Shown: positions 1-64,000 of the stretch, piece after piece
Position numbering within the stretch: position 1 is the stretch's first letter
Layout: each line of letters starts with the position of its first letter
Notes under the pieces: model-generated
Told to the model about the DNA's origin: nothing
Databases searched by the model: none
Seen by the model: the letters and a program-made list of their open reading frames with translations, nothing else
Translations under genes and position numbers: made by a program
DNA from: Escherichia phage vB_EcoM_JNE01
Direction: 5' to 3' (one strand)
Length of the DNA: 64,000 nt
Sequence record: OR670491

Positions 1-6
1 TCGTCT

Positions 7-189
7 ATGACAGAAACGAGTATCCTTACTGATAGTAAACAATATCAGATTGATATGAACCGTATGATTGATATTCAAACGACTACAATTCCTTTGATTA
101 TCATGCGTTTACGTTCACAGTTAGGCAAAGCAGTAGATGAGAATACTGCTGATATTATTCGTAACTTAGCTTACGGTAATAAAGAATAA
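7..189 (+). CDS. hypothetical small protein (window-edge ORF)
   Basis: 60-aa ORF in track; stop at 187-189 immediately followed by a consensus promoter. Confidence 0.3.
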   Translation: MTETSILTDSKQYQIDMNRMIDIQTTTIPLIIMRLRSQLGKAVDENTADIIRNLAYGNKE

Positions 190-197
190 AATAACTG

Positions 198-226
198 TTG
201 ACAACCCTAGGTGCTGTGCGTATAAT
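198..226 (+). promoter_or_regulatory. sigma70-type promoter
   Basis: TTGACA (198-203), 17-nt spacer, TATAAT (221-226); about 45 nt upstream of ORF 274. Confidence 0.6.
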
Positions 227-273
227 GTTTATCACTGAGCAGCACTTATCTTAACTTAAATGAGGAACACATA

Positions 274-1407
274 ATGTCCGAGAAAGAAATCAACCCTAAA
301 AAATCAACTGCTAAAGCCGCTAAAACTGTACGTCGCACGACCAAAGCAAAAGGTAATACTTTTGATTCGAGTGATATCTTTGAACAGACAACTAAATCTC
401 TACCAGTACTGAAAGATGCCAAAGGCAACAGCATGTCTCTTACCGTTGAGAACATCAATACCATCGGTACTTCTGCTGGTGCTAACGTTGGTCGCCTGGC
501 AGACCAGATTATGTCTAAAGTGAACGTAACTGATGACAACTCTGAGTTTGGTCAGTCCATCACTACTATTCTGTCTCTGACCCGTGCTGTTGATATTGAC
601 AGTCTTCAGGATGATAAGTCCATCGTTGGTTGGGTACGTAAACTCTTTGTTAATGCTAAACAGAAAGTTGGCGACCAGTACAAAAACAGTAAAGAGCAGA
701 TTGATGAAATCATGAACACTCTCCAGACTGGCATTAACCGTCAACATGGTGAATGTGAGTGGCTTGATACTGCTTACAATGAAAACAAAAACTACCTTTT
801 CGAACTGCGTGATACCTTAGCAGAACTGGAAGTAGTAACCAAGTCACAAGATGAACGTCTAACTGAAATGCAAGCAGATAGCGAAACTGATACCTTCGCA
901 ATCCAAGAGCAGAAGATGATCTGTGAAGCCCTGTCTAAGCAGGAAGATAAGATTCGTCGTCTGATTATCATGTGTGAGCTAAGTGCTCCACGTCTGATGA
1001 GCATGAAGAAAGTAAACCTGAACACTGTTTCTAAGTTTGAAGATCTGAAATCTGTTGTTATTCCAGCATGGAAATCCCAACTGGCAGAGCAGTTGATTTC
1101 TGAACGTCAACGTAAAGACAATGAATTGGGTAATTTGATTGATAACGAAACTAACCGTTTGTTGGAAGTCAACTCTAAGATGGTAGCAACTAACATGCTA
1201 GATGCTGCTAAAGCAAATAACCGTGGTATTGTGGATATCAAAACATTGCGTAACGTACATAAAACTACAATCGACGGCATCGAAGCTGTACTGATTGAAG
1301 AGAAGAAAGGCAAAGAAGAACGTGAGCGTGCTAAAGTTGAGCTACTACAGCTTTCTCATGACCTCGAAAACACTCTGCGTGAAATTGCAGATAAATCTAA
1401 CAAATAA
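274..1407 (+). CDS. hypothetical coiled-coil protein (possible TelA-like; unverified)
   Basis: 377-aa ORF; GAGGA RBS upstream; E. coli-optimal codons (CGT/CTG/GAA); Lys/Glu-rich heptad-like segments. Confidence 0.6.
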   Translation: MSEKEINPKKSTAKAAKTVRRTTKAKGNTFDSSDIFEQTTKSLPVLKDAKGNSMSLTVENINTIGTSAGANVGRLADQIMSKVNVTDDNSEFGQSITTILSLTRAVDIDSLQDDKSIVGWVRKLFVNAKQKVGDQYKNSKEQIDEIMNTLQTGINRQHGECEWLDTAYNENKNYLFELRDTLAELEVVTKSQDERLTEMQADSETDTFAIQEQKMICEALSKQEDKIRRLIIMCELSAPRLMSMKKVNLNTVSKFEDLKSVVIPAWKSQLAEQLISERQRKDNELGNLIDNETNRLLEVNSKMVATNMLDAAKANNRGIVDIKTLRNVHKTTIDGIEAVLIEEKKGKEERERAKVELLQLSHDLENTLREIADKSNK

Positions 1408-1410
1408 TAG

Positions 1411-1439
1411 TTGACACTAAGGTGCGTTTCAAATATAAT
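1411..1439 (+). promoter_or_regulatory. sigma70-type promoter
   Basis: TTGACA (1411-1416), 17-nt spacer, TATAAT (1434-1439). Confidence 0.55.
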
Positions 1440-1467
1440 ACTCTTATTGAAACGCACCTTCTTTTTT
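1419..1467 (+). terminator. rho-independent terminator / palindrome enclosing the -10 box
   Basis: Perfect 14-bp inverted repeat AAGGTGCGTTTCAA / TTGAAACGCACCTT followed by a T-run; the loop contains the TATAAT. Confidence 0.5.
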
Positions 1468-1489
1468 AAATTAATGAAAGGATAAAATA

Positions 1490-2176
1490 ATGAAACGTCG
1501 TCATGTTGCAGTTGATATCGAATGTTTGGGTACACCAGAAAACTCCGGTTATGACATTATTATTCCTAACTATGCAGTTGTTATGGTTCCATCCAAACCA
1601 ACTCACAACATCACTAATTTTTTCTATGTTAAACAGCCTTACCAAGCACAGGTAAATGCTGGTTTGAAATCCGATGCTTCCGCTATGAGCTTTTGGATGA
1701 ACAAATGTGCTAAAGAGTATCCAGGTGCTTATGAAGAAGTAGCCAGTACTATGGATTTGGCAACTGCTGAAATCTACACCTCAAATGGTAAAGCGAAGAA
1801 AATCTTCCCAAATGACTTGATTGCAGAATTTTGGGATGAATTGCGTTATCATTATGGTGAAGAAGTTCCACATTCGGTATGGGGTAATGGTTGCCACTTC
1901 GATTGTAGTATCCTTGAAGCTAACCATCGCAAACTTTACGGCAAAACCGGAATGTGGAGTTACGATGCACCAGATAATGCTCGCACTATCAAACGCTTAC
2001 TGAATGATGCAGCACGCCAGGAAATGGATGAAATTGTGGCAGTACAGTTACCTAAATTTGTACAGTTCGCAGAATCCTGTGATGTTAAGGGTTTAGAGCT
2101 ACATCACCCACTGTTTGATGCTGCACGTGAAGCAATTCAGATTTCTTACTGTCTCAATAAATTGAAATTGGATTAA
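1490..2176 (+). CDS. DEDDh-type 3'-5' exonuclease (DnaQ/RNase T/DexA-like)
   Basis: Exo I-like VAVDIECLG, Exo II-like GNGCHFDCSIL, Exo III-like HPLFDAAREA; 228 aa. Confidence 0.6.
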   Translation: MKRRHVAVDIECLGTPENSGYDIIIPNYAVVMVPSKPTHNITNFFYVKQPYQAQVNAGLKSDASAMSFWMNKCAKEYPGAYEEVASTMDLATAEIYTSNGKAKKIFPNDLIAEFWDELRYHYGEEVPHSVWGNGCHFDCSILEANHRKLYGKTGMWSYDAPDNARTIKRLLNDAARQEMDEIVAVQLPKFVQFAESCDVKGLELHHPLFDAAREAIQISYCLNKLKLD

Positions 2177-2177
2177 T

Positions 2178-3275
2178 ATGATGAATTTTGTTATCTTACT
2201 TATTCCGTCTTTGATTGTTGTTCTGGTTATGAAGTACATGTACGACCACACTATCAGTACTAAAGAGTTTTTCATTCATCTTTGTTCTTGTGTCGTGGGT
2301 GCATTATTGGTTCTTTGTGTTTCATATGCAATTAACTACAGTCAGCTTCATGATGTTGAAATCCTTAATGGACATGTAACATCAAAATACAACCACACTG
2401 AGTTCTGCACACCGAGTAGTTCATGTAAGCACTATACTTGGCATAAGAAGTGTCATACCAGTTATGATAGTAAGGGTAGAACACATCGTGAGTGTGAATC
2501 ATATAAGGTCTTTGATTATTCATACGAAGTTGATTGGTACGTTGACAGTACTGTAGGTAAGTTCGAAATTGAACGAGTGAATCGTCAAGGAACAATGACT
2601 CCACCAAGATGGAGTGTAGTTAAGATTGGTGATTATGCCGCCGCAGAGCATAACTATATCAACTATCTATTTGCTGATGAGCATTCATTGTTTAGTGAAA
2701 AACAAATCACTGAAGTATACGATCCTGAATACTTAGAACGTATTCCGACTTATCCATCGATTAGTAATTATTATAAAACATACCATGTTATTAATAAAAC
2801 TAATTATGATGTATCTGGTTTGAATGAGTATTTGATTGAAGAACTAAAAACAATGGGGGAACGTAAACAAGTAAACATTCAAGTACTTGTGTATCCTTAC
2901 CTTGATGTGAACTTTGTTGATGCTACATTAGCTGCATGGCGTGGTGGTAAGAAGAACGATGTGATTATGTTCTTTGGTATTGATGGTGATGGTACAGTGA
3001 AGAAATTCGATAGTACTTCATTCGCTAAAGGTATGAATAACGAAGATCTGCATTCTCAAATGCGTATGGATTCGTTAAATGAGAAATTATCGCTTGACTT
3101 GTTGAAGGTTCAGGTGCATAATATTGATACAAAGTTCCAGAGACTATCCAATCAAGAATTTGAATATCTCTCTGTTAAAATGGAACCACGTAAGGATGTT
3201 ATGATTATCGCTTCATTCATCCTAATGCTACTGTCAATCGTAATTGGTAATTACATGAGGAAAGTTGATTTATGA
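2178..3275 (+). CDS. membrane protein with N- and C-terminal TM segments (possible TPM-like partner of LemA)
   Basis: Hydrophobic N-terminus (FVILLIPSLIVVLV) and C-terminus (VMIIASFILMLLSIVIG); overlaps next gene by 4 nt. Confidence 0.55.
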   Translation: MMNFVILLIPSLIVVLVMKYMYDHTISTKEFFIHLCSCVVGALLVLCVSYAINYSQLHDVEILNGHVTSKYNHTEFCTPSSSCKHYTWHKKCHTSYDSKGRTHRECESYKVFDYSYEVDWYVDSTVGKFEIERVNRQGTMTPPRWSVVKIGDYAAAEHNYINYLFADEHSLFSEKQITEVYDPEYLERIPTYPSISNYYKTYHVINKTNYDVSGLNEYLIEELKTMGERKQVNIQVLVYPYLDVNFVDATLAAWRGGKKNDVIMFFGIDGDGTVKKFDSTSFAKGMNNEDLHSQMRMDSLNEKLSLDLLKVQVHNIDTKFQRLSNQEFEYLSVKMEPRKDVMIIASFILMLLSIVIGNYMRKVDL

Positions 3276-3826
3276 ATACTAAAGTAATGGTACTACTGGG
3301 CTTCTTGGTTGTTGTTATGATTGGTTGTTTTGGCGTAGTAAGTATGTTTACTGGTGCTCATGACCGTGCAGTAGAGTTTGAAGGAAATATTAAGAAGTAC
3401 TATGATGCTTCCGAAAGTCAACTAAGTAATTACACACTGAAAATCCAAGAGAAAAACCAAATAGCTGATAAGTACAAAGACGCACTAAAAGATACTATTG
3501 AAGCATATTTCCGTGGACGTGAAGGTGTTGACCAGAAATTTGTAATGTCACAGATTCAGCAACAGATTCCAAATCTTGATCCTAAGATTTATCAAGAAAT
3601 GATGGTTACAATTGATGCGGGTCGTGATAAATTCAACAACCTCCAGAAAATGAAAATTGACCAGTGTACCGATTATGAAAAATTCCGTAAAGGGTTCTGG
3701 AACTCCAAACTTCTAGATACCGCCGTGTTCCCTGGTAAAGACATTGAGCATCTATGTACTGTAGTTTCTGATGTACGAACTAAGAAAGCAATGCAAACTG
3801 GTATTCAAGAAGTAATTAAACTGTAA
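3272..3826 (+). CDS. LemA-like membrane protein (tentative)
   Basis: N-terminal TM followed by a ~160-aa domain whose C-terminal half (IPNLDPKIY...AGRDKFN...YEKFRKGFW) resembles the LemA family pattern. Confidence 0.5.
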   Translation: MNTKVMVLLGFLVVVMIGCFGVVSMFTGAHDRAVEFEGNIKKYYDASESQLSNYTLKIQEKNQIADKYKDALKDTIEAYFRGREGVDQKFVMSQIQQQIPNLDPKIYQEMMVTIDAGRDKFNNLQKMKIDQCTDYEKFRKGFWNSKLLDTAVFPGKDIEHLCTVVSDVRTKKAMQTGIQEVIKL

Positions 3827-3873
3827 CTAATGTTGGGAGTTCATTGTGAACTCCCTTTACTATAGGTGAATGT

Positions 3874-4476
3874 ATGTTTTTTAAAGAAACTCTAGAAGTG
3901 TTTGATATTGTCAAAGCATTGTATTACAGTAATAATATGGTAGAATGTATCTTACCATATGAATATAGTAATGATGCTGGACACAGTTTACGCATTGAAT
4001 CGGTTAATGGTTTTCACGGATACTATCAGTTTACCAAAAAACTTTCAGTACCGGAACATACCGTTCAATCCGTTCAAAAGCCACTAGGCCAGCATGTACA
4101 CTCTATTCCCAATCCAATTACCAATACCAATAACATATCAATATCAGGTGGCATCGCGTTTAATACAGTGACTACACCACAACGCTATACTATTAAAGTT
4201 AAAGTGGATAGAAATTTACGTACTTTATTAAGTGTTGATTGGTATGAATTAAAAGGTACTGGTTATTATATTAATAGTAATGGAACGGCTGTTGCAACTG
4301 ATGGGAACTTAATCGCATCTGCATTATATCTAGGTGAATCAACTATAGTTGATGGTGTATTATATGGAAATGATTCAGCCGAAGCATTTTTGAAAGATGT
4401 AGCCAGTGATGATAAAATAAGTATTCTTTCACTTATTAATCTACGTAAGGATGCAGATGAAATATTTAAAAAATGA
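3874..4476 (+). CDS. hypothetical protein (AT-rich gene)
   Basis: 200-aa ORF; low GC, Asn/Tyr-rich. Confidence 0.5.
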   Translation: MFFKETLEVFDIVKALYYSNNMVECILPYEYSNDAGHSLRIESVNGFHGYYQFTKKLSVPEHTVQSVQKPLGQHVHSIPNPITNTNNISISGGIAFNTVTTPQRYTIKVKVDRNLRTLLSVDWYELKGTGYYINSNGTAVATDGNLIASALYLGESTIVDGVLYGNDSAEAFLKDVASDDKISILSLINLRKDADEIFKK

Positions 4477-5056
4477 TTATAAGCACCAAGAAATACTAAA
4501 AACCGTAGAACAACAAGTTAATGCGGATTTAATGAAACTTAGTAATTTTGATCTTACTATATTTCATTATCTTGAATTGGAAAACCAGTTCGATTCATTT
4601 AATATTACCGTACATCCTAATAAGATCGTTGCAAAAAGTAAATTATATTACCCAGTAAAAGTTACTGAACTGCAATATAATAGTCCTTATATTAATCATA
4701 TAAGTGCTATTGCTAATGCAAAATCTTATAATAATAATTCTTGGATATCAAACACAATACAACAATCGATGCAATCTAAAAACCAACAGACTTTCGATAC
4801 AACTGTAAAAATAAAATACGAATACATTTTTGATACAGATGGTGTTTTTATGGGGTATAGTGTATTTGAAAATCTCAATGAGATGATACACCAGGTCGTA
4901 CTTGGTAAACATAAAGTTTTCGTAGATGCAGAGTGGTATCAGTACGAGGATTTTCGAGCAGTTGCATTTCAGAAAACATTAGTACAAGATGAAGCATTCT
5001 CTCTATTATTTGTTTGTGATATTATTTCCACACTAAGAGGTGACTTATGTATTTGA
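4451..5056 (+). CDS. hypothetical protein (AT-rich gene)
   Basis: 201-aa ORF; low GC. Confidence 0.5.
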   Translation: MQMKYLKNDYKHQEILKTVEQQVNADLMKLSNFDLTIFHYLELENQFDSFNITVHPNKIVAKSKLYYPVKVTELQYNSPYINHISAIANAKSYNNNSWISNTIQQSMQSKNQQTFDTTVKIKYEYIFDTDGVFMGYSVFENLNEMIHQVVLGKHKVFVDAEWYQYEDFRAVAFQKTLVQDEAFSLLFVCDIISTLRGDLCI

Positions 5057-5394
5057 TTGTTGTAGGAATTTTTTTAGTACTTTCTATCATTGCAGTTAAA
5101 TTGGCTGCTGTAGTTCGTTCTAAGTTAGTTGTAGGTGAAGATGGTTCAGTACTGGATTTTGTTATGGACTATCCAAAAACGTGTGCTATAATTGTACTTG
5201 TATTCCAGTTGTTTGGTGCATTTACAGTACGCCATCATCTGTACAATTTATATGATTGTAGTGTTCGCTCTGCATCACAAGGTGTAGAAACAGATTACAG
5301 TTGGTACTATGAGAAGTGCCGATTCAAAAACCAACATGGTATTTGGGTTGACTTTGATAAATTACGAGGAACACCATCTGGTGAAGAAGAATAA
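5047..5394 (+). CDS. hypothetical membrane protein
   Basis: 115-aa ORF with hydrophobic N-terminus (LIVVGIFLVLSIIAV). Confidence 0.5.
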   Translation: MYLIVVGIFLVLSIIAVKLAAVVRSKLVVGEDGSVLDFVMDYPKTCAIIVLVFQLFGAFTVRHHLYNLYDCSVRSASQGVETDYSWYYEKCRFKNQHGIWVDFDKLRGTPSGEEE

Positions 5395-5876
5395 TGTTTG
5401 AATTCCCTGAAGAAGAAAAGAATTACATCGATGCTACTGATGATGGTTATCGTCACATTAACATCTATAGTAAAGCAAAAACTAAACTTGGAAGGGATCT
5501 ATCAAACTTTTCTAATCATAGCTTTAGACTAGAACCTTATGGTTGGTTCCCGTCAGTAGAGACATTCTACTTCTGGTTCTTAACAGGACAGAAGCATGAT
5601 GATCTACGTAAAGTATCAGGGGCAGCGGCGAAAGCTGCTGCTAACAAGTACATGCATGACCGTATTGAGATGACAGATGAATGTATATCTATCATCCAGG
5701 ATGCTATTTGTGCAAAGATAATGCAAAATCCAGAATTAGCTGAACGCTTACGTAAGAGTAAATTACCATTTTGTCATTACTATGTGTACGCTGGGAAAGT
5801 TGTAGATGTTTCTGGTGAGCACTCATGGTTTGTTCAGACGTTCGAAGACATTAGAACAGCATTGAGGGAATTATGA
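5394..5876 (+). CDS. hypothetical protein; possible NADAR/YbiA-like domain
   Basis: 160-aa ORF; LSNFSNHSF...YGWFPSVETFYFW segment resembles the NADAR fold signature (low certainty). Confidence 0.5.
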   Translation: MFEFPEEEKNYIDATDDGYRHINIYSKAKTKLGRDLSNFSNHSFRLEPYGWFPSVETFYFWFLTGQKHDDLRKVSGAAAKAAANKYMHDRIEMTDECISIIQDAICAKIMQNPELAERLRKSKLPFCHYYVYAGKVVDVSGEHSWFVQTFEDIRTALREL

Positions 5877-6166
5877 GTAAATTATTCAGTACAGAAGGAT
5901 GTTGGTGCTGTTTTTCGAAAAATGTAAACTACGATATGGTAATGGAGATTGTTGGTAGAAATTATATTATAAGCGATTACTCTTATAATTATGATACTCT
6001 ATCAATAGTGACGTATCAATGTATATGTAATAATTGTTGGGCTAACGGAATATATGACAAATTAGCATGTTCTACAAACGAATGGATAGTATTATGTTTT
6101 AGTGAATATGTTTCAAACAACAAAGAGTTCTTTGAAAGGAGAGTTGATGCCAGAAAAAATGTTTAA
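5873..6166 (+). CDS. hypothetical Cys-rich protein
   Basis: 97-aa ORF with CWCC / CICNNC motifs; overlaps neighbours by 4 nt. Confidence 0.4.
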   Translation: MSKLFSTEGCWCCFSKNVNYDMVMEIVGRNYIISDYSYNYDTLSIVTYQCICNNCWANGIYDKLACSTNEWIVLCFSEYVSNNKEFFERRVDARKNV

Positions 6167-6386
6167 TTCTTACAATATGGATTCACTGCTTATTCCAAGT
6201 AATGACAGTACTGTTAAGATGAACATGTATTGGATTGTTAAAAATGGAAAAGTATTTCAGCACAAGATTACCAAAGTATGGCAATGTAATTCCAATAAAA
6301 TTATTGTACAATGCATTTCTAATGAATTCCCAGATACTGAAGTGGTTTTCATGCCGTATGCATATGTGCCAAAGGAAAAATTATGA
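6147..6386 (+). CDS. hypothetical protein
   Basis: Track ORF 6102-6386 trimmed to the ATG at 6147, which follows an AAGGAG RBS. Confidence 0.4.
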   Translation: MPEKMFNSYNMDSLLIPSNDSTVKMNMYWIVKNGKVFQHKITKVWQCNSNKIIVQCISNEFPDTEVVFMPYAYVPKEKL

Positions 6387-6541
6387 AAACGATGTTGACA
6401 TTATTCTTAGTACCACTTATAATGATTGTATTGTCTATTGGTGTTCCACAAACGTATGTGGTACAATTAAATATAATTGAGATTATATTGTTCGTGGTGC
6501 ATTGTTTATTATGCCGTAGTTATGTCAAGAAGAGGACTTAA
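6383..6541 (+). CDS. small hydrophobic membrane protein (52 aa)
   Basis: ATG overlapping previous stop (ATGA); AAGGAAA RBS; strongly hydrophobic; below track size cutoff. Confidence 0.35.
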   Translation: MKTMLTLFLVPLIMIVLSIGVPQTYVVQLNIIEIILFVVHCLLCRSYVKKRT

Positions 6542-6963
6542 TGAAATACTTTAAAACACAATTGGTTGTCAGTTCTGGTAAATCGCCGTGGGAGTTCTAT
6601 GAAGTTCCAGACGATTGGGACGAAGAATATTTAAAAGATTATGTACTTGAAGTAAATCAATGGGTTTACAACGCTGAATGTTTCACGTATAATGCAGTTG
6701 AAATCACAGAAACAGATTATCGTTTCGGTGTACAGGCAGTACAGTACTACGCATCTGATAGCAAGATGCTACAAGAGAACGTATTTCCTGTAAGAGAATG
6801 GGCGATTCTGCTTGCAAATCCGAATAAACCTGTTAGAATAGGTTATCCAAATATGCATCAGGTATATCGTATGAATGACAAACGTGAATTAAGTTATCAG
6901 TACGATTACAATGCTGCTAAATTTGGAATTCTTAAACAATTTCTAAAGGCATACCCAGTATGA
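6541..6963 (+). CDS. hypothetical protein
   Basis: 140-aa ORF tiling with neighbours. Confidence 0.55.
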   Translation: MKYFKTQLVVSSGKSPWEFYEVPDDWDEEYLKDYVLEVNQWVYNAECFTYNAVEITETDYRFGVQAVQYYASDSKMLQENVFPVREWAILLANPNKPVRIGYPNMHQVYRMNDKRELSYQYDYNAAKFGILKQFLKAYPV

Positions 6964-7298
6964 AAGAAGTAGAAAGTAAAGAGTGGATTGTTCGTTGCCA
7001 CTGCCATGACAAATCTGACCATGTTATTCATATTGCACAATATGACTTGACAGATGAGCACGGTGATGATAAAATGGGTCAATGTGTTATCACAACTCGT
7101 TTAGACCCACGAGCAGGATTATTTAAAAGAGCATGGATTGCGTTGAAGTATATGTTTGGTGTTGGGTGTTATCAGTACGTTGAAACAATAATTGATGTTG
7201 ACATTCTGAAAGAAGTCGTGTTACAATTAGAAGATAAACGAACTGATGACGAAAAAAAGGATGACCGCAGTTGTCGAACTGAAGTGAAAGTTTTATGA
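6960..7298 (+). CDS. hypothetical protein
   Basis: 112-aa ORF; 4-nt overlap with neighbours. Confidence 0.5.
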   Translation: MKEVESKEWIVRCHCHDKSDHVIHIAQYDLTDEHGDDKMGQCVITTRLDPRAGLFKRAWIALKYMFGVGCYQYVETIIDVDILKEVVLQLEDKRTDDEKKDDRSCRTEVKVL

Positions 7299-7489
7299 GT
7301 ACTGAACTTTATGAAAAAAAGTACTGTACAAGTTGTCTAACAGAGTATACAATACAAGGTATGGTGATTTGCACAAAGTGTCAGTCATCAAAATCATCAA
7401 CGTTTTTAGTCGATGACCGATTTAGTGATTTGAAACAGTTCAAAGCAAATCGTGTTCTTCGTGAATTTAGCAAACTAAATAAGGAATAA
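7295..7489 (+). CDS. hypothetical protein with Zn-ribbon-like CxxC...CxxC
   Basis: CTSC...CTKC pair within 64 aa. Confidence 0.45.
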   Translation: MSTELYEKKYCTSCLTEYTIQGMVICTKCQSSKSSTFLVDDRFSDLKQFKANRVLREFSKLNKE

Positions 7490-7492
7490 TCA

Positions 7493-7921
7493 ATGAATAT
7501 CGAACAAGTAATCCGCTCTAACGCTTTCTTCTCTGCTGAATCTGGTCGTGTTATCGAAGATATCAAAATCGAAGAACTGATGATCAACGTTAAGTACAAA
7601 GAACAGAACGAAGAAATGTCCAGCAGCATCTGTGCTCTACGTGCTCCATTCCGTAGTGAAAAAGCTAAGAAGCCAGCATATGTTCTAGCGATTGCTCTTG
7701 GTTGTGTAGTGAAGAAAGCAATTGACTCCAACCAACTAAATATCAAAGTTGCTCCAATGAACGATGAAGAGAACATCAACCTGGACTTCGACGGTCAACT
7801 GTCTGAAGAAGAATTCTTCCAGCTTTCTCTGATTCATGACTTCCGTAGCATCAACTTTGACCACATTCACTTCATCGACGAAATGGTTGAATTGGTTTCT
7901 CAGTACGAAGCTGAACTGTAA
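7493..7921 (+). CDS. EE-x-FFQxS-motif family protein
   Basis: 142 aa; motif SEEEFFQLSLIHDF about 35 aa from C-terminus; E. coli-optimal codon usage; followed by strong terminator. Confidence 0.65.
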   Translation: MNIEQVIRSNAFFSAESGRVIEDIKIEELMINVKYKEQNEEMSSSICALRAPFRSEKAKKPAYVLAIALGCVVKKAIDSNQLNIKVAPMNDEENINLDFDGQLSEEEFFQLSLIHDFRSINFDHIHFIDEMVELVSQYEAEL

Positions 7922-7935
7922 TAAGTAATAAAACA

Positions 7936-7959
7936 AGCCTCCTTGAAAGGGGGCTTTTG
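7936..7959 (+). terminator. rho-independent terminator
   Basis: Hairpin AGCCTCC-TTGAAA-GGGGGCT followed by TTTT. Confidence 0.6.
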
Positions 7960-7975
7960 TCATAAGGATATGTAA

Positions 7976-8533
7976 ATGAAGTTAATAGAACAAATTCAAA
8001 CCCTATCAAATCAGATTGCAGAGTTCTTGTCTGATAAAGAAGGATTTAAAGTAGAAATCACACACCACGGTGTAGGTATTGTTGTAACTTATCCAAGTGG
8101 TGATACAATGGATTATGATGTGTATGAGCTATTGCTATACACCCTAGCAGTGCGTAAGCTCGGTAGTGATATCGAACTTAAAATCAACAAAGATGAAAAT
8201 GGTAATGAAGTTTTTGCAGTAAACACTGATGCTAAACTTGACATTCCTGCTGGATTCACTAAAATCAATGAATCATTTATTGGTTTTAAACATGATTCTA
8301 TTCAGAGTGTTTTTATTGGTCGTCAAATTGCAAACACCCAATTCCCATACACTGTTATGACATTGTATAAAAACGGCAACTGGATGCGTCAGGATTTGGT
8401 AATGGCTGAAGTACTGTATGCACTAACCCATGACCTAAGCCTTGAACTCGTTGATAGTGCATTCTGCTTTAAACGTATTCGCAAACTATCTGCTGACATT
8501 CAAGCGGAACTAAAAGAACTAAATGATAAATAA
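7976..8533 (+). CDS. hypothetical protein
   Basis: 185-aa ORF between two terminators. Confidence 0.55.
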   Translation: MKLIEQIQTLSNQIAEFLSDKEGFKVEITHHGVGIVVTYPSGDTMDYDVYELLLYTLAVRKLGSDIELKINKDENGNEVFAVNTDAKLDIPAGFTKINESFIGFKHDSIQSVFIGRQIANTQFPYTVMTLYKNGNWMRQDLVMAEVLYALTHDLSLELVDSAFCFKRIRKLSADIQAELKELNDK

Positions 8534-8650
8534 ATGTACCAGAAATGGTTAACATAATCATGTTACTTTCCTCCCTTATACAATAATGATTTGTTATTCC
8601 ACATTTTATTTTTTCATTTCTCTTTTTTCGTACAAATTCTTTTTCGTACT

Positions 8651-8672
8651 GCCCCTACTTAGGGGCATTTTT
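8651..8672 (+). terminator. rho-independent terminator
   Basis: Hairpin GCCCCTACTTAGGGGC followed by a T-run. Confidence 0.6.
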
Positions 8673-8690
8673 ATTGCCTAAAATAAAGTT

Positions 8691-8718
8691 TTGACATTTG
8701 GTGATTAGGTGATATAAT
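8691..8718 (+). promoter_or_regulatory. sigma70-type promoter
   Basis: TTGACA (8691-8696), 16-nt spacer, TATAAT (8713-8718). Confidence 0.55.
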
Positions 8719-8745
8719 ATTCATATACATCTTAGAGGATACATT

Positions 8746-9174
8746 ATGATTTTCGATTTGCATTCATTTTTTAATAAATTCAACGAAGCTGATATCCCTA
8801 CGTGGGACGTAAAAATCAATCACACTAATAAATCATTGTGGCTACATAAAGGTAATGAATCGATCCAGATGATGATTAATGATGATTATGATATCACCCG
8901 CTTCTACCACATGGAAGAAAACAAAACCTTCGTTAAGGTTGCTTTCGACATATCTGATGATAATCTGTTCATCAACGTTCTGTCAGCCGGTTCTCATGTC
9001 CTGGTTGATGCTAAAATCAAAGAGATTAGTACTATCAAAAGTGAGGAAGGATTGTTTCAACGATCTGTTATTGAAGACCTGTACAATGTAGAATACTCTG
9101 ATATTGTGAAGCTGAAGGCAATCGTGGATAGTCTTAAAGCAAAAGCAAAAGAACTCATCAAAGAGGTATACTAA
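8746..9174 (+). CDS. EE-x-FFQxS-motif family protein
   Basis: 142 aa; motif SEEGLFQRSVIEDL. Confidence 0.6.
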   Translation: MIFDLHSFFNKFNEADIPTWDVKINHTNKSLWLHKGNESIQMMINDDYDITRFYHMEENKTFVKVAFDISDDNLFINVLSAGSHVLVDAKIKEISTIKSEEGLFQRSVIEDLYNVEYSDIVKLKAIVDSLKAKAKELIKEVY

Positions 9175-9641
9175 TGAAAAGCATTCTCCAAAACTGGAAT
9201 CCAGACACAATTAGTACTGAAACTAAATCGTCTTTTGCGTTCTCTATTATTAACATTGACGTTATAGATTATCTATCTATTGATTCGATGGACGCAAAGG
9301 AATGCACACATCGTGTGTGGTATGATTATGACCAAGGCGTAGAACTGACACTTACGTATAACACAGAAGATTTGGTTCAAAGTGAACAATACAGTGTGTG
9401 CCTTGATGGTACTATTGGTATTCGAAAGCATTACTTGAATGATGATGGGAAAGTTATTTCCGAAACAATCAATATCACAGATCATGGTTTTAATGAAGAA
9501 TCTTTCTTCATGGAAAGTACTATGCAGAATTTTGGCACAATGACTTTTGAAGATTATGTACATCTTAAAATTCTATATCGCAAAGTACTGGAAGTTGTTG
9601 CCGAACTGGAAAAGGTGAACAAACATGATCAACATTCATAA
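9174..9641 (+). CDS. EE-x-FFQxS-motif family protein (variant FFMES)
   Basis: 155 aa; motif NEESFFMESTMQNF; start overlaps previous stop. Confidence 0.6.
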   Translation: MKSILQNWNPDTISTETKSSFAFSIINIDVIDYLSIDSMDAKECTHRVWYDYDQGVELTLTYNTEDLVQSEQYSVCLDGTIGIRKHYLNDDGKVISETINITDHGFNEESFFMESTMQNFGTMTFEDYVHLKILYRKVLEVVAELEKVNKHDQHS

Positions 9642-10002
9642 AGAATTGGCATTATTAAAAAAAGATTTCGATGAAAATACATTAACACTATCATTAAATG
9701 CTGGTGTAATTAAAGTTGGTGTTTCCACGTCATACCTTGTTTACCGTAAGAACAGTAAAGAGGTCTTATATCATAATGAATCTGGTATAATTTGGGTGTA
9801 TGATATGGAAAAGAATGTCATCAATTACGTTACTGATTTTTATGCACATAAAACAGTTAATTTTGATGTTACTGAAGAGGAACTATTCCAACAATCTCTG
9901 ATAGAAGCTGATGTATTAATGCCAGAGGAAATTAAAATAATCACAGATGCGGTGCAGTATGTATTTGATAGTGTTCAAGAACATGAAGGTACTGAAGGAT
10001 AG
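9625..10002 (+). CDS. EE-x-FFQxS-motif family protein
   Basis: 125 aa; motif TEEELFQQSLIEAD. Confidence 0.6.
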   Translation: MINIHKELALLKKDFDENTLTLSLNAGVIKVGVSTSYLVYRKNSKEVLYHNESGIIWVYDMEKNVINYVTDFYAHKTVNFDVTEEELFQQSLIEADVLMPEEIKIITDAVQYVFDSVQEHEGTEG

Positions 10003-10005
10003 TCC

Positions 10006-10461
10006 ATGAATAAATTACAGGTTTTTGAATATCTAACACGTACATCAATGATGGATTTACCAGAAGTAACATGTAAGAACCCAAAAGAATTAATACGAAT
10101 CTATCATATTGTTGAGGATTTACAATACAGAATCAATACTGAATATGATTATGTTACTGTGTCTGTACAAAACTTAAACTGGAGTGGTTCAGCAGCGGAA
10201 ATGTTCAACATTTCATACGATACAGCTAATGATTGTTTAAGGGTATTCATTCGAGAAAGTTCTTATTCCCATATGGATTTTACTGAAGTTCGTGAGGTTA
10301 GTAATTGCCTAACGGAAGAAGGGTTTTTCCAAGAATCATTGGTACAGAATTTAGTGTTCACTCAAGATGAATTAAAATCTGTTATTGATATTTTGGAGTA
10401 TATACAGCTAAAAGCCAGAGCGAAATACAAAATAACAGAACAGATTCCGCGAGGTATATAA
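10006..10461 (+). CDS. EE-x-FFQxS-motif family protein
   Basis: 151 aa; motif TEEGFFQESLVQNL. Confidence 0.6.
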   Translation: MNKLQVFEYLTRTSMMDLPEVTCKNPKELIRIYHIVEDLQYRINTEYDYVTVSVQNLNWSGSAAEMFNISYDTANDCLRVFIRESSYSHMDFTEVREVSNCLTEEGFFQESLVQNLVFTQDELKSVIDILEYIQLKARAKYKITEQIPRGI

Positions 10462-10908
10462 ATGTTTTTTAATCCAGTACCTTTTTTTAATTTGTTAGGT
10501 GTAACATCAATCCCAGATTTAAAGATTGGTGAAGATTATTCTAATAATTACATACTTGCCCTGGAAATTGAATCGGATGATTTCAACTGCTATGTAACAT
10601 ACGATGCAAATGAAAATTCAGTAGCGGAACTGGTATTTGTATACATATATAACGTTTATAGCGGTGATGGCACTGGGGTTAAATCAGTTGAGGTTGAATC
10701 ATATGGCATCAAAGGTTCATTGATATTGAATGAAAACAACGTCGAATTCAATCTGGATGATTACAGTACTGAAGAAGCATTGTTTCAACTTAGTACTATC
10801 CAAGATTGCTGCTTAACTTTGAAAGATATAAAAGAATTCAAAGAACAGGTTGACAGTGTATATGAGATGTTATACAATGCTTATCCTGAATTTGAGATTA
10901 GAAGATAA
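10462..10908 (+). CDS. EE-x-FFQxS-motif family protein
   Basis: 148 aa; motif TEEALFQLSTIQDC. Confidence 0.6.
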   Translation: MFFNPVPFFNLLGVTSIPDLKIGEDYSNNYILALEIESDDFNCYVTYDANENSVAELVFVYIYNVYSGDGTGVKSVEVESYGIKGSLILNENNVEFNLDDYSTEEALFQLSTIQDCCLTLKDIKEFKEQVDSVYEMLYNAYPEFEIRR

Positions 10909-10917
10909 GGTATAAAA

Positions 10918-11178
10918 ATGACTAAAGTAGTTCGCAAACGCCACATGATGAACATGGATGAATTCCGTACTTTTGACAAATATCGTACAATGTTCCGTAT
11001 GCTGTCTAAGGGCCACCCTATTGTTATTGTAACTGAAAGTTACATGTCACCAGAGATGATGTTTGGAAACTATGAAAAGGTCTTTATGCTTTATGTGAAG
11101 CGTGAACTTCTAACTATTAAAACATTAGCAGAAGCCACTGATGAAGATATGGATGGTGATAATACATTCACCATGTGA
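10918..11178 (+). CDS. hypothetical protein
   Basis: 86-aa ORF. Confidence 0.5.
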   Translation: MTKVVRKRHMMNMDEFRTFDKYRTMFRMLSKGHPIVIVTESYMSPEMMFGNYEKVFMLYVKRELLTIKTLAEATDEDMDGDNTFTM

Positions 11179-11255
11179 GGATGTTATGCAAGATAAACCG
11201 AAAGAACCACTTGACCGTGACGATGATTTCTATGATGAACGATACGGAGAGAAAG

Positions 11256-11513
11256 ATGAATGAGCATAATGCAGTACTGAAAAAGATTATGTCAGAACTT
11301 GGCAGTGAGCTTGCTGTAACTGAAGAAGAATACCAATCATGGAAGAAAGATTTCGAACAACTTCCTGAACATGATAAAGTGTTTAATCTTCTTGGCGTAA
11401 TCAGCCAGTACTTACTAAGTGCAGGTGAAAGTAAAGCAGCATCTTCAATCCTTGCATCTGCAATCATTTGTACTTCACGTTGGTGTGACGAAAAATCTCT
11501 GGATGATTTCTAA
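11256..11513 (+). CDS. hypothetical protein
   Basis: Track ORF 11175-11513 trimmed to the ATG at 11256, preceded by a GGAGAGA RBS. Confidence 0.45.
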   Translation: MNEHNAVLKKIMSELGSELAVTEEEYQSWKKDFEQLPEHDKVFNLLGVISQYLLSAGESKAASSILASAIICTSRWCDEKSLDDF

Positions 11514-11565
11514 ATACTGTGCTATAATGAATTTATAGTACAACAATATAAAAAAAGGATTTTAT

Positions 11566-13455
11566 ATGAAACCAATCAGAGTACTGTCACTTTTTAATGG
11601 AATGAGTGTGGGATACATGGCACTTCAAGATGCTGGTATCCCAGTTGAAACGTATTACTCTTCCGAAATTGATAAGTATGCTATTGCTGAATCCCAAGAG
11701 AATTTCCCTGATATTATCCAACTAGGTGACGTTACCAAGTGGAAGGATTGGGATATTGAATGGGATAAGATTGACCTCCTTATGGGAGGGTTCCCGTGTT
11801 TCCCTGAAGGAACAATGATAATGACCGACAAAGGTCACAAAGATATTAAAGACATTCAAATTGGTGACATGGTACTAACTCATACTGGTCAATATCATCC
11901 AGTATTGAGTACAGGTGTTAAAAAAGCCCCTACGCGTATTATTTCAGGGCAAGGACATTTACCTATTGAATGTACTGATAATCACCCATTTTATTCTAGA
12001 AAAATGTCGTCTAGCTGGAATAACAGCATTAGACAATATGAACGTTCCTTCACTGAACCTGAGTGGATTGAGGCACACGAATTAACATCTGAACATTTTC
12101 TTTGTAATGTTAAATCAATTGAATCAGGTAAATCAACAAAAGATGAAAAATTCTGGTATTTTATGGGCCGCTTTATGGGTGATGGATGGACTTATAAAGT
12201 AAAGCGAAATAATAGAAAGAATAGTTACCAGTATAGAGTTTTCATCTGTTGTGCACATGATGAATTTGATGAATTGATTTCATGTTTTGAAGGTATGAAC
12301 ATGAAATATAATTATGTCAAAGAAAGAACATCATATAAATTTTATATATGTTCAAAAGAACTAGTTGAATTCTGTGAACAGATGGGTAAAGGTGCATCTA
12401 ATAAGAAAGTTCATCCTAATTTATTCAATGAATGTGTACAGAACCAGAAAGCATTCATTGATGGATATTTTGACGCAGATGGTCATGTTGATAGTAATTG
12501 TTATAAATTCACAACAACATCAATAGACTGCGTATTAGGTGTCCAACAATTAATAATGAATGTTTACGGAAGACATTCCAACATAAGCCTTACAGAACCA
12601 GAAAAAACTAAAGTTATTGAAGGACGAATTGTAAACCAAAAACCGTATTATGTTTTATCATATAAAAAAGACCAACCTAAAAAAGAGGAAGCTTTTTATG
12701 AAGAAAATTATTCATGGGTTAAAGGTGTAAAAACGAGTATTTCTACTGGTGAATGGAAAACTGTATATAATTTTGAAGTTGCCGTTGACAATACTTATAC
12801 CGCAAATAACATAGTTGTTCACAATTGTCAAGCCTGGTCGGTTGCAGGTAAACAGGGTGGAATAAATGATCCAAGAGGAATGTTGTTCCATACAATGGTT
12901 GATATTTACGAGCACATCAAAAGTCTCAATCCAGACTTGAAAGTACTGTTCGAGAATGTTAAAATGAAAGACGATTTCAAGCAATACATCAACAGTATTC
13001 TTGATATGACACCAGTACTGATAAATTCCCATAATTACACGCCTCACTTCAGACAACGTTATTATTGGTACAGTTCTGATAAATTACTAACTCCACCTGC
13101 ATTAATGAATGCACCTGTGCTTCAGGACATTCTGGATGATGGTTGGTATACTGACCGTACCGCTTCGTACTGTATAGATGCCAACTACTTTAAGGGTGGT
13201 GATTGTAATCAATACTTCAATAAGTCCAGGCGACAATTGGTGTTCAAGAACCCTGATATCAATCGTCAGTACTTACTTGAGAATGGTAAAAGAAACATTG
13301 ACTACCGTCACTTAAGTGTAGTAGAATGTTGTAAATTGCAAGGTGTACCAACTGATTATTTCAAGTTATCTAGTAATACACAGGCATATAAAATGCTAGG
13401 GAACGGTTGGACAATGCCAGTCATTTCACATTTGCTTAAAGAGATATTCTTTTAA
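11566..13455 (+). CDS. DNA (cytosine-5)-methyltransferase (Dcm-like) interrupted by an in-frame intein
   Basis: Motif I LFNGMSVGY; motif IV GGFP|CQAWSVAG split by a 343-aa insertion; motif VI ENVK; motif X MLGNGWTMPV. Confidence 0.85.
   Translation: MKPIRVLSLFNGMSVGYMALQDAGIPVETYYSSEIDKYAIAESQENFPDIIQLGDVTKWKDWDIEWDKIDLLMGGFPCFPEGTMIMTDKGHKDIKDIQIGDMVLTHTGQYHPVLSTGVKKAPTRIISGQGHLPIECTDNHPFYSRKMSSSWNNSIRQYERSFTEPEWIEAHELTSEHFLCNVKSIESGKSTKDEKFWYFMGRFMGDGWTYKVKRNNRKNSYQYRVFICCAHDEFDELISCFEGMNMKYNYVKERTSYKFYICSKELVEFCEQMGKGASNKKVHPNLFNECVQNQKAFIDGYFDADGHVDSNCYKFTTTSIDCVLGVQQLIMNVYGRHSNISLTEPEKTKVIEGRIVNQKPYYVLSYKKDQPKKEEAFYEENYSWVKGVKTSISTGEWKTVYNFEVAVDNTYTANNIVVHNCQAWSVAGKQGGINDPRGMLFHTMVDIYEHIKSLNPDLKVLFENVKMKDDFKQYINSILDMTPVLINSHNYTPHFRQRYYWYSSDKLLTPPALMNAPVLQDILDDGWYTDRTASYCIDANYFKGGDCNQYFNKSRRQLVFKNPDINRQYLLENGKRNIDYRHLSVVECCKLQGVPTDYFKLSSNTQAYKMLGNGWTMPVISHLLKEIFF
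11797..12825 (+). mobile_element. intein with LAGLIDADG homing-endonuclease domain, inserted at the MTase catalytic PCQ motif
   Basis: Begins C-F-P-E-G-T-M-I-M-T-D-K-G (Hint block A); ends NIVVHN followed by +1 Cys; two LAGLIDADG-like motifs (YFMGRFMGDG, FIDGYFDADG). Confidence 0.8.
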
Positions 13456-13456
13456 T

Positions 13457-13936
13457 ATGAACTATTTCCAAGACCGTAATAAAATACAAATTGCTCGTAA
13501 TCACAGAGCGAAGAAGGAGACTTTACGTTTCAATACACATTACCCTTTCGTCGGTGACACAGTACTGTATGAATGTTATACAAAAAAGAAAGTGTTTGTT
13601 GGCTCTGGTATTGGTACGGTCTTGGATATTAAACAATATTATTCGGATAAGATGCGTGTCAAATACACCGTACAGGATAATACAACAAACGAAGTATACG
13701 AGGTTATGTACAACGTCCATGTTTATCCATTGGATACGGTTGTTCTACTTACAAGAAGAGAAAAAACTATGTTTTACAGTGGCTATGATAAACTAACTAA
13801 TCAAATTATTCCTAATACTTTAGGTAAATTTAAAACTGACACAGAACAAGCACTCGTTAGTAAACTGGGTGTGGACTGGAAAAAAGAAAATTCTTTTATT
13901 GAAATTCGTCTAGTTGAAGTTACACTAAAAGACTGA
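13457..13936 (+). CDS. hypothetical protein
   Basis: 159-aa ORF directly after the MTase stop. Confidence 0.5.
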   Translation: MNYFQDRNKIQIARNHRAKKETLRFNTHYPFVGDTVLYECYTKKKVFVGSGIGTVLDIKQYYSDKMRVKYTVQDNTTNEVYEVMYNVHVYPLDTVVLLTRREKTMFYSGYDKLTNQIIPNTLGKFKTDTEQALVSKLGVDWKKENSFIEIRLVEVTLKD

Positions 13937-13999
13937 TATAATACTATCCACGTATACAATGCGTGGATTTTTTATACCCCCAAAAAAAGGTCAAATTAA

Positions 14000-14452
14000 A
14001 TGAAAATTGATGAGTTGGTGCATTTGCTTCCAAATGTTTACAAGAATGTTTTATTCACTAAAGAACTACATAAGCAAGGTTTCTCTGTTCGCCCAGCATT
14101 ACTTGCATCATCGTATCGATATGTAACAACATATGGAACGGTAGAATTCATTTCATATGACTATGAAGTAGACCCCGATTGTTATACATTATCTATTAGT
14201 ATATACAGTGAAGAGGAAGATTCTGGTCGTGAGATTAAAAATATTTCATATGATACTGATGGACAGTTTAGTCTTGAGTACTGTGATGATAGTATAGAAG
14301 AATTCTATTTAGAAGATGTAAATCGTTTGTGTGATGATGATTTTGTGTTCCAACAATCAACACTAACACCATTGGGTAATACTAATGGTAAAACATGGGA
14401 AACCTGTTTGTATTATCTGCAAGCAATTTGCACAGCTTTTAAGGGGGTTTAA
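14000..14452 (+). CDS. EE-x-FFQxS-motif family protein (divergent)
   Basis: 150 aa; motif DDDFVFQQSTLTPL. Confidence 0.55.
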   Translation: MKIDELVHLLPNVYKNVLFTKELHKQGFSVRPALLASSYRYVTTYGTVEFISYDYEVDPDCYTLSISIYSEEEDSGREIKNISYDTDGQFSLEYCDDSIEEFYLEDVNRLCDDDFVFQQSTLTPLGNTNGKTWETCLYYLQAICTAFKGV

Positions 14453-14854
14453 ATGAGTAAGTATACAATAAAAGTAATCTATGAGACTGGTGATACCAGC
14501 AGTAGTAGCATTATCGAAGAAAACATTGACTTACAATGGGAAACCATTGAAGGTGCACGTAATGCATTGCAGGTTCTTAAAGAACACTGGGAATACACTA
14601 TTAGACGAGATAAGTGCCGTACTCGTGATGAAGTCACTGGCCTTGATAGTGAGATGCATACCAAGACTTGGTACTCACCAAGTGGAGGTGAATATCTTTT
14701 TCGAGTGGATGTGGATGGTACAATGTGTTCATGTCATGCACCCTGGGTTGGGTACTTTGAAGTATTGAATAGTGCTGAAGTGGTTCCGGTCGTTGAAGAA
14801 GTAGAGAATCCTGATAAGATCAATTTTGATGCTCTGCGTTGGAATATAAAATGA
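14453..14854 (+). CDS. hypothetical protein
   Basis: 133-aa ORF. Confidence 0.5.
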   Translation: MSKYTIKVIYETGDTSSSSIIEENIDLQWETIEGARNALQVLKEHWEYTIRRDKCRTRDEVTGLDSEMHTKTWYSPSGGEYLFRVDVDGTMCSCHAPWVGYFEVLNSAEVVPVVEEVENPDKINFDALRWNIK

Positions 14855-15279
14855 CAGTACTGAAAAATCTTGCTAAGATAAAGCACCCTGTTGTCTATGG
14901 ATTGTGGAAAAAAGTAGCAACTGATGTTCCAGACAAAACTTGGCGTGGATTAAGTCGTGTTTTAAGTAATGTTAATGACATGACATATTCAACAAAAGAT
15001 GAACTAGTCATTGACATGCGTTTCCACCCAAAACCCAAACTGAGAATCAAGTACATAATCAAGATTCGTGCAACTTCGTTTGACATTAGTATTGAAAAGT
15101 ATTATGATGGCAATTGGTGGGATGACCCAGTTACAGTAATGTCTATGCTTGAAATGAAGTATGAAAATTTCGAAGAAATGATATTTCAGCACTTGACAAC
15201 GCAACAATATATGGGTATGATAGGTACTCAAGAGTTAGAGATGATTAACGAAATTCGTGACATTTACTTCAAGGAGTAA
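14839..15279 (+). CDS. hypothetical protein, EE-x-FFQxS-like motif
   Basis: 146 aa; motif FEEMIFQHLTTQQY. Confidence 0.5.
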   Translation: MEYKMTVLKNLAKIKHPVVYGLWKKVATDVPDKTWRGLSRVLSNVNDMTYSTKDELVIDMRFHPKPKLRIKYIIKIRATSFDISIEKYYDGNWWDDPVTVMSMLEMKYENFEEMIFQHLTTQQYMGMIGTQELEMINEIRDIYFKE

Positions 15280-15281
15280 TA

Positions 15282-15425
15282 ATGCCAATACGTAACAGTA
15301 CTTCACGATTTACACTACAACAGAAAGCAGATCTTCTTAATATGGTAAACAAAGAACCGGACTATCATTATCTGGTAATTGGTGGACGTGTTGAGAAGAT
15401 CAATCTTAAAGAATGTTTAAAGTAA
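15282..15425 (+). CDS. small hypothetical protein (47 aa)
   Basis: ATG 7 nt after an AAGGAG RBS; below track size cutoff. Confidence 0.35.
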   Translation: MPIRNSTSRFTLQQKADLLNMVNKEPDYHYLVIGGRVEKINLKECLK

Positions 15426-15435
15426 GGGGTTAACA

Positions 15436-15609
15436 ATGAGCTTGTCTGAATCATGGAATCAATTTAAAGAAGAAATCGGTTATTCACCAGTTAAGATTGA
15501 AGAAATCAATCGTACTGAAAGTATCAAAGCAAGTACTAATGGTACTACGTATGACCGTTATGACCCAAAATATGGTCTTCATGAAGAAATCACCAAGGAC
15601 AAAAACTAA
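15436..15609 (+). CDS. small hypothetical protein (57 aa)
   Basis: ATG after a GGGG purine run; below track size cutoff. Confidence 0.35.
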   Translation: MSLSESWNQFKEEIGYSPVKIEEINRTESIKASTNGTTYDRYDPKYGLHEEITKDKN

Positions 15610-15752
15610 TGGTTTACACTAACATCTTTAGTGGTTTAAAACGTAAATTCGAAAATGGTGTTGGTTATGCTTCAAGTGATGGTGGTGTAACCTGGGTTAA
15701 GAACAATACACCTGAAGGTCTGATTAAGAATCTTCCTTACTATAAAGCTTGA
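15609..15752 (+). CDS. small hypothetical protein (47 aa)
   Basis: TAATG overlap with the previous ORF. Confidence 0.3.
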   Translation: MVYTNIFSGLKRKFENGVGYASSDGGVTWVKNNTPEGLIKNLPYYKA

Positions 15753-15777
15753 CATGTAAATCGGGAGTACGTATAAT
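15749..15777 (+). promoter_or_regulatory. sigma70-type promoter with the -10 box inside a palindrome
   Basis: TTGACA, 17-nt spacer, TATAAT; inverted repeat GGGAGTA / TACTCCC flanks the -10. Confidence 0.55.
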
Positions 15778-15810
15778 ACTCCCATATTAATCCAAAATGA
15801 GGTATGCAGA

Positions 15811-16368
15811 ATGGCTGGTATCGATAAAATTTGTGAATTCAGTGGTGATTATGAACCAATGGGAATGTACGAAGCAAAGCGTAACCATATTCAAGTACTG
15901 TCAAAGTACCGTAAAGAATTTCGTGGAGCAGAAGCTACTCTGTACATTTTTGAAGGTGATTTACATGAGGTAAGTCCAGGAGGTTCATATTGGAAAGCTG
16001 AACTGGATGCTATCGTTTCACAACCAACCGAAGAGGATTGGAATAGTGGCAACGGATACCGTTATGGTCTTTATGAATATGGTCGCCGTAACATTTATCA
16101 GGTATTCTTCGATAACTTAGCTGGCTATAAGAAATTTGCTAAAAAACAACGCAATTTGCGTGTTATCCCAGAATACACATATGTTCTATCCGTTCCGTCA
16201 GTCCCTGGTAAAGTGGGTGGTATTTATATTAACAATACCTTTGCAATTAGCGATGTTAAACGCCGAATGAAACGCTTAATCGGTAAAAATTTGAAGATTA
16301 AAAAAGTACAAGGTGATGCATACGATTATGCACGTAACTATCTCCAACATGTTATGGTAACAGAATGA
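15811..16368 (+). CDS. hypothetical protein
   Basis: 185-aa ORF downstream of the promoter. Confidence 0.55.
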   Translation: MAGIDKICEFSGDYEPMGMYEAKRNHIQVLSKYRKEFRGAEATLYIFEGDLHEVSPGGSYWKAELDAIVSQPTEEDWNSGNGYRYGLYEYGRRNIYQVFFDNLAGYKKFAKKQRNLRVIPEYTYVLSVPSVPGKVGGIYINNTFAISDVKRRMKRLIGKNLKIKKVQGDAYDYARNYLQHVMVTE

Positions 16369-16559
16369 ATACACTAATCTTTATTAAAGATGTAGTACTT
16401 GCATTTTTGTTAACAATCGGTCTAGTTTTGATTGGTCTTATCCCACTGATTATATATCTATTAATGGGTGGTACAGATCCAGACGCGGATTATTGTTTAC
16501 GAATTTTGGGATTTGTTATCGTTGTTTTATTGATGGGTTACGTGTGTAACAGGAAATAA
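16365..16559 (+). CDS. small membrane protein
   Basis: 64 aa, two hydrophobic segments. Confidence 0.5.
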   Translation: MNTLIFIKDVVLAFLLTIGLVLIGLIPLIIYLLMGGTDPDADYCLRILGFVIVVLLMGYVCNRK

Positions 16560-16560
16560 T

Positions 16561-17367
16561 ATGGATATAGAAGAACTAGTTCTCAGTGAGTTCCGAAAAT
16601 ACATTGCATCTTGTGACCGAAGTGTGATTCGTTCATTCAACGAATACTTATTAAAATACAATGTATTAATGTTTGTTCCTATGTTTTTAGATGACAAAAG
16701 TACAGAGGAAGATGTTCCAAAGACTTTGTATATAGCCTTCTGTCATCGTAAATTGAATATGGATGAGTACGAGCACGCCGACATATGGACGGAAACAGAT
16801 GCGAACGAAACGAATACATTTTATTTGTATTCACCTTTAGCTAATGTTGTATACACTACTGAAACTAAGGCACTCTTTATCGAATCGTCTAAGATAGAAC
16901 CCATTTATCTTGAGCCAGTACCATTCAGTACTGTTGATAAGTTTCCTAAAGTTGGTGAATCACCAGACGGCTTAATGGAGTATCTAGTACTGGATTATAT
17001 GGAGTGCGATAGGATAACTTCAGAAGTAGAGGAACTAATTACATCTACCATTAATGTATTAATGACTAAATCATTAGAAGTGTATGATATATATCAAGAT
17101 ATTCATGTAACATCAAAATGTATACCTACTGGTGAATGTACATCGGTGATTAAGTTCAATGCAGAGATCTTAGGATTCGTTCGTTGTAAAGGTTATGATT
17201 TGTACAATCGTGAAATCTATGTCTTTGATAAGACTAAATGGAATGATTTGATGCAATTAATTGTAGACAACAGTGGTGTACGTGATATAATTCATTCATC
17301 AGTTCATGTGATTGATGTTACTAAAGACTGCGATGTATATTTCAAAATACCACTTTCAAAGAAATAG
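16561..17367 (+). CDS. hypothetical protein
   Basis: 268-aa ORF. Confidence 0.55.
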   Translation: MDIEELVLSEFRKYIASCDRSVIRSFNEYLLKYNVLMFVPMFLDDKSTEEDVPKTLYIAFCHRKLNMDEYEHADIWTETDANETNTFYLYSPLANVVYTTETKALFIESSKIEPIYLEPVPFSTVDKFPKVGESPDGLMEYLVLDYMECDRITSEVEELITSTINVLMTKSLEVYDIYQDIHVTSKCIPTGECTSVIKFNAEILGFVRCKGYDLYNREIYVFDKTKWNDLMQLIVDNSGVRDIIHSSVHVIDVTKDCDVYFKIPLSKK

Positions 17368-17375
17368 GTAAACAT

Positions 17376-17648
17376 ATGAAGATTCTTGAAGTTTTACATA
17401 CTTACATGGCACAGAGTACTCTTTACATTGGTAATGAGTTCAGTCCAGATCCACTTGACATGTTAGAACGTGTTAAAGCGATTTACCCTCAACTCGCGTC
17501 AAAAGAAGCGTTCGAACGTGAGATTGTACTGAATACTGACAATAAAGTACTCGATGACCAAGTTCAACAAGATGTAATTAATCTCTTGACAAAGAACGGA
17601 TATGTAGAGTATAATCCTTGTACTGTAATCATTGACTGTGAGTTATAA
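17376..17648 (+). CDS. hypothetical protein
   Basis: 90-aa ORF. Confidence 0.5.
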   Translation: MKILEVLHTYMAQSTLYIGNEFSPDPLDMLERVKAIYPQLASKEAFEREIVLNTDNKVLDDQVQQDVINLLTKNGYVEYNPCTVIIDCEL

Positions 17649-17916
17649 TATGAGTACTAAAGCTGAAATGAAAGAACGTTTGGTTCTTCTAAAAGAAGAA
17701 CGTCGTATTGTACGTCTGGATTGGGATATTCTCAATGCTAAAGATGATCAGTCCTATGCAACATGGAGCAATGAGAAGGTTCGTAACGAGCGTTCTAAAG
17801 AAGATAACAAACAGTTCATGGCATTGTCCAAACGTCTATCTTCATTGAACAGTGAGATTCGTGGCCTTCAGCGTAACATCACTGATATTCTTCTAGATGA
17901 AATGAAGGATCTCTAA
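17632..17916 (+). CDS. hypothetical protein (coiled-coil-like)
   Basis: 94-aa ORF. Confidence 0.5.
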   Translation: MTVSYNMSTKAEMKERLVLLKEERRIVRLDWDILNAKDDQSYATWSNEKVRNERSKEDNKQFMALSKRLSSLNSEIRGLQRNITDILLDEMKDL

Positions 17917-18212
17917 TGAATAAACATGAAGTATTAGTTCTGGATGGGACATTCTTTGTCCCTACCGAAGATGCACTGAATTGTTATGACCTAATCAATA
18001 AAGTTATGGCAGCAACTAAAACATGTTGCCGTCAGACACCAGGTGAATACGAGTTCAGTCAGATGAATGGCTTTATTCGTTACCAAGAAAAAGATCATTT
18101 TGAAGTTGATAAGCAAAAAGTTATTGACATTCTGAAAAAGAACGGATATAATGAATGTATAAATAACGATACGGATTTACCAGTTGTTCGAGTTCTTTTG
18201 AAAAATACATAA
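17916..18212 (+). CDS. hypothetical protein
   Basis: 98-aa ORF. Confidence 0.5.
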   Translation: MNKHEVLVLDGTFFVPTEDALNCYDLINKVMAATKTCCRQTPGEYEFSQMNGFIRYQEKDHFEVDKQKVIDILKKNGYNECINNDTDLPVVRVLLKNT

Positions 18213-18331
18213 AAAACTCTGGACAAAACCTGAAGTACTGATATAATGTATGTCATCGGCAGATACAAAAATGCAATCCATTCCTCAATGATGAGGACTT
18301 TCATAAAAAAGAAATAAAAGGGTATTATAAA

Positions 18332-18535
18332 ATGGCTAAAGAAACTAACGCACAAGTACTAGACGTAACCGACTTCGACCGCACTGTGAACTACATCAAG
18401 TTCCAGATTTCTCAAGCTGAAGAAGCTCTGGCTGAATTCCACGGTACTGGTGCAAGGCCAATCCGCTTTGCTCATCTAATCTCTTGGAAAAAATCTCTCC
18501 AAGAAGAACTAAAACGCCTAACTCACGGCGAATAA
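18332..18535 (+). CDS. hypothetical protein (highly expressed-type codons)
   Basis: 67 aa; optimal codons; followed by terminator. Confidence 0.5.
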   Translation: MAKETNAQVLDVTDFDRTVNYIKFQISQAEEALAEFHGTGARPIRFAHLISWKKSLQEELKRLTHGE

Positions 18536-18547
18536 GTATTAACCGTC

Positions 18548-18572
18548 GCCCTGTCATATGACGGGGCTTTTT
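18548..18572 (+). terminator. rho-independent terminator
   Basis: Hairpin GCCCTGTC-ATAT-GACGGGGC followed by TTTTT. Confidence 0.6.
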
Positions 18573-18603
18573 AATCACAATCAAATCCTAAAGGTAAAAA
18601 TCA

Positions 18604-19080
18604 ATGGGTATCGAATATATGTTTCTCTTCTTCTGCTTAGGTACACTGGCAGTGATTACATCAGGGTTAGTACTGAACACTTTAATCAGTGGTTCGAAGT
18701 ACTTTGTTACATTCCAATTGCTCATGTCTGCGACTCAATATAACAAAACATCTGAAGAAACTATTTCTTTACTACTCGAAAAGGTTTCAGCAAATTTAGT
18801 GGTTGCGAGTTTGTCATCGACTGAATCCAGAATTGAGTTTATGGATATAAATACAAACGAAGTAGTTGCAGAGATTTTTATTGGTAACAAATATTATTTC
18901 TATGGTACATTACAAAAATACTATGGAAAAACAATGACTGAATTATCAAGAAAACGCCCAGCAATCAAAACACTGAAACGTATTATCAAGTTGGAAAAAC
19001 AACTACTAGGTGACCGCACCGAAAATAAAGAACCACCAGTACAAAATAATAAAAAGAAAAATGTTGTGGAGCTACAATAA
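18604..19080 (+). CDS. hypothetical membrane-anchored protein
   Basis: 158 aa; hydrophobic N-terminus. Confidence 0.5.
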   Translation: MGIEYMFLFFCLGTLAVITSGLVLNTLISGSKYFVTFQLLMSATQYNKTSEETISLLLEKVSANLVVASLSSTESRIEFMDINTNEVVAEIFIGNKYYFYGTLQKYYGKTMTELSRKRPAIKTLKRIIKLEKQLLGDRTENKEPPVQNNKKKNVVELQ

Positions 19081-19373
19081 TGACACCAGAAGAATCCAAA
19101 CGAATATTGATTGATGTTCAAGAAGGTCTACTCAATATTATGGGATTAGTAAAAGATTTACCTCAAGGTTATCAGTTTAAAGTTCGTGAAATGTTATCAT
19201 GTGCAGAGACAGTAGTTTCAATGTATAATGATATTCAGCATGGTACTATCCCTGATATCCTAACTGAAAAATCAGAGAAGATTGAAGTTTTAGAAGTACC
19301 ACCTGAAGTTAAACAAGAACCACTTCCACCACGAACTGTATTAAAAATCGAAGACTTCGATTTAGACGACTAA
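19080..19373 (+). CDS. hypothetical acidic protein
   Basis: 97-aa ORF; acidic C-terminus. Confidence 0.5.
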   Translation: MTPEESKRILIDVQEGLLNIMGLVKDLPQGYQFKVREMLSCAETVVSMYNDIQHGTIPDILTEKSEKIEVLEVPPEVKQEPLPPRTVLKIEDFDLDD

Positions 19374-19375
19374 CA

Positions 19376-19527
19376 GGAGAAATAATGAGTAATCAAACGT
19401 GTGATTTAGTACAAAAACTTTTAGAGATTCAAGCACAAGGAAAGCAGCTTGACGAAAAACGAGCCAAGATGATTGATGACCTATGTGCTTCTATCCTAGC
19501 AGTATTTGCTGATAGCAAGAAAGATTA
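19376..19527 (+). CDS. small hypothetical protein (50 aa)
   Basis: ATG after AGGAGA RBS; followed by terminator; below track size cutoff. Confidence 0.35.
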
Positions 19528-19544
19528 ATCATTATTTTAAATAG

Positions 19545-19571
19545 CCCAGTCTTAGTACTGGGTATTTTTTT
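19545..19571 (+). terminator. rho-independent terminator
   Basis: Hairpin CCCAGT-CTTAGT-ACTGGG followed by a T-run. Confidence 0.6.
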
Positions 19572-19583
19572 AGGTAAATTATC

Positions 19584-19970
19584 ATGAACAAAGAAGAGAT
19601 CACGAACCTTATTAAATCAATATATGAAGAGGTCCAGGACGCAAAGAATATTTGTCAACACAGAACAGGTTACTCAACCGTAGGTGAAGTAGAAACTTTG
19701 AAGCTTGCGTTATGGACACCTGACCATCTTAACTACGTGGATTGTATAATCCATCGACAAGACACAGGTGGTTATTACTTTATATCCAATTATAACGCAG
19801 ACAAACAATCTCATTTTTATGTGGAGTTTTATCCACATGCGTTTCATCTAGTACAATCCGAAGAGGATGAATTTCAAAAACTCACCACTATAGGAACTGA
19901 TGAGAAATGCATTCCCTTTGAACTCTATGAAAAGATGCAGTACATTACTAGTGTTATGATGGCATATTGA
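19584..19970 (+). CDS. hypothetical protein (weak EE-x-FQ motif)
   Basis: 128 aa; SEEDEFQKLTTIG. Confidence 0.5.
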   Translation: MNKEEITNLIKSIYEEVQDAKNICQHRTGYSTVGEVETLKLALWTPDHLNYVDCIIHRQDTGGYYFISNYNADKQSHFYVEFYPHAFHLVQSEEDEFQKLTTIGTDEKCIPFELYEKMQYITSVMMAY

Positions 19971-20020
19971 CTAGTACTGAAAACTGTGCTATTCTTGTGT
20001 TTTAAATAGGAGATATTTTT

Positions 20021-20524
20021 ATGCTCATTACACATGTACCTGAAAGCATTACTGAAATTCTAAACAAAGTTAATGTTAATGAATTTGAACGAACTGTAAG
20101 AAAACATGATACTTACCACTATAAGCACAAAGATGGCGAACACCAAATAAACATAGATCTTAGTTATCAAACACTAACAATTAAAATGGTAACACGTTGG
20201 AACTTTGTTCGCAAAGACAGTATTATGCTTAATTTGGATAAAGGTATTATTAGAAAATTCTTCTCTGAATCAAATGGTATCTATCCAAACAATAATAGAA
20301 TTTTAACATATCAGTACTTAACTGATGAAGCTGTACATTTCCAGGAGAGCTTAATTTGTGATAACAAGTACTTTCCTAGTATGTCTGATGTTTTGAAATT
20401 AAAAGAACTATATGACTATTACTATAATGATACTAACCTTTGGGATGAAGAAATGGAAAAACGTCAAAGGGAACGTAACAAAAATAAAGTCTGGACTGGT
20501 TCACATTGGATGACACGAAAATGA
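20021..20524 (+). CDS. EE-x-FFQxS-motif family protein (divergent)
   Basis: 167 aa; DEAVHFQESLICDN. Confidence 0.5.
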   Translation: MLITHVPESITEILNKVNVNEFERTVRKHDTYHYKHKDGEHQINIDLSYQTLTIKMVTRWNFVRKDSIMLNLDKGIIRKFFSESNGIYPNNNRILTYQYLTDEAVHFQESLICDNKYFPSMSDVLKLKELYDYYYNDTNLWDEEMEKRQRERNKNKVWTGSHWMTRK

Positions 20525-20934
20525 ATCAATGCTACGAAATTAATGTAACAAAACCTGAAACAAGCACTTTGGAAGCGTTGGAAGACACATTAACAGTACT
20601 ACAATCTCCTGACAAAGAAACATCATTAGTAACCATTGAATACAAGGATTGTACGGTTGATGCTGGGAAACATCCAGAGTGGAAAGCACACCAATATTAC
20701 TCAATATACATTCGCTATGAAAATTTCATAACTGATATGGCCTACGCAGAGGACTATCTGTTACTGGAGAATCATTTTGTATTCAAACAAAAAGAATACA
20801 TGTATTGTACTCCTGAATATCTCGAAGAAGAAGAATTTCAGTATTCTTTGGTGCAGGATGAAGTTGAGTACAACAAAGTATTAGTACTGTCAAAAATACA
20901 TAAAATACTAAAGGATAAATATGTCACACAGTGA
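20506..20934 (+). CDS. EE-x-FFQxS-motif family protein
   Basis: 142 aa; EEEEFQYSLVQDE. Confidence 0.55.
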   Translation: MDDTKMNQCYEINVTKPETSTLEALEDTLTVLQSPDKETSLVTIEYKDCTVDAGKHPEWKAHQYYSIYIRYENFITDMAYAEDYLLLENHFVFKQKEYMYCTPEYLEEEEFQYSLVQDEVEYNKVLVLSKIHKILKDKYVTQ

Positions 20935-21091
20935 ATGGATGTACTTTATGAAACAAAAATATGCACCGCCTTTAAACGAAAGTATTAGCTACATTCACTG
21001 GAATGTAATCAAAAACCCTTCGTTATATAAACGATATTTCGTAGAACCAAATACTGGTTGGTTTTTAATGGAACTTATTTTTAGGGATTAA
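20921..21091 (+). CDS. MTHEEW-family micro-protein (56 aa)
   Basis: MSHSEWMYF...; below track size cutoff. Confidence 0.4.
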   Translation: MSHSEWMYFMKQKYAPPLNESISYIHWNVIKNPSLYKRYFVEPNTGWFLMELIFRD

Positions 21092-21093
21092 TC

Positions 21094-21255
21094 ATGACAC
21101 ATGAAATTTGGTTAAACTTAATGGCACACGATTTAAAACGAAGTATTAAACACTGGGATCTATATCTGATGATGACTATCAATTCACCTGTGTACTATAA
21201 ATCTGTACTAGATGCTTCGGCCCTTACTTTCATTGCAATTTCTATGAGTAGATAA
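21094..21255 (+). CDS. MTHEEW-family micro-protein (53 aa)
   Basis: MTHEIWLNL... Confidence 0.4.
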   Translation: MTHEIWLNLMAHDLKRSIKHWDLYLMMTINSPVYYKSVLDASALTFIAISMSR

Positions 21256-21256
21256 T

Positions 21257-21421
21257 ATGTCATACGATGAATGGTTTGGTATGTGTCTCAAGAGATATTA
21301 CGGAGACATATACTATTTTGAGAATTTCATTTATAATTGTTTACGAAATAAAGATGAATACTATTCTAATATAGTTGTAAATGACGATTTCAGTACTTAC
21401 ATAGGTATATGTTTATCATGA
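21257..21421 (+). CDS. MTHEEW-family micro-protein (54 aa)
   Basis: MSYDEWFGM... Confidence 0.4.
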   Translation: MSYDEWFGMCLKRYYGDIYYFENFIYNCLRNKDEYYSNIVVNDDFSTYIGICLS

Positions 21422-21429
21422 GGTAACTA

Positions 21430-21615
21430 ATGACATATCAAGACTGGATTGAACGAATGGACAGAATCTTTGCCAATGACGTTTTTTATTTCAGAACAGG
21501 GGGTCTGGATAAAAGCATCAAAGACGATACTCTGTTTACCAGATGTATCATTGACTATCTGGATTGTTATGGTACAATGTATGGTATTGCCCGTACTACG
21601 GATAAAGATGAATGA
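21430..21615 (+). CDS. MTHEEW-family micro-protein (61 aa)
   Basis: MTYQDWIERM...; in ORF track. Confidence 0.45.
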   Translation: MTYQDWIERMDRIFANDVFYFRTGGLDKSIKDDTLFTRCIIDYLDCYGTMYGIARTTDKDE

Positions 21616-21785
21616 CACATAAAGAATGGTTGGTACAAACTAAACACTCGGTTATACCAGGTATGAAATTTTGGAATGAACAGTTGATGCACTTCGTAAG
21701 TAATAAAGTGTATTACGATGCATTCTTTGGAAAACATGCTACAATTGAGGTTCATGTGTATTATGCTATTGCATTTAGTGATTAA
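21612..21785 (+). CDS. MTHEEW-family micro-protein (57 aa)
   Basis: MTHKEWLVQ...; ATGA overlap with previous. Confidence 0.4.
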   Translation: MTHKEWLVQTKHSVIPGMKFWNEQLMHFVSNKVYYDAFFGKHATIEVHVYYAIAFSD

Positions 21786-21788
21786 TTT

Positions 21789-21953
21789 ATGAAATATGAC
21801 CATTTAAAATACTATGCTGATAGAATAAATTATTATCCCTTTTATATAAGAAGCTTAGATGCATTAATATCAAAAAAAGTTGTATATAAACGATCTCAAG
21901 CTGATCTAACCAATATAGCATTCATTCTTGCAGTACTGTCTAAAATGGGATAA
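21789..21953 (+). CDS. small hypothetical protein (54 aa), same array
   Basis: MKYDHLKYY... Confidence 0.3.
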   Translation: MKYDHLKYYADRINYYPFYIRSLDALISKKVVYKRSQADLTNIAFILAVLSKMG

Positions 21954-21978
21954 TGTTAAATTAGGATGAATACAAAAT

Positions 21979-22170
21979 ATGACACATGAACAATGGATGA
22001 AACAATTCAGTGAGGATTATAAAGCTGCCATATCCTTTTATGGAAAAAGATTCAACTATCTTTTTTGTAGTGAATATCATTATAGAAATATAGTTCTTTA
22101 TGAACAAACAGAAGGTGAAAAAGCTGCCGACCATTGGGTTGTAATGTACATCCTTGCTATGTCAAAATAA
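21979..22170 (+). CDS. MTHEEW-family micro-protein (63 aa)
   Basis: MTHEQWMKQF...; in ORF track. Confidence 0.45.
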   Translation: MTHEQWMKQFSEDYKAAISFYGKRFNYLFCSEYHYRNIVLYEQTEGEKAADHWVVMYILAMSK

Positions 22171-22195
22171 CACAAAAAATATTTTAATAAATATA

Positions 22196-22223
22196 TAGAC
22201 AATAGCGTTATATGAGATATAAT
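22196..22223 (+). promoter_or_regulatory. sigma70-type promoter upstream of tRNA-Leu
   Basis: TAGACA, 16-nt spacer, TATAAT (22218-22223). Confidence 0.5.
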
Positions 22224-22281
22224 GTTTGTCGTGAAGGAGAAAAGCATGATCGATGAATTCGACGGCTTTTAAATAATACAT

Positions 22282-22849
<568 letters not shown>

Positions 22850-22881
22850 TACTGATAAATATTAATGAAAGGTATAGAGAA

Positions 22882-23079
22882 ATGACTAAATCCGAACTTC
22901 TGGCTTTATTAGAAAATTATCCAGATGATGCATGTATTGAAGTAGTTCACACTGCACAACATTTTGACATTGAAGATGTTGTACGATACAATGACAAAGG
23001 TGTGATGATTATGGAACTATGTATCGGTGCTTTGAAAACTGTGCCAGAATCAACTAAACGAAAATCCCAAAAGGAATAA
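22882..23079 (+). CDS. hypothetical protein
   Basis: 65-aa ORF. Confidence 0.45.
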   Translation: MTKSELLALLENYPDDACIEVVHTAQHFDIEDVVRYNDKGVMIMELCIGALKTVPESTKRKSQKE

Positions 23080-23085
23080 AATATT

Positions 23086-23319
23086 ATGGAAACTAATACA
23101 ATTTTAGATGTAGTAAACAGTGTTAATACTGGTGACTTTGTTCACATTCTTTTATCCAACATCCGCGTTAAGGGTATTGTTGAAAGTGTTGATTCTGAAG
23201 TTCTAACTATTGTTGAAGTTGATCCATACGACAATAATAAATCAGTTCGTCTGTGCATTGATGTTTCCAAAATTGTAGCACTCGGTACAGAAATTATTAC
23301 TGAAGAAACTAATCTATAA
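23086..23319 (+). CDS. hypothetical protein
   Basis: 77-aa ORF. Confidence 0.45.
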   Translation: METNTILDVVNSVNTGDFVHILLSNIRVKGIVESVDSEVLTIVEVDPYDNNKSVRLCIDVSKIVALGTEIITEETNL

Positions 23320-23330
23320 AACGACAATAA

Positions 23331-23407
<77 letters not shown>

Positions 23408-23460
23408 CTTAAGAGGATTTAATATGTTTAAAGATGAACGTCCAGATTTGTAAATAATCA

Positions 23461-23489
23461 TTGACTAAATAATCCAGTACTGATAAAAT
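23461..23489 (+). promoter_or_regulatory. promoter with CAGTACTG spacer motif, upstream of tRNA-Ser
   Basis: TTGACT, 17-nt spacer containing CAGTACTG, TAAAAT. Confidence 0.5.
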
Positions 23490-23495
23490 AAATTT

Positions 23496-23582
<87 letters not shown>

Positions 23583-23589
23583 TCAATAT

Positions 23590-23671
<82 letters not shown>

Positions 23672-23692
23672 ATTTTAATTTAAGGTGTATCC

Positions 23693-23857
23693 ATGACGCA
23701 TGAAGAATGGATGAATGATATTAATTTTAGATATTCGGGTATCGGTAGTTGGCGAAAATATCATTGGGAAATTATATCAGACCCAGCAGAATACGATAAA
23801 CTTATAAACCATGAAGTATATCCGTGGTTCTTTATTGAAATAATGGTACGAATATGA
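23693..23857 (+). CDS. MTHEEW-family micro-protein (54 aa)
   Basis: MTHEEWMNDINFRYSG...; first of three tandem copies. Confidence 0.45.
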   Translation: MTHEEWMNDINFRYSGIGSWRKYHWEIISDPAEYDKLINHEVYPWFFIEIMVRI

Positions 23858-24018
23858 CGCATGAAGAATGGATGAATGACATTAATTTTAGATATTCGGG
23901 TTTCGGTAAATGGCTAAAGTATCATTGGGAATTTATTACTGATCCTCAAATGTACGATAAACTTATAAATGATCAAGCATATGAAATTTACTTATTTGAA
24001 ATACTGGTCAGAACATGA
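23854..24018 (+). CDS. MTHEEW-family micro-protein (54 aa)
   Basis: Near-identical N-terminus to previous; ATGA overlap. Confidence 0.45.
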   Translation: MTHEEWMNDINFRYSGFGKWLKYHWEFITDPQMYDKLINDQAYEIYLFEILVRT

Positions 24019-24179
24019 CGCATGAAGAATGGATGAGAAAACAAAAGCTAACATGGAATCCTTATTGTTACCAGTTAGACCCAAGAATGTGGGATGTGAT
24101 ACGTATTAAATGTATGTACAAATCATTTCTTGGTGATATAATGGATGTTGAAGTACTGATGAATTTAGTACATCGATAA
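24015..24179 (+). CDS. MTHEEW-family micro-protein (54 aa)
   Basis: MTHEEWMRKQKL...; ATGA overlap. Confidence 0.45.
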   Translation: MTHEEWMRKQKLTWNPYCYQLDPRMWDVIRIKCMYKSFLGDIMDVEVLMNLVHR

Positions 24180-24209
24180 TAAAAATCTTATTTAAATGGG
24201 ATTGATATC

Positions 24210-24571
<362 letters not shown>

Positions 24572-24575
<4 letters not shown>

Positions 24576-24600
24576 CTAAATAGTTCAGTACTGATAAAAT
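24572..24600 (+). promoter_or_regulatory. promoter with CAGTACTG spacer motif
   Basis: TTGACT-AAATAGTTCAGTACTGA-TAAAAT. Confidence 0.5.
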
Positions 24601-24757
24601 GGTAAGGCGTGGAAATATGTTTACAGTAGTTACATAGTAGCCTGTACGCCCCACGTCAAGGTAGCCGAAAGGCAAGTTAAAAAGGGTGGTTATAAAGCTG
24701 AATTAACAGCGGCGTTTAAAAGCGTCACCATCCATTTTTTTAATTAAAGTTGGTGAT

Positions 24758-25259
<502 letters not shown>

Positions 25260-25264
25260 AAATC

Positions 25265-25354
25265 GGTCCCGTTGCCTAGCGTCCGAAGGCAGCCGACTCA
25301 TAATCGGTCACAGTTAATGACACGCCACTGGTTAGAATCCAGTCGGGACCACCA
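25265..25354 (+). tRNA. type II (long variable arm) tRNA with CAT anticodon; identity unclear
   Basis: Acceptor GGTCCCG/CGGGACC; anticodon arm GCCGA-CTCATAA-TCGGT; 18-nt variable region; atypical T-loop TTAGAAT; CCA encoded. Confidence 0.55.
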
Positions 25355-25358
25355 ATTA

Positions 25359-25431
25359 GACTCTGTAGTTCAGTTGGTAGAACGCTTCACTCATAATGAA
25401 GAAGTCGCTGGTTCAATCCCAGTACTGACCA
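25359..25431 (+). tRNA. tRNA-Met(CAT)-like; 3' acceptor strand not complementary (possible pseudogene)
   Basis: Canonical D-arm and anticodon arm CTTCA-CTCATAA-TGAAG, T-loop TTCAATC, but 5' GACTCTG does not pair with 3' ACTGACC; 3' end abuts the low-GC minus-strand gene. Confidence 0.45.
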
Positions 25432-25439
25432 CAAAAAAA

Positions 25440-27137
<1,698 letters not shown>

Positions 27138-27207
27138 AATATTCTCCTGAATTTTCTAAAAGTTATAATAATATTTAGTTACAATATTTATGATATAGAT
27201 TAAAAAG

Positions 27208-27236
27208 TTGAAATGTGTTCAAAAATGTGGTATAAT
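27208..27236 (+). promoter_or_regulatory. sigma70-type promoter
   Basis: TTGAAA, 17-nt spacer, TATAAT with upstream TG. Confidence 0.45.
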
Positions 27237-27242
27237 ACCTCT

Positions 27243-27486
<244 letters not shown>

Positions 27487-27514
27487 CTTTTTAATTTAAA
27501 AGTACTTTACTGTA

Positions 27515-28084
27515 GTGTTTAGTATCGTATATTGTAATCAAAAGGATATAATAAAACTCATGGAGAGAGTTGAAGAATGGCGTGATGTTGTTGGTTATGA
27601 AGACCATTTCCAAGTTAGTAACAAAGGTAGAATTTACAGCAAAAGAACAAATAAAATTTTAGTTCAAGGTACTAATAAAAAAGGTTATAAAGTATTAAGT
27701 ACTAGAATTGGTGGAAGAACTGGAGTATGTAAGTGTTTTAGGGTTCATATTTTAGTGGCTCAAGCATTTATATCAAATCCACATAATAAGCCCATTGTAA
27801 ACCATAAAGATGGCAATAAACAAAACAACGAAGACTGGAATTTAGAATGGTCTACATATAGTGAGAATACTAATCATGCTTATAAAAATGGTTTAACAAT
27901 ACCATTAAAAGGAACTGAACAAGTTCAATCCAAATTAACCGAAGATGATGTTAGATACATACGTTCAGTGTATAAACCATATGATAAAACATATGGTGCA
28001 TCTATGTTAGCAAAACAATTTGGTGTACATCATAGTTTAATATCGGATATAGCATCACATAAATCATGGAAGCATGTTAAGTAA
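27515..28084 (+). CDS. HNH homing endonuclease
   Basis: N-terminal motif EEWRDVVGYEDHFQVSNKGRIYS; HNH motif HILVAQAF...NHKDGNKQNN; low GC. Confidence 0.8.
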   Translation: MFSIVYCNQKDIIKLMERVEEWRDVVGYEDHFQVSNKGRIYSKRTNKILVQGTNKKGYKVLSTRIGGRTGVCKCFRVHILVAQAFISNPHNKPIVNHKDGNKQNNEDWNLEWSTYSENTNHAYKNGLTIPLKGTEQVQSKLTEDDVRYIRSVYKPYDKTYGASMLAKQFGVHHSLISDIASHKSWKHVK

Positions 28085-28103
28085 TAAAAAAACAGTACTG
28101 AAC

Positions 28104-28135
<32 letters not shown>

Positions 28136-28146
28136 CAAACATATTC

Positions 28147-28222
28147 GGCCCTGTATACAATCCAGGAATGTACTCTGCTCATAACAGATGTAAGGTCGGG
28201 GCAGCACCGACCAGGGCCACCA
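28147..28222 (+). tRNA. tRNA-like gene with CAT anticodon and non-canonical T-loop
   Basis: Acceptor GGCCCTG/CAGGGCC + A + CCA; anticodon hairpin TCTG-CTCATAA-CAGA; T-arm GTCGG-GGCAGCA-CCGAC (not TTCRANY). Confidence 0.4.
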
Positions 28223-28382
28223 ATTTTGGACACATTAATCTTCGATGGTAATGCTGGTTAATATCTTACGGCTGTAAAATGCAATACATTACATATTGCT
28301 TCAGGTACAGAGATATAAAGATTAATTAATAAGGTATCCTTATTTTGTCCAATCCTTAATAACTAGAAATGGTGGGAAAGAA

Positions 28383-28829
28383 ATGAAAGGTGTTTCAATT
28401 TTTTACGATTACCATGAACAAGGTTTACCACATCAGATTGCTGGAATCTATTCTACGTCTGATAAAACCGAAGAAGAGATGCGTACTGAATTATTGTCGC
28501 TAATTGGTGAGAGAAGTTTCCATGAACGTGATCAACCAATTTTCATTAACCACACACATTTGTATGCAAAAAGTTTGCTAGGTGAAGAACTTGATAAAAA
28601 GGTGGAATACACTTTGAAACAGTTCTTCCCAATCGCACTTGATGTAGTTGGTTTCAAATCATCGGATTTCAAGTTCATGTACTATGATGTTGAAGCATAT
28701 GAGTTCGCTTGGAACAATCGTTATCATAAACAATTACACCAATATCGTTTAGAACTTCAACATGAAGCGGCTGAAGCATATAAAGCAAAACGAGCAGCAC
28801 AGAAGCTTGAAGGTAACGTACAGAAATGA
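28383..28829 (+). CDS. hypothetical protein
   Basis: 148-aa ORF. Confidence 0.5.
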   Translation: MKGVSIFYDYHEQGLPHQIAGIYSTSDKTEEEMRTELLSLIGERSFHERDQPIFINHTHLYAKSLLGEELDKKVEYTLKQFFPIALDVVGFKSSDFKFMYYDVEAYEFAWNNRYHKQLHQYRLELQHEAAEAYKAKRAAQKLEGNVQK

Positions 28830-29128
28830 TAGAATCTATCTTATGTGTACTGTTGCCAATTTTAGTAGTTGCTTTGATATGTCTTTATTATGGTTACAGT
28901 ACTGTAATTGATAAAAAGCAAGTTTACGTCATTACATTCAGTACTACACATATTGAGTTTGGTAATGTACATACCGGTATCACTTATATTGCATATCGTT
29001 GTAAGTACTTCCATAAGTTCAAATCTTATGATATGATCTATTACTGTGATGAATCCAACGTGAACCGTTATATTGACATAAACGATGAATCAAAAAAATC
29101 GTTTTACAGTTTTAAAGAATTAAAATAA
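28826..29128 (+). CDS. hypothetical membrane protein
   Basis: 100 aa; hydrophobic N-terminus. Confidence 0.5.
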   Translation: MIESILCVLLPILVVALICLYYGYSTVIDKKQVYVITFSTTHIEFGNVHTGITYIAYRCKYFHKFKSYDMIYYCDESNVNRYIDINDESKKSFYSFKELK

Positions 29129-29208
29129 ATGTAGACGGATGTATTCAGTACTGAATCACCAGGGGAGGTTGTAATTCCCGATTCAGTAGCTTTTTAAGCG
29201 GTTTCGTG

Positions 29209-29255
<47 letters not shown>

Positions 29256-29256
29256 G

Positions 29257-29309
<53 letters not shown>

Positions 29310-29327
29310 CGAGGTACTCCGGTATGC

Positions 29328-29360
<33 letters not shown>

Positions 29361-29468
29361 AATATTGTTGCAACAGTATTCAGTACTACTTTTTAATTGA
29401 CACAACTTTGAATGAGGTGTATTATGTTCCAAGAAGAAAACTGGGGTTTTTAACATAAAGGGGAATGT

Positions 29469-29576
29469 ATGAAAGTGAGTAAAGAAACGGCTAAACAGCT
29501 TGAAGAACTTTGTTCAGCACAACCTATGCCTACACTTGCTTTAATCAAGTTAATGCGTCGAAATAAGCAAAAATAA
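29469..29576 (+). CDS. small hypothetical protein (35 aa)
   Basis: ATG after AAAGGGGAA RBS; below track size cutoff. Confidence 0.25.
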   Translation: MKVSKETAKQLEELCSAQPMPTLALIKLMRRNKQK

Positions 29577-29659
29577 AAATGATAAATAATACAGTAAGAT
29601 GACCTCCCCTCAATACGAAAGAGTATGGAGACTTGTTGGTTATCTTACTTCTTAAATTA

Positions 29660-29732
29660 GCCTTCTTAACTCAGTTGGTAGAGTAATCGCCTTGTAAGCG
29701 ATAAGTCATCCGTTCAAGTCGGATAGAGGGCA
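29660..29732 (+). tRNA. tRNA-Thr (anticodon TGT)
   Basis: Acceptor GCCTTCT/AGAGGGC; D-arm ACTC-AGTTGGTAG-AGT; anticodon arm ATCGC-CTTGTAA-GCGAT; T-arm ATCCG-TTCAAGT-CGGAT. Confidence 0.8.
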
Positions 29733-29734
29733 CA

Positions 29735-29816
<82 letters not shown>

Positions 29817-29828
29817 TAAAGGTGAACA

Positions 29829-30260
29829 ATGAAAATGAACATTGTAAAATTTGTTGATTATGTATTACAAAACGAAACATGGTCACTACACGATGTACAA
29901 GTAGAAGACGTTGGTGAAGTGCGTGTTTTTTGCTATGATCCAGAATTGAATGAAATCACTGATTTGAGTAAATGTTTTAATATTTTTATGGCTTATGAAC
30001 TCAATAAGAAGTTTTATTCAATTGATATGTATTTGAACACTGTTACATTTAGAATTTCTGAATATGATAATTTTAATGAAGATTATTATATTGATGAAAG
30101 CATTGAATTTAATGTAGATGATATAGACACTGAAGAAAAATTCTTTCAGTACTCTCTTGTTAATGACACATTGGGCTTGACATTTGATGACGTTAAAGCT
30201 ATACTTAAAGTTCAGAAATTGATTCCTGAAGATGTCCAAAATCCCTTACGTGAAGAATAA
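29829..30260 (+). CDS. EE-x-FFQxS-motif family protein
   Basis: 143 aa; TEEKFFQYSLVNDT. Confidence 0.6.
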   Translation: MKMNIVKFVDYVLQNETWSLHDVQVEDVGEVRVFCYDPELNEITDLSKCFNIFMAYELNKKFYSIDMYLNTVTFRISEYDNFNEDYYIDESIEFNVDDIDTEEKFFQYSLVNDTLGLTFDDVKAILKVQKLIPEDVQNPLREE

Positions 30261-30273
30261 TCTGGAGATATAA

Positions 30274-30468
30274 ATGTTTTTGAATTTACTAACTGTGTTT
30301 GGACGTACCTTACTATTAGCAGTAATTCATACACCTGGTATCACGAAGTTAGTTTCTTATAAGTTCAAAGAAGATTTACATAATGGTACTGAAAAGTATC
30401 TTCGTAAATTGAATAAAGATTTAGGTGTTAAAGAAACAACACCATTCAAGAAGTATAGTGACGATTAA
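30274..30468 (+). CDS. hypothetical protein
   Basis: 64-aa ORF. Confidence 0.4.
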   Translation: MFLNLLTVFGRTLLLAVIHTPGITKLVSYKFKEDLHNGTEKYLRKLNKDLGVKETTPFKKYSDD

Positions 30469-30675
30469 AATATATTACCGAATAATTCAGTACTGGATAT
30501 GCTGTACTGATAGCTTCTAGCCAGTACTGGATTCCTCCTTTTTCACTAGAAGCTGTCACTTATTCATACGTTTGTTACCCTCATAGCACTCGTTGTTTCA
30601 AAAGGTATCTTATTACCCCCCTCTCGTAAGATACTTGAATTTAGTAGTTGACTTTTCAACTTCTTATATGTTATA

Positions 30676-30712
30676 CTTAGGCTGAATCAAATGATTCGGC
30701 CTTTTTCTTTTT
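30676..30712 (+). terminator. rho-independent terminator
   Basis: Hairpin GGCTGAATC-AAA-TGATTCGGCC followed by TTTTTCTTTTTT; lies just upstream of the RBS for the next gene. Confidence 0.5.
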
Positions 30713-30726
30713 TAGGAGTGCTTTTA

Positions 30727-31149
30727 ATGAATTTCAGTACTACAAAAGAAGCGATAGCACATGCAACAGTTTCTATGTGTAAAGCCATTGCAGATGGAAA
30801 TTTTAACAAGGATATATACTACCAATTAAACGAACAACAAGTTGATATTAATTGTTATAATGAAAACGGTATGTGTACTTCATACGATAAAGCCAGTAAT
30901 ATCTTCTTTATGATCCGAGAGTTACCAAATGAACAATTATGTAAGTTCTATGCTGAAATTGATATGTATAAGAACTATATTAATTTCCAATTCTTGGATA
31001 TAGATCTATTTCGATTGGATATCACTTCTGATATGTTAAACCTAACAGAAGAAATGTTTTTCCAAATGAGCTTAGTTTACGATTTTAAGTACTTCGAATA
31101 TGAAACATTACGTAAGATATTTCAAGTAGCGGGGACTCTACATGAATAA
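30727..31149 (+). CDS. EE-x-FFQxS-motif family protein
   Basis: Track ORF trimmed to the ATG after a TAGGAG RBS; motif TEEMFFQMSLVYDF. Confidence 0.55.
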   Translation: MNFSTTKEAIAHATVSMCKAIADGNFNKDIYYQLNEQQVDINCYNENGMCTSYDKASNIFFMIRELPNEQLCKFYAEIDMYKNYINFQFLDIDLFRLDITSDMLNLTEEMFFQMSLVYDFKYFEYETLRKIFQVAGTLHE

Positions 31150-31561
31150 TAAGATTCTCAAGAAAATTTTAGATAGGACTGATATCTTCATTAAAGGTAG
31201 TGATGAAAATTACAACGTTCTGCATGATGGTGATATCGATACGCACATCTCATCTTATCTAAACAACTACCGTTGTAGTGTAAGTTATTGTAATAATATA
31301 GTTTTCGTAACAACATCTGAAACATTAGGATCGATTGGTTGGATTGACATTTTGGAGGATGGATTCACTTATGAAAATGAAGTCCTGGATTATACACTTG
31401 AATTCTACGACATTCAGGACTATAATTTAACAGAAGATGTGTACTTCCAGTTGAGTACTATCTATGATTTTGATATCATCGAATTTGAAGATTTGAAGAG
31501 AATCTTTAAGATTTGTGATTTTTTAAAAGGGAACCGAAATGAATCGACAATCGTTGCCTAA
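31142..31561 (+). CDS. EE-x-FFQxS-motif family protein
   Basis: 139 aa; TEDVYFQLSTIYDF. Confidence 0.6.
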   Translation: MNNKILKKILDRTDIFIKGSDENYNVLHDGDIDTHISSYLNNYRCSVSYCNNIVFVTTSETLGSIGWIDILEDGFTYENEVLDYTLEFYDIQDYNLTEDVYFQLSTIYDFDIIEFEDLKRIFKICDFLKGNRNESTIVA

Positions 31562-31982
31562 AGAGCATGAGGACAACATCCTAAAGCGTTTGGATGAGAT
31601 CACCAACACCCCATTAAGTGTTCTGGAAGCGAACTACGATGCCAAATTCAAGCAGTTCTTGTTCAACAATAGTGAATGGTGGTACAGTACTCCAGAATTG
31701 GTTTGTGCTGTTAATGTGGGCGTAGGTGAGTATGAGTATGCTATTCACTATAACCAGAAGAACATAAGCATCATTGTTGATGAAATTGCAGAGTCTGATA
31801 AATGGCGTGATGATAACAGTATCTTAAGTATGGCTTTGAATTACAAAAATGATTCTGAATACTTTCAAGATAGTACTATCAAAGAGATTGAAGTATCTTA
31901 TAATGTAATAGAAAAGATGCGTGAATTTTGTTTGTACATACTAAAAGTGACAGAGGATCTCCAATGCAAGCATCCGAGATGA
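31539..31982 (+). CDS. EE-x-FFQxS-motif family protein (divergent)
   Basis: 147 aa; DSEYFQDSTIKEI. Confidence 0.55.
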   Translation: MNRQSLPKEHEDNILKRLDEITNTPLSVLEANYDAKFKQFLFNNSEWWYSTPELVCAVNVGVGEYEYAIHYNQKNISIIVDEIAESDKWRDDNSILSMALNYKNDSEYFQDSTIKEIEVSYNVIEKMREFCLYILKVTEDLQCKHPR

Positions 31983-32398
31983 GAAAACTGATTGAGAAAG
32001 AACATGGTAGTGTTGAGAATTTGGCTACAAAGATCATTGAAAGCCTTAAATTTGATGAATACCATAAGAGACTTGCACACAATGTTATTGGTGTTTCAAA
32101 AAGAGCCACCATTCTATATTTTCCTCGTTTACAAGAATATAACTTAGAATCAAACACAGATGGAACATTCTTTCAGGTGTACCGAAAAGAAGGTGAAGAC
32201 CGTGTAAGAATGTCATTACAACTTCCCGCCTCTTACACATACAGAGTTAATGATATTGAAGAGTCATGCAAGACTGAAGAAGAATTCTTTCAGGTTAGTT
32301 TGTTTCATGACTTGATCTTTTCTTATGAGTTCTTTAAAGAAGTCGAGTACTTGTTTAACTTGGCTGCCGAAAAACTGAAAAAAGATATGGAAAATTGA
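31964..32398 (+). CDS. EE-x-FFQxS-motif family protein
   Basis: Track ORF trimmed to the ATG after a GAGGA RBS; TEEEFFQVSLFHDL. Confidence 0.55.
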   Translation: MQASEMRKLIEKEHGSVENLATKIIESLKFDEYHKRLAHNVIGVSKRATILYFPRLQEYNLESNTDGTFFQVYRKEGEDRVRMSLQLPASYTYRVNDIEESCKTEEEFFQVSLFHDLIFSYEFFKEVEYLFNLAAEKLKKDMEN

Positions 32399-32399
32399 G

Positions 32400-32807
32400 A
32401 TGTTTTGTCTAACTGATGATATAATTAAAGAAGTTGTAGATATACTGAATAACCCTGGTACATTCACTAAATCCACTGAGTTGATTACTGAATTTCGTGA
32501 TGGGTGCTCTTATTACACAAACAATAACAGTACATGCGTGAGTCTTAACCTATCGGATGGGACTGGGGCGTTAATGCACCGTTACAGTACTCCGTTAGAT
32601 GGTGTACAATTTTCTTTTTCATTGATTGATAAAGAGTACAGTCTATTCTGTGATGATTATGAGAGTCTCAATGACCTGTATCTTGATTCTAAAATGTACT
32701 TCTCCGAAGAAGAACACTTCATGGATAGTACAGTTGAAAATCTAACAATTCCTTACACTATTATGGAAGAATTCAATACATTTTGCAGGAACTACGCAAA
32801 TGCATGA
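32400..32807 (+). CDS. EE-x-FFQxS-motif family protein (variant HFMDS)
   Basis: 135 aa; SEEEHFMDSTVENL. Confidence 0.55.
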   Translation: MFCLTDDIIKEVVDILNNPGTFTKSTELITEFRDGCSYYTNNNSTCVSLNLSDGTGALMHRYSTPLDGVQFSFSLIDKEYSLFCDDYESLNDLYLDSKMYFSEEEHFMDSTVENLTIPYTIMEEFNTFCRNYANA

Positions 32808-33267
32808 CTTATATGAAGATATTAATGATGTTATTGATGTAGCATTATGGACTGTTTTCGAATACAGAACAGAAAACAAACACTGGTCTAATTGGTATAC
32901 TAATGATAACCAAAAACTACTGCTAGGTCATGGTAATACCGTTGAGTGTCTTGCATTCACTCGTCATGGGGCAAGTGATGATATAAGGGATTGTTTTAAT
33001 ATACAAATATCACTACTTGGACAAGGTGTGTTGTATAAGATTGATGTTTATCATGATCGTTTATTTGTAGTGTCTGGTAGTGCTACCCGCATTGTATTAG
33101 GTTATGACATGAACCCAAGTGAAGCGGATTTGTTTATTGGTGATTTCGATAAAGACATTGATTGTGCAAGATACTTTCAATTAAGTACTTTGTATAGTTT
33201 ATGTAATATTAGTCATCGTGGATTAAAGAAGTTACAAAGTATTGCACGAAATTTAAATTCTGAATAA
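32800..33267 (+). CDS. EE-x-FFQxS-motif family protein (divergent)
   Basis: 155 aa; CARYFQLSTLYSL. Confidence 0.55.
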   Translation: MHDLYEDINDVIDVALWTVFEYRTENKHWSNWYTNDNQKLLLGHGNTVECLAFTRHGASDDIRDCFNIQISLLGQGVLYKIDVYHDRLFVVSGSATRIVLGYDMNPSEADLFIGDFDKDIDCARYFQLSTLYSLCNISHRGLKKLQSIARNLNSE

Positions 33268-33279
33268 CAGGAGAATATT

Positions 33280-33726
33280 ATGAGTTTTAATGGTAACATT
33301 GCAAAAGTACTTATTGTGTTTGAAAACTGTGAGTCCTTTTATGTTGAACAAAAAGACATTCTATGGATGCACATTGGTGATATTAAAACTAAAGTGTTTC
33401 GCTATTCTAATGTACTTAGTATCGAAAATGTAGCTGGACAGTTTGGAATTGCACTACGCAAAGAAATTGAAACCGAATTTTGGGGAAATCAAACATTACT
33501 TAATCGTTTGGATATGCGTGATGTTACGAACATTACTCTATATGACGTTAACAATGAGAGCGTCTCTTATGTTGTTGAGTGGGCTGATTATAGCGATCAA
33601 CAAACGTCAATCAATCAACGTACTTTCGTGACACCCGATGGCAATGTTGTATTCGTCAGTACTACATCTGCTTTAGTGGATGTTGATGTTGAACGTATTG
33701 ATTTCAACGCTCAGTACATGTCTTGA
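33280..33726 (+). CDS. hypothetical protein
   Basis: 148-aa ORF. Confidence 0.5.
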   Translation: MSFNGNIAKVLIVFENCESFYVEQKDILWMHIGDIKTKVFRYSNVLSIENVAGQFGIALRKEIETEFWGNQTLLNRLDMRDVTNITLYDVNNESVSYVVEWADYSDQQTSINQRTFVTPDGNVVFVSTTSALVDVDVERIDFNAQYMS

Positions 33727-33751
33727 CAACAGTATGTGCACGCTGTATAAT
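33723..33751 (+). promoter_or_regulatory. sigma70-type promoter with palindrome around the -10
   Basis: TTGACA, 17-nt spacer, TATAAT; inverted repeat ATGTGCAC / GTGCACAT. Confidence 0.55.
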
Positions 33752-33782
33752 GTGCACATATTAACTTAATGGGTATTTAAAA

Positions 33783-34211
33783 ATGAGTACAGTAAAAATC
33801 AATGTACACTTTCTTGATTCATGGAAAGATGTTTGTACTGGTGTTAGTGAAGTAGAATACAGTACTGAAACTATCCACGCGGAAGATAAATGGCAAGCTG
33901 AATCACAGTTAGAAAAACTAAAAGAAACAGTAGGAACATCAGTTTCTGCTGGAACTGAGCATACACGTAAAATCATTGGTATTGATGAAATTGCACAGGT
34001 TCAGGTATTCTTGACGAACGAACAAATGATGAAGTTCATTCTTGACAACAATGTGGAACTTGCATTGGATGGTTCAGTATGGCAGAAAACTGACGGTACA
34101 AAAGTACGAGTGAAGTACCGTGTTACCATCAATGGAACTGCTATGTGTGGCATGGATTTGGAAGATGCAATCAATTACTACGTAAACAACATAAGAGGAA
34201 AAAAATGCTAA
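33783..34211 (+). CDS. hypothetical protein
   Basis: 142-aa ORF. Confidence 0.5.
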   Translation: MSTVKINVHFLDSWKDVCTGVSEVEYSTETIHAEDKWQAESQLEKLKETVGTSVSAGTEHTRKIIGIDEIAQVQVFLTNEQMMKFILDNNVELALDGSVWQKTDGTKVRVKYRVTINGTAMCGMDLEDAINYYVNNIRGKKC

Positions 34212-34567
34212 CAGTTATATTGTGTACCTTGATGTGTTGTGTTACAATTATCATATGCCGATTGATCAATAACGCCTCTTTGGAAAAAGCATTTGAGCAT
34301 GAGAGAAATCTTAAAGAGTTGGAGAACCCATCACCAATTAAGAAACAAAAGTCTCCATATTCATTACGTAGGGTGTTGCATTCCAAATCAAAAAAATGGG
34401 GATATTGTCTTTTGGAGGGTGGTGGCATCTACACATCAGTTGATGGATACTACGAAGTGAATTATGATATCAAAGAAGCAATTGAGCTTTTGTGGACTAT
34501 GGAGGATTTAGGTAATTATGAGCGTACTAAGTTTGAATTCTTACAAGATGATCCAGGAACTTCATGA
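34205..34567 (+). CDS. hypothetical membrane protein
   Basis: Track ORF trimmed to the ATG after an AGAGGA RBS; N-terminal TM. Confidence 0.45.
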   Translation: MLTVILCTLMCCVTIIICRLINNASLEKAFEHERNLKELENPSPIKKQKSPYSLRRVLHSKSKKWGYCLLEGGGIYTSVDGYYEVNYDIKEAIELLWTMEDLGNYERTKFEFLQDDPGTS

Positions 34568-34718
34568 AAAACATGCTATAATTGTAGATGTAGAAAAGCA
34601 GGAAGTTGTGATGAAGAAGAAAGCCTATCAGATTCTGGATAACTTCCGCTCTAAAGCATTCATCATGAAGTTGTGTGCTGACGAGCATTTAGTAGGAAGA
34701 TTTTTATACAAGGAGTAA
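34518..34718 (+). CDS. hypothetical protein
   Basis: 66-aa ORF; start uncertain. Confidence 0.35.
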   Translation: MSVLSLNSYKMIQELHEKHAIIVDVEKQEVVMKKKAYQILDNFRSKAFIMKLCADEHLVGRFLYKE

Positions 34719-34724
34719 CACAAC

Positions 34725-35066
34725 ATGAACATGAGTAAAACTATTCAGTACTTGAGTTCAAATTTCAGCAAAATTATCACCAGAGGTGGAATGATTGTCC
34801 ACCCTGAAACTGATGAAATGTATATTGTCCGTTTCGATGCAAGTTCTTATGATCAAGTACTTGTGGTTTCTAAGATGGTAGGGTATAATGAAGTTATTCA
34901 ATTCTGTTGTACAGAATTTGGAATCTACATTAAAGATTCGGATACTAACACAATTTCACATTATTTTTATCACACGTTGATGGGTACTAAAGACTTTGGT
35001 CTTAAATTCGATGATTTAGTACAATGTCACTATATGTTCAAAACCTACCCAGCATCTGGGAACTAA
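34725..35066 (+). CDS. hypothetical protein
   Basis: 113-aa ORF. Confidence 0.5.
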   Translation: MNMSKTIQYLSSNFSKIITRGGMIVHPETDEMYIVRFDASSYDQVLVVSKMVGYNEVIQFCCTEFGIYIKDSDTNTISHYFYHTLMGTKDFGLKFDDLVQCHYMFKTYPASGN

Positions 35067-35078
35067 GGAGTTACAAAT

Positions 35079-35927
35079 ATGTCTAACATTTTCTTCAAAT
35101 CCGTTTCTTTCAATAAAGCTGCTTACTCTTACTCTTATGTAGAAGGACGAGTACTGAACATTGTTGTTGATGGTGTACCACTATCTGTCCATTTTCAATC
35201 AAACGCTGAAGCCATTGACGGACTAAAAGAACTTACTGACCTTTTGAATGGCGAACGTGCGACCAATCAAGACACAGTGAAAACAAATCCACTTGACGAC
35301 CTCGTTAACAAAATGAAAAGTGGTAAAGTACTGAATATCTTGAACGAATGTAATGAAAAACTAAGCGGTGTTCTGGAACGTACAAAAGACACTGTAAGTG
35401 ATAAAGTAAGTGACGCAGCTTACCGTCACATTACCAGTGCAATTGAAGAACGTGCACGTCAACTATTCACTGACGTTGAAGACCGTCTTAAAGATTTAAA
35501 AGATAATCTACCTGATATTGAAGACGTTCTTAACCAGGCATTTAGCACTGAAGAACAACCAAAACAAGAACAAGAACAACCTAAACCAAAACCAACTGTT
35601 AAGACTAAACGTAGCTTCGGTACAGTTGAAGATGTATTTGGTTTTGAAGTAACTTCAACTAAAGAAGTTAAGAAAGAAGCAGTGGATACTTCTGAAGTTC
35701 TAATTGGTGATATGCGTCCATCTGAACTACGTGCAGCAATCGATGTATTTGTAAATGATATTACCAGTACTGAACGTGCACAATCCATGTTCAATAGTAT
35801 CATTTCTAACTTCGATAAAGAAACTGCCGATGAAGCGATGCAAGCATTCAAAGAACTAATCTACAATGTTGCAATCCAACATGAAGATAAAACACTAGAA
35901 CAAGTTCTACGTGAAAACTTCCAATAA
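35079..35927 (+). CDS. hypothetical protein (optimal codons, Lys/Glu/Pro-rich linker)
   Basis: 282 aa; AAGGAG RBS; followed by bidirectional terminator. Confidence 0.55.
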   Translation: MSNIFFKSVSFNKAAYSYSYVEGRVLNIVVDGVPLSVHFQSNAEAIDGLKELTDLLNGERATNQDTVKTNPLDDLVNKMKSGKVLNILNECNEKLSGVLERTKDTVSDKVSDAAYRHITSAIEERARQLFTDVEDRLKDLKDNLPDIEDVLNQAFSTEEQPKQEQEQPKPKPTVKTKRSFGTVEDVFGFEVTSTKEVKKEAVDTSEVLIGDMRPSELRAAIDVFVNDITSTERAQSMFNSIISNFDKETADEAMQAFKELIYNVAIQHEDKTLEQVLRENFQ

Positions 35928-35935
35928 TTGAAAAA

Positions 35936-35964
35936 GAAAAAGCCTCCATATGGAGGCTTTTTTA
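35936..35964. terminator. bidirectional rho-independent terminator
   Basis: Hairpin AGCCTCCA-TA-TGGAGGCT flanked by A-run and T-run; separates convergent genes. Confidence 0.65.
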
Positions 35965-37122
35965 TTATGCAGTATAACCAACAATGACGATGGATGAATC
36001 AAACGGCTCTACAGATCGTACTGTAACGTTGTCATCAGCATCTAGTTCAATCTCACATAGTACTGTATGATTCATATCATCATATACTTGTACTTGTGGA
36101 TATAACTTACCATGTGTTGCTTTAGGTATACTTAGTGTATACATCATTTCAGAATCAACTACCCAATCACTTGAAAGTATTTCATCGAAGTAAGGTGTAG
36201 TCTGGATTGTTTTACCAATTACGCTCAAAGAGATTGGTTCATTATCACTTTGATATACAGTGATATTACCACTTGCATCTACATTGATATCAACACCAAT
36301 GAGAAAATCATTTGCGTTGTAAGCTTGTAGTACTAGATGATCGCCACGGTCATGCACGACTTCAGGTAGGACCGCTTTATATAGCCCATCACTTACGAAA
36401 TCAAACTGTGCCAGTGCGATGTTCGTCACAAATCCAATATCCTCACCTGATTCCAACACGTCAAACTCAACTGTTTTAGTATTGTATATATCGGAAGTAA
36501 GTATTACAGTTCCCTTACCTTGTTGTGTAATAGCATCAACAGGAATGCTAAACACGTCATCGATAATTTCAGTAGTAAAGTATTCAGTACCGTCAGGTAG
36601 GATTACTGTGATTTTCATACCAGTAGTATCAATCACTTCACCTGCGTTAAACAAGCGACCACCAACCAAATCGTCACCAACAAACACTGGGAACATAATG
36701 ATGTTATCAATGTCATGGTCTACAATCCCACATTCAGGGACGTACATATCATATAGAGTGGTTGAGCTACCTAGAATTGTTTTATGTAAGAGGAACTTAT
36801 AAACGAACCCGTTTGGATCAGTACTAAGATTTTGTTCAGTATGGCCTCGAATGAAGAAAGAGTTTTTCTTAATTTCACTGAGTAGTTGATCATTGGTTTT
36901 ATTGTAGTTAAGCTGATACCCATTCGTATCAGTTGTTGTTAGTTGTACTTTGCGATAGATAACGTTAGTTTTTGGATCTAGAATATCGTATAGTCTGTGG
37001 CTTCGTTGACGATAGATTCTCATGTTCTTGAGCTTCGTACCATCTTGTAAATACACACCATCAACAATATACCCACATTCACCAAACTTATAACGTCCAG
37101 CAGCAGCAATTGACCTTGACAT
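35965..37122 (-). CDS. hypothetical protein (minus strand); possible fibre/adhesin-like beta-rich protein
   Basis: Track ORF 35965-37182 trimmed to the ATG after a GGAGGGAG RBS; about 385 aa. Confidence 0.5.
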   Translation of the reverse strand: MSRSIAAAGRYKFGECGYIVDGVYLQDGTKLKNMRIYRQRSHRLYDILDPKTNVIYRKVQLTTTDTNGYQLNYNKTNDQLLSEIKKNSFFIRGHTEQNLSTDPNGFVYKFLLHKTILGSSTTLYDMYVPECGIVDHDIDNIIMFPVFVGDDLVGGRLFNAGEVIDTTGMKITVILPDGTEYFTTEIIDDVFSIPVDAITQQGKGTVILTSDIYNTKTVEFDVLESGEDIGFVTNIALAQFDFVSDGLYKAVLPEVVHDRGDHLVLQAYNANDFLIGVDINVDASGNITVYQSDNEPISLSVIGKTIQTTPYFDEILSSDWVVDSEMMYTLSIPKATHGKLYPQVQVYDDMNHTVLCEIELDADDNVTVRSVEPFDSSIVIVGYTA

Positions 37123-37238
37123 TACTCCCTCCATTGGTATAATAATTATAACGTATTTATTCCAGTTCATAAAAAATAGCACTTGACCACTAGTGATATT
37201 TGTTGTATTATTACGTGGAATATTGATAAGGGGATACC

Positions 37239-37823
37239 ATGAGTGTTTTAGAAAAACGTCTAGTAATCAGAGACAACAAAATGATTGTTAAGCTAAACAA
37301 AGATGAGGCTGATTCTTTTCTGGCTAAGGCCATTGAGAAATCAGAGAGATACAAAGTACTAGCACCGGATAACAAATCTCCATATGGTTTTAACCACATA
37401 CATGGTCACTTTGTTGGTATGGTATGTGAGCACGCGTCATTCGTTCTTTTTAATGAAATCGAAAATTCAACGGGTATTAAACTCAACATTGACCCTGCAT
37501 TCCAAAGTGATGGTCGTGATGGTGAATGTGATATTCTTGTTAACAACCTACGTATTGAAGTAAAAGGTATTAAGTACAAATCATGGAAAGACTTCGGTCC
37601 ATGTGTTAGTACTCGACAATTGAAAAATATTCAGAAAAAAGCTGACGTGGTTCTATGGGTATTGTATAATGAGAAAAAGCAGGAGTTCTCATTTGAAGGA
37701 TTCAACTACGTCAAGGACATTAGTTCAGTACCAGTAGTATTGACAGGTGTACCAGGCCGTGTTATGATTGAGAACCATCCAGTACTAAGTATCATTAAAC
37801 CATTACAGGAGCTACCACTATGA
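37239..37823 (+). CDS. hypothetical protein; possible PD-(D/E)xK nuclease-like core
   Basis: 194 aa; D-x(n)-ECDIL...EVKG arrangement reminiscent of the PD-(D/E)xK motif (weak). Confidence 0.5.
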   Translation: MSVLEKRLVIRDNKMIVKLNKDEADSFLAKAIEKSERYKVLAPDNKSPYGFNHIHGHFVGMVCEHASFVLFNEIENSTGIKLNIDPAFQSDGRDGECDILVNNLRIEVKGIKYKSWKDFGPCVSTRQLKNIQKKADVVLWVLYNEKKQEFSFEGFNYVKDISSVPVVLTGVPGRVMIENHPVLSIIKPLQELPL

Positions 37824-38050
37824 TTTGTGCAAACGTTTTTCAGGATACTGGTGACGAGTACAATACTAAACTTGGGTTTTTATCTTTCCCTGTTCTACCA
37901 CCCATCGGTGCAACATTAAATCTCACGATTAACGGACATGAAACTTATTTTAAAGTCATTGATATTGAGTACTGTGCTAAGTTGTACGAACGTATTCACG
38001 AATTGGCAATTCCAGTAGATATTGATATCATCGTTAAAGAGGATATTTAA
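37820..38050 (+). CDS. hypothetical protein
   Basis: 76-aa ORF; 4-nt overlap. Confidence 0.45.
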   Translation: MICANVFQDTGDEYNTKLGFLSFPVLPPIGATLNLTINGHETYFKVIDIEYCAKLYERIHELAIPVDIDIIVKEDI

Positions 38051-38560
38051 ATGTTTAAAAACTTTCTAGCTATTGCAGCAGTTGTTTTTCTGGTGAGTGC
38101 AGTTAGCAATCCTGTTTATGCTTCAGTTACTGAAGACACTACACCTACGCAGAAGATTAAAACTATCGGCACTGGAAAACAGCCACCTAAACGCAGTGCT
38201 GACGAGTATATCCCTGAGATGAGGGAGAACGCCAGACAGACTCGTGCTTTGCGTCAGAGCCGTGAAGATGCGTTATTCAGCCCTGAACAGCAACGTCTTC
38301 GTAAAAGCAAAGGTCATAAGTGGGATGTAGTGAAATCCCCATCATTCTGTGCTGGATATGCAAAAGTGAAGATGGAACAACACAACAACCAGTACTACCA
38401 GGATATGATTACATTCTATGATGCACGTATCTCGGATACAGATATGATGTCGGGAACTGTAGATCGTGAAAAGTTCCTTGCTGGCTATGACATGATTGAT
38501 GATAACAAAATCATGGAATGTGTTGAAGTATATGAGAAGTACAGAGGATTTGACGAATGA
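38051..38560 (+). CDS. secreted protein (signal peptide)
   Basis: N-terminal hydrophobic core with A-x-A-like site (PVYASV). Confidence 0.5.
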   Translation: MFKNFLAIAAVVFLVSAVSNPVYASVTEDTTPTQKIKTIGTGKQPPKRSADEYIPEMRENARQTRALRQSREDALFSPEQQRLRKSKGHKWDVVKSPSFCAGYAKVKMEQHNNQYYQDMITFYDARISDTDMMSGTVDREKFLAGYDMIDDNKIMECVEVYEKYRGFDE

Positions 38561-39021
38561 TTTATCTCGTATTACTTTTTTCACCTTTAATATTCTTTGT
38601 TGTGTACAATATTATTATTGACACACGAAACTTCAAGTACACAGTAATTATCTGTAAGAACGAGGGATGGTCTAACTTCCTTAGAGTTCTCTGGGAATCT
38701 TACTTCATTGATAAAAGATTCGTGAGGTGTCCTGAATTTGATAAGTGGGAGTATAGTAACGCTAAACTATCATCTATTGAGTACATACTTAGACATTACT
38801 TGAGTTCAACTAAAGGTGTTACATTCGAGAAAGCATACCCTTATGATAGGTCGTATGTAAAATATCGTTTGGAATATCAAGATAAACTTGTTAAACTAGA
38901 GATGTACCACAAGGGTGTGTTTTGCTATGTATTTGACTATCTGGTGATCCCACCTTACCATGCACGATTGATTGAAGCAGCAATTAAAAAGAATGATAAA
39001 AATATTCTTGACATACTTTAA
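38557..39021 (+). CDS. hypothetical membrane-anchored protein
   Basis: 154 aa; hydrophobic N-terminus. Confidence 0.5.
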   Translation: MIYLVLLFSPLIFFVVYNIIIDTRNFKYTVIICKNEGWSNFLRVLWESYFIDKRFVRCPEFDKWEYSNAKLSSIEYILRHYLSSTKGVTFEKAYPYDRSYVKYRLEYQDKLVKLEMYHKGVFCYVFDYLVIPPYHARLIEAAIKKNDKNILDIL

Positions 39022-39069
39022 ATAACCCAGTATACTAATCTCATAACGTAATCACTAGAGGATATAAAG

Positions 39070-39558
39070 ATGGACGTATTAGCTACCCAATTCAAACGTA
39101 ATGCAGAACTTCGTGAAGGTTACATGAGTATTAGTGAAGTTGTTGAGAACAATTTTAAACAATACATCTTTAACTCGGCTATCAAGATTAAGCCTACTAA
39201 AGAATCACCAGACCGTAGCTTTACCAAATGGATCGCTTACTGGGAAGAATCCCCGATTGCAATCGAGATGACTGTAATTACTACAGTACTGGAAACTGGT
39301 TACGTTAAGGCAACCATCGTTGATAAGAAAGTGCGTACCTTAGAAGAAGTGGGTGAGTATCCTGCACGTAACTCTAAAGTATTTGGCTATCTGGTTGATT
39401 CTAAGTTTAAACTAGAAAAAGATGTCCGTGCATATGTGATGGATAAAGTACAGCAACTTTCTGACACACAACAACAATCACCTGCACCTGTTTCAAAAAG
39501 CGAAGCTGTGGACCAAGCAGCGATTGAACAAATCAAAAAGGCATGGGGTCTGAAATAA
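39070..39558 (+). CDS. hypothetical protein
   Basis: 162-aa ORF. Confidence 0.5.
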   Translation: MDVLATQFKRNAELREGYMSISEVVENNFKQYIFNSAIKIKPTKESPDRSFTKWIAYWEESPIAIEMTVITTVLETGYVKATIVDKKVRTLEEVGEYPARNSKVFGYLVDSKFKLEKDVRAYVMDKVQQLSDTQQQSPAPVSKSEAVDQAAIEQIKKAWGLK

Positions 39559-39968
39559 TGTTCAGTTCACAAAACATTAAGTACATCTTCTTGTTTGGTA
39601 TTCTGTCATGGGTTATTCTTCCAGTACTAGATGTACTGGGAGTACCATCCGATAATAAAATTAATGAAATTTTCGGTTTATCATCTGCGTTTTTTGCTTT
39701 CGGTGTATTAGGTCTTGGTATATATATGGTTTTTGAGGGTTATGGTGATAAAGATGACCGACGCAGATTTTTCATGTTCATGTTTGGTAAGATGCATTAT
39801 AATTTCATCTTTACATTTAGTCTGATTCCGTGTATCATATATGCAGTGTGTTATGAATACTACGACTACGCAGGTTGGGGTCTTGAAGTGTTCTTGATTT
39901 TAGAATACATCAGGACTAAACAAAATGAATATGCATATTTGTATGCTATGATGAAAGTGAAGGAATGA
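39558..39968 (+). CDS. hypothetical multi-pass membrane protein
   Basis: Track ORF trimmed to the ATG overlapping the previous stop (TAATG). Confidence 0.45.
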   Translation: MFSSQNIKYIFLFGILSWVILPVLDVLGVPSDNKINEIFGLSSAFFAFGVLGLGIYMVFEGYGDKDDRRRFFMFMFGKMHYNFIFTFSLIPCIIYAVCYEYYDYAGWGLEVFLILEYIRTKQNEYAYLYAMMKVKE

Positions 39969-39972
39969 TAAA

Positions 39973-40416
39973 ATGTATTCAAAAAATAAAACATTGTTTA
40001 TTGTTTATATTATTATTATCATTGATGCAATTAGTAATTACCTCACACTCAATAACATTGAAACATTTATCAATCCGATATGGTTCTGTATAAATCTTGG
40101 AGCACTTGCAGTATTCTCAGCGATTGCATTACTGGGATTGATTGCAGTGTATCTGATTGGTTTGAACGAAAATGACAGAGTTGATTTTGTTAAGGAATAC
40201 GGAACGAAATCATTATCAAAATTCGTTTGGGTTCTTCCATTATGTTTGCTTATAGTGTATGATGTTCAAATGCATTTATATGAATCAGCCGTAATTTTAA
40301 CACCTATCATGCTTATATATAACGCTTTCGTTAATGAGCACAGGTTAGCCATTAAAGAACACTTCATACGAATGGCTAAGATGGGAACCACTCAATTGAA
40401 TGAACAAGAGGATTGA
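39973..40416 (+). CDS. hypothetical multi-pass membrane protein
   Basis: 147 aa; several hydrophobic segments. Confidence 0.5.
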   Translation: MYSKNKTLFIVYIIIIIDAISNYLTLNNIETFINPIWFCINLGALAVFSAIALLGLIAVYLIGLNENDRVDFVKEYGTKSLSKFVWVLPLCLLIVYDVQMHLYESAVILTPIMLIYNAFVNEHRLAIKEHFIRMAKMGTTQLNEQED

Positions 40417-40420
40417 ACTA

Positions 40421-40672
40421 ATGAACGTTGAACGTGTCCAAGAATTAGCAGCAGCATTACAGGCGAACGAAAACCAATGTCAAGAACTGCGTGATACTAT
40501 TAAAGTCGAGTACGCACGCTTACAGGGTCTTCTCCAGGAATCTAACTGGGTAGTAACCAAAGGTATCGAAGCAATCTATAAAGATATTGAATCCCTTTTC
40601 AACAAGAAGTCTAAGTTTGAATCCGATTCTTACAACAAACGTAAAGAACTAAATTCAGTACTGGGTGTCTAA
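40421..40672 (+). CDS. hypothetical protein
   Basis: Track ORF trimmed to the ATG after an AAGAGGA RBS. Confidence 0.45.
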   Translation: MNVERVQELAAALQANENQCQELRDTIKVEYARLQGLLQESNWVVTKGIEAIYKDIESLFNKKSKFESDSYNKRKELNSVLGV

Positions 40673-40750
40673 AAAAAAAAGTACTTGACCAATTGAATAT
40701 CATGGAGTACATTGTGCTCCTACTTTAATGAAAAGCCAAAAGGAAATAAA

Positions 40751-41011
40751 ATGAAATCTATTCTCGTTGCAGTTAACCTGGTTGCTTCCCCATCTTTCAA
40801 CTTCAAAAAAGTTGTTGCTGACAATCTGAAGAACATCTGCCCTAATGCTGAATTGACTTTCTGTGTATTCGATTCCGAGAAACTAACAACTGTTGATCTA
40901 AACTATCTCTTGAACGATGTACAAAGTATTTCTGGTGAAAGTAACTTCAATGTAGTTCAGGAAGTTGCAGACGAGTATGATGATACTTTGGTTATTTCGG
41001 AGAATTTCTAA
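40751..41011 (+). CDS. hypothetical protein; first gene of the sigma-factor operon
   Basis: Track ORF trimmed to the ATG after an AAAGGAAA RBS; 86 aa. Confidence 0.45.
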   Translation: MKSILVAVNLVASPSFNFKKVVADNLKNICPNAELTFCVFDSEKLTTVDLNYLLNDVQSISGESNFNVVQEVADEYDDTLVISENF

Positions 41012-41016
41012 ATCCA

Positions 41017-41436
41017 ATGCGAAGAATCATACAGTACTTAATCAGGAAATTATTTCGTTATGAAACGATAGAATATAAAGCTAATCTTGCATACCAAATT
41101 TACATAGCATTGTGTACTGGTGATTACGCTGTGTTGAATAAGTACTGTGCTTCTAAAGCAACTATTGATATAATGGCACTTCGTCTGTACGAGTGCCAGT
41201 TCTTTAGATACAATCATTATCAGTACAGATATGATGAAAAAGATTTCAATAGCATTGATATGCTAACGAAATTATGTAATAATAAAAAGAATATTCACAT
41301 ATCAGAATTCACCGCATTGTATTTTTATCTCAAGAGTTCATTATATATTAACTCTATGAAGAGATTCGATACTCGTGTTAATGCATTTGAAGGTAAAGAA
41401 TATGAGATATATGATAAATTTTTAGATAAGGTGTAA
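41017..41436 (+). CDS. hypothetical protein
   Basis: 139-aa ORF. Confidence 0.5.
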   Translation: MRRIIQYLIRKLFRYETIEYKANLAYQIYIALCTGDYAVLNKYCASKATIDIMALRLYECQFFRYNHYQYRYDEKDFNSIDMLTKLCNNKKNIHISEFTALYFYLKSSLYINSMKRFDTRVNAFEGKEYEIYDKFLDKV

Positions 41437-41437
41437 T

Positions 41438-41935
41438 ATGACTACTGTTTATATTGATAAGCGTTTAGGCGTATTAATGACTGATTCAAGGGTGACAAGT
41501 ACTCGCCCACGAATTTTTTTGGGTATCTTCCCATTAAAAGAAAAAAACCACTACGGTGTTGTTTCACAGAAAACCTTGTATGTTCATGACCGTCTCTTCA
41601 GTGCAGCAGGATCAGTTTCTGAAATTGACAAAGTACTGAATTATTTAATTACTGGTGAAAAGGTAATTCCTTCCAAAAAGCTATCGTGCCATTGTGTGTT
41701 GTTATCTAAGGACTATTGTATTCATTTTGTCCTAGTAGACGGTAAGTTCGTTAAGAAGTTAGTTTTTCTACACAAGGACTACACGTTTTTTATGGGTAGT
41801 GGTGGTGAATATATGATTGACGCAGCTTGTCATGAGGACTATAGTACTCTCCAAGCTAAAGTACTGGATACTTTTATGAAAGTAAAAAATCATGATTGTT
41901 TCAGTGATGATAATATTAATGTATATCGTTTTTGA
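41438..41935 (+). CDS. HslV/ClpQ-like Ntn-hydrolase peptidase (proteasome beta-type), tentative
   Basis: N-terminal Met-Thr-Thr; TDSRVT (cf. HslV GDGQAT); Lys at ~33; AAGS; GSGG motif at ~120; 165 aa. Confidence 0.45.
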   Translation: MTTVYIDKRLGVLMTDSRVTSTRPRIFLGIFPLKEKNHYGVVSQKTLYVHDRLFSAAGSVSEIDKVLNYLITGEKVIPSKKLSCHCVLLSKDYCIHFVLVDGKFVKKLVFLHKDYTFFMGSGGEYMIDAACHEDYSTLQAKVLDTFMKVKNHDCFSDDNINVYRF

Positions 41936-41957
41936 TTTTTTTCATTAGGAGCCGTAA

Positions 41958-42920
41958 TTGAAAAAGCTAGATCTAAATGCAATTGCTGATGAAGTACTGG
42001 ATGAATGTTTTGCTAGTGAAGAAGTCAACGTATTAGAGGCAATTGATGCCGTTGAAGAAGAACATGATGACCACAAGTTCGAGAAGCCTAACACTGGTAT
42101 CAGTTTGACTCGTCCTAAAGGTGTAACGAATGAAATGCTCATCCAGGAAGTACGTGATGGCATTAACGTTGAAAAGAACATTGATCTTCTGGTACGTTAC
42201 AACTACCCAATGATTGTTAGTACTGCTCGTAAATGTACATGTTTCATCCCATTTGAAGATAAGATTTCATATGGTGTTGAAGGTTTAATGCGAGCGATTC
42301 ATACATTCGATCCTACCAAGAACGTTAAGTTCATTACCTATGCAACAACAACAGTGTATATGACAATCTATAACGAAAGTGCAGACGCTAACTACCTAGT
42401 GCACTTCCCACGTTATATGAGTGTTAACAACATTTATGTGAAACGTTGTGTAGAAGCGTACCAAAAGAAATATGGTAGGTTCCCAACTCCAGAGATGGTC
42501 GCTGAAGAGACTGGTATTGAGATTCAACACGTTAAGAATTGTCTAACCTACACCAATACTTATATGGCATTGGATATGAAATTGAGTACTGATTCAGAAA
42601 GTACCTTGTCTGACATTGTTACTACAGTTGATCCTGATTACAACTTAGGTGCAGAAACTATCAGTATCCCACTGGTACAAAGTATTGCAGATATGATGCA
42701 TAATCTATCTGAAAAAGACCGTGAGTTGATTGAACGTGTACATGGTATTGGTTCAGCACAAGAACCAGAAACGCTACGAGAAATCATTGAGAGCGGTTTT
42801 GAAGATGAGAAGGGTAAAGTCATTACTGCTCGTTCTTCCTTGCACCGTAAGTACTCTGACGCAATGGAACGCCTACGTAAGATGGTGAAGTCCAGAGGTT
42901 ATGAGTTCGAAGATTTTTAA
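41958..42920 (+). CDS. sigma70-family RNA polymerase sigma factor
   Basis: Region 2: GLMRAIHTFDPTKNVKFITYATTTVYMTI...FPRYM; region 4: LSEKDRELIERVHGIG...ETLREI...ARSSLHRKYSDAMERLR; apparent TTG start after GGAG. Confidence 0.7.
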   Translation: MKKLDLNAIADEVLDECFASEEVNVLEAIDAVEEEHDDHKFEKPNTGISLTRPKGVTNEMLIQEVRDGINVEKNIDLLVRYNYPMIVSTARKCTCFIPFEDKISYGVEGLMRAIHTFDPTKNVKFITYATTTVYMTIYNESADANYLVHFPRYMSVNNIYVKRCVEAYQKKYGRFPTPEMVAEETGIEIQHVKNCLTYTNTYMALDMKLSTDSESTLSDIVTTVDPDYNLGAETISIPLVQSIADMMHNLSEKDRELIERVHGIGSAQEPETLREIIESGFEDEKGKVITARSSLHRKYSDAMERLRKMVKSRGYEFEDF

Positions 42921-42927
42921 GATTAAA

Positions 42928-42954
42928 GGGTTGACTTCGGTCAACCCTTTTTTT
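42928..42954 (+). terminator. PeSL-like terminator hairpin
   Basis: GGGTTGAC-TTCG-GTCAACCC followed by a T-run. Confidence 0.65.
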
Positions 42955-43439
42955 ATGGGACAAATTCGTAAATGGTGATACAATGATCTATGCACAACCA
43001 CAATGACAGTACTTGTACTGATAATCTTCCCTAATTCACTTGAAAACGTAAAGGATAGATGAGCTTTTCATTGTAGCGAACAGCAAAAGAAACCCGTTAG
43101 ATGTGGGCATAGTTTGAACCCCTCACGGCAATGCGGCTGTATAAAGAACCACGTTAGGATGGCTGGTGGTTCCTCGATAGACATATAAGGATAACACCTT
43201 ACGAATTATCTAAGGGAGAGTTATCAGATTTTGTACAATATAGTTGCGTCCAAAATTTGAGTACTCACATTAAGTATTTGATTGCATAGATACTTAATGA
43301 AGATACACTATGTTTAAAAGTGTAGACCGTCATATGAAACTGAAGTAGAGAGAAACAGGATGATCCGCTTTCGTGCTCTTTAAGAGTAATCTTCAATGCA
43401 ATAGCTCTGATACCATCAGCGTCAAATTCCCCTCTGTGT

Positions 43440-43447
43440 GGGGGGGG
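43440..43447. repeat. G8 homopolymer tract in a long non-coding region
   Basis: GTGTGGGGGGGGAAG read directly from sequence. Confidence 0.5.
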
Positions 43448-43558
43448 AAGAAAAATCCCTTTCTCAAATCCCGTCAATATTATAAAGTCCTTGACAGTTA
43501 TTATACATTCGCGTAAGATACGTAGTATCAGAAGCGAACAGACATCTCGAAGAGATGG

Positions 43559-43792
43559 ATGATTAACATTAAGGAACATCTAATGAATTCAACAATCTTC
43601 TTAGTAGCAGCTCTTTCAATGCAAAGCGGTGTACAAATCACTCCAATGAATTCCATGAATCAATGTATTTCTGTTCGTGATAGTACCTACGAACAGGTCA
43701 ATAAAAATATCTGGATGTCTATTGACAAAGAACAGATGTGGTGTTATAACAGTAATACAAAAGTTAAACTGTTTGTTGGTGAGAAAGAATAA
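43559..43792 (+). CDS. hypothetical protein
   Basis: 77-aa ORF. Confidence 0.45.
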   Translation: MINIKEHLMNSTIFLVAALSMQSGVQITPMNSMNQCISVRDSTYEQVNKNIWMSIDKEQMWCYNSNTKVKLFVGEKE

Positions 43793-43795
43793 TAG

Positions 43796-43824
43796 TTGAC
43801 ACGTAAGAAGTTCTAGAGTATAAT
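43796..43824 (+). promoter_or_regulatory. sigma70-type promoter
   Basis: TTGACA, 17-nt spacer, TATAAT. Confidence 0.55.
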
Positions 43825-43874
43825 TTCTACATTGAGTACTGAACTAAATCATTAATTAATCAAGAGGGTTTATC

Positions 43875-44060
43875 ATGCAAGTTATCGTTCTTATCGTTGG
43901 TATCGTACTGGGTGTTTATGGTCATTCCTGGATGCAGGAGAAGTTTCCTAATACTCGTCCAGACTTCTGTAGCACTACGGTGAGTTCTGAACTATCTAAA
44001 GATAGCAAAGATAGCATTGGTACTAAACTGGATAAAGTACTGAACGTAATTAACGAGTGA
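43875..44060 (+). CDS. small membrane protein
   Basis: 61 aa; hydrophobic N-terminus. Confidence 0.45.
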   Translation: MQVIVLIVGIVLGVYGHSWMQEKFPNTRPDFCSTTVSSELSKDSKDSIGTKLDKVLNVINE

Positions 44061-44071
44061 GGTAAGTTGTA

Positions 44072-44359
44072 ATGTTTATTCCTAATAATTCTAAAATTGG
44101 AACACAAGTACAACTTCTAGAAGATGTAAGTACTTGCAGTGGTACTTTCACTAAAGGTCACATCTTAACTATCACAGGTGAAACCGAGCGTGGTTATGAT
44201 TTGGAAGATGCTGATGGTAATCGTATCTTAGAAGCAGGGTTTAGTCGTTTTGTTGAAGTGGATAGTACTGACCAGAAAGAAACAGAAGGTCATTGTTTTG
44301 ATTACCAAGAAGTCAACTCAAAATGTATCTGTGGTGAAATTTATAGTAAATGGGATTGA
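44072..44359 (+). CDS. hypothetical protein
   Basis: 95-aa ORF. Confidence 0.5.
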   Translation: MFIPNNSKIGTQVQLLEDVSTCSGTFTKGHILTITGETERGYDLEDADGNRILEAGFSRFVEVDSTDQKETEGHCFDYQEVNSKCICGEIYSKWD

Positions 44360-44429
44360 CATAGTATAGAAATACTATATAATGTTTATATCAAATGAAA
44401 TTCACTTTAACCAACGATAGGAAAATATT

Positions 44430-44708
44430 ATGTCTTTAACCAAAGAAGAACGTGACCTTATTGAAAAAGCAATCTGGTTTTATGCAAATGAAAGCCAGTG
44501 CAGTGATGAAGAAGCACGTGAACTGTGCAACCACCTTAGACAGAAACAAGAACTGAAAGTGTATCGTATACGTGCTGTGGATGATGGGGATCGTATTGTT
44601 CTAGCGGAAACAAAAGAAGAAGCAGAACAAATCTTCACTGATAATAACGAAAATCCACATTACATGGAAGAAGTCTGTGAAGTGAAAAAAGGTACTTATA
44701 TCGATTGA
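44430..44708 (+). CDS. hypothetical protein
   Basis: 92 aa; TTGACA-17-TATAAT promoter about 40 nt upstream. Confidence 0.5.
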   Translation: MSLTKEERDLIEKAIWFYANESQCSDEEARELCNHLRQKQELKVYRIRAVDDGDRIVLAETKEEAEQIFTDNNENPHYMEEVCEVKKGTYID

Positions 44709-44826
44709 CAGTACTGAATAATAGCAGTATAATGTTTATATCAAAGGGAATGCAGTGAAAGGAAAGACAGCATAATCGTACTCGTCACTGCGTTTCCACC
44801 CTTTTAAATTAAATGAGGAATTAATT

Positions 44827-45135
44827 ATGTTTCAAACTAACACTCAAGGTTTTGTAATCATCGATCTGAATAAAAACAGCGGTCATTGGATGAAACCTAC
44901 TGACGCATGTATGCAGTTTGATTTCTTAGGTTATAAAATCAGTGTAAGCACTGGTGGTTCAGTACTGCGTGGTGGTTGTATCGTTGAACATCTCGTCACT
45001 GATCCTGAAGGCCGCGAATACGAAATCGCAGGTTCAGTACAAGATGCTATCATGTTCGTGTGTCAGCGTGAAATGAATGGCAGTAACAGCAACGCACTGA
45101 CAAACGCATTATCACAAGAAGTGGAGGTTCGTTAA
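44827..45135 (+). CDS. hypothetical protein
   Basis: 102-aa ORF. Confidence 0.5.
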   Translation: MFQTNTQGFVIIDLNKNSGHWMKPTDACMQFDFLGYKISVSTGGSVLRGGCIVEHLVTDPEGREYEIAGSVQDAIMFVCQREMNGSNSNALTNALSQEVEVR

Positions 45136-45380
45136 TGAAATATATTGTTTTAGTAGTAATGGCGTTTTTACTGAGTGCTTGTGATGCAAGTACGAAAGAC
45201 CGAACCAGTGAATTCCTTCTCCCTACTGAGTTAAAGGATGCTGGGTGTAAGATTTACCGTATGCGTCAGGAAGGTGATGGTGCAACTTTGTACACAGTTT
45301 ACTGCCCTAATGCTAATACCAGTACATCTTTCCGTACAGGAAAGACAACCGTACATGCATCTGTCATCAATGGTGAATAA
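45135..45380 (+). CDS. small lipoprotein
   Basis: Signal peptide with lipobox LLSAC; about 60-aa mature protein with two further Cys. Confidence 0.55.
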   Translation: MKYIVLVVMAFLLSACDASTKDRTSEFLLPTELKDAGCKIYRMRQEGDGATLYTVYCPNANTSTSFRTGKTTVHASVINGE

Positions 45381-45381
45381 C

Positions 45382-45747
45382 ATGGGATTGGACACAACTA
45401 AAGCCCAAGAACTACATAAGCGAGCAATGGATGAAGAGTTTTTAGCAAACATTCGCTATAAGATGGAGAAGCTATATCGTAGTGCTGAAATCTTAGAAGA
45501 CAAAAAACCTTCCATGACTACAAAATATTTCAATATCACTAACGACATTTGTTATAGTCCAGGTGAAATTTGGATTGAGTGGGAGTCTTGGACAGGGGAT
45601 ATTCTTCGTGTGCAAGGTTATTGTGTTCAATACGCTTTCGACGGTAATTCTAAATCACTGAAGGTACTATGTACTAATACGAATGATGTAGTGGATGTCA
45701 ACTTACATTGTATTAAATGGGTTGACTTTGGAGATGTAGATGAATAA
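45382..45747 (+). CDS. hypothetical protein
   Basis: Track ORF 45238-45747 trimmed to the first ATG after the previous stop. Confidence 0.4.
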   Translation: MGLDTTKAQELHKRAMDEEFLANIRYKMEKLYRSAEILEDKKPSMTTKYFNITNDICYSPGEIWIEWESWTGDILRVQGYCVQYAFDGNSKSLKVLCTNTNDVVDVNLHCIKWVDFGDVDE

Positions 45748-46000
45748 AATTAAATTCATTGTACTTATGGTTCTCATGTGTGTTTCACTCACTGGGTGTG
45801 ATGAAGACCTTTCAGCTAAAACATTAGCTCGCTGGAACTGTAAGATGACTGGTGAGAAGTTCAAAACAGTCGAAAGTGTTTGTGTTGGTGAAGGTAGAAG
45901 CCGCTGCGACAAAATGGTTGACCATGAAGTGGAATTGTTTGTATATGATTGTCCAACAAAGGGTCGAGTACTGAGTAAAAGTGAGTTAATTTATAATTGA
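45740..46000 (+). CDS. small lipoprotein
   Basis: Signal peptide with lipobox SLTGC; Cys-rich mature part. Confidence 0.55.
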   Translation: MNKIKFIVLMVLMCVSLTGCDEDLSAKTLARWNCKMTGEKFKTVESVCVGEGRSRCDKMVDHEVELFVYDCPTKGRVLSKSELIYN

Positions 46001-46056
46001 CAGTACACCACAAAAGGGATACAATGTATCCCTACTTTAATCGAAGAGGCTAACAA

Positions 46057-46266
46057 ATGACTACTAATGAAATGCTGAAAGCAATCTGGGATAAAGGTTA
46101 TGAACTGAAAGTAACCAGTACTGAGATTCGCGTATTCAAGACTGAGTACTGTGAATATCTGGATTTAGATACTTATAACAGTATTGTCGTTGAGCAACAC
46201 AAAGGCAATGTTACTGAAAGTATTGATTCAGTACTTAAACGTTCTTTAGCTATCGTTGGTGCTTAA
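46057..46266 (+). CDS. hypothetical protein
   Basis: 69-aa ORF. Confidence 0.45.
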   Translation: MTTNEMLKAIWDKGYELKVTSTEIRVFKTEYCEYLDLDTYNSIVVEQHKGNVTESIDSVLKRSLAIVGA

Positions 46267-46373
46267 AATGAATTCAGATTTACAGAAGATGATTGGATTT
46301 GGTATTTCTGTGTTTTTTGTTATGATTTCTTTTGCAATTTTCATCCCTAAACTATTTCATTAAGAGGTGTATT

Positions 46374-46568
46374 ATGATTTCTTTATATGTTGCTGTTATG
46401 CTCACTCATGGACAAATCGACCGCACCGTAGGTAAAGGTGTTTACACTACAGCAGATGAATGTTACACTGCTACTGCTTGGCCTCAAGATGAAGGTTCAA
46501 GTAATGAATTCAAATGTCTCAAAGTTAAAGGTGACTTTGTTAATCTTAAGGTTGTTGAGGCCAAATAA
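46374..46568 (+). CDS. small secreted/membrane protein
   Basis: Track ORF trimmed to the ATG after an AAGAGG RBS. Confidence 0.4.
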   Translation: MISLYVAVMLTHGQIDRTVGKGVYTTADECYTATAWPQDEGSSNEFKCLKVKGDFVNLKVVEAK

Positions 46569-47068
46569 TGGATATAAACGATTTACTATCGATAGTTTCA
46601 AGACCATGTAAACACTCTTTTGATAGTCATTCCTTTAATTACACAGACAAGATTCAAGTAGTCACCGAGGAATGTTATGGAGTAACAACTATACAGATTT
46701 TGGATAACTATAGTAATAGTTTATGTTATATATACTTGACAAACCGCAGTGATGAACTTAAAAAAACCGAAATTGTATTATTTGGCAAACAGTGTTCAGA
46801 CACGCGTGATATTGAGATACTTTATTATCCTGGAAAATCTACACGCGAAATTGTTTATGACATGTACGCACTAGATGATAACTTTGTTATTGATTACAGT
46901 ACTGAAGAAAAGGTTTTTCAACAAAGTTTAGTACACAACTTTGTGTTGGGTGATCCTGGTATTCCAAAGATTTTTAAAATTCTCGATTCAATTACAGTGG
47001 ATTTTGAATTTCATATGTGCATACGTTCTGAATACTTGGATGATTTTGTGGAGATTTTCGGTTTATGA
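46568..47068 (+). CDS. EE-x-FFQxS-motif family protein
   Basis: 166 aa; TEEKVFQQSLVHNF. Confidence 0.55.
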   Translation: MDINDLLSIVSRPCKHSFDSHSFNYTDKIQVVTEECYGVTTIQILDNYSNSLCYIYLTNRSDELKKTEIVLFGKQCSDTRDIEILYYPGKSTREIVYDMYALDDNFVIDYSTEEKVFQQSLVHNFVLGDPGIPKIFKILDSITVDFEFHMCIRSEYLDDFVEIFGL

Positions 47069-47286
47069 AACGATTTTACATCAACTATCTGTGTGTATCC
47101 GAATTCAATAACGTAAGAGGTCACACAATCGAAAAGCAATCTATGGATGTATATGTTCGTGCTGAAAGTCCTACACATGCATTGTTTAAACTTATCAGTG
47201 AAGTCACCAAGTACAATACTCCCAAAACCCAACGCTACATTGGTGCTTTGTATGATATCAATGAAGTTCCAGGGTGTGATATATAA
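47065..47286 (+). CDS. hypothetical protein
   Basis: 73-aa ORF. Confidence 0.45.
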   Translation: MKRFYINYLCVSEFNNVRGHTIEKQSMDVYVRAESPTHALFKLISEVTKYNTPKTQRYIGALYDINEVPGCDI

Positions 47287-47354
47287 AAAGTACTTGACTT
47301 GGATTAGAAATCTATATATAATATATACATATTAATCGAAATGGAAAATAAATC

Positions 47355-48029
47355 ATGTTGGCTAATCTTCAGTACTTTGTAACTTCTCCGTGGGATGAAC
47401 GTGGTGTTGAACTGAACCACAAAGAAACAAGTTTTGATGACATTGGTGTAGGTACATACATCTCTGCAAATTACGACCGTAACCATCCATTTTGGGAAAA
47501 GTTTAAAGATAATGAAAGTAATCGTGTTATGTCATTATTTCAACTTAAACAACCAGGGATTGTAGCTGGTTATAATGAAGAAGACATGATCAATGTATTC
47601 ACTAACTATAAGGTAGTTGAAGAATTCCCGTGGATTAATAAACACAACGGCAATGCTTATAGTTCAGATGATTATCGTGAAATGGTCACAAATGATGATG
47701 CAATTACGTTACCAAGTGGACGTCCAGTTCCATCATCAACAAATTGTATGTCTTCTTATGGTACGGCTGATAATCTTCAGCAAATCCTGAAGAAGTATAA
47801 GCGTGTTCTGGATTCAGAAGACGAGTTAGTACTGTGTATTCATCCTGTGTACAAATCCGAACAACCAGAAAGTGGTGGCTGGCGTTGGCATAAGAATGGT
47901 ACATATATTGGTAACAAAAGAAGTAAACGTGGATATGAATACCTGGCTGATGAACCTGATATTGAAGTAGTAATCGGCTTTAAATTTCTTAAAGTACAGA
48001 GGAAAGACAATGCTTTATCTAATTCTTAG
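47355..48029 (+). CDS. hypothetical protein
   Basis: 224-aa ORF. Confidence 0.55.
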   Translation: MLANLQYFVTSPWDERGVELNHKETSFDDIGVGTYISANYDRNHPFWEKFKDNESNRVMSLFQLKQPGIVAGYNEEDMINVFTNYKVVEEFPWINKHNGNAYSSDDYREMVTNDDAITLPSGRPVPSSTNCMSSYGTADNLQQILKKYKRVLDSEDELVLCIHPVYKSEQPESGGWRWHKNGTYIGNKRSKRGYEYLADEPDIEVVIGFKFLKVQRKDNALSNS

Positions 48030-48252
48030 TTTTGTGGTTGCAATCGTTTTTATGTTTTACCCAACCTTCGTAGCACTGGTTGTACAGAAAAGCTACCGTA
48101 CTATTGGCATCATCATGGTACTGAATATTGCACTTGCTCTAGTGTCTATGCTTGTAGTAGTATCATCGCTGGCGTGGGTTGATATCATTACATTTTGGTT
48201 ATTTGTGTTTTCTTATTTGATGATTGTTGAAGTCAAACCTATTGACTTATAA
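48010..48252 (+). CDS. small membrane protein
   Basis: 80 aa; two hydrophobic segments. Confidence 0.45.
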   Translation: MLYLILSFVVAIVFMFYPTFVALVVQKSYRTIGIIMVLNIALALVSMLVVVSSLAWVDIITFWLFVFSYLMIVEVKPIDL

Positions 48253-48300
48253 GTTACTTCTGATATAATAACTTTACATTAACTGATATGAGGTATTAAA

Positions 48301-48633
48301 ATGTTAGCACTTATTTCTTCTATTCCGGCTATGGTACTCGTTTGGATTATTGTTTTTTATATGTTTTCATCTGCTAAAACGAAAGAAAAGATGGAAGACT
48401 TGTTCTTGTTGGATACAACTGTAGTTGAAGTATTCTTCTGGGTAGTAGTCATCGGAACTGTTGTAATGATTCTGAACTTTGTATTACCACTTGGAATCGC
48501 TCACAACATTCTGTCCCTTGTTGAATATTTTATTGCAATCATTTGGTTCATGCAATGTCTGTTTGCTGGTAAGGTTGGAATCTGGTTTACGTTGGTGAAA
48601 GAAAAGATTAGTACGCTTACTAAAACTAAGTAA
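48301..48633 (+). CDS. membrane protein
   Basis: 110 aa; three hydrophobic segments. Confidence 0.5.
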   Translation: MLALISSIPAMVLVWIIVFYMFSSAKTKEKMEDLFLLDTTVVEVFFWVVVIGTVVMILNFVLPLGIAHNILSLVEYFIAIIWFMQCLFAGKVGIWFTLVKEKISTLTKTK

Positions 48634-48705
48634 TATTCTCAAAAATGTTAAATACTTCTGTACAAAGTAATGTTCAGAAGTATTTTTACTTTTATTGAGG
48701 GTATC

Positions 48706-49068
48706 ATGAAATATGTAATAATAACTATAACTTTTTTAATTGGATTGATTTCTAGTTCAGCCAATGCAGTAGTTGGTGAAGAACTAGATTGTATGGGGAA
48801 TGATGGGATATGGCATGTACTTACAAATGACCCACAAAATGGAACTAATATTGTAGTTGACGGTGATGTTTATAGGTTCAGAAACGAAAGTACAATAGGT
48901 AACAAAAAAGTCTCGACATATAAAAATGATGCTGATATAATAGCTAACGTAATCTTGATTGTAGATCCAAAGACAAGGGATGGAGATATCTATATTGTAA
49001 TATATAGAGATTCTTCGAATAAACGCGATGAGGATATAGATAAGCTTAATCTACATTGCGAATTTTAA
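48706..49068 (+). CDS. secreted protein, paralogue of 49453
   Basis: Track ORF trimmed to the ATG after a GAGGG RBS; signal peptide; Cys near both termini. Confidence 0.5.
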   Translation: MKYVIITITFLIGLISSSANAVVGEELDCMGNDGIWHVLTNDPQNGTNIVVDGDVYRFRNESTIGNKKVSTYKNDADIIANVILIVDPKTRDGDIYIVIYRDSSNKRDEDIDKLNLHCEF

Positions 49069-49079
49069 ACGAGGTTCTT

Positions 49080-49448
49080 ATGTTAAACACGGTTCTTCAG
49101 TACATCTTAAGCATTCCATTTATTCTTAGCAGTCTTGTATCTGTAGCATCAATACTTTTTAGTATCTTTTCAGTAATGTACTGTGTATATACTAAAAAAT
49201 ATACATTCATCAATAAGGTAAACTCCTTATTTGAAACTGATAGTGTACCGTATTGTGTGTGGTCTTTTAGTGCAGCGGGAATTTTTGCAACATTCCTTCT
49301 TTACTGCCTGGATATTATTGACAGAAGTTATGTTCTAATTAGCATTGGGGTAGGATTATATTCATCGTGTTGGTACTTGATTTATGTTGTAGACTCGTGG
49401 TATACTGCATATCAGCAGTACACGATTAATAAACAATATTCCAAGTGA
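49080..49448 (+). CDS. membrane protein
   Basis: Track ORF trimmed to the ATG after a GAGG RBS; multiple hydrophobic segments. Confidence 0.45.
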   Translation: MLNTVLQYILSIPFILSSLVSVASILFSIFSVMYCVYTKKYTFINKVNSLFETDSVPYCVWSFSAAGIFATFLLYCLDIIDRSYVLISIGVGLYSSCWYLIYVVDSWYTAYQQYTINKQYSK

Positions 49449-49452
49449 GGAT

Positions 49453-49812
49453 ATGACCATGAAAGTATTTTTATTCTTTATCTGTATGATTTTTTGTGCT
49501 GTACAAGCTCATGCGGAACCACTGGCAAAGATGTTTTGTTCAGAGGGTGAAGTACAGCACATCTATCAAGGTGATTCTGATGACCACGATATCATTTACA
49601 TTGATGGATCGATTTATAACTTTGTAAAAGAACATACAGTTGGTGATGTAAGTTTTACCGAGTACGCATCGAATGTAGATAAGAATGAGTTAGCGTTTAT
49701 CCAGGTTAACTTAGAAGAAGATGCTGATGAAGTACAAGATGTTAAATTGGTTCTAATGCGTAAAGGTGCAGGTACTACAGAGTTTGGTGGCTCCTGTGTG
49801 TTTGATGCATAG
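49453..49812 (+). CDS. secreted protein, paralogue of 48706
   Basis: Signal peptide (...CAVQAHA); shared D-G-x-(V/I)-Y-x-F core and Cys pair with 48706. Confidence 0.5.
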   Translation: MTMKVFLFFICMIFCAVQAHAEPLAKMFCSEGEVQHIYQGDSDDHDIIYIDGSIYNFVKEHTVGDVSFTEYASNVDKNELAFIQVNLEEDADEVQDVKLVLMRKGAGTTEFGGSCVFDA

Positions 49813-49826
49813 TCGGGAGATAAAAT

Positions 49827-50018
49827 ATGTTGATTTATCAAGGTGATGGTATTCGTGTATTGCAGCATCCATTCCTTCAAGTCTTCGATGTACAGAAGTT
49901 TCAAGAAGGTGATGATCCAAGAACATATGGACGTAAACATGATTACTTCACAGTAAAGCAATGTACAAGTATTGAAGAAGTTCGTTCATTAGTGAAAGAA
50001 CTAGAAAATAATGGTTGA
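49827..50018 (+). CDS. hypothetical protein
   Basis: 63-aa ORF; followed by PeSL. Confidence 0.45.
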   Translation: MLIYQGDGIRVLQHPFLQVFDVQKFQEGDDPRTYGRKHDYFTVKQCTSIEEVRSLVKELENNG

Positions 50019-50043
50019 CTTCGGTCAACCTTTTTTGTATACT
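50013..50043 (+). promoter_or_regulatory. PeSL-like terminator-promoter cassette
   Basis: Hairpin GGTTGAC-TTCG-GTCAACC + T-run; TTGACT in stem, 17-nt spacer, TATACT. Confidence 0.6.
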
Positions 50044-50073
50044 TAATTCATATTAATTGATGAGGGTATTGCG

Positions 50074-50520
50074 ATGCTGGTATATCGTTTTGAATTAGGC
50101 TTTAGTTATGTAGAAGAAAACTTATATCCAGTGAGATCAATTGGACCGTTCGCACGTTACTATTCACAATACAGTACTGACAACGGGTTTGACCGTTTGC
50201 GTTTAGGAACACCACACGAATTGCAACCTGAACCAGAAAAGGATGGCATTCATTGCATCAAGCACGGTTGGGCTTTTGGCTGTGCATCAATTAAAGACCT
50301 TATTCGTTTCTTCGCTAATGACTTAGGTCGTTTGCATCGTTCCGGCTTTCAGGTTTTTGTATATGAAGTTCCTGATAATCATGTTGATGTTGGTGGTCAC
50401 CAGGTTCAGTACTACGTAGGTAGTGCTAATTTAGTACGCATCATGGGTGTACGTGAAATGAAGCAAGAATACCGCCAGATGAAAGAGGTTGAAGATGCAA
50501 AAAACGCTGTACACGTTTAA
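50074..50520 (+). CDS. hypothetical protein
   Basis: 148-aa ORF. Confidence 0.5.
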   Translation: MLVYRFELGFSYVEENLYPVRSIGPFARYYSQYSTDNGFDRLRLGTPHELQPEPEKDGIHCIKHGWAFGCASIKDLIRFFANDLGRLHRSGFQVFVYEVPDNHVDVGGHQVQYYVGSANLVRIMGVREMKQEYRQMKEVEDAKNAVHV

Positions 50521-50854
50521 GAAGTGGTACACATTCACTTTACCTGGTGACAAATACTTTGACCAACAGGATGATGAATATTACAAAAAAGAAACTCTCA
50601 AATTACTGAAGATGGCTAAACAAGCCCTTTCTGTATACAACAGTTCTTTAAACGTAGCCTATGAGCATTACCGAATCACGGCAAAGATTGATGAAGAAGA
50701 TGGTGAACTTTCATTCTTTGAATACGATATTGTATACTTTGGTTACACCGATGATGAAGACCCAATCAACGTTGATAAGATACGACTTGACCTCACCGCT
50801 ATATCTGTTATACTTAAACAACTGGCTGAGATGTGTGGCTTAATTGAAACATAA
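50495..50854 (+). CDS. hypothetical protein
   Basis: Track ORF trimmed to the second ATG, after an AGAGG RBS. Confidence 0.45.
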   Translation: MQKTLYTFKKWYTFTLPGDKYFDQQDDEYYKKETLKLLKMAKQALSVYNSSLNVAYEHYRITAKIDEEDGELSFFEYDIVYFGYTDDEDPINVDKIRLDLTAISVILKQLAEMCGLIET

Positions 50855-50866
50855 TAGAGGAACACT

Positions 50867-51133
50867 ATGAAACTTAAAATTGAATACAGTGGTTTCTGTA
50901 TGCGTAAAAATACTGAATTTGTAAACCGCACTAAAGGTTCAGAACTCTTTTTTAAAGAGATGCAAATTCCTTATGTAATTGAGACAGTTGGAGATCGTGA
51001 AGTACTGTCCTATGAAGAATACACTAAAGTAGATGTACCGTGGTATTCTGAGCACATGTATATGGACATGGCAGAACGTTACAATTGCGAATTTATTATT
51101 AAACCAAAAACTATCACAATCAAATTTAACTAA
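50867..51133 (+). CDS. hypothetical protein
   Basis: 88-aa ORF. Confidence 0.5.
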   Translation: MKLKIEYSGFCMRKNTEFVNRTKGSELFFKEMQIPYVIETVGDREVLSYEEYTKVDVPWYSEHMYMDMAERYNCEFIIKPKTITIKFN

Positions 51134-51144
51134 GGTAAAATAAA

Positions 51145-51438
51145 ATGATCAGTGCTTCAGTGAATGCCAATATTGTTTCAGATGTAAATTTAATTAAAGA
51201 ATGCACAGATAATGATACTCGTGATCTTTATATTAACAACGTCATTGAGCAATATGGAAACATGGGTGTTATGGAGTTCGTCCGCTTAAACGGTGAACTA
51301 ATCAAGAATAAGATTCGTCTTAAACTTGCGGTTCATCCAAAGGCGTGGGCATTCACAATGAAGTACGCAGAAGATATGTTAGAGCTACGCCGCAGTACTG
51401 TTTACGAACGTTTACATAATGGCACATTAGAGGGTTAA
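51145..51438 (+). CDS. hypothetical protein
   Basis: 97-aa ORF. Confidence 0.5.
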   Translation: MISASVNANIVSDVNLIKECTDNDTRDLYINNVIEQYGNMGVMEFVRLNGELIKNKIRLKLAVHPKAWAFTMKYAEDMLELRRSTVYERLHNGTLEG

Positions 51439-51439
51439 T

Positions 51440-51685
51440 ATGAAAAAGATTGCATTGGGATTGGCTTTTCTTGCATTGAGTGCTTCTTCGTTTGCAGGGC
51501 AAGCAGAATATGATCAACCACGTTCTGTGAAGTGTGTAGATTTGCGTGGGGGAATTATATCTTATGATGAACATGAAGTACGACGTGCTAAAATTGATAG
51601 TGATGGAACAACGGTAATACTGAAGGATGGAAAATTCATTCAATTCAGTCCAGCAGTTCAATGTATCACGGTTTTGCAAGAATAA
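51440..51685 (+). CDS. small secreted protein
   Basis: Signal peptide (...SASSFAGQ); two Cys in mature part. Confidence 0.5.
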   Translation: MKKIALGLAFLALSASSFAGQAEYDQPRSVKCVDLRGGIISYDEHEVRRAKIDSDGTTVILKDGKFIQFSPAVQCITVLQE

Positions 51686-51764
51686 AAGCTTTATTGATCT
51701 ATATCAATTTTCATTACCAAAATGTAAATATTAATGAGTAAAATATATTTTCATGGAGGTTTAT

Positions 51765-52001
51765 ATGGAAGTTGTTATTATAATATGTGCATTTATTTCT
51801 TTGATAGTAATGTTATCTCCAACTTTTATTGCACACAAATTGAAGAACAATAATGCTGAAGCAATAACATACGTTAACATTTGTTGTGTAATGACATATG
51901 GAATACTGTTGTTCTTTACTGAATTTACTTTTATTCCTATAGTTGTATGTTCATCAATGTTCATATGGTTATTCTTACTGTATGAATCTATTAAAAAATA
52001 A
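51765..52001 (+). CDS. small membrane protein
   Basis: Track ORF trimmed to the ATG after a GGAGG RBS. Confidence 0.45.
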   Translation: MEVVIIICAFISLIVMLSPTFIAHKLKNNNAEAITYVNICCVMTYGILLFFTEFTFIPIVVCSSMFIWLFLLYESIKK

Positions 52002-52010
52002 TCAATAACT

Positions 52011-52043
52011 GGGTTGACCGAAGTCAACCCTTTGTTGTATAGT
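52011..52043 (+). promoter_or_regulatory. PeSL-like cassette (inverted loop CGAA)
   Basis: Hairpin GGGTTGAC-CGAA-GTCAACCC; TTGACC -35 and TATAGT -10. Confidence 0.5.
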
Positions 52044-52052
52044 GAGGTTCTT

Positions 52053-52625
52053 ATGAATCGTAAAGGCCGCTTCAAAGTATCAAAGAAAAATAAGAGTTCC
52101 AAATTTAAGCCCATTGTTATATCCGTGAAAAGTAAGCCTGAATTAACTGCTCTTAGTCATAAGATTGTTTCACCTAAGATTAAAGTATCTTACATTAATT
52201 CGTTAAAATTCCAAAAGGTAAAACCACAAGACCAACTCATTTCACTTATATTTGAACGTAATGATTTTGAGATATCAGTCGATGATTATAGAGGCTATAA
52301 TGCTGGCTTCATTAATGTAACTTGTAATAAAGAACTAACTGCGTTAGAAAATTTGACATGTATAATAAATCTTGATAAAGGGGTGGTGACGTACCAATTT
52401 GTACATTTAACCAATATCAATAATGGTATGGGTGTGCAATCCAGAATAATAGTACCTACATGTGATGAGACTAGTTTAGCGAAGCTCAATGAAGAAGAAT
52501 ATTTTCAAGAAAGTATTGTAACTGAGCATTTGGATGTTATAATAGAAACCTACAAAGAATGCGTATGGGTTTTGAACGCAATCAAACCTAAATTATGTTT
52601 AATGAATATAGTTCGTGATTTGTAA
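52053..52625 (+). CDS. EE-x-FFQxS-motif family protein
   Basis: Track ORF trimmed to the ATG after a GAGG RBS; NEEEYFQESIVTEH. Confidence 0.5.
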   Translation: MNRKGRFKVSKKNKSSKFKPIVISVKSKPELTALSHKIVSPKIKVSYINSLKFQKVKPQDQLISLIFERNDFEISVDDYRGYNAGFINVTCNKELTALENLTCIINLDKGVVTYQFVHLTNINNGMGVQSRIIVPTCDETSLAKLNEEEYFQESIVTEHLDVIIETYKECVWVLNAIKPKLCLMNIVRDL

Positions 52626-52637
52626 ATTGGAGAGAAA

Positions 52638-53081
52638 ATGAGTTGGATACATGTTAATCATTCAGTACTGAACGAAATTGATATCTTTGCTTTCGTCAAC
52701 CTTAAGGATGATACTGTCCTTCGTGGACGTTTGTTCACTACACACGAAGGAGTTAAAGGTATTGCACTGATGGATACAAATGGTGCAGTATATGCTTCAC
52801 AGGAGCTACCTGCGTGGACGTATAGCAGTACTGAAGAGAATGTATTCGCAGAAGTAATGAAAGGCTTAGAGGCTCTGCCTGGTGGCGATATCCAGAACAT
52901 CGTATTCAATATTGAACGCGGTAATTACTCACCAGAACATCTAAGTGCATTAGCTATGAGAGCATTGAAGTCAGCTATAGTCACACCTAAGTGTGTGATT
53001 CTGAAGTATGTTCCTGACTTATCGTTAAGTGCACAAGATATGGAATCATTCATTTTTACATCTGAACTGAAACAATATTGA
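52638..53081 (+). CDS. hypothetical protein
   Basis: 147-aa ORF. Confidence 0.5.
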   Translation: MSWIHVNHSVLNEIDIFAFVNLKDDTVLRGRLFTTHEGVKGIALMDTNGAVYASQELPAWTYSSTEENVFAEVMKGLEALPGGDIQNIVFNIERGNYSPEHLSALAMRALKSAIVTPKCVILKYVPDLSLSAQDMESFIFTSELKQY

Positions 53082-53180
53082 ACAAATTTCAGTTAAGTGA
53101 TATAATTACAATGAGTTAATAAGAACAGAACTCATTTGTTATAAATACAAATGTAATTTATCTCTTTAAGGAGTATTGAA

Positions 53181-53564
53181 ATGGTTGATAAATGGAACAA
53201 GAAAGATCCATCACACGATGTGGATATTTCAGGTCTTGACAATGAGCACAAGCATAAGTATCTAGATTCACTAGGTCTACTAAAGCCTGACCAAAGTCTA
53301 TCTCATGACCGCCCTTCACGTGAAAAGGCATTCAGCCTTGAATCCTTGGGTCATGAATTGAATCGTGTATTTGAAGATCACCCAATCTATGTTCGTGATA
53401 TTATTGAAAAGCTTAAAGTAACTCCTAAAGAGCACTTTAAAGCAACAGTACATGCGGCGTTCCGCTCTTTGCACGAAGCACTAAAGAAAACTCATAACCT
53501 ACGTAAGATTCATGATGATATCGTGAAAGCTATCGAAGGTGAGAAACATAAGTTCAAGAAATAA
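53181..53564 (+). CDS. hypothetical basic protein with LxSLGLL motif
   Basis: 127 aa; KYLDSLGLLKP shared with ORF 54152. Confidence 0.5.
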   Translation: MVDKWNKKDPSHDVDISGLDNEHKHKYLDSLGLLKPDQSLSHDRPSREKAFSLESLGHELNRVFEDHPIYVRDIIEKLKVTPKEHFKATVHAAFRSLHEALKKTHNLRKIHDDIVKAIEGEKHKFKK

Positions 53565-53607
53565 ACACTAAGGTTGACTTCGGTCAGCATTTTTTATTGA
53601 TTTAGTA

Positions 53608-53636
53608 TTGACACTATTAAAAGAAATGAATATAAT
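53608..53636 (+). promoter_or_regulatory. sigma70-type promoter
   Basis: TTGACA, 17-nt spacer, TATAAT; just after a PeSL-like hairpin at 53572-53595. Confidence 0.5.
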
Positions 53637-53678
53637 ATCAATCAAGACGTAGATAAACCTAACTTAATGAGGATGTGT

Positions 53679-53972
53679 ATGAAAATTATTATTGCGTTGT
53701 TAGTATGTATATCATTTCAAGTATTATCTGCCCCACAATTAGTATGTACAATTACCCGAACTGATGGACAGACTATGACATTCAATACGAATGAATTGTT
53801 TGGAAGATCAAGTACTGAAACGGAAACCACATATCAATATCACCGACTTGATGTTGGTAATAATGTATCTACGCAAACAGACATGACCATCGATAAAATC
53901 ACACTTAAGGGTCGAATTATTGCTGAGAGAAGTGGTGTTCCAGCTTTATCGGCAACAGTAGACTGCAACTAA
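53679..53972 (+). CDS. small secreted protein
   Basis: Track ORF trimmed to the ATG after a GAGGA RBS; signal peptide; Cys pair. Confidence 0.5.
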   Translation: MKIIIALLVCISFQVLSAPQLVCTITRTDGQTMTFNTNELFGRSSTETETTYQYHRLDVGNNVSTQTDMTIDKITLKGRIIAERSGVPALSATVDCN

Positions 53973-54151
53973 GGAACAGGTATGTATTTATATATCGCAA
54001 TTTCAAGTATTGTCTTTGTTGTTATCGTTACTGGATGGTTTGGGTATCTAATGTTAAGTACAAAATAGGTTGACTTCGGTCAGCCTTTTCTTTATACTAT
54101 AAATATAGTCATAGAGAATAAACCAATATGAAATCTATGGAGAGAAATCAA

Positions 54152-55972
54152 ATGCCAGGTCAATTTACTGATAAAAATGGTGGTAATATGGCTGGTCACT
54201 CTGACCGTTGGAGTGATGCTAACCGCCGTAAGAATAGTTATCAAGCAGGACAAGGTTCACGTGGTTCACGTAATCAAGGGACAGGTTTAGCTGGTAAGGC
54301 AAACGCAGAAGCAGGTGAAGTTAAGAGTACTGAGAACATGACTGAGCTAGAAAAGCTACGTTATGTTAACTCATTAGGTCTTCTTAACGCAACACAGAAA
54401 CAACGCCTTGCTGATATGGAACGTGCTGAGAAAGAACAAGCAGTTCCTAAAGAAGAACCAAAACCAGAAGCTCCTAAAGCAGCTAACCCTGTTAAAGAGT
54501 TATCTGATAACTTAGGTAAGATCTTTGCTAACAAACCACAGTTGATTCAGGGTATTGTCAAAGCACTACAGGCAGTTCCTAAAGAAGAACTCAAAGGTAA
54601 AGCACAAGCTGTACTTGATGCAATGAAAGGTAATAAGAGCACTGAACCTACTGAAGTATTCAGTACTATCATGCGTGCACTGGAAGGTAAACAGAAATCC
54701 TTACCACAAAAGACCGATCAAAAACCAAGCAAACCTAGTGGAAGAATGTCTGAAGACGAATTCCGTGAAGTAAATGATTACTTAGGTGCTAAGTTTGTGA
54801 ACGATATTATCAATCAAGCTAAACAATATACAGACTTAGAGAAAGCACTGTACATTATTGATATGGCAATTGAAAATGTAGATGATGTAAATGATTCTCG
54901 TGCAGTTCGTATGTCAATGTCAAGTGCTGCTGATGACCTCACATCAATGGGATTAACGCTCAAGGATGAAGACGAAAATAATGATATTGAGTTTGATGAA
55001 CACTCACACGATGATGTTAATCTGGAAAGTATTCTTAAAACTTTTGATAGTATTGGCAAAGCAGACCGTGCTAATGCACAGCAAGTCAAGAATGTACTAG
55101 CTAAACTTGAAAACCGTTTAGAAGGTAAAGACGATAAGATTCAATTAGTACATGATGCTATCAAATCAGCATTAGATTCTTATGCACCTGGTGAGAAGTC
55201 TCGATTCATCACTGCTATGAATGCTGCATTCAATACTATGAAAAAGTATGAAGCTGAACATGGTGAGAAAGTATCAAAAGATGGTTACTTAGTTCGTGAT
55301 GATGAAGAAGGGGCAGTTGACCAGAAAGATGCTGAAACATCTCATGATGATTTACCTGATACTGTTGATATGGATGGTTACATTCATCGTCCTGAAATGG
55401 GAGAGTTTGGTTCTGACAAAGAAGGATTTGAACATGCAATGGCAGTGTACAAAGCTCTCGTGAACAATCCAGATTATGCCAACCGATTTGTAGATGAGTT
55501 TGATAGTGCATGGAACAACTACAAAGACAAAGGTTATGACTTCCCTGCTGAGGCAGCATTCTTTGAACTTGGTAAACTTTTAGCTAAACATGGAATTGAT
55601 GTAGGTTCTAAAGATGGTACTGATACTGATGGCATGGAAGCAGAATTGGCTAAAGATCGTGAAATGAACGACAACTCCATTCATGAACTCCAGAAGCTAA
55701 TGATGTGGATATCCGATATTGGTAAAAAAGCTGGTGCTGATAATAAGAGTATCAACAAAAACATTAGTTGGATTAAAAGTAATGTTGGTAAAAATGCTCG
55801 TAAACTACAAAAAGCATGGACTGATTTAGTAAATGGTGCTGATGATGTTGACATTGAATCACCAGAAGCATACGAATATGCATTAACTACTCTTGATAAT
55901 TCCTTTAAAGATTACGATAACGGTAACGTAACTCATTGGGAAAAGGATATCATGAACAAATACGGTAAATGA
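54152..55972 (+). CDS. large hypothetical protein (about 606 aa), charged and low-complexity
   Basis: Track ORF trimmed to the ATG after a GGAGAG RBS; optimal codons; flanked by PeSL cassettes; shares YVNSLGLL motif with ORF 53181. Confidence 0.55.
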   Translation: MPGQFTDKNGGNMAGHSDRWSDANRRKNSYQAGQGSRGSRNQGTGLAGKANAEAGEVKSTENMTELEKLRYVNSLGLLNATQKQRLADMERAEKEQAVPKEEPKPEAPKAANPVKELSDNLGKIFANKPQLIQGIVKALQAVPKEELKGKAQAVLDAMKGNKSTEPTEVFSTIMRALEGKQKSLPQKTDQKPSKPSGRMSEDEFREVNDYLGAKFVNDIINQAKQYTDLEKALYIIDMAIENVDDVNDSRAVRMSMSSAADDLTSMGLTLKDEDENNDIEFDEHSHDDVNLESILKTFDSIGKADRANAQQVKNVLAKLENRLEGKDDKIQLVHDAIKSALDSYAPGEKSRFITAMNAAFNTMKKYEAEHGEKVSKDGYLVRDDEEGAVDQKDAETSHDDLPDTVDMDGYIHRPEMGEFGSDKEGFEHAMAVYKALVNNPDYANRFVDEFDSAWNNYKDKGYDFPAEAAFFELGKLLAKHGIDVGSKDGTDTDGMEAELAKDREMNDNSIHELQKLMMWISDIGKKAGADNKSINKNISWIKSNVGKNARKLQKAWTDLVNGADDVDIESPEAYEYALTTLDNSFKDYDNGNVTHWEKDIMNKYGK

Positions 55973-55981
55973 TAAAGAAAA

Positions 55982-56014
55982 GGGTTGACTTCGGTCAGCC
56001 CTTTTTGCTATAAT
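55982..56014 (+). promoter_or_regulatory. PeSL-like terminator-promoter cassette
   Basis: GGGTTGAC-TTCG-GTCAGCCC + TTTTT; TTGACT in stem; TGCTATAAT extended -10. Confidence 0.65.
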
Positions 56015-56042
56015 CATTTCATCAACTCAAGAGGAAACAAAA

Positions 56043-56450
56043 ATGAAAAAGACTATTTTAAGCGTAATCGGTGCAGTACTGTTCATGGTAACTTCAGTTG
56101 CTTCTGCTGCAACAGTAGAAGAGATCTTTAATAACAACCTACCTACTCAAGAAGAGATGGGTATTAAGAAGTGTGACCTTTCCCGTTACATCATTTTGGG
56201 ATCACAACTGGTTCCTGATGGTAAGGTTAAAAATCGTGTTAATCTGGTTGAAGATGGTAACACCTTCAGTTTTGAATATGGCGTAGCACCAACCTCCGGT
56301 TCTATGGATAACGTTGATGAAAACACTGGTTCCACCTGGAGTACTAACAAAGGTGATGTGTTCCATCGTATGCGTGAAGGTGGTAAACTGAAATATGTTT
56401 ACGAAAGCCCATTCATCAAACGCGTGTATATTATGACCAACTGCCATTGA
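56043..56450 (+). CDS. secreted protein
   Basis: Signal peptide (...TSVASAAT); Cys near both ends of the mature part. Confidence 0.55.
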   Translation: MKKTILSVIGAVLFMVTSVASAATVEEIFNNNLPTQEEMGIKKCDLSRYIILGSQLVPDGKVKNRVNLVEDGNTFSFEYGVAPTSGSMDNVDENTGSTWSTNKGDVFHRMREGGKLKYVYESPFIKRVYIMTNCH

Positions 56451-56501
56451 CAGATACATTTCAGTACTGTATAATACCTACATCAACCAGAGGATATGAC
56501 A

Positions 56502-56786
56502 ATGAATGTATTAGCCAATCTTGTAGGACAGATGCGTTATAACGAAATCATCACTGATGTTTCTGAACTCACTGAATCAAAAAGCTACATCCACTTAGAT
56601 GAACTAATCATCAAGTACGGAGAGATTGGTGTCAATGAGCTTATTGTTTTTATGATTGAAACTCACAAGTTGAAGTACTTTAAGCTGAACTCTGAACCGT
56701 ATGCAGAACCTAATCTTTATTACAGTTATTACTTGAAGTACAAAGATGAATTCAATAGTATTTTTAGTAAACTATTACTTGCATAG
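56502..56786 (+). CDS. hypothetical protein
   Basis: Track ORF trimmed to the ATG 9 nt after an AGAGGA RBS. Confidence 0.45.
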   Translation: MNVLANLVGQMRYNEIITDVSELTESKSYIHLDELIIKYGEIGVNELIVFMIETHKLKYFKLNSEPYAEPNLYYSYYLKYKDEFNSIFSKLLLA

Positions 56787-56795
56787 GATAACAAT

Positions 56796-57128
56796 ATGAA
56801 TTTTGAATTGATTAATAAAATATCATTCTGTTTCATGTGTTTAATACAATTGTATTTGACACTTGGATATATACTTAGATTTTTTAAGTACAAAAGTATA
56901 TATAAACGCTTTTATGATGATGCACCTATCTTCGATTTACTGTTCATCGGTAATGCGTTTTCTATAGGAGAAATTCTGGTTGATGGCATTGACCCTGCTC
57001 AACCACAGTTAGTTAGTATCTTACTTGGACTAATTGTATCATGTGTTGGTATATTCCCATTGGTGTGGTCATTCTTTCACTTCGTTGGGTGGCTTGATAA
57101 AATACGTAATAATTTACCGGAGCGATAA
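56796..57128 (+). CDS. small membrane protein, paralogue family of three
   Basis: Two TM segments; C-terminal ...RNNLPER. Confidence 0.5.
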   Translation: MNFELINKISFCFMCLIQLYLTLGYILRFFKYKSIYKRFYDDAPIFDLLFIGNAFSIGEILVDGIDPAQPQLVSILLGLIVSCVGIFPLVWSFFHFVGWLDKIRNNLPER

Positions 57129-57463
57129 TGCAAACAGTAAACACATTAAGTTTTATCATTTGTACTGTGTCTGTATTTTATATGGTACTGTGTTATGTTT
57201 TGTGGTTTTTCAAATTTGAAAGCATTTTAGAACGTGTTTATAGGCTGGACTTAGAAGATGAGATTGGTATAACAGTACTCACTGTTCTAGGTTTTGTCTG
57301 TGGTGCGTCTATCCTGTTGGATATGTACATGAAACTACCCATTGATGCCCCACATCCTCCAGTAATCACCAGTTCAATTGTAATTGGTATTGTAGGTTTC
57401 CAGGGATTGATTAGTCTGTTTTCCTCAATAGCTACATATAGAGATAAGCTACCAAAGAGGTAA
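57128..57463 (+). CDS. small membrane protein, paralogue
   Basis: Same architecture; C-terminal ...RDKLPKR. Confidence 0.5.
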   Translation: MQTVNTLSFIICTVSVFYMVLCYVLWFFKFESILERVYRLDLEDEIGITVLTVLGFVCGASILLDMYMKLPIDAPHPPVITSSIVIGIVGFQGLISLFSSIATYRDKLPKR

Positions 57464-57465
57464 AA

Positions 57466-57819
57466 ATGTCGGATAAGTACTACTTTACGGGTAAGAAATG
57501 TGAACCATACGTTTTGGATTACAAGGAGCAGGAACAACCTAAACCGAAAAAGAAAGCGAAGAAGGAAGTAGTGAAGAAACAAAAACCACTGGTTAAAGGA
57601 TTGAAACTTAAACCTTTCCAAAAACTGGACTTTGACACTTACAGAAAGATTTATTTGGATTTGACGTGTAACATTAGCTTTGATGTTAATGCGATGAACA
57701 GGAAGTATAACCTGAAGGGTAGTTTCAATTTTTATTATGACTTAAAGAATGATGATCTTGAATCTTACCATGAGTGGTATAACGTTATGAATAACCACGT
57801 CGATGACAATAACCCATAG
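57466..57819 (+). CDS. hypothetical basic protein
   Basis: 117 aa; Lys-rich segment. Confidence 0.5.
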   Translation: MSDKYYFTGKKCEPYVLDYKEQEQPKPKKKAKKEVVKKQKPLVKGLKLKPFQKLDFDTYRKIYLDLTCNISFDVNAMNRKYNLKGSFNFYYDLKNDDLESYHEWYNVMNNHVDDNNP

Positions 57820-57827
57820 GTGAATAT

Positions 57828-58178
57828 ATGATTGAAATTATCGGAACGATCAGTTTTGTGTCATGTGTATTGTTCTGCACTTACATGATAATTGGACACA
57901 TTTTGTATTTCTTCAATTACATTACTGTGTTTAAAAAATTCTACTTCGAAAAGAGTGGATTTTTGTTTTACATTTGTGATTTTTTCACATGGGTGTCAAT
58001 GGGTGCAGTTATAATGGATATTATGTTTAGTGAAGATGTTTCTAAGGTAGGGTTCGGAATGACGCTTCTACCATTTGCACTATTCGTTACCCTTGTAGCT
58101 TTGTTCTTGATAGTGTTATCAAGTAATTTTATATCAGAGAAATTAAACAAGGCTAGAGAAAACTTCCCAATGCGATAA
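57828..58178 (+). CDS. small membrane protein, paralogue
   Basis: Same architecture as 56796 and 57128; C-terminal ...RENFPMR. Confidence 0.5.
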   Translation: MIEIIGTISFVSCVLFCTYMIIGHILYFFNYITVFKKFYFEKSGFLFYICDFFTWVSMGAVIMDIMFSEDVSKVGFGMTLLPFALFVTLVALFLIVLSSNFISEKLNKARENFPMR

Positions 58179-58189
58179 AGGAGTATACT

Positions 58190-58468
58190 ATGTTCGCACT
58201 ACGTAATAAAAAGACTCACCAAATCGTGGATTATGAATGGGTTTGCTATTACAATACTGGCAGCACTGATATGATTCTGTGCCATGATGGTGAAGAACCA
58301 TTTGTAACCAAACGTCGTGAAACACTCGAAGAGATCATCGAAGAATACAATACCAATGTAAATGCTGAAAATGGTCCTTATGGCGATGGCCTACGTGTAG
58401 AGTTACCAGATGCGTATGAAACTGGTAACATGGATTCTTACGAGATTGTAGAACTGGTGGTTAAGTAA
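58190..58468 (+). CDS. hypothetical protein
   Basis: 92-aa ORF. Confidence 0.5.
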   Translation: MFALRNKKTHQIVDYEWVCYYNTGSTDMILCHDGEEPFVTKRRETLEEIIEEYNTNVNAENGPYGDGLRVELPDAYETGNMDSYEIVELVVK

Positions 58469-58845
58469 TGCGTGTAATGTATAAAGTAACTGAGCTAAAC
58501 AAGCGTCTGCTTAAGATTTCTATGTTTGAGGATAAAGAATCTCTCTATAACTTTAAACGTGCTGTAGAGGCTGCTACGCATCTACAGAAGCTTAAGGATA
58601 AAGGATGTATCATTCTTGAAAACAATTCAGTACTGGAAGGTAACTTCAGTGTAGCCTTTGATGAAGCAGAAGATGGAACACTTTCTATGCCACGTTTGGG
58701 TACTGGTGACATGACAGTGTGGATTGGCTTTACTATGGGAAACAAGAAAGGAACTGTATACGTTGATGAAGAAGAGTTGAAAGATAGCTTCAAAAACTTA
58801 TCGTACATCGAACCACAATACTCTCATAAACTAAGTTTATTTTGA
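58468..58845 (+). CDS. hypothetical protein
   Basis: 125-aa ORF. Confidence 0.5.
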   Translation: MRVMYKVTELNKRLLKISMFEDKESLYNFKRAVEAATHLQKLKDKGCIILENNSVLEGNFSVAFDEAEDGTLSMPRLGTGDMTVWIGFTMGNKKGTVYVDEEELKDSFKNLSYIEPQYSHKLSLF

Positions 58846-58921
58846 GTTGACAATAAAGTTCAGTACTGTATAATGTTTATCAAGGGGATGAACTTCTCAT
58901 CCCCACAATCGAGGAATTGTC

Positions 58922-59476
58922 ATGATTACTTTTAAGAAAACTGCTAACCACATCCATGAGATCTACATTAACGGTCACAAAGCTGGCCTTCTTCGTTTAC
59001 TCGCCCATCATCCGAATATTACCGTATCTGATAATGAACCTAAAGATTGGCGTGTATTTTTCTTTGGAAAGTACAGTGATTTTCAAGTATCAAACCTGAA
59101 GAACATTCGTTCAGTATGCACGTTAACTGAAATTAAAGAAAAGTTAACCAAAGCATTGAAAACTAATCCAGATAGTGTTCTTCCACCTGATAACTTTGTA
59201 GAGAAAGGATATGCCTTAGCTCATTTCAAAGATGGTACTATTCAATCTATCAGTACTGAATATGAATATCAATGGACTGAGTACTTCACTTATGGATCGC
59301 GTAATACATTGATGGCTTCACGTAGTAAATTGGAAGAAGTACTGACTCGTATGAATGAACGCGAGCGTCAATTTTATGACAAACCAGAAATGTGGAGTTC
59401 AACTTACATTGACCGTATTGACTATGTTATTATGACTCCAATATTTGACACTGCTTACTATGATTCTTTGAAATAA
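58922..59476 (+). CDS. hypothetical protein
   Basis: 184 aa; TTGACA-N17-TATAAT promoter about 60 nt upstream. Confidence 0.55.
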   Translation: MITFKKTANHIHEIYINGHKAGLLRLLAHHPNITVSDNEPKDWRVFFFGKYSDFQVSNLKNIRSVCTLTEIKEKLTKALKTNPDSVLPPDNFVEKGYALAHFKDGTIQSISTEYEYQWTEYFTYGSRNTLMASRSKLEEVLTRMNERERQFYDKPEMWSSTYIDRIDYVIMTPIFDTAYYDSLK

Positions 59477-59487
59477 GGATAACTTAT

Positions 59488-59664
59488 ATGAAACTACGTA
59501 CTCGTAATCGACTGATGGATGCACTGTACCATGAACAGCTTTCACTGAATGAAGTGAAGCGTCAGTTAATGTACACATATCTGTTACCCGCTCGCATTGC
59601 AAAACAACGTGCTAAAGAATTGCTGAAAGAAGCAATCGAGTACTGGGAATCTGATTCGTACTAA
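59488..59664 (+). CDS. small hypothetical protein (58 aa)
   Basis: ATG after an AAGGA RBS; below track size cutoff. Confidence 0.35.
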   Translation: MKLRTRNRLMDALYHEQLSLNEVKRQLMYTYLLPARIAKQRAKELLKEAIEYWESDSY

Positions 59665-59692
59665 TTGTCACGTTAATTAAGTGAGGCGATAA

Positions 59693-59944
59693 ATGAAAAT
59701 TTTATTAGTTCTAATACTACTAATTGTTTTACCATTTACGTTAGTATCCCCTGAACTTGCATGGAATGTGTTTGTGTACTTACTATGTACTATTGTAGTA
59801 AATGGTATCTTGTTCTTAGTTCTATTCATAAATGGAATAGGACACGGTGGAGGATGGACCAGAACTGCTGATATTGTACATAAAACCACTATGTCTTTAT
59901 TTGTAGTGTGGAATTTATTCTGGACTTGGTTTGTGTTCTTCTAA
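59693..59944 (+). CDS. small membrane protein
   Basis: 83 aa; three hydrophobic segments. Confidence 0.5.
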   Translation: MKILLVLILLIVLPFTLVSPELAWNVFVYLLCTIVVNGILFLVLFINGIGHGGGWTRTADIVHKTTMSLFVVWNLFWTWFVFF

Positions 59945-59953
59945 TTAAAAAAT

Positions 59954-60325
59954 ATGAATATAGATTTGAAAGGTGCAACCCGAACTGTCATACTCATTGG
60001 GGAATATGCTATCAAGATTCCAACCTTTAAAAGTTGGAAGCTATTCTTAACAGGGATGATAGCTAACCTCAATGAACGTTCTTGGATGCAGTACTCCAAA
60101 CGTAGTGACAGTGGTATATGTCCTACTTTGTGGTCATCTATGACTGGTCTGATAACAGTACAGAAGCGATGTAAACCAGTACATCACCGAGGATTGTTTT
60201 GGGTGGAGTTGTGTGCGTTAGCATCGAAATCAGAGTTGAGTACTGACTTCTTTTATTCAGATGCGAAGCCAGAAAACTTTGGGTATCTGAATGGTAAGTT
60301 AGTTAAACTTGATTACGGAGATTAA
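59954..60325 (+). CDS. protein-kinase-like mini-ORF (N-lobe plus catalytic-loop motifs only)
   Basis: GEYAIKIP (beta3 Lys-like), YSDAKPENF (catalytic-loop-like), C-terminal DYGD (DFG-like); 123 aa. Confidence 0.45.
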   Translation: MNIDLKGATRTVILIGEYAIKIPTFKSWKLFLTGMIANLNERSWMQYSKRSDSGICPTLWSSMTGLITVQKRCKPVHHRGLFWVELCALASKSELSTDFFYSDAKPENFGYLNGKLVKLDYGD

Positions 60326-60326
60326 T

Positions 60327-60596
60327 ATGTACGCATTATATAATAAAGAAAAGAAACGATTCGCTAAGGTTGAAATTTTTATTGATACATTTGATATGTT
60401 AGAGTATTGTATCATCACTGATACTTATGAAGCATTGTATTACGTTCTTGATGACGTATCAGTACTGCAACGATTACTTGAGCGTTCAAAAAGTACATGC
60501 CAGGGTATCCATGATGGTTCATCTTATGAAACACCTGATTGTCCACACGGTCAACTCGATGGGTATGAGATTGTTAAGTTGGGAATTATTGAGTAA
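60327..60596 (+). CDS. hypothetical protein
   Basis: Track ORF trimmed to the ATG after a GGAG RBS, 2 nt after the kinase-like stop. Confidence 0.45.
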   Translation: MYALYNKEKKRFAKVEIFIDTFDMLEYCIITDTYEALYYVLDDVSVLQRLLERSKSTCQGIHDGSSYETPDCPHGQLDGYEIVKLGIIE

Positions 60597-60661
60597 AAGG
60601 TATTGACACAGTTCCCATTTAACAGTATTATGTATGTACACCAACTAATGAGGAATCTGAA

Positions 60662-61021
60662 ATGGCATCTTTAACTGAAATCACTGAACTTAATCCACTG
60701 GCAATTAGTACTGTTCAACGCACCAAGACGTTTTACTTCCGTCCAGCAGAAGGTTGGAAGCGTGGCGTGAATGGTGATTATCGTGAACTGGAAGATAATC
60801 TCGTGGGACGTGTTAATTCAGAACTTAATGTTTATGAAGGTGTTAAGGTTGTACGTTCACATTCTCGTTATTTTGAATACTACATTGAGTCTTCATCAGT
60901 GAATGAAAACAGTTCATTTTCTGTTGACAATACTGATACACTGCGTAATGCAGTATCTATTCTATGTAACATTGCAGAAGAGATGGGATTAACTATCGTA
61001 ACGATTGGTGAGTTAGCATGA
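60662..61021 (+). CDS. hypothetical protein
   Basis: 119-aa ORF. Confidence 0.5.
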   Translation: MASLTEITELNPLAISTVQRTKTFYFRPAEGWKRGVNGDYRELEDNLVGRVNSELNVYEGVKVVRSHSRYFEYYIESSSVNENSSFSVDNTDTLRNAVSILCNIAEEMGLTIVTIGELA

Positions 61022-61158
61022 TTAAAACTTTTATTCTTACAATGGTATTTGGTTCTTATGGTGCTGGTGTGCACCAGTAACTAAGAAATAAAAAAAGGTT
61101 GACAGTAGTCATCCCTTTCTATATAATTAATACATCTTAAGCGAACGAGGATTTACAA

Positions 61159-61575
61159 ATGAATGCAACTCTGAATGGTAAAAATATCAACGTAGCTACT
61201 ATTGCTGCAATTCTGCTAAACAATCGTGAAGTAACTATTGACTTACCACTTACAACTAAAACTGGTATTCTCATTACACGAAATGAATCACACTTCGTTG
61301 GTTACAAAAAGCAAGATGTTATTTCCGTTTGTTTTTATGAATCAGACGGCATCGACGACGAAGTAACTAGTACTGAATACTTCAATACCGACATGATTGA
61401 ATCAGCATCTAAAGCTGCACTTGAGCGTCATGCAAGTGAAGATCCAACTGAAGCATCCAACTTCAGTGTTTCATTTGAAAACACTTTCATCAAAATTGAT
61501 GAAAATGTTATTGATTTTGAAATGGCTGATATCAGTCCGATGGATCTCAATGGCCTTCCAACTGTTAAAGGATAA
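61159..61575 (+). CDS. hypothetical protein
   Basis: 138-aa ORF. Confidence 0.5.
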   Translation: MNATLNGKNINVATIAAILLNNREVTIDLPLTTKTGILITRNESHFVGYKKQDVISVCFYESDGIDDEVTSTEYFNTDMIESASKAALERHASEDPTEASNFSVSFENTFIKIDENVIDFEMADISPMDLNGLPTVKG

Positions 61576-61580
61576 TACAA

Positions 61581-62000
61581 ATGAAATGTCCAATCTGTGA
61601 AAAACAATTGAATGTTGGATCAATTCCTTTCCTTTGGATGGATCGCTACGGTGATAAATGCGTTGCCAGGACTGAATGCTGTGGTCATGCAGTAACAATG
61701 CGTAAGGTTTCAACCTATACAGCAGACCCGTATGTTGGTGAGCGAAGCGAAGATGATTGGGGTACAGAGTTTACTCCTTTGAAGTCTAAAATCCAAGCAC
61801 AAGTAAACGATGAACTTTATGATTCAGTACTGATGCACTTGAAGAACAACGAACTGAGAGAAGCACTTGATGTTATTCGTTCTATTAAGAACCCTTTAAC
61901 AGCAGCTTGGGTGACTCATCAAGTACTGGAATATTTGGATACACCTAGCCAAAAACAAACGCGTAACTGGCTCATTAACGCATTGTATAGTGGAGTATAA
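61581..62000 (+). CDS. hypothetical protein with CxxC...CC motif
   Basis: 139 aa; N-terminal CPICEK...TECCGH. Confidence 0.5.
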   Translation: MKCPICEKQLNVGSIPFLWMDRYGDKCVARTECCGHAVTMRKVSTYTADPYVGERSEDDWGTEFTPLKSKIQAQVNDELYDSVLMHLKNNELREALDVIRSIKNPLTAAWVTHQVLEYLDTPSQKQTRNWLINALYSGV

Positions 62001-62145
62001 GAGTAGTTGTAATCGAAGCTGTAATTTATATGTTGAGGTAGTTCAAATGAAAGTTATGTTTGTATACAACGAATTTGAAGAATGCAAAGGTTGTGGTTTG
62101 CCGAACTATCTTTGTTCCTGTCATGGTGAGTATTTCTGAAATAAA

Positions 62146-62178
62146 GGGTTGACTTCGGTCAGCCCTTTTTGCTATAAT
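62146..62178 (+). promoter_or_regulatory. PeSL-like terminator-promoter cassette upstream of denV
   Basis: GGGTTGAC-TTCG-GTCAGCCC + TTTTT; TTGACT -35; TGCTATAAT. Confidence 0.65.
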
Positions 62179-62206
62179 ACTTTCATCAAGACGAGAGGAT
62201 GAAAAC

Positions 62207-62722
62207 ATGACACGCATTAACTTAGTACACGTTAAAGAACTTGCTGACCAACATCTGATGGCTGAATACCGTGAACTCCCACGCGTGTTTGGTGCTGTAC
62301 AAAAACATGTTCAAGCACGTAAACGTGTCCGTGATTTCAAAATTAACAGTACTTACCTGTTAGGTTCAGGTCATGTAACATTCTTCTACGACAAGTTACT
62401 TTACTTACAGAAGCGACATATTGATATTGTCAACGAATGTTTGCGTCGTGGTATGAAGATTCAAAACACTGAAGTAAACGATATCAGTGGGTTCCCTGCT
62501 GAGTTTTGTAATGATTACGTACCATCGGAGTCAGAGATTAAAACATCGCGTGAGCGTTTGATTGAGAAGCTCCAGATGAAGCCTAAGTGGTATAAATTTA
62601 CTGATGTTGAATGTCCACAGTACGTTAAAGATATGCAGAACGTAAGTAGTAAGATCGAATCTAGTACTGATATGTTCGACGAAATTGAAGAACAAATCAA
62701 AGATGAAATGAATAATTATTAA
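62207..62722 (+). CDS. denV: endonuclease V (pyrimidine-dimer DNA glycosylase/AP lyase), T4 DenV homologue
   Basis: [30 protein letters not shown]...KRVRDFKI...[10 protein letters not shown] matches T4 endonuclease V nearly residue for residue over the N-terminal 70 aa. Confidence 0.9.
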
Positions 62723-62760
62723 AGGAAAGGATTGACTTCGGTCACACAAAGGAACATAAC

Positions 62761-62955
62761 ATGTTATTACTATATTCAAAGCGTTTCTGGATTTCTTTCA
62801 TTGTACTTTCGCTAATCGGCTTCGGTGTGAGTATAATCTTTTCGTGGGATGAATTGGGTACATGGTATTATGAAGTTCCGTGGTACATGAAGATAGCTCC
62901 TTGTTACGCGGCATTGTTCGTGTCCTTCCTTATTGTTGTCTTCAGTGAGGATTAG
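62761..62955 (+). CDS. small membrane protein
   Basis: 64 aa; two hydrophobic segments. Confidence 0.45.
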   Translation: MLLLYSKRFWISFIVLSLIGFGVSIIFSWDELGTWYYEVPWYMKIAPCYAALFVSFLIVVFSED

Positions 62956-63037
62956 TTGATGTAGTGGCTGATAAATCACATGAATTACTAAGGGTACGTT
63001 GGCCTCATCTTAATGAGAAGAAATAAACATTTTAAAG

Positions 63038-63069
63038 GGTTGACTTCTGTCAGCCCTTTTTGCTATAAT
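63038..63069 (+). promoter_or_regulatory. PeSL-like terminator-promoter cassette
   Basis: GGGTTGAC-TTCT-GTCAGCCC + TTTTT; TGCTATAAT. Confidence 0.6.
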
Positions 63070-63095
63070 TATTTCATTAACTAAAGAGGTAATAC

Positions 63096-63329
63096 ATGAA
63101 ACTATCTTTTATACGTTTAGCAGAATTCTTCGGTACTGATATCATTACTTTACAACAAATTGCAGACAATACTTCATTAAGTACACAAGAAGTACTTGAC
63201 TTGGATGTAATTAAGTGCGATAATACTTCCATCGATTACAAAGAAGGTCTTGTCGAAAAAGATAAGATTCAGGCTAAGATTAATGGTGCTGGACGGGTTC
63301 AGTACTGGAAAGGAGTTTTAAGTAAATGA
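63096..63329 (+). CDS. hypothetical protein
   Basis: 77-aa ORF. Confidence 0.5.
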   Translation: MKLSFIRLAEFFGTDIITLQQIADNTSLSTQEVLDLDVIKCDNTSIDYKEGLVEKDKIQAKINGAGRVQYWKGVLSK

Positions 63330-64000
63330 AAATTTATATTGATAAATTTGGAACGACTTATGAATATTATGATTATACACATTATAATTCATATATACAA
63401 AAAAATCATAACCAAATGTCACCTTATTTGCATTATGAAGATTTAATGGAACTATTCTCTAAAAATGTAAATTCTATTAAATTTATTGGTTTTAAAGATG
63501 CAACATGGAAAAGTTCACATACGCATGTGTATTTTGAATATGATAATATGGTATATGAACATTCAATATCAAATATCAAAACAAAATTCGCTGATCATAG
63601 ACATAAACCAGGTAGAATATGTAGAACCTTGGAACAAATTATAAATGAGTCCATTTATATATTTAAAAAATATGATAAATTTAATTTTCATAGCAGTGCA
63701 TCATTTAATGGAGCACGAACTATAATCAATTATACAATTGAAGGACGTGAAAGAATATTTTCTATATCATTCAATTCATTAATAAAAGATTTTAAAGGGG
63801 GAAGCCCATGTTATTCATATGAAGAAGTAGAAAATATATCTATAAAAAAATTAAATGAACATAATTTGAGATTTATCTCAATTAGTAAATTTAATGGTGT
63901 GTTTAGTTGTATTGAATATGAACAACCAACACAGAAAGGAAAAAAATATGTTGATTTTAATATATTAATCTATAATGAATGGAAAGGTAATCTACCGAAT
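63327..64000 (+). CDS. hypothetical protein, 3'-partial (runs off window); very AT-rich gene
   Basis: ATG at 63327; open frame with no stop to window end (at least 224 codons); Asn/Tyr/Ile/Lys-rich; not in the track because it is unterminated. Confidence 0.45.

Follow-up and report, generated by a model that had tools for sequence, protein, structure and literature searches.

The closest described counterparts of the elements reported here are the promoter-early stem-loops (PeSLs) of T4-like phages. In phages KVP40 and nt-1, PeSLs have a stem-loop of the form A3-4 G3-loop-C3 T3-4, in which the GGG leads directly into a -35 box (TTG...). A -10 box, TAWWAT, follows after a spacer of roughly 17 bp, and then come a Shine-Dalgarno sequence and an ATG. 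These elements are repeated in hyperplastic regions, where they adjoin ORFan indels (Comeau, Arbiol & Krisch 2014, PMC4122927). In RB49 and phi1, PeSLs combine a strong sigma70-like early promoter and AT-rich upstream DNA with an overlapping terminator stem-loop, and they mediate the insertion, deletion, and replacement of ORFans. Promoter activity, terminator activity, and mini-circles have been experimentally shown for these elements (Arbiol et al. 2010, PMC2839356).

The window analyzed here, a stretch of 64,000 nt, belongs to an Asteriusvirus, a 121Q/PBECO4-like (RaK2/121Q-like) jumbo coliphage that is 96% identical to phage Turkey5. Every one of its best matches is an Asteriusvirus or another RaK2-like jumbo phage, about 350 kb in size. 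The preliminary description of this DNA had deduced a T4-type affinity, which this placement outside the Straboviridae contradicts. The cassettes described below also occur in Vequintavirinae and in one Herelleviridae phage of a Gram-positive host, and are thus no lineage marker.

The label PeSL-like, which these cassettes had already been given, is justified by an architecture that matches published PeSLs, most closely those of KVP40 and nt-1. We numbered the copies C1 to C9 along the sequence, C8r being a truncated remnant. The cassettes display an AT-rich tract, a stable stem-loop that overlaps the promoter and its -35 box, a Shine-Dalgarno sequence and ATG at the 3' end, a position inside intergenic gaps that stay within the roughly 100 bp typical of PeSLs, many similar copies in a hyperplastic region, and indel or replacement junctions with hybrid elements (a C4/C5 hybrid in UE-S1; breakpoints at C6, C7, and C9). 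Residence in a T4-type (Straboviridae) genome, which these Asteriusvirus copies lack, is part of the historical context of PeSLs and not a mechanistic feature.

The layout is the same as in the A3-4G3-loop-C3T3-4 type of KVP40 and nt-1, and the KVP40 element AAAAGGGTTGACTGCGGTCAGCCCTTTCGCGTATTAT is 83% identical to C6 over 52 nt. KVP40 also carries the variant GGGTTGC-TTCG-GCAACCC. Apart from residing in a jumbo phage rather than in a member of the Straboviridae, the window cassettes differ in having TTGAC/GTCAG in the stem, where the majority form of KVP40 and nt-1 has TTGYVH, and in a -10 box that is nearer to consensus and accompanied by TGn. Moreover, the 20-kb sector of the window draws every terminator from one sequence family. 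With the PeSLs of RB49 and phi1, the window cassettes have in common the composite, here predicted from sequence, of a promoter and an overlapping stem-loop. The RB49 stem-loop, however, is of the polyG/polyC type and mostly covers the -10 or sits between it and the -35, whereas the stem in the window carries the -35. Layouts resembling those of RB49, with the -10 in the loop, are present elsewhere in the window at positions 1411, 15749, 33723, and 45997.

RaK2-like jumbo phages have identical hairpins at orthologous sites (G17, UE-S1, and GAP32 records; CBB Table S8), with ARNold predictions of -13.5 to -17 kcal/mol. Their annotations treat these hairpins as terminators, to which our reading adds a promoter half and a recombination role. 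In the CBB supplementary files that we searched, the motif was found in the terminator table only, indicating that these two aspects went unnoted for CBB. The design being already known from T4-like phages, we regard the window as a new example and not as a new principle: it would represent a family of PeSL-type cassettes in a phage lineage that is new for them, with hairpins that public records list only as terminators.

A repeated hairpin with a variable promoter half

A search of the window with the 20-nt hairpin core GGGTTGACTTCGGTCARCCC, allowing up to three mismatches, returned eight matches, at positions 42928, 50012, 52011, 53571, 54067, 55982, 62146, and 63037. No match turned up in 100 dinucleotide-preserving shuffles (chance expectation 0). 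The repeat has the consensus GGGTTGAC-TTCG-GTCA(A/G)CCC and is represented by eight copies and one truncated copy, every one of them on the + strand. The preliminary description, whose coordinates were correct to within 0-2 nt, had counted a motif of about 33 bp at least eight times and had proposed a pattern search as a check. Run on the window, this search recovered the hairpin core eight times, but the full motif ending in TTTTTGC-TATAAT only three times (55982, 62146, and 63037), so that most copies are devoid of the full promoter half. Three of the other five have a weaker -10 (C2, C3, and C5), one has a separate consensus promoter (C4), and one is a terminator only (C1). Counting the remnant, a strong -10 is present in only 3/9 window copies; in C1, C4, and C8r no sigma70-like -35 and -10 boxes spaced by 16-18 bp were found. 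The boxes match the consensus at 11 of 12 positions with TGn in C6, C7, and C9, and at 10 of 12 in C2, C3, and C5. Complete terminator-promoter units are limited to three copies, the others being terminator-only or degraded.

The complete form is exemplified by C6 (55978-56014), which comprises an A-tract, GGGTTGAC-TTCG-GTCAGCCC, T5, and TGC-TATAAT, with the -35 at 55985-55990, the -10 at 56009-56014, and the next ATG at 56043. The TTGACT embedded in the stem is separated from TATAAT by 18 bp, and TGC supplies the TGn of an extended -10, as had been claimed. The other complete cassettes are C7 (62143-62178), upstream of denV (62207-62722), and C9 (63034-63069), which has the loop TTCT and lies upstream of the ORF 63096-63329. 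An A-tract precedes the GGG, AGAGGA and an ATG follow 25-35 nt past the -10, and the gaps from stop to start codon measure 55-70 nt at C2, C6, and C7.

The remaining copies depart from this form in different ways. C1 (42925-42954) reads AAA-GGGTTGAC-TTCG-GTCAACCC-T7, folds at -12.7 kcal/mol, and is located 7 nt past the gene of a phage sigma factor, with no -10 at 16-18 bp; this terminator-only form after the sigma gene is kept in Turkey5, UE-S1, and EcMJ. The hairpin of C2 (50012-50043) overlaps the stop codon of the ORF 49827-50018 and is followed by T6, the boxes being TTGACT-17-TATACT and the next gene starting at 50074. C3 (52011-52043) had been reported as inverted. It is a + strand cassette, GGGTTGAC-CGAA-GTCAACCC-TTTGTTG-TATAGT, in which the tetraloop alone is flipped, with the boxes TTGACC-18-TATAGT. 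Its -10 is only 9 nt away from the ATG (gene start according to the Turkey5 annotation), which makes use of this promoter doubtful and would place the Shine-Dalgarno sequence upstream of the predicted start. C4 (53571-53636) has a weakened hairpin, AGGTTGAC-TTCG-GTCAGCAT (-7.5 kcal/mol), a T-run, and, 37 nt on, its own consensus promoter TTGACA-17-TATAAT at 53608-53636. In C5 (54067-54098), AGGTTGAC-TTCG-GTCAGCCT, the outer G-C pair is replaced by A-U, the tail is TTTCTT, and TTGACT-17-TATACT precedes a gene of 614 amino acids (54128-55972). The previously noted partial copy is real: C8r (62729-62744), GGATTGACTTCGGTCA, retains the 5' arm, the loop, and GTCA (-3.2 kcal/mol), with no complete 3' arm, no T-run, and no -10.

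Two functions in about 35 bp

We consider it probable that these repeats are PeSL-type cassettes that pack a terminator and a promoter into about 35 bp. RNA arriving from upstream would fold into GGGUUGAC-UUCG-GUCAGCCC-U5, an intrinsic terminator or attenuator that would close the preceding early gene. At the DNA level, the 5' arm would provide the -35 TTGACT and the 3' arm with the T-run the spacer of 17-18 bp, followed by TGn-TATAAT. Such a layout of -35, spacer, and extended -10 suggests that host RNA polymerase with sigma70 could initiate transcription of the next gene about 7 nt further on. Beyond this start would lie a short, conserved leader containing AGAGGA and the ATG. By virtue of the two functions of the cassette, each small early gene would be insulated and separately driven within a gap of 55-70 nt.

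The terminator half has the anatomy of an intrinsic (Rho-independent) terminator, namely a GC-rich hairpin, a loop of 3-8 nt, and an adjoining U-tract. An 8-bp stem with a cUUCGg loop and a U-tract is found on the transcribed strand at the 3' ends of genes, and the sense RNA hairpins have folding energies of -10.6 to -12.9 kcal/mol ahead of their T-runs, the weakened C4 and the remnant C8r being less stable. All eight convincing + strand sites with a hairpin and T-run in 42.9-63.1 kb are members of this repeat, and the ARNold terminators in the G17, UE-S1, and CBB annotations are the same hairpins. Folding, T-run, and annotation thus bear out the terminator reading of the preliminary description, with termination itself being predicted. 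The 3' arm has G in place of A in 78/90 oriented phage copies (~87%), which still allows pairing with U in the sense RNA, whereas the antisense RNA is left with C opposite A, a mismatch (-12.7 vs -7.5 kcal/mol). Because of this G-U wobble, the hairpin is stable in sense RNA only. The outer pair is changed from G-C to A-T in 14/90 copies, and the loop occurs as TTCG, TACG, TTAG, TAAG, TGCG, TTCT, or the flipped CGAA, with pairing preserved.

The promoter half is coupled to the hairpin. The exact 24-mer has 34 unique contexts in viral contigs, and in 33 of them TAnnnT follows the stem TTGACT at 17-18 bp, against a background of 7.9%; a correctly spaced -10 accompanies only 1/7 occurrences in bacterial contigs; many of the copies counted are orthologues or paralogues and hence not independent events. 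Such tight coupling across phages is in line with the earlier proposal that the -35 in the stem is part of a promoter, from which initiation would be expected. The sixth base of the -35 is T in 84% of cassette promoters and the spacer is 18 bp in 58%. TTGACT and an 18-bp spacer are suboptimal for sigma70, which counts against the promoter reading. TGn is found in 74% of cassette promoters vs 35% of 112 stand-alone Turkey5 promoters, an enrichment that would fit compensation for the forced TTGACT/18-bp geometry. The window is densely supplied with promoters, almost all on one strand: 43 near-consensus sigma70 sites are on the + strand vs 1 on the - strand. In PA5oct, a related jumbo phage, TTGAC/TATAATA motifs are located at starts seen by RNA-seq, and transcription is believed to be carried out by the host RNA polymerase.

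The coupling also weighs on a simpler, improbable reading, in which the repeats are plain intrinsic terminators, the stem TTGAC and the TA-rich box are incidental, and downstream genes depend on read-through or on different promoters. The hairpins are indeed listed only as terminators in public records and in the CBB paper, C1 and C4 lack a usable -10, six of the seven bacterial contigs with the 24-mer have no correctly spaced one, and many hairpin-less consensus promoters are nearby. A plain terminator, however, needs no TTGAC in its stem, yet this is present in 115 unique contexts, and neither the spaced TAnnnT, the excess of TGn, nor the conserved leader, Shine-Dalgarno sequence, and ATG at a fixed distance would be expected.

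Meanwhile, the cassette cluster starts directly downstream of a gene for a phage sigma-70-family factor (41958-42920, + strand; Sigma70_r2 and r3), raising the question of which factor reads the promoter half. The same layout is seen in Turkey5 and CBB, where the clusters begin right after the sigma gene and stay within about 20 kb. Pfam detects only regions 2 and 3 in this factor, which would fit a reliance on the extended -10, and TGn is enriched in the cassettes. If the phage factor were used instead of host sigma70, the cluster would be a delayed-early/middle regulon. We find this unlikely, as the boxes come close to the host sigma70 consensus and the cassette, judged by its own sequence, is present in unrelated lineages, namely KVP40-like, Aeromonas 65, CR8, and Brochothrix A9 phages.

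It is very unlikely that the 20-bp dyad serves as an operator at the DNA level, through which a dimeric regulator, be it an early-gene repressor of the phage or an FNR/CRP-type protein of the host, shuts off the promoters. Operators of the FNR/CRP type are built on a symmetric DNA dyad resembling TTGAT-N4-ATCAA, placed where an activator or repressor would act. TTGAC-N4-GTCAA does resemble an FNR box, TTGACttcgGTCAA is a putative FnrL-type site in Rhodobacter by sequence analysis, and the extremely conserved stem forms a dyad overlapping the -35. The prevalent G variant (3' arm GTCAG), however, breaks the DNA dyad and keeps the RNA pairing, which places the repeats outside the FNR/CRP-type operators. 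The loop is the RNA-stabilizing cUUCGg and a T-run always comes next; the -35 and the pairing already account for the conservation of the stem; and the cassette is also found in a phage of a Gram-positive host. The dyad centre, counted from the sequence, lies at roughly -28 to -29, and the usual activator positions differ from this.

Cassettes and the gain, loss, and replacement of ORFs

A terminator-promoter cassette of the PeSL type would also have consequences for gene content. Near-identical tandem copies within 20 kb suggest that the cassettes act as portable homology, and recombination between them could insert, delete, or replace the intervening ORFs. Homology breakpoints read against five relatives fall in cassettes or in promoters close by, and the junctions show hybrid cassettes and short direct repeats. 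Such a pattern is, as far as sequence can tell, a PeSL signature.

The slot between C4 and C5 is one example. Homology to G17, 121Q, UE-S1, and EcMJ stops at 53588-53595 at the C4 edge, and homology to relatives restarts at 54048-54059 at the C5 edge. In UE-S1, one hybrid cassette, with the left flank of C4 and the right flank of C5, replaces C4, the ORF, and C5 of the window, and in a comparison of six genomes the number of different ORFs in this slot is 0, 1, or 3. At C6, homology to G17 and UE-S1 stops at 56006-56014, within the cassette, and G17, 121Q, and EcMJ have an extra 450-630 bp directly left of C9. A 1.5-kb module (60597-62143, + strand), with promoters at 60603 and 61099 and 3-4 small ORFs, is absent from all five relatives and is bounded on both edges by AAAGGnTTGAC, the right edge being C7. 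The ORFs of inserted stretches are mostly ORFans without family. The comparison that the preliminary description had recommended, now carried out, agrees with its view of 42-63 kb as a plastic region, in which ORFs are gained, lost, and replaced at the cassettes.

That the cassettes belong to a self-mobile element or are homing-endonuclease targets, and are not primarily transcription signals, is the least probable reading and hardly credible: HNH or homing endonuclease genes do adjoin cassettes in relatives (EcMJ_557 occupies the slot left of C7) and the JP4 and SHEFM2K matches overlap "homing endonuclease" genes, but we found neither a recombinase encoded by such an element nor target-site duplications, and no terminal inverted repeats other than the hairpin; the ORFs flanked by cassettes mostly do not encode nucleases, and the junctions are simple homology between cassettes.

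Exchange between PeSL-type cassettes does not appear to depend on the hairpin itself, since several breakpoints are located at hairpin-less promoters (44356/44705 and 60603). Indels that survive selection favour intergenic DNA anyway, which counts against cassette-specific shuffling. Two hairpin-less consensus promoters (44356-44383 and 44705-44733, + strand) surround the ORF 44430-44708 and, within 44356-44745, have in common an 18-bp direct repeat, TATAATGTTTATATCAAA, at 44395/44728. At this locus, Turkey5 displays a single hybrid promoter and the ORF is absent. In the complete genome of Turkey5, 11/12 copies of the cassette lie within 304.9-325.1 kb, all on the + strand, and this is the sector with the most indels in comparisons with relatives.

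Hairpin cassettes in a promoter-dense region of a jumbo coliphage

The window derives from a 121Q/PBECO4-like jumbo coliphage whose genome spans about 350 kb; the phage belongs to the genus Asteriusvirus, and its closest match is Escherichia phage Turkey5 (96-98% identity). The preliminary description read its repeated hairpins as terminator-promoter cassettes akin to the promoter-early stem-loops (PeSLs) of T4-type phages, marking a plastic region. These two parts of the reading stood, while the T4-type affinity deduced from them is ruled out by the genome identification and by the taxonomy lines of the matching records.

Searching the window for GGGTTGACTTCGGTCARCCC with up to 3 mismatches returned eight sites, at 42928 (C1), 50012 (C2), 52011 (C3), 53571 (C4), 54067 (C5), 55982 (C6), 62146 (C7) and 63037 (C9), and the same search found none in 100 dinucleotide-preserving shuffles of the window. 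A truncated ninth copy occupies 62729-62744. The recurrence described earlier thus holds for eight hairpins, although the 33-bp consensus given for them was idealised: the full ending CCC-TTTTTGC-TATAAT is present only in C6, C7 and C9. As had been proposed, the -35 box lies inside the stem and is followed by an extended -10; in the full copies the TTGACT of the stem is 18 bp from TATAAT, and TGC supplies the TGn. The -10 is TATACT in C2 and C5, and C1 has no -10 at a usable distance. The stem of C4 contains one mismatched base, and a separate TTGACA-17-TATAAT promoter lies 37 nt downstream. C3, previously taken for an inverted copy, is a + strand cassette reading GGGTTGAC-CGAA-GTCAACCC-TTTGTTG-TATAGT, in which the flip is confined to the loop; its -10 is located just 9 nt before an ATG.

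The whole window is a promoter-dense one-strand region, where 43 + strand sites, against a single - strand site, match 11 or more of the 12 positions of TTGACA-N16-18-TATAAT; the same count in the reassembled Turkey5 genome gave 114 versus 9. The cassette cluster starts 7-10 nt past the gene of a phage sigma70-family factor (41958-42920 in the window), and 11 of the 12 Turkey5 copies fall within 304,877-325,091, all on the + strand. According to our own scan, all convincing + strand hairpin/T-run sites between 42.9 and 63.1 kb belong to this cassette family, and the terminators of the first 42 kb all have unrelated stems. The generic terminator scan missed C6, C7 and C9, probably through A-tract/T-tract pairing that absorbed the T-run, and these were recovered by a dedicated scan.

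Evidence for the promoter half

If the hairpin were a terminator only, arbitrary sequence would be expected after the T-run. Contrary to this expectation, IMG/VR contains 36 occurrences of the exact 24-mer GGGTTGACTTCGGTCAGCCCTTTT, representing 34 unique contexts, and in 33 of these TAnnnT stands 17-18 bp past the stem TTGACT (background 7.9%). The counted copies include many orthologues and paralogues and are not independent. Bacterial genomes (596 Gb) provided a natural control: there the 24-mer turned up in just 7 contigs (Vibrio, Bacteroidetes and Clostridia MAGs), one of which displayed a correctly spaced -10. We therefore rejected a host-derived repeat, given the near absence of the 24-mer from bacterial genomes and the missing -10 in 6 of its 7 occurrences.

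The cassette promoters differ from the 112 stand-alone promoters of Turkey5. Their sixth -35 base, which is the first base of the loop, is T in 84% of cases, versus A in 93% of the stand-alone promoters, and the 18-bp spacer is found in 58% versus 9%. The TGn extended -10 is present in 74% of the former and 35% of the latter, and it likely compensates for the cost that overlap with the hairpin imposes on the -35 box and spacer. Downstream of C6, C7 and C9 there is a short conserved leader, TTTCATCAA...AGAGGA...ATG. Judging from the consensus and from the related jumbo phage PA5oct, in which TTGAC/TATAATA motifs are located at RNA-seq start sites, these promoters are probably read by the host sigma70 early in infection.

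Evidence for the terminator half

Folding of the 20-mers as sense RNA yielded -10.6 to -12.9 kcal/mol, and -7.5 kcal/mol for the damaged C4. The closing pair and loop form cUUCGg, an extra-stable RNA tetraloop, and the T-run comes next. Because TTGAC is fixed by the -35 box, covariation of the inner stem is uninformative, so wobble asymmetry, outer-pair changes and loop variation were used as evidence instead. Copies were collected from every phage locus retrieved; once oriented and reduced to unique sequences they numbered 90, and 78 of them have G at the variable A/G site in the 3' arm. The G variant keeps a U-G pair in the sense RNA and creates a C-A mismatch in the antisense (-12.7 versus -7.5 kcal/mol), and it disrupts the DNA dyad. 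This asymmetry is the strongest internal evidence suggesting selection on the RNA. In 14 of the 90 copies A-T takes the place of the outermost G-C pair, and the loop varies with pairing kept (TTCG, TACG, TTAG, TAAG, TGCG, TTCT and the flipped CGAA). The core string turned up in one paper only, where it is given as a putative FnrL site; an FNR-type operator was rejected, since in most copies the DNA dyad is disrupted and the RNA still pairs.

Terminator-only copies after the sigma gene are conserved in four genomes, and other groups independently annotated ARNold terminators at these hairpins in G17, UE-S1 and the RaK2-like phage CBB. The Rfam search returned no family matching the cassettes or the gap that follows C1. 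Taking sequence and comparative evidence together, we infer that the cassettes act both as terminators and as promoters. They are a clear case of one sequence holding two overlapping codes, in which a suboptimal -35 and spacer are probably offset by the extended -10, and a wobble pair makes the hairpin strand-specific. Such a naturally optimised terminator and promoter of about 35 bp could be used to build compact insulators into synthetic constructs.

Relationship to PeSLs and distribution among phages

The PeSLs of RB49/phi1 are repeated cassettes with a strong sigma70-like early promoter, AT-rich upstream DNA, a promoter-overlapping terminator stem-loop, and a Shine-Dalgarno sequence and ATG at the 3' end; they are concentrated in hyperplastic regions, where they mediate ORFan shuffling. 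PeSLs were later found in T4/PST and KVP40/nt-1, with the stem-loop A3-4G3-loop-C3T3-4 and the promoter TTGYVH-N17-TAWWAT. In KVP40 DNA the -35 starts right after GGG, within the 5' arm (for example, AAAAGGGTTGCTTCGGCAACCCTTTTTGCGTATTAT and AAAAGGGTTGACTGCGGTCAGCCCTTTCGCGTATTAT), and the latter shares 83% identity with C6 over 52 nt. At the sequence level the window cassettes display every testable feature of PeSLs, the sole difference being that their genome is not T4-type.

Often with an identical 20-mer, the cassette is shared by all RaK2-like jumbo phages and by Aeromonas phage 65 (Straboviridae), Cronobacter phage CR8 (Vequintavirinae) and Brochothrix phage A9 (Herelleviridae). Its presence across these lineages means that it carries no taxonomic signal. 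The simplest explanation for such exact recurrence is a set of strong constraints acting jointly: sigma would require TTGAC, pairing its complement, stability the cUUCGg loop, termination both GGG/CCC and the U-tract, and promoter spacing a distance of 17-18 bp. The recurrence may also stem from horizontal spread. These findings extend PeSL-type composite cassettes from T4-like phages to RaK2/121Q-like jumbo phages. The supplementary files of the CBB paper contain the motif in the terminator table only, and none of the searchable literature described the composite for Asteriusvirus or RaK2-like phages. Since the records and the one paper checked list the cassettes as terminators only, promoter and transcription-unit annotations of these phages are probably incomplete.

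Other near-consensus promoters of the + strand have unrelated hairpins that enclose the -10 (1411-1470, 15749-15790, 33723-33770 and 45997-46035), the first with a 14-bp stem followed by CTTTTTT, and at 28093-28135 (+) a hairpin encloses the -35 of the promoter at 28106. Such RB49-type layouts indicate that overlap between promoters and hairpins is wider than the cassette family.

Gene turnover at cassettes and promoters

Insertion, loss and replacement of ORFs at cassettes and promoters, relative to related phages, supported the plasticity ascribed to 42-63 kb. Between 42 and 64 kb the window differs from the 98% identical Turkey5 by three whole-ORF changes, all at promoter elements. The ORF at 44430-44708 lies between two promoters with a common 18-bp repeat, TATAATGTTTATATCAAA; Turkey5 has a single hybrid promoter and no ORF. 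The ORF following C4 and its downstream promoter (53608-53636) is replaced from 4 nt past the -10. Finally, a 1.5-kb module at 60597-62143, bordered by AAAGGTATTGAC on the left and by AAAGGGTTGAC of C7 on the right, is missing in all five relatives compared.

Homology to G17, 121Q, UE-S1 and EcMJ stops inside C4, C5, C6, C7 and C9, at distances of 0-11 nt. The content of the slot between C4 and C5 varies: the window has an ORF of 101 aa there, Turkey5 another, tiny ORF, G17 and 121Q one of 37 aa, and EcMJ three ORFs. UE-S1 has none, and its single cassette joins the left flank of C4 to the right flank of C5. Most of the inserted ORFs have no Pfam or PHROG family. As judged from these alignments, the breakpoint pattern is the one that defined PeSLs; it does not prove a recombination mechanism, because selection favours intergenic breakpoints anyway. 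Several junctions lie at promoters devoid of hairpins, so the recombination substrate appears to be the shared promoter sequence, not the hairpin. The cassettes offer a concrete route for the turnover of accessory ORFan genes in these 350-kb phages.

Between C5 and C6, in this early-type region, a gene for a 614-aa "virion structural protein" (PHROG 20398; 54128-55972, +) contains an internal hypervariable segment (54688-55021) that is different in every relative compared.

A possible stop-and-restart element

A bolder reading, which we consider unlikely, is that AAAGGGTTGAC-TTCG-GTCAGCCC-T4-5-(TGn)-TAnnnT would be a near-optimal minimal "stop-and-restart" element, one that arose independently or moved horizontally among large virulent phages of four or more unrelated lineages (RaK2-like jumbo phages, Straboviridae, Vequintavirinae, and Herelleviridae infecting a Gram-positive host). 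Selection would have favoured the G-U wobble for abolishing the antisense -35 and the DNA cruciform with the RNA hairpin left intact. Termination within the next promoter would pass the released RNA polymerase straight to that promoter, as happens in the post-termination re-initiation of Harden et al. (10.1101/663534).

Other elements in the window

Directly after C1 there is a gene-free gap of about 610 bp (42955-43558), with a TGA-TACAAT extended -10 at 42976-42984 and a conserved non-coding element of about 200 nt at 43040-43235 (+). Records of 60 RaK2-like phages contain this element, with 2-5 copies in each genome, almost all of them where nothing is annotated; the three paralogous Turkey5 copies lie at about 54037, 192113 and 304965. 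Eight diverse copies supported a six-helix structure with 98.6% of cells paired, and 14 compensatory pairs were counted, versus 7.4 +/- 1.5 in shuffles (0/500 reached 14) and 1-4 in slid controls. It had no match in Rfam 15 even at E <= 1, and it looks like an undescribed structured RNA, a candidate new family.

A C5-cytosine DNA methyltransferase gene carries a 1,026-bp in-frame insertion (11800-12825, +) exactly at the catalytic GFPC|Q motif. Its ends (CFPEGT and VVHN|C) and its Pfam Hint and LAGLIDADG matches identify it as an intein with a homing endonuclease, which is missing from the 98% identical Turkey5.

Nine tRNA genes are clustered at 22282-29812 (+), and the segment 24600-28226 is rearranged with respect to its Turkey5 counterpart and larger (3.6 kb against 1.4 kb). 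Two identical promoters, TTGACTaaatagttcagtactgaTATAAT, are located in this region at 25126 and 28106. These (25126-25154 and 28106-28134) and three further stand-alone promoters of the + strand (44705-44733, 56447-56475 and 58847-58874) have the palindromic spacer word (T)TCAGTACTG directly before the -10, which could be a regulator site or simply reflect common ancestry.

What the first reader, a model, noticed from the sequence alone, without database searches (positions are those of the whole stretch)
42955..43558. About 600-bp non-coding, relatively GC-rich, hairpin-rich region with a G8 homopolymer
Between the sigma-factor terminator and ORF 43559 there is no plausible + strand ORF; the minus-strand 104-aa ORF has no RBS or conserved features. 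Gene density elsewhere is about 95%. The segment 43080-43200 is noticeably GC-richer than its surroundings and contains several stable stems (for example GAACCAC...GTGGTTC) and an 8-G tract (43440-43447). Candidates are a structured ncRNA, a replication-origin or packaging region, or a decayed gene; I cannot tell which from sequence alone.
Basis: seen in the sequence. Interest (0 to 1): 0.5.

Follow-up and report, generated by a model that had tools for sequence, protein, structure and literature searches.

The report
New large structured RNA, jumbo phages
The "empty" 600-bp gap holds a gene for a roughly 490-nucleotide, intricately folded non-coding RNA of a family absent from Rfam and the searched literature; every related giant phage examined has several diverged copies, and a few mobile islands in enterobacterial chromosomes have one.

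Summary
The gap has no conserved ORF, has two GC peaks (0.46-0.475 against a window mean of 0.35), and holds the only G run of six or more in 64 kb.

It is not junk or a decayed gene. It holds a promoter-driven, + strand structured RNA of about 490 nt (about 42991-43480). A conserved phage-type promoter sits upstream: TGGGACA, 13 nt, then the extended -10 TGATACAAT. The comparative model has 103 counted base pairs. Of their cells, 89.7% are paired, against about 42% when partners are slid. 67 pairs carry compensatory changes. Three pseudoknots are supported.

The G8 tract is the invariant 3' arm of a C/G hairpin.

No Rfam family matches, and I found no paper describing it. Homologues occur in 61 Rak2-like jumbo phage records. 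The five complete genomes checked have 2-4 diverged copies each at dispersed sites, and uncultivated contigs of 350-371 kb have up to four.

Full-length copies with the same promoter also lie in integrative islands of enterobacterial chromosomes, including 2 of 5426 complete E. coli genomes.

Function is unknown. My order of preference is: a self-standing folded RNA; a cis-acting leader; an RNA-primed replication origin.

The parts
42925..42957 (+). Intrinsic terminator of the sigma-factor gene. It marks the left boundary and is not part of the RNA.
   Evidence: 11-bp hairpin plus T run. The same hairpin family recurs about 10 times in the window.
42956..42984 (+). Promoter of the RNA. It has the upstream motif TGGGACA (42956-62) and the extended -10 TGATACAAT (42976-84). 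The predicted start is near 42991.
   Evidence: Consensus scan. TGnTATAAT and TGAAAC/TGGGAC are invariant or nearly invariant in 40 aligned family members. The same motif class was described as the second promoter type of phages CBB and GAP32 (PMC5259590). The transcription start is inferred, not measured.
42991..43480 (+). Predicted structured non-coding RNA, about 490 nt.
   Evidence: nhmmer and CM homology. Covariation. No ORF. The ends are inferred from the promoter and from where conservation stops.
43000..43074 (+). 5' domain. Pseudoknot PK0 pairs 43000-06 with 43068-74. It encloses hairpin Ha (43007-20), hairpin H1 (43031-58, conserved loop GAAAAYGUA) and H2 (43063-65 / 43075-77).
   Evidence: Covariation scan. 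Pair counts for helices 1-4. CM alignment. Ha forms in 34 of 36 distinct members.
43080..43140 (+). H3 (43080-84 / 43136-40) encloses H4 (43094-107 / 43119-28). The invariant strands are GAAACCCG and CGGCAAUGCGGC.
   Evidence: H3 is 99.6-100% paired and 3 of its 5 pairs covary.
43146..43172 (+).
   Evidence: 7 of 7 pairs show changes on both sides, 90-92% paired.
43173..43189 (+). Invariant single-stranded junction CUCGAUAGACAUAUAAG.
   Evidence: GAUAGAC is invariant in all 40 aligned members.
43190..43258 (+). H7 (43190-95 / 43220-25) encloses H6 (43197-201 / 43211-15). It is followed by H8 (43226-33 / 43251-58), whose conserved loop is UACAAUAUAGnUnCGUC.
   Evidence: Pair counts. H7/H6 forms in 39 of 39 distinct members. 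The H8-type module sits inside H13 instead in some paralogues.
43268..43299 (+). H9 hairpin. Its loop bases 43281-87 (AUUGCAU) pair with 43396-402 (AUGCAAU) to form pseudoknot PK1.
   Evidence: H9: 10 of 10 pairs covary. PK1: 94% paired and 6 of 7 pairs covary.
43305..43333 (+). H10 hairpin (43305-09 / 43319-23), then the invariant GACCGU (43326-31). Bases 43329-33 pair with the H12 loop at 43360-64 to form pseudoknot PK2.
   Evidence: PK2 is 100% paired and 3 of 5 pairs covary. H10 uses a different register in the window's subgroup.
43341..43402 (+). Three-way junction of H11 (43341-45 / 43391-95), H12 (43348-52 / 43368-72) and H13 (43375-79 / 43383-87). The 3' strand of PK1 follows it.
   Evidence: These helices are 97-100% paired and 11 of 13 pairs covary.
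43409..43423 (+). H14 hairpin.
   Evidence: Forms in 23 of 25 distinct members. Its register differs between subgroups, so it could not be counted on the MAFFT alignment.
43427..43449 (+). H15 C/G hairpin. The G8 tract (43440-47) is its 3' arm.
   Evidence: The G side is invariant while the C side varies C<->U, so G-C alternates with G.U (helix 20). It forms in 38 of 38 distinct members.
43450..43480 (+). 3' tail with the conserved motif CAAAUCYCGUCA (43465-76). It may close the molecule by pairing with GAUGAG at 43058-63.
   Evidence: The sequence is invariant. The closing helix was predicted by RNAalifold, but no covariation is available to test it.
43491..43519 (+). Sigma-70-type promoter of the next gene (TTGACA, 17 nt, TAAGAT). 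It marks the right boundary. The next gene probably starts at 43583.

Best explanation
The gap is a gene for a large structured non-coding RNA.

**Shown.** A conserved extended -10 promoter lies immediately upstream of a segment of about 490 nt. The + strand of that segment folds into at least 16 helices and three pseudoknots, all maintained by compensatory mutation. The junction strands are invariant. The unit is conserved independently of its neighbouring genes. Rak2-like jumbo phage genomes carry several diverged paralogues: 2-4 in the five complete genomes checked, and up to four in uncultivated contigs. The unit, with its promoter, has also moved into chromosomal integrative islands.

**Inferred.** The host RNA polymerase, possibly helped by a phage factor that recognises the TGAAAC/TGGGAC motif, transcribes it rightward during infection. 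The product works as a compactly folded RNA in its own right. It could be a scaffold or partner for a host or phage factor, or a ribozyme-like or self-assembling RNA in the manner of ROOL and GOLLD. It is not DNA-level spacer and it does not encode protein.
For: - **Promoter.** TGnTATAAT plus TGAAAC/TGGGAC is conserved in 40 members. It matches the second CBB/GAP32 promoter class.
- **Structure, 5' third.** The CM alignment of 53 members gives 95.5% paired cells, against 28-44% with partners slid. 24 of 33 pairs have double changes.
- **Structure, full length.** 103 pairs, 89.7% paired against 38-44% slid and 73.7% shuffled. 67 pairs have double changes. The covariation score is 0.411 against 0.158.
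- **Pseudoknots.** Pseudoknots PK0, PK1 and PK2 were found by an unbiased covariation scan.
- **Strand.** 246 G.U cells against 99 A.C cells. The hairpin with the invariant G arm varies C<->U on the other arm.
- **Not coding.**
- **Conservation.** The gap is more conserved than its flanks. It sits among different neighbouring genes in different genera.
- **Copy number.** Paralogues lie at 90, 193 and 327 kb in 121Q, and at four sites in Yen9-04.
- **Movable module.** A peripheral module occupies different insertion points in different paralogues, as expected for a real three-dimensional fold.
- **Transfer.** Full-length copies with the promoter lie in E. coli and other enterobacterial islands. 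Two island proteins tested by tblastn, and local BLASTP of island ORFs against the fetched phage loci, found only one weak shared protein, a DUF4326-domain match to an uncultivated contig.
Against: - No transcript data exist for any member.
- No intrinsic terminator defines a 3' end, so the RNA may be only the 5' part of a longer transcript.
- The single-sequence folding energy of the + strand is unremarkable (z = -1.2), and the - strand scores better (z = -3.1).
- Paralogue positions are conserved and dispersed. Klebsiella-type islands keep only the promoter plus the 3' ~130 nt. Both facts would fit a cis-acting role better than a free trans-acting RNA.
Confidence: 0.85

Rival explanations
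1. Cis-acting leader RNA. As it is transcribed, the folded RNA acts on its own elongating polymerase or on its own transcript. It could cause processive antitermination, as HK022 put RNA does, or direct processing or stabilisation. Either way it would control the block of genes downstream.
For: - No terminator lies between the RNA and the co-directional genes downstream (annotation).
- There are several copies per genome, each at the head of a different gene block.
- The region downstream in the window is full of intrinsic terminators.
- In the islands the RNA sits at the head of co-directional island genes.
- Klebsiella-type islands keep just the promoter and the 3' domain upstream of island genes.
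Against: - A separate sigma-70 promoter lies between the RNA and the next gene in the window (43491-43519). A similar motif is seen at that place in the alignments of the CBB- and GAP32-type copies.
- In island L165 the downstream genes converge on the RNA.
- To my knowledge, known antiterminator RNAs are 65-120 nt. This one is about 490 nt with three pseudoknots.
Confidence: 0.25
2. RNA-primed replication origin. The transcript would form a persistent RNA-DNA hybrid, helped by the G tract, and be processed into a leading-strand primer. The precedents are ColE1 RNA II, T4 oriF/oriG and the mitochondrial CSB II element. The several copies would be several origins, and the islands would be satellites that borrow the origin.
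For: - It has its own promoter and no terminator. An invariant G tract lies about 35 nt from the 3' end, followed by AT-rich DNA.
- Copies are dispersed around genomes of about 350 kb.
- The promoter class is the one found upstream of DNA-synthesis genes in CBB, and these phages have a T4-type replisome.
- It occurs in integrative islands next to integrases, ParB/RepB-like genes and an AT-rich region with 13-nt repeats.
Against: - GC skew shows no inflection at 43 kb.
- No antisense promoter of the RNA I type was found.
- The G tract is base-paired within the RNA.
- To my knowledge, invariant junctions and three pseudoknots over 490 nt are not features of known primer RNAs.
- There are no experimental data.
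Confidence: 0.15
3. Decayed or unrecognised protein-coding gene, for example the minus-strand 104-aa ORF or small ORFs like those annotated in some relatives.
For: Some GenBank records annotate short hypothetical ORFs across the homologous gap.
Against: - Those ORFs differ in strand and frame between records.
- All six frames of all 40 members carry at least 4 stops. Indels between close orthologues are 1, 4 and 8 nt.
- The window's ORFs have no PHROG match.
- The pattern of change is paired-site covariation, not codon-like.
Confidence: 0.02
4. Element that acts at the DNA level, such as a protein-binding array or a structured single-stranded DNA, and does not need to be transcribed.
For: G.T pairs also form in single-stranded DNA. 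Many members contain a palindrome, TTGTACAA.
Against: - An invariant promoter sits directly upstream in every member.
- Long-range pseudoknot covariation over 115 nt is hard to explain for duplex DNA.
- The palindrome is not conserved across the family.
Confidence: 0.05

Closest known systems
ROOL and GOLLD (large 'ornate' RNAs of phages, prophages and plasmids; Rfam families; cryo-EM in PMC12286853)
   Same: Each is a structured RNA of several hundred nucleotides carried by phages and mobile elements. Each has a complex pseudoknotted fold with invariant junctions, no known protein partner and no known function.
   Different: No sequence or structure homology: no Rfam hit for 12 diverse members. 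This family comes in several diverged paralogues per genome. It is not next to tRNA genes. It occurs in Enterobacterales phages. Self-assembly has not been tested.
ncRNA002 and ncRNA004 of Pseudomonas jumbo phage PA5oct (PMC7318152)
   Same: They are promoter-proximal, ORF-free transcripts of 450-620 nt in a jumbo phage of the same broad clade. RNA-seq shows ncRNA002 at up to 5% of phage reads.
   Different: No detectable homology. nhmmer and CM R1 found nothing in either locus. Those RNAs have transcript evidence but no structural model. This family is the reverse.
ColE1 RNA II / T4 oriF-oriG R-loop primers
   Same: About 500 nt from its own promoter, no terminator, a G-rich element, and a T4-type replisome in these phages.
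   Different: No antisense regulator was found, there is no skew signal, and the tertiary structure is far more elaborate. The priming function is untested.
HK022 put RNAs (processive antitermination in cis)
   Same: More than one copy per phage genome, just downstream of promoters and upstream of long co-directional gene blocks. They act without dedicated proteins.
   Different: From my own knowledge, put is about 65-70 nt with two stem-loops. This RNA is about seven times larger. A second promoter usually intervenes before the next gene.

Membership tests
Any Rfam 15 family (4227 models) | A covariance-model match at or near the gathering score | tested here: not met
   The gathering-threshold scan of the window found only tRNAs. 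The E<=10 scan of 42800-43700 returned only terminator-like chance hits. The E<=5 scan of 11 diverse homologous loci gave nothing inside the RNA.
tRNA / tmRNA | ARAGORN or Rfam detection; a tRNA-like domain | tested here: not met
   ARAGORN found 8 tRNAs elsewhere in the window and nothing in the gap.
Group I intron | Interrupts a host gene; has the P3-P9 core that Rfam RF00028 detects | tested here: not met
   No Rfam hit. The element follows a stop codon, a terminator and its own promoter, so there are no exons.
Group II intron (including ORF-less and class C forms that insert after terminators) | 5' GUGYG, domain V, 3' AY; detected by Rfam RF00029 or the D1-D4 models | tested here: not met
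   No Rfam hit. Read directly, the 5' end has no GUGYG and there is no domain-V-like hairpin.
RNase P RNA | Conserved regions CR-I to CR-V with the long-range P4 helix; detected by the Rfam models | tested here: not met
   No Rfam hit at E<=10. The ACAGnnnAACCCGCUU stretch resembles CR-V, but here it is a hairpin loop engaged in pseudoknot PK2.
ROOL / GOLLD | Homology to the Rfam models | tested here: not met
   It is therefore not a member. Whether it works like them (homo-oligomeric assembly) cannot be tested with these tools.
ROOL / GOLLD | Homo-oligomeric cage formation | not testable with these tools
   This needs cryo-EM or native gels. A palindromic loop (UUGUACAA) that could mediate a kissing contact occurs in only about half of the members.
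ColE1-type RNA II primer | Antisense regulator (RNA I) promoter near the 5' end | tested here: not met
   No minus-strand sigma-70-like promoter in 42700-43900. This was a consensus scan only.
ColE1-type RNA II primer | A persistent RNA-DNA hybrid and RNase H processing at the origin | not testable with these tools
   This needs R-loop or replication-initiation mapping. GC skew is uninformative, being uniformly positive across the window.
put-type processive antiterminator RNA | Read-through of downstream terminators that depends on the RNA in cis | not testable with these tools
   The context is compatible, with no terminator after the RNA and many terminators further downstream. Size and structure are unlike put.

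The most novel reading that the evidence does not exclude
This is a new class of large, pseudoknotted functional RNA that phages and their chromosomal parasites or defence islands both use. It could be a ribozyme, the RNA core of a new RNP, or a protein-independent device that reprograms RNA polymerase or primes DNA synthesis. In this reading the several diverged paralogues per jumbo phage genome each serve a distinct locus or target. The island copies, full-length or 'mini', either hijack the phage function or act as decoys for it.
Probability: 0.3. Interest if true: 0.9.

Novelty: new variant of a known kind. Interest (0 to 1): 0.8.

Why it matters
Complex-folded bacterial and phage RNAs several hundred nucleotides long are rare. 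OLE, GOLLD, ROOL and HEARO are the usual examples, and such RNAs have repeatedly turned out to be ribozymes, RNP cores or self-assembling particles.

This one sits in cultivable E. coli phages (121Q, PBECO4, G17, phAPEC6 and others) and in two sequenced E. coli strains. Genetics, RNA-seq, structure probing and cryo-EM can therefore be applied at once.

Several features point to a function central to jumbo-phage infection and to conflicts between mobile elements:
- a conserved phage-specific promoter;
- several long-maintained paralogues per genome;
- repeated exchange with integrative, defence-laden islands.

It also corrects genome annotation. Some deposited genomes call spurious small ORFs across this element.

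Tried and rejected
**Known RNA families and literature**
- Rfam at the gathering threshold and at relaxed thresholds, on the window and on 11 homologous loci, found nothing.
- ARAGORN found nothing in the gap.
- PA5oct ncRNA002/004 as homologues: no nhmmer or CM hit.
- Seven full-text searches and five papers read found no description of the element. One search was wasted on a poorly chosen term rule.

**Alternative readings of the gap**
- The 'repeat' reading of the multiple BLAST places per record: only the terminator hairpin repeats. The RNA is single-copy in the window.
- Coding potential: rejected.
- A small ORF after the SD-like UAAGGGAG (MHQFCTI in CBB): not conserved, dropped (read).
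- Thermodynamic stability as evidence: not significant on the + strand.
- GC-skew signature of an origin: none.
- Antisense complementarity to the E. coli genome: none. That search instead found the island copies.
- The kissing-loop palindrome idea: the palindrome is present in only part of the family.
- Terminator-like hairpins inside some paralogues: they turn out to be the tips of longer expansion stems.

**Collection scans**
- The loose pattern scans returned mostly chance hits and had to be filtered with nhmmer.
- The genome-contig scan gave no true member among its first 120 loci.

**Protein partners**
- The neighbours in the window and phrog_15843, which lies downstream in the Mimasvirus- and Eneladusvirus-type copies, have no informative domains.
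- The protein downstream of the RNA in the islands has no Pfam domain. Two islands share it. Three related islands that carry it have no full-length RNA, and the one read in detail keeps only the 3' end.

**Alignment limits**
- MAFFT-based pair counts failed for Ha, H7 and H14 because of register shifts. I replaced them with per-sequence folding.

Full report
**1. The observation**

The window is part of a Rak2-like (Asteriusvirus-type) jumbo coliphage. The closest record is phage Turkey5, at 98.6% identity.

- The sigma-factor gene (41958-42920, Sigma70_r2/r3 domains) ends in an intrinsic terminator at 42925-42957.
- No + strand ORF of at least 60 aa occurs until 43559. The real start of that gene is probably ATG 43583, which has an AAGGAA ribosome-binding site. 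The PHROG match covers only residues 33-75 of the 77-aa ORF.
- The gap has two GC peaks, 0.463 at 43080-43200 and 0.475 at 43350-43450. The window mean is 0.350, and only 1.1% of 100-nt windows reach 0.48.
- The G8 run at 43440-47 is the only G run of six or more in the 64 kb.

Its phrase 'several stable stems' is not statistically remarkable, however. The + strand MFE z-score is -1.2.

**2. It is conserved, non-coding and independent of its neighbours**

BLASTN finds the gap in 61 phage records, all Rak2-like. By host genus they are Escherichia 32, Salmonella 8, Erwinia 8, Yersinia 4, Pectobacterium 2, Cronobacter 2, Serratia 2, Xanthomonas 2 and Klebsiella 1.

- Within Asteriusvirus the gap alone is 93-95% identical. 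The gap plus its flanks is only 84-92% identical.
- In other genera a core of about 450 nt persists at 68-75% identity. It always lies in a gene-free gap of 630-700 bp but next to different genes.
- In CBB, GAP32, BF and Yen9-04 it lies upstream of a phrog_15843 protein. In 7t3 and in a second 121Q copy it lies beside endonuclease VII.
- Most records annotate nothing there. A few call short ORFs, and these differ in strand and frame between records.
- All six frames of all 40 aligned members contain at least 4 stops. Indels between close orthologues are 1, 4 and 8 nt. The window's 104-aa minus-strand ORF has no family match and is not preserved.

The decayed-gene reading is rejected.

**3. A conserved promoter**

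Every member is preceded by an extended -10 element, TGnTATAAT, and about 14 nt further upstream by TGAAAC(G) or TGGGAC(A). In the window these are TGATACAAT at 42976-84 and TGGGACA at 42956-62.

This is the 'second promoter type' (TGAAACG with a TATA -10) reported for CBB and GAP32. In CBB it has 18 copies, 11 of them upstream of DNA-synthesis genes (PMC5259590). A start near 42991 is inferred.

**4. Structure**

RNAalifold on 12 sequences predicted 80 pairs, 41 of them with compensatory changes.

I built a covariance model of the 5' third (R1). It re-aligned 53 members, with these results:
- 95.5% of cells paired, against 28-44% when partners are slid and 73.4% when shuffled;
- 24 of 33 pairs with double changes;
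- covariation score 0.471 against 0.118.

An unbiased scan for stacked covarying columns recovered the local helices and three long-range ones.

On a 40-member full-length alignment (A6), a hand-built model of 103 pairs gave:
- 89.7% of cells paired, against 38-44% slid and 73.7% shuffled;
- 67 pairs with double changes;
- covariation score 0.411 against 0.158, reached by 0 of 500 shuffles.

The model in window coordinates:

| Element | Coordinates | Note |
|---|---|---|
| PK0 | 43000-06 / 43068-74 | pseudoknot |
| Ha | 43007-20 | hairpin |
| H1 | 43031-58 | hairpin |
| H2 | 43063-77 | hairpin |
| H3, enclosing H4 | 43080-140 | |
| Junction | 43176-89 | invariant GAUAGACAUAUAAG |
| H7, enclosing H6 | 43190-225 | |
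| H8 | 43226-58 | |
| H9 | 43268-99 | 10 of 10 pairs covary |
| PK1 | 43281-87 / 43396-402 | pseudoknot; 94% paired, 6 of 7 pairs covary |
| H10 | 43305-23 | |
| GACCGU | 43326-31 | invariant |
| PK2 | 43329-33 / 43360-64 | pseudoknot; 100% paired |
| H11-H13 | 43341-95 | three-way junction |
| H14 | 43409-23 | |
| H15 | 43427-49 | |
| 3' tail | ends at about 43480 | conserved CAAAUCYCGUCA at 43465-76 |

Ha, H7 and H14 could not be counted on the MAFFT alignment because of register shifts. They do form in 34 of 36, 39 of 39 and 23 of 25 distinct sequences when each is folded alone.

The G8 tract is the 3' arm of H15. The G side is invariant while the opposite arm alternates C and U (CG 20 / UG 20 at one pair). 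That works only for the + strand. Overall there are 246 G.U cells against 99 A.C cells.

An H8-like module, a hairpin with the loop UACAAUAUAGAUCCGUC, lies between H7 and H9 in most members. In one paralogue class it is inserted into H13 instead, and in two members it is present at both sites. That kind of module relocation is typical of RNAs with a true three-dimensional architecture.

**5. Not a known family**

No Rfam 15 model matches the window copy or 11 diverse homologues, even at E<=5-10. ARAGORN finds nothing. The RNA-seq-defined lncRNAs of the related phage PA5oct are not detectably homologous. Seven literature searches found no description.

**6. A multi-copy family**

An exact-pattern scan of IMG/VR, filtered with an nhmmer profile, showed several diverged paralogues per genome. 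They are 53-64% identical to the window copy. Each of them lies on the + strand of its contig in the four reference genomes below.

| Genome | Copy positions (kb) |
|---|---|
| 121Q | 90 (orthologue of the window copy), 193, 327 |
| Yen9-04 | 24, 93, 174, 335 |
| CBB | 32, 258, 336 |
| BF | 93, 174, 335 |

GAP32 has at least two copies, near 35 kb and 341 kb. Several uncultivated contigs of 350-371 kb have two to four. The 64-kb window holds one. Orthologous positions are kept across genera. These counts are lower bounds, because the scans needed an exact motif.

**7. Outside phages**

BLAST against 5426 complete E. coli genomes found a full-length copy in two unrelated strains, LR-29-1 and EEC_W5. 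nhmmer scores it at 375 bits and R1 at 132 bits. It carries the same promoter type, TGGGAT...TGTGATATAAT.

It lies in an island of about 10 kb between ffs and ybaA. The island carries:
- a tyrosine integrase split by an IS3 element;
- several hypothetical genes;
- a DuOB / DUF488 / mSLOG-DUF4326 gene set;
- a resolvase.

Three metagenomic members are also chromosomal islands. In each the RNA lies 0.05-2.2 kb from a large serine recombinase:

| Locus | Order of features |
|---|---|
| L217 | chromosomal pilin-hofB-hofC-coaE-zapD, then recombinase, then RNA |
| L243 | recombinase, RNA, then LprI, a Cap4-like nuclease and an SMC-like ATPase |
| L165 | chromosomal tilS, RNA, two ParB/RepB-like genes, recombinase |

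Two island proteins have no tblastn match in Rak2-like phage records. Local BLASTP of island ORFs against the fetched phage loci gave only one weak protein match, a DUF4326 domain in an uncultivated contig. In a neighbour-joining tree the island copies fall into two different paralogue clades. This implies repeated transfer of the RNA gene as a unit.

The gene just downstream of the RNA is homologous between two islands (E = 4e-11). It belongs to a domain-less family widespread in Enterobacterales. Islands from Klebsiella/Raoultella, Yersinia and a second Klebsiella-type set that carry this gene gave no full-length RNA hit. In the Klebsiella/Raoultella island read in detail (L519), only the phage-type promoter and the 3' ~130 nt of the RNA remain: an expansion hairpin, the C/G hairpin and CAACAAAUCUCGUCAG.

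**8. How it may work**

Shown: a promoter-linked, + strand element of about 490 nt under strong selection for a pseudoknotted fold. It is autonomous with respect to its neighbours, exists as several paralogues in phages, and moves between mobile elements.

Inferred: it is transcribed and acts as RNA.

I rank three mechanisms. None can be decided without experiments.

- **(a) A self-standing folded RNA** (scaffold, RNP core, ribozyme or self-assembling particle, as for ROOL and GOLLD). This is favoured by the invariant junctions, the pseudoknots, the module relocation and the transfer with its own promoter.
- **(b) A cis-acting leader**, such as a processive antiterminator. This is favoured by the absence of a terminator, the position at the head of co-directional gene blocks, the terminator-rich downstream region and the 'mini' island form. 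The intervening sigma-70 promoter (43491-43519), the convergent genes in L165 and the sheer size argue against it.
- **(c) An RNA-primed origin.** This is favoured by promoter without terminator, the G tract, the dispersed copies, the T4-type replisome, and the ParB-like genes and repeat-bearing AT-rich DNA in islands. The flat GC skew, the lack of an antisense promoter and the pairing of the G tract argue against it.

**9. Verdict**

It is a member of a large structured RNA family that I could not find described anywhere, in experimentally tractable E. coli phages and strains.

I file it as a new variant of a known kind (large ornate RNAs of mobile elements) rather than categorically new, because its function is unknown. 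Confidence that it is a structured RNA gene is 0.85. Confidence in any specific mechanism is low.

Noticed in passing
window 42925-42957 and about 10 further sites, e.g. 50010, 52011, 53572, 54068, 55979, 61088, 62142, 62726, 63032: One terminator hairpin family (AAAGGGTTGAC-TTCG-GTCAACCCTTTTTTT) recurs through the region downstream, in both orientations. This is what made BLAST report 4 'places' per phage record.
   Followed up: partly
window 25449-27514; promoter-like site at 27209-27236: A stretch of about 2 kb beside the tRNA cluster has no + strand ORF of 60 aa or more. It contains a promoter of the same class as the RNA promoter (TGAAAT, 13 nt, TGTGGTATAAT). It may hold another non-coding RNA.
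   Followed up: no
window 22282-29813: A cluster of 8-9 tRNA genes. It includes a tandem pair of tRNA-Thr(TGT), two tRNA-Met, and an unusual ARAGORN call of tRNA-Ser with anticodon ACT.
   Followed up: no
window 41438-41935: The gene just upstream of the sigma factor matches an HslV-like peptidase PHROG (phrog_1040, E = 2e-7) as well as a family of unknown function.
   Followed up: no
window 43559-43792: The annotated-style ORF start at 43559 is probably too early. ATG 43583 has an AAGGAA ribosome-binding site, and the PHROG match covers only residues 33-75.
   Followed up: partly
window 42991-43480, minus strand: The reverse complement folds better in silico (z = -3.1) than the functional + strand (z = -1.2). 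This is unexplained. Covariation, G.U asymmetry and the promoter all point to the + strand.
   Followed up: partly
L517 (E. coli LR-29-1) 3845-14189; L519-L525: A family of integrative islands in Enterobacterales. The order is a tyrosine or large serine integrase, a protein of about 500 aa, a domain-less 257/337-aa protein, a 118-aa protein, cargo, then a resolvase. The cargo includes SMODS, DuOB/DUF488/mSLOG-DUF4326, a Cap4-like nuclease and LprI. They integrate at several chromosomal sites. They look like defence islands or satellites that carry a jumbo-phage-type promoter.
   Followed up: partly
L519 about 3303-3470: The Klebsiella/Raoultella islands keep the phage-type promoter (TGGGATAACC...TGTGATATAAT) followed only by the 3' ~130 nt of the RNA. 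This is a 'mini' form or a deletion remnant.
   Followed up: partly
L517 8858-8909: A 13-nt repeat, ATTATCGATCGTT, occurs twice in tandem with an inverted copy. It lies in AT-rich DNA about 450 nt downstream of the island RNA and upstream of the 257-aa gene. It looks like an operator or an iteron.
   Followed up: no
L110, L020, L033, L097, L027, L129, L144 (paralogue class near 24-35 kb of the CBB, GAP32 and Yen9-04 genomes): In this class the promoter is followed at once by a GC hairpin plus a U6 run (AGGACnnn...GUCCUUUUUU) before the conserved core. It may be a terminator, an attenuator or a 5' stabilising stem.
   Followed up: no

Follow-up and report, generated by a model that had tools for sequence, protein, structure and literature searches.

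Results

Gene content and envelope-protein load

The phage is an Asteriusvirus (121Q/PBECO4-like) jumbo coliphage with 97% identity to phage Turkey5. Within the 64-kb window, meaning the whole stretch of DNA that was analysed, the interval 45135-56450 holds about 27 genes, which encode two lipobox lipoproteins, five proteins with Sec-type signal peptides and five small polytopic membrane proteins (Table 1). A previous sequence-only reading had described two lipoproteins with lipoboxes, at least five signal-peptide proteins with paired cysteines and several small membrane proteins here, and all three classes were recovered: the lipoproteins at 45135 and 45740, the Sec-type signals at 48706, 49459, 51440, 53679 and 56043, each with two Cys in the mature part, and the membrane proteins at 46268, 48010, 48301, 49080 and 51765. 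The start at 49459 was preferred over the 49453 given before because the Shine-Dalgarno spacing favours this ATG.

The impression that the envelope-targeted load is striking was borne out statistically. Using a strict signal-peptide rule, 6/27 genes were positive within the interval vs 2/126 elsewhere in the window (Fisher p = 4e-4); the rule leaves out 53679, and a LemA-type membrane anchor accounts for one of the two positives elsewhere. Export was predicted using a rule-based heuristic together with the conservation of the signal in orthologues and the way the N-terminal helix stands apart in both AlphaFold models. The envelope-rich block extends slightly past 56450, where 56796, 57128 and 57828 encode three 3-TM paralogues; a non-membrane gene (57466-57819) separates the second from the third.

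Table 1. Positions of the genes and regulatory elements of the envelope-rich block (slash, predicted cleavage site)
Feature	Position	Strand	Details
Sigma-70 promoter	44705..44733	+	perfect consensus TTGACA-N17-TATAAT; heads 44827, 45135, 45382, 45740
Lipoprotein, 81 aa	45135..45380	+	lipobox LLSA/C (MKYIVLVVMAFLLSA directly before the Cys), Asp at +2; phrog_902
Lipoprotein, 86 aa	45740..46000	+	lipobox SLTG/C (…CVSLTG/C), then D-E-D; phrog_31263
Single-TM peptide, 31 aa	46268..46363	+	weakest call of the set
Membrane protein, 80 aa, 2 TM	48010..48252	+	TM prediction
Sigma-70-like promoter	48242..48269	+	11/12; heads unit 48301-49827
Membrane protein, 110 aa, 3 TM	48301..48633	+	phrog_31401; opens the TM3-barrel-TM3-barrel block
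Secreted protein, 120 aa	48706..49068	+	signal peptide end …SSANA/V; mature Cys8, Cys97
Membrane protein, 122 aa, 3 TM	49080..49448	+	phrog_31707; between both barrel genes
Secreted protein, 117 aa	49459..49812	+	signal peptide end …QAHA/E; mature Cys8, Cys94
Composite terminator-promoter	50013..50043	+	UUCG hairpin GGTTGACTTCGGTCAACC, T-run, then TATACT
Secreted protein, 81 aa	51440..51685	+	signal peptide end …SSFA/G; mature Cys13, Cys56
Membrane protein, 78 aa, 3 TM	51765..52001	+	vB_Ec-M-J homologue labelled 'immunity to superinfection'
Moron-like cassette	53608..54086	+	perfect promoter 53608-53636, gene 53679-53972, terminator hairpin 54067-54086
Secreted protein gene, 97 aa	53679-53972	+	mature Cys6, Cys79
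Composite terminator-promoter	55984..56014	+	upstream of 56043-56450
Monocistronic secreted protein gene, 135 aa	56043-56450	+	signal peptide end …VASA/A; mature Cys22, Cys112
Three paralogous 3-TM proteins	56796-57128, 57128-57463, 57828-58178	+	phrog_19285; just past the interval

In each secreted protein one mature Cys lies towards either end, and these pairs were kept in orthologues down to 30% identity. A pattern of exactly two Cys, the second at most 6 residues from the C-terminus, was found in 5/5 secreted proteins vs 2/55 size-matched non-exported proteins. The interval contains at least six exported families, among which 48706 and 49459 are paralogous, as had been proposed (blastp 2e-6, hhalign 93%), and the remainder are unrelated to each other. 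A single hidden superfamily with an N-to-C Cys staple was rejected at the sequence level, since hhalign of the mature regions linked 48706 and 49459 only and gave every other pair less than 3% probability. Gene 46374 was considered as a sixth secreted protein and set aside; its short N-terminus carries no charge and stays strongly conserved as far as RaK2, and the product is probably not exported. Pfam, NCBIfam, PADLOC and PDB sequence searches gave nothing informative for any exported protein, and literature searches turned up neither a transcriptome nor functional work on these genes for Asteriusvirus or RaK2-like phages.

Promoters and transcription units

The promoter and terminator map divides the region into about 10 transcription units. 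The claim that each gene has its own transcription unit was wrong, because only 53679 and 56043 appear monocistronic. Both lipoprotein genes sit in one four-gene unit behind the promoter at 44705, while 48301, 48706, 49080, 49459 and 49827 form another unit. In the composite element at 50013 the hairpin arm itself provides the -35 element, TTGACT. Since consensus sigma-70 promoters drive the region, it is probably expressed early. The description of an early, non-structural region thus stood as probable in its first half and had to be qualified in its second, with 53181 and 54152 matching virion structural protein families.

Lipoproteins

The 45135 protein belongs to phrog_902, a large unnamed family spread across virulent myoviruses; grouping at the 50% level gives 273 clusters, drawn from Felixounavirus, Vequintavirinae, Acinetobacter T4-likes and jumbo phages. 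None of 80 diverse members lacks the lipobox Cys or the two Cys at mature positions of about 21-23 and 39-42 of about 66, which lie on either side of an internal hairpin (Cys23 and Cys42 in 45135). Homologues are located between DNA polymerase and ligase in Felixounavirus bumzen and among small early ORFs in Certrevirus PBES02. Summed weak matches had raised the idea that giant proteins carry the mature domain as a repeated module (P0010, in 13 matched stretches, and P0017); it was rejected because P0010 is a repetitive coiled coil without any Cys and P0017 comes from a mosquito. The 45740 family is confined to Asteriusvirus, and its four further Cys are conserved in orthologues at 35-40% identity.

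Both lipoproteins have Asp at +2 (C-D-A-S and C-D-E-D), a residue that varies across the 45135 family (D in 23/77); for 45740 there is also a C-N-D-D allele. In E. coli, Asp at +2 predicts inner-membrane retention by the Lol-avoidance rule, and both products are therefore probably kept in the inner membrane, facing the periplasm.

Barrel proteins and small membrane proteins

The AlphaFold model of 48706 is an eight-stranded beta-barrel in which the first strand bears one of the two Cys and the last strand the other. Conservation of the TM3-barrel-TM3-barrel block extends to Klebsiella phage RaK2; the description of this block as a duplicated two-gene module of membrane protein plus barrel was not supported, 48301 and 49080 not being detectable paralogues. 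Searched with 48706, the IMG/VR viral contigs gave no match. As modelled, the fold resembles the eight-stranded antiparallel beta-barrel of the PliC/ACP lysozyme inhibitors and also of MliC. In the Neisseria ACP-type inhibitor a disulfide between the first and last strands stabilises the barrel, and the Cys of 48706 might form a similar one. The conserved inhibitory motifs of MliC/PliC are SxSGAxY in loop b4-b5 and YxxxTKG in strand b6 (PMC5507604); 0/21 and 1/21 members of the 48706 family, respectively, carry them. Of the exported set, the 48706 and 49459 barrels stand out as the strongest candidates for binders or inhibitors acting in the periplasm.

No informative PHROG match was obtained for the nine small membrane proteins, and no match to Pfam Imm_superinfect at E <= 1 for 46268, 48010, 48301, 49080, 51765, 56796, 57128, 57828 or fEgEco12 g553. 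A homologue of 46268 was detected in Turkey5 only, and relatives carry a 48-aa TM protein at the same slot.

Discussion

Relation to known exclusion systems

As judged from sequence comparison, the exported set is real but falls in none of the superinfection-exclusion families used as labels. T5 Llp and T1/phi80 Cor are superinfection-exclusion lipoproteins acting on FhuA, and like them the lipoproteins here are small products of a virulent phage with about 60-70 mature residues, a lipobox and, by prediction, one intramolecular disulfide. The Cor/Llp identity suggested for 45135 by GenBank labels in vB_Ec-M-J and fEgEco12 was rejected, since the matches cover the signal peptide only and come with no fold match: hhalign of an 80-sequence family profile against T1 Cor aligned 20 columns, all in the signal peptide, and the weak match to phrog_1119 (Cor of T1, phi80 and N15; E = 0.0018, residues 1-50) is shared by 7/80 members. 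A signal peptide with a lipobox, as in Cor, is present in both lipoproteins. However, Cor genes occupy the receptor-binding-protein or central tail-fibre locus (PMC11990801), whereas 45135 lies away from it, in a probably early accessory unit. Neither sequence nor fold similarity was found to Llp (PDB 8a60 chain B), whose disulfide joins the mature N- and C-termini, while the Cys of 45135 flank an internal hairpin and 45740 has four. It is the secreted proteins that show the 'termini-constraining' N-to-C layout of Llp.

Like T4 Imm, the small membrane proteins are predicted to be polytopic, in the inner membrane and encoded amid early genes, although the Imm identity of 51765 was dropped for lack of an Imm_superinfect match. 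T4 Spackle (gp61.3) is an early protein with a cleaved export signal, 75 mature residues and a single disulfide, and acts in the periplasm against incoming phage. The same format is found in 48706, 49459, 51440, 53679 and 56043, with export, cleavage and timing predicted; searches of PHROG, Pfam and PDB sequences linked none of the proteins to Spackle. The proposed likeness to exclusion proteins consequently survives as general format (Spackle-type proteins, lipoboxes) and fails as homology to Cor, Llp, Imm or Spackle. Structure comparison also went against it: 45135 does not match the Llp fold, and the 48706 model is all-beta whereas Spackle is an alpha-helical bundle.

Proposed role and alternatives

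The block probably alters the envelope of the infected cell, and on our analysis envelope protection or superinfection exclusion is its most likely, still unproven, role. We tentatively propose, at a confidence short of even, an early accessory set that alters and protects the infected-cell envelope and blocks later phages. Soon after infection, the early-transcribed block would load the host envelope with small proteins, comprising two lipoproteins, several small proteins of the inner membrane and five soluble ones of the periplasm, these last each stabilised by a single N-to-C disulfide. The altered envelope would be protected through the long jumbo-phage latent period, and the entry or cell-wall penetration of later phages would be blocked, so that superinfection is excluded and the cell is guarded against lysis from without. 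The proteins may act by binding components of the envelope or of incoming phages, as T4 Spackle and Imm and T5 Llp do.

The same proteins might instead keep the cell intact through the latent period by defending it against non-phage envelope attack or by neutralising envelope-located host defence or stress systems. They could, for instance, bind periplasmic toxins such as T6SS amidases and colicins in the manner of immunity proteins, inhibit host proteases or autolysins, or block abortive-infection effectors that act at the membrane. We regard this as unlikely: the fold matches on which it could draw are generic, there is no homology to known immunity or anti-defence proteins, and PADLOC finds none. 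Regulation of the phage's own lysis, through periplasmic antiholin-like sensors (T4 RI-like), spanin components or lysis-inhibition factors, would account for the mixture of small secreted proteins, lipoproteins and small membrane proteins that lysis systems usually comprise, and two phrog_902 members weakly match an Rz-like spanin PHROG. But these are 2/80, and the equally weak Cor/Llp matches of the family rest on the lipoprotein signal peptide. In two-component spanins the o-spanin lipoprotein gene lies inside or next to that of the i-spanin, a protein with an N-terminal TM segment and a periplasmic coiled coil, in a lysis cassette. Here no holin, endolysin or i-spanin partner adjoins either lipoprotein (44827 and 45382 are without a TM segment), the promoters are of early type, Asp at +2 speaks against an outer-membrane o-spanin, and seven or more exported proteins of unrelated families far exceed the need of a lysis cassette, which makes a lysis function very unlikely.

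That the block is a chance gathering of fast-evolving ORFans, whose hydrophobic N-termini mimic export signals and which have no common envelope role, seems extremely improbable. Every family is uncharacterised, the signal-peptide caller is heuristic, and the window consists throughout of variable accessory DNA, many of its genes being without an fEgEco12 match. Against this stand the significance of the enrichment, the invariance of the lipobox Cys and the Cys pairs in 80 diverse family members and in all orthologue sets, and the N-terminal helix apart from the folded domain in both models; the signal regions drift yet retain the charged, hydrophobic and small-residue layout of real signal peptides.

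A more specific version of the proposed envelope role combines three statements, which we hold to be quite unlikely to be true together. The 48301-49812 operon would encode new all-beta periplasmic inhibitors of peptidoglycan hydrolases in Asteriusvirus and RaK2-like jumbo phages; the barrels would be directed against incoming phages' tail lysozymes as functional analogues of Spackle, with inner-membrane partner proteins; and the phrog_902 lipoprotein would be a new, very widespread, inner-membrane-anchored factor of virulent myoviruses for exclusion or envelope takeover that is mis-annotated as Cor/Llp.

Jumbo phages are being developed as therapeutics, and what most of their early genes do is not known. 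The block provides compact, well-delimited candidates for the way giant phages alter the envelope and handle competing phages. The phrog_902 family is large, has clear limits and occurs in well-studied model phages (Felix O1-like, members of the BASEL collection), which makes its function easily testable. Should either the barrels or the lipoprotein turn out to be exclusion factors, they would be new structural classes for a field with few characterised proteins. The spreading GenBank labels 'Cor superinfection exclusion protein', 'lytic conversion lipoprotein' and 'immunity to superinfection' are unsupported and unfit for inference.

Variation of the secreted proteins

The 51440 orthologues are about 30% identical and retain the Cys spacing. 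Gene 53679 is present in the fEgEco12/vB_Ec-M-J subgroup and absent from Turkey5, 121Q, A4 and UE-S1; its promoter at 53608 scores 12/12 and terminators are located at 53573 and 54067. It thereby resembles the morons of lambdoid phages, being a self-contained promoter-gene-terminator cassette with a predicted exported product and presence or absence between near-identical genomes. Unlike those morons, which reside in a repressed prophage, it is carried by a virulent jumbo phage behind a probably early lytic promoter. Gene 56043 occurs among Asteriusviruses as discrete alleles at 97, 65, 56 and 42% identity.

Results

Genes were called on the plus strand and are named here by start coordinate; one slot was corrected by hand, where an out-of-frame ORF had hidden the overlapping 45135 lipoprotein gene, and the corrected calls were consistent with the annotation of Escherichia phage Turkey5. 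Each N-terminus was scored for a signal peptide, a lipobox and transmembrane (TM) segments. In 45135-56450, small proteins carrying export signals form a conserved and significant cluster, and every secreted protein has one conserved pair of Cys. The two lipoproteins of the sequence-only reading have the expected lipoboxes (45135, LLSA/C; 45740, SLTG/C), its signal-peptide proteins, at least five, were recovered as Sec-type (48706, …SANA/V; 49459, …AHA/E; 51440, …SFA/G; 53679; 56043, …ASA/A), and its several small membrane proteins were found to be five (46268, 48010, 48301, 49080 and 51765). The gene placed at 49453 was retained with its start moved to ATG 49459, which has better Shine-Dalgarno spacing and matches Turkey5. 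Under a stricter rule that omits 53679, exported proteins made up 6/27 in the interval versus 2/126 in the remainder of the window (p = 4e-4, Fisher; a LemA-type membrane anchor accounts for one of the two matches outside), and the envelope-targeted load previously called striking is thus a significant enrichment. Paired cysteines were confirmed in all five secreted proteins: the mature part has exactly two Cys, the first 6-22 residues from its N-terminus and the second 1-6 from the C-terminus, a layout present in just 2 of 55 size-matched non-exported window proteins. Gene 46374, flagged as exported by a loose rule, was rejected; its short N-terminus bears no charge and is highly conserved as far away as Klebsiella phage RaK2, and from its sequence the product is probably cytoplasmic.

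The envelope-directed load extends outside 45-56 kb, and three paralogous 3-TM proteins (56796, 57128 and 57828) lie just past the end of the region. Further exported or membrane proteins were observed upstream, at 38051-40416 and 43583-44060 (Table).

Table. Features of the window, with additional genes of fEgEco12 (P, promoter; T, terminator; each at the window position that follows the letter)
Feature	Position or genes	Remarks
tRNA cluster, n = 8 (Leu, Gly, two Ser, two Met, two Thr)	22282-29813	short ORFs between, unmatched in fEgEco12
566-aa ORF	25440-27137	minus strand; inside tRNA cluster
Exported protein, 169 aa	38051	classic signal peptide, 2 Cys; phrog_36332
Membrane protein	38557	N-terminal TM segment
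TM proteins	39726, 39973	
Phage sigma-70-family (RpoS-like) sigma factor gene	41958-42920	a short way upstream of the cluster
Composite terminator-promoter element	42930, 50013, 52011, 54067, 55984, 62148, 63039	about 35 nt each
Candidate exported protein	43583	possible signal peptide, 2 Cys
Membrane protein	43875	N-terminal TM segment
Unit P44705	44827, 45135, 45382, 45740	
Unit P45997	46057 to 47065	
Unit P47294	47355, 48010	
Unit P48242	48301, 48706, 49080, 49459, 49827	ends T50013
Unit P50015	50074 through 51440, 51765	ends T52011
Unit P52014	52053, 52638	
Unit P53078	53181	ends T53573
Unit P53608	53679	ends T54067
Unit P54070	54152	
Unit P55985	56043	
Virion structural protein PHROG matches (16530 and 20398)	53181-53564, 54152-55972	homologous N-terminal domain common to both
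g552	fEgEco12	37 aa, TM
g553	fEgEco12	87 aa, multi-TM; labelled 'immunity to superinfection' in vB_Ec-M-J
g556	fEgEco12	83 aa, signal-peptide-like; labelled 'lytic conversion lipoprotein', without lipobox Cys

Megablast of 45000-56500 aligned 94% of the query with Turkey5, at 97% identity, and only about one third of it with 121Q, PBECO4, fEgEco12, vB_Ec-M-J and other Asteriusvirus jumbo phages, at about 83%; the window is therefore part of a ~350-kb 121Q-like myovirus. Almost all of its genes lie on the plus strand. The sigma factor gene, followed by the composite element at 42930, has an 87% identical homologue in fEgEco12 and occupies the same position in 121Q, A4 and RaK2. Syntenic stretches of fEgEco12, vB_Ec-M-J, Turkey5, 121Q, A4, UE-S1 and RaK2 were compared, and the gene order of the region is maintained across Asteriusvirus. 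In each exported family the Cys are invariant, while the signal peptide varies and retains its charged/hydrophobic/small-residue layout. Two slots without a tblastn match at 1e-3 proved to contain fast-diverged orthologues: 45740 is 36% identical to fEgEco12 g528 with all five Cys in register, and 51440 is 30% identical to g547 with Cys spacing retained.

The region behaves as accessory and variable. Gene 53679 is confined to the fEgEco12/vB_Ec-M-J subgroup, missing even in Turkey5, and is a moron-like cassette, being served by a perfect promoter of its own and bounded by terminators. Gene 56043 falls into discrete alleles (97, 65, 56 and 42% identity). Mean identity to fEgEco12 was 53% for envelope proteins versus 65% for neighbouring cytoplasmic proteins (p = 0.09 for exported proteins only, p = 0.0085 with membrane proteins added), a modest signal since the whole window is variable. 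Extra small envelope genes stand in the fEgEco12 block at 10856-11534 and 13199-13811; the absence of g552, g553 and g556 from the window points to envelope genes still being gained and lost.

The earlier statement that each gene has its own transcription unit failed when the junctions were read: the region comprises about ten units, the envelope genes that are monocistronic are 53679 and 56043 only, and both lipoproteins belong to one unit, P44705. The region has consensus promoters of host type. Exact TTGACA-N16-18-TATAAT sigma-70 promoters number 16 in the window against 0.13 expected, on the plus strand only, and span its whole length (e.g. 198, 1411, 6395, 8691, 15749, 33723, 37116, 43796, 44356 and 61099), and the whole 64 kb looks like a host-RNA-polymerase-dependent early region. 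The UUCG-loop hairpin GTTGACTTCGGTCA(A/G)C occurs in 8 copies against 0.04 expected for the hairpin core. In the composite elements, which are conserved, a GGGTTGACTTCGGTCA(A/G)CCC UUCG-loop hairpin is followed by a T-run and then TATAAT or TATACT; a TTGACT -35 hexamer lies in the 5' arm of the hairpin with the -10 located 17-18 nt later, so that a single ~35-nt element would both terminate the preceding unit and start transcription anew. At 53573 the copy appears to be just a terminator, the promoter at 53608 being separate. The region, earlier described as non-structural, is not purely so, since PHROGs of the class 'virion structural protein' are matched by 53181 and 54152. The 606-aa protein of this pair is highly charged (K, E and D rich), is set apart from fEgEco12 and Turkey5 by large indels, and may be a virion protein that is internal or ejected.

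Pairwise hhalign of mature regions related no pair beyond 48706/49459 (all other pairs <3% probability), giving at least six unrelated exported families (two lipoprotein, four Sec-type), additional to which are several membrane-protein families. For 45740, 51440, 53679 and 56043, nothing informative was found in Pfam, PHROGs, NCBIfam, PADLOC or PDB sequences. No small membrane protein matched Pfam Imm_superinfect, and the label 'immunity to superinfection' of the 51765 homologue is accordingly unsupported.

The paralogy of 48706 and 49459 was upheld (blastp 2e-6; hhalign 93% on mature regions). This family was found in Asteriusvirus and RaK2-like phages only. One operon has the order 3-TM protein, barrel, 3-TM protein, barrel, a block conserved in RaK2, which is of a different genus and host; the two 3-TM proteins have no detectable paralogy. 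An AlphaFold model from a 21-sequence alignment of both paralogues (mean pLDDT 81, core ~88-94) shows a periplasmic-barrel fold for this one family, with a detached N-terminal helix, eight beta-strands, and the invariant Cys29 and Cys118 on the first and last strand. Its fold matches include several periplasmic lysozyme/autolysin inhibitors, scores of that magnitude being common among unrelated barrels. In the model, fold class and putative disulfide topology are common to the family and these inhibitors, but the family is outside theirs, with no sequence-profile match to solved structures and without the motifs of the lysozyme inhibitors MliC/PliC (SxSGAxY 0/21, YxxxTKG 1/21). ACP, an eight-stranded barrel with a first-to-last-strand disulfide, also lacks these motifs and inhibits lysozyme even so (PMC5507604). 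The viral structure library gave no match beyond the model's own family.

The 45135 lipoprotein matches phrog_902 (1e-12), a PHROG of unknown function. Tblastn found homologues in 293 phage genomes, including Asteriusvirus, many Felixounavirus, ~150 kb Vequintavirinae-like phages, Acinetobacter T4-likes, and Erwinia and Yersinia jumbo phages, and an exhaustive HMMER search gave 273 clusters at the 50% level. In an 80-sequence alignment the lipobox Cys and two more Cys are invariant, and the motif LP.EL.DCKIY…VVRCPNS.T.T…GK is seen. Neither Pfam nor NCBIfam has a model covering the family, which sources name only 'hypothetical' or 'Lipoprotein'; in vB_Ec-M-J the homologue bears the label 'Cor superinfection exclusion protein', and the fEgEco12 homologue is entered as 'lytic conversion lipoprotein'. 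Both identities were rejected. The match to phrog_1119 'Cor' is weak (E = 0.0018, residues 1-50) and hhalign of the family profile with authentic T1 Cor aligned the 20-residue signal peptide only, while the PDB profile search touched T5 Llp at residues 1-19 only (E = 6.4).

Discussion

Virulent phages are already known to encode accessory proteins that are early and exported; the exported families here are uncharacterised and unrelated to known examples, and one is very widespread. Our preferred though tentative reading is that the region would supply an early set of envelope-modifying proteins, whose most likely role may be protecting the infected cell against further phage attack. We infer that the proteins are exported, that their disulfides are formed by the Dsb system, and that the region is expressed early. 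This format has documented precedents in T5 Llp and in T4 Spackle, a 75-aa early periplasmic protein with Cys29 and Cys81 in disulfide linkage, which acts as an inhibitor of incoming tail lysozyme (PMC7677548). That the proteins shield the cell from envelope insults of other kinds, or neutralise defence systems in the host envelope, is distinctly less probable; the spread of phrog_902 over phages with unrelated hosts and receptors favours a conserved host target. Lysis control is improbable, as lysis partners are absent nearby and the promoters are of early type; that the set is a prediction artefact is very improbable. The set provides solid, testable candidates and a useful annotation correction, the functional claims being what we infer.

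Asp stands at +2 in each of the two lipoproteins (C-D-A-S and C-D-E-D). In E. coli, Asp at +2 is a Lol-avoidance signal that retains lipoproteins in the inner membrane, where 45135 and 45740 are therefore predicted to be sorted; the +2 residue is variable in the 45135 family (Asp in 23/77). T5 Llp, in contrast, acts at the inner leaflet of the outer membrane (10.1101/2022.06.28.497910). Cor/Llp-type factors are encoded at the receptor-binding-protein locus (PMC11990801), whereas phrog_902 genes lie between DNA polymerase and ligase in Felixounavirus bumzen and amid small early ORFs in Certrevirus PBES02. In bumzen (MN850635), the homologue found by tblastn at 3501-3719 carries no such annotation and is overlapped by CDS bumzen_45 (3640-3942), so the lipoprotein gene was probably missed or mis-framed in that record.
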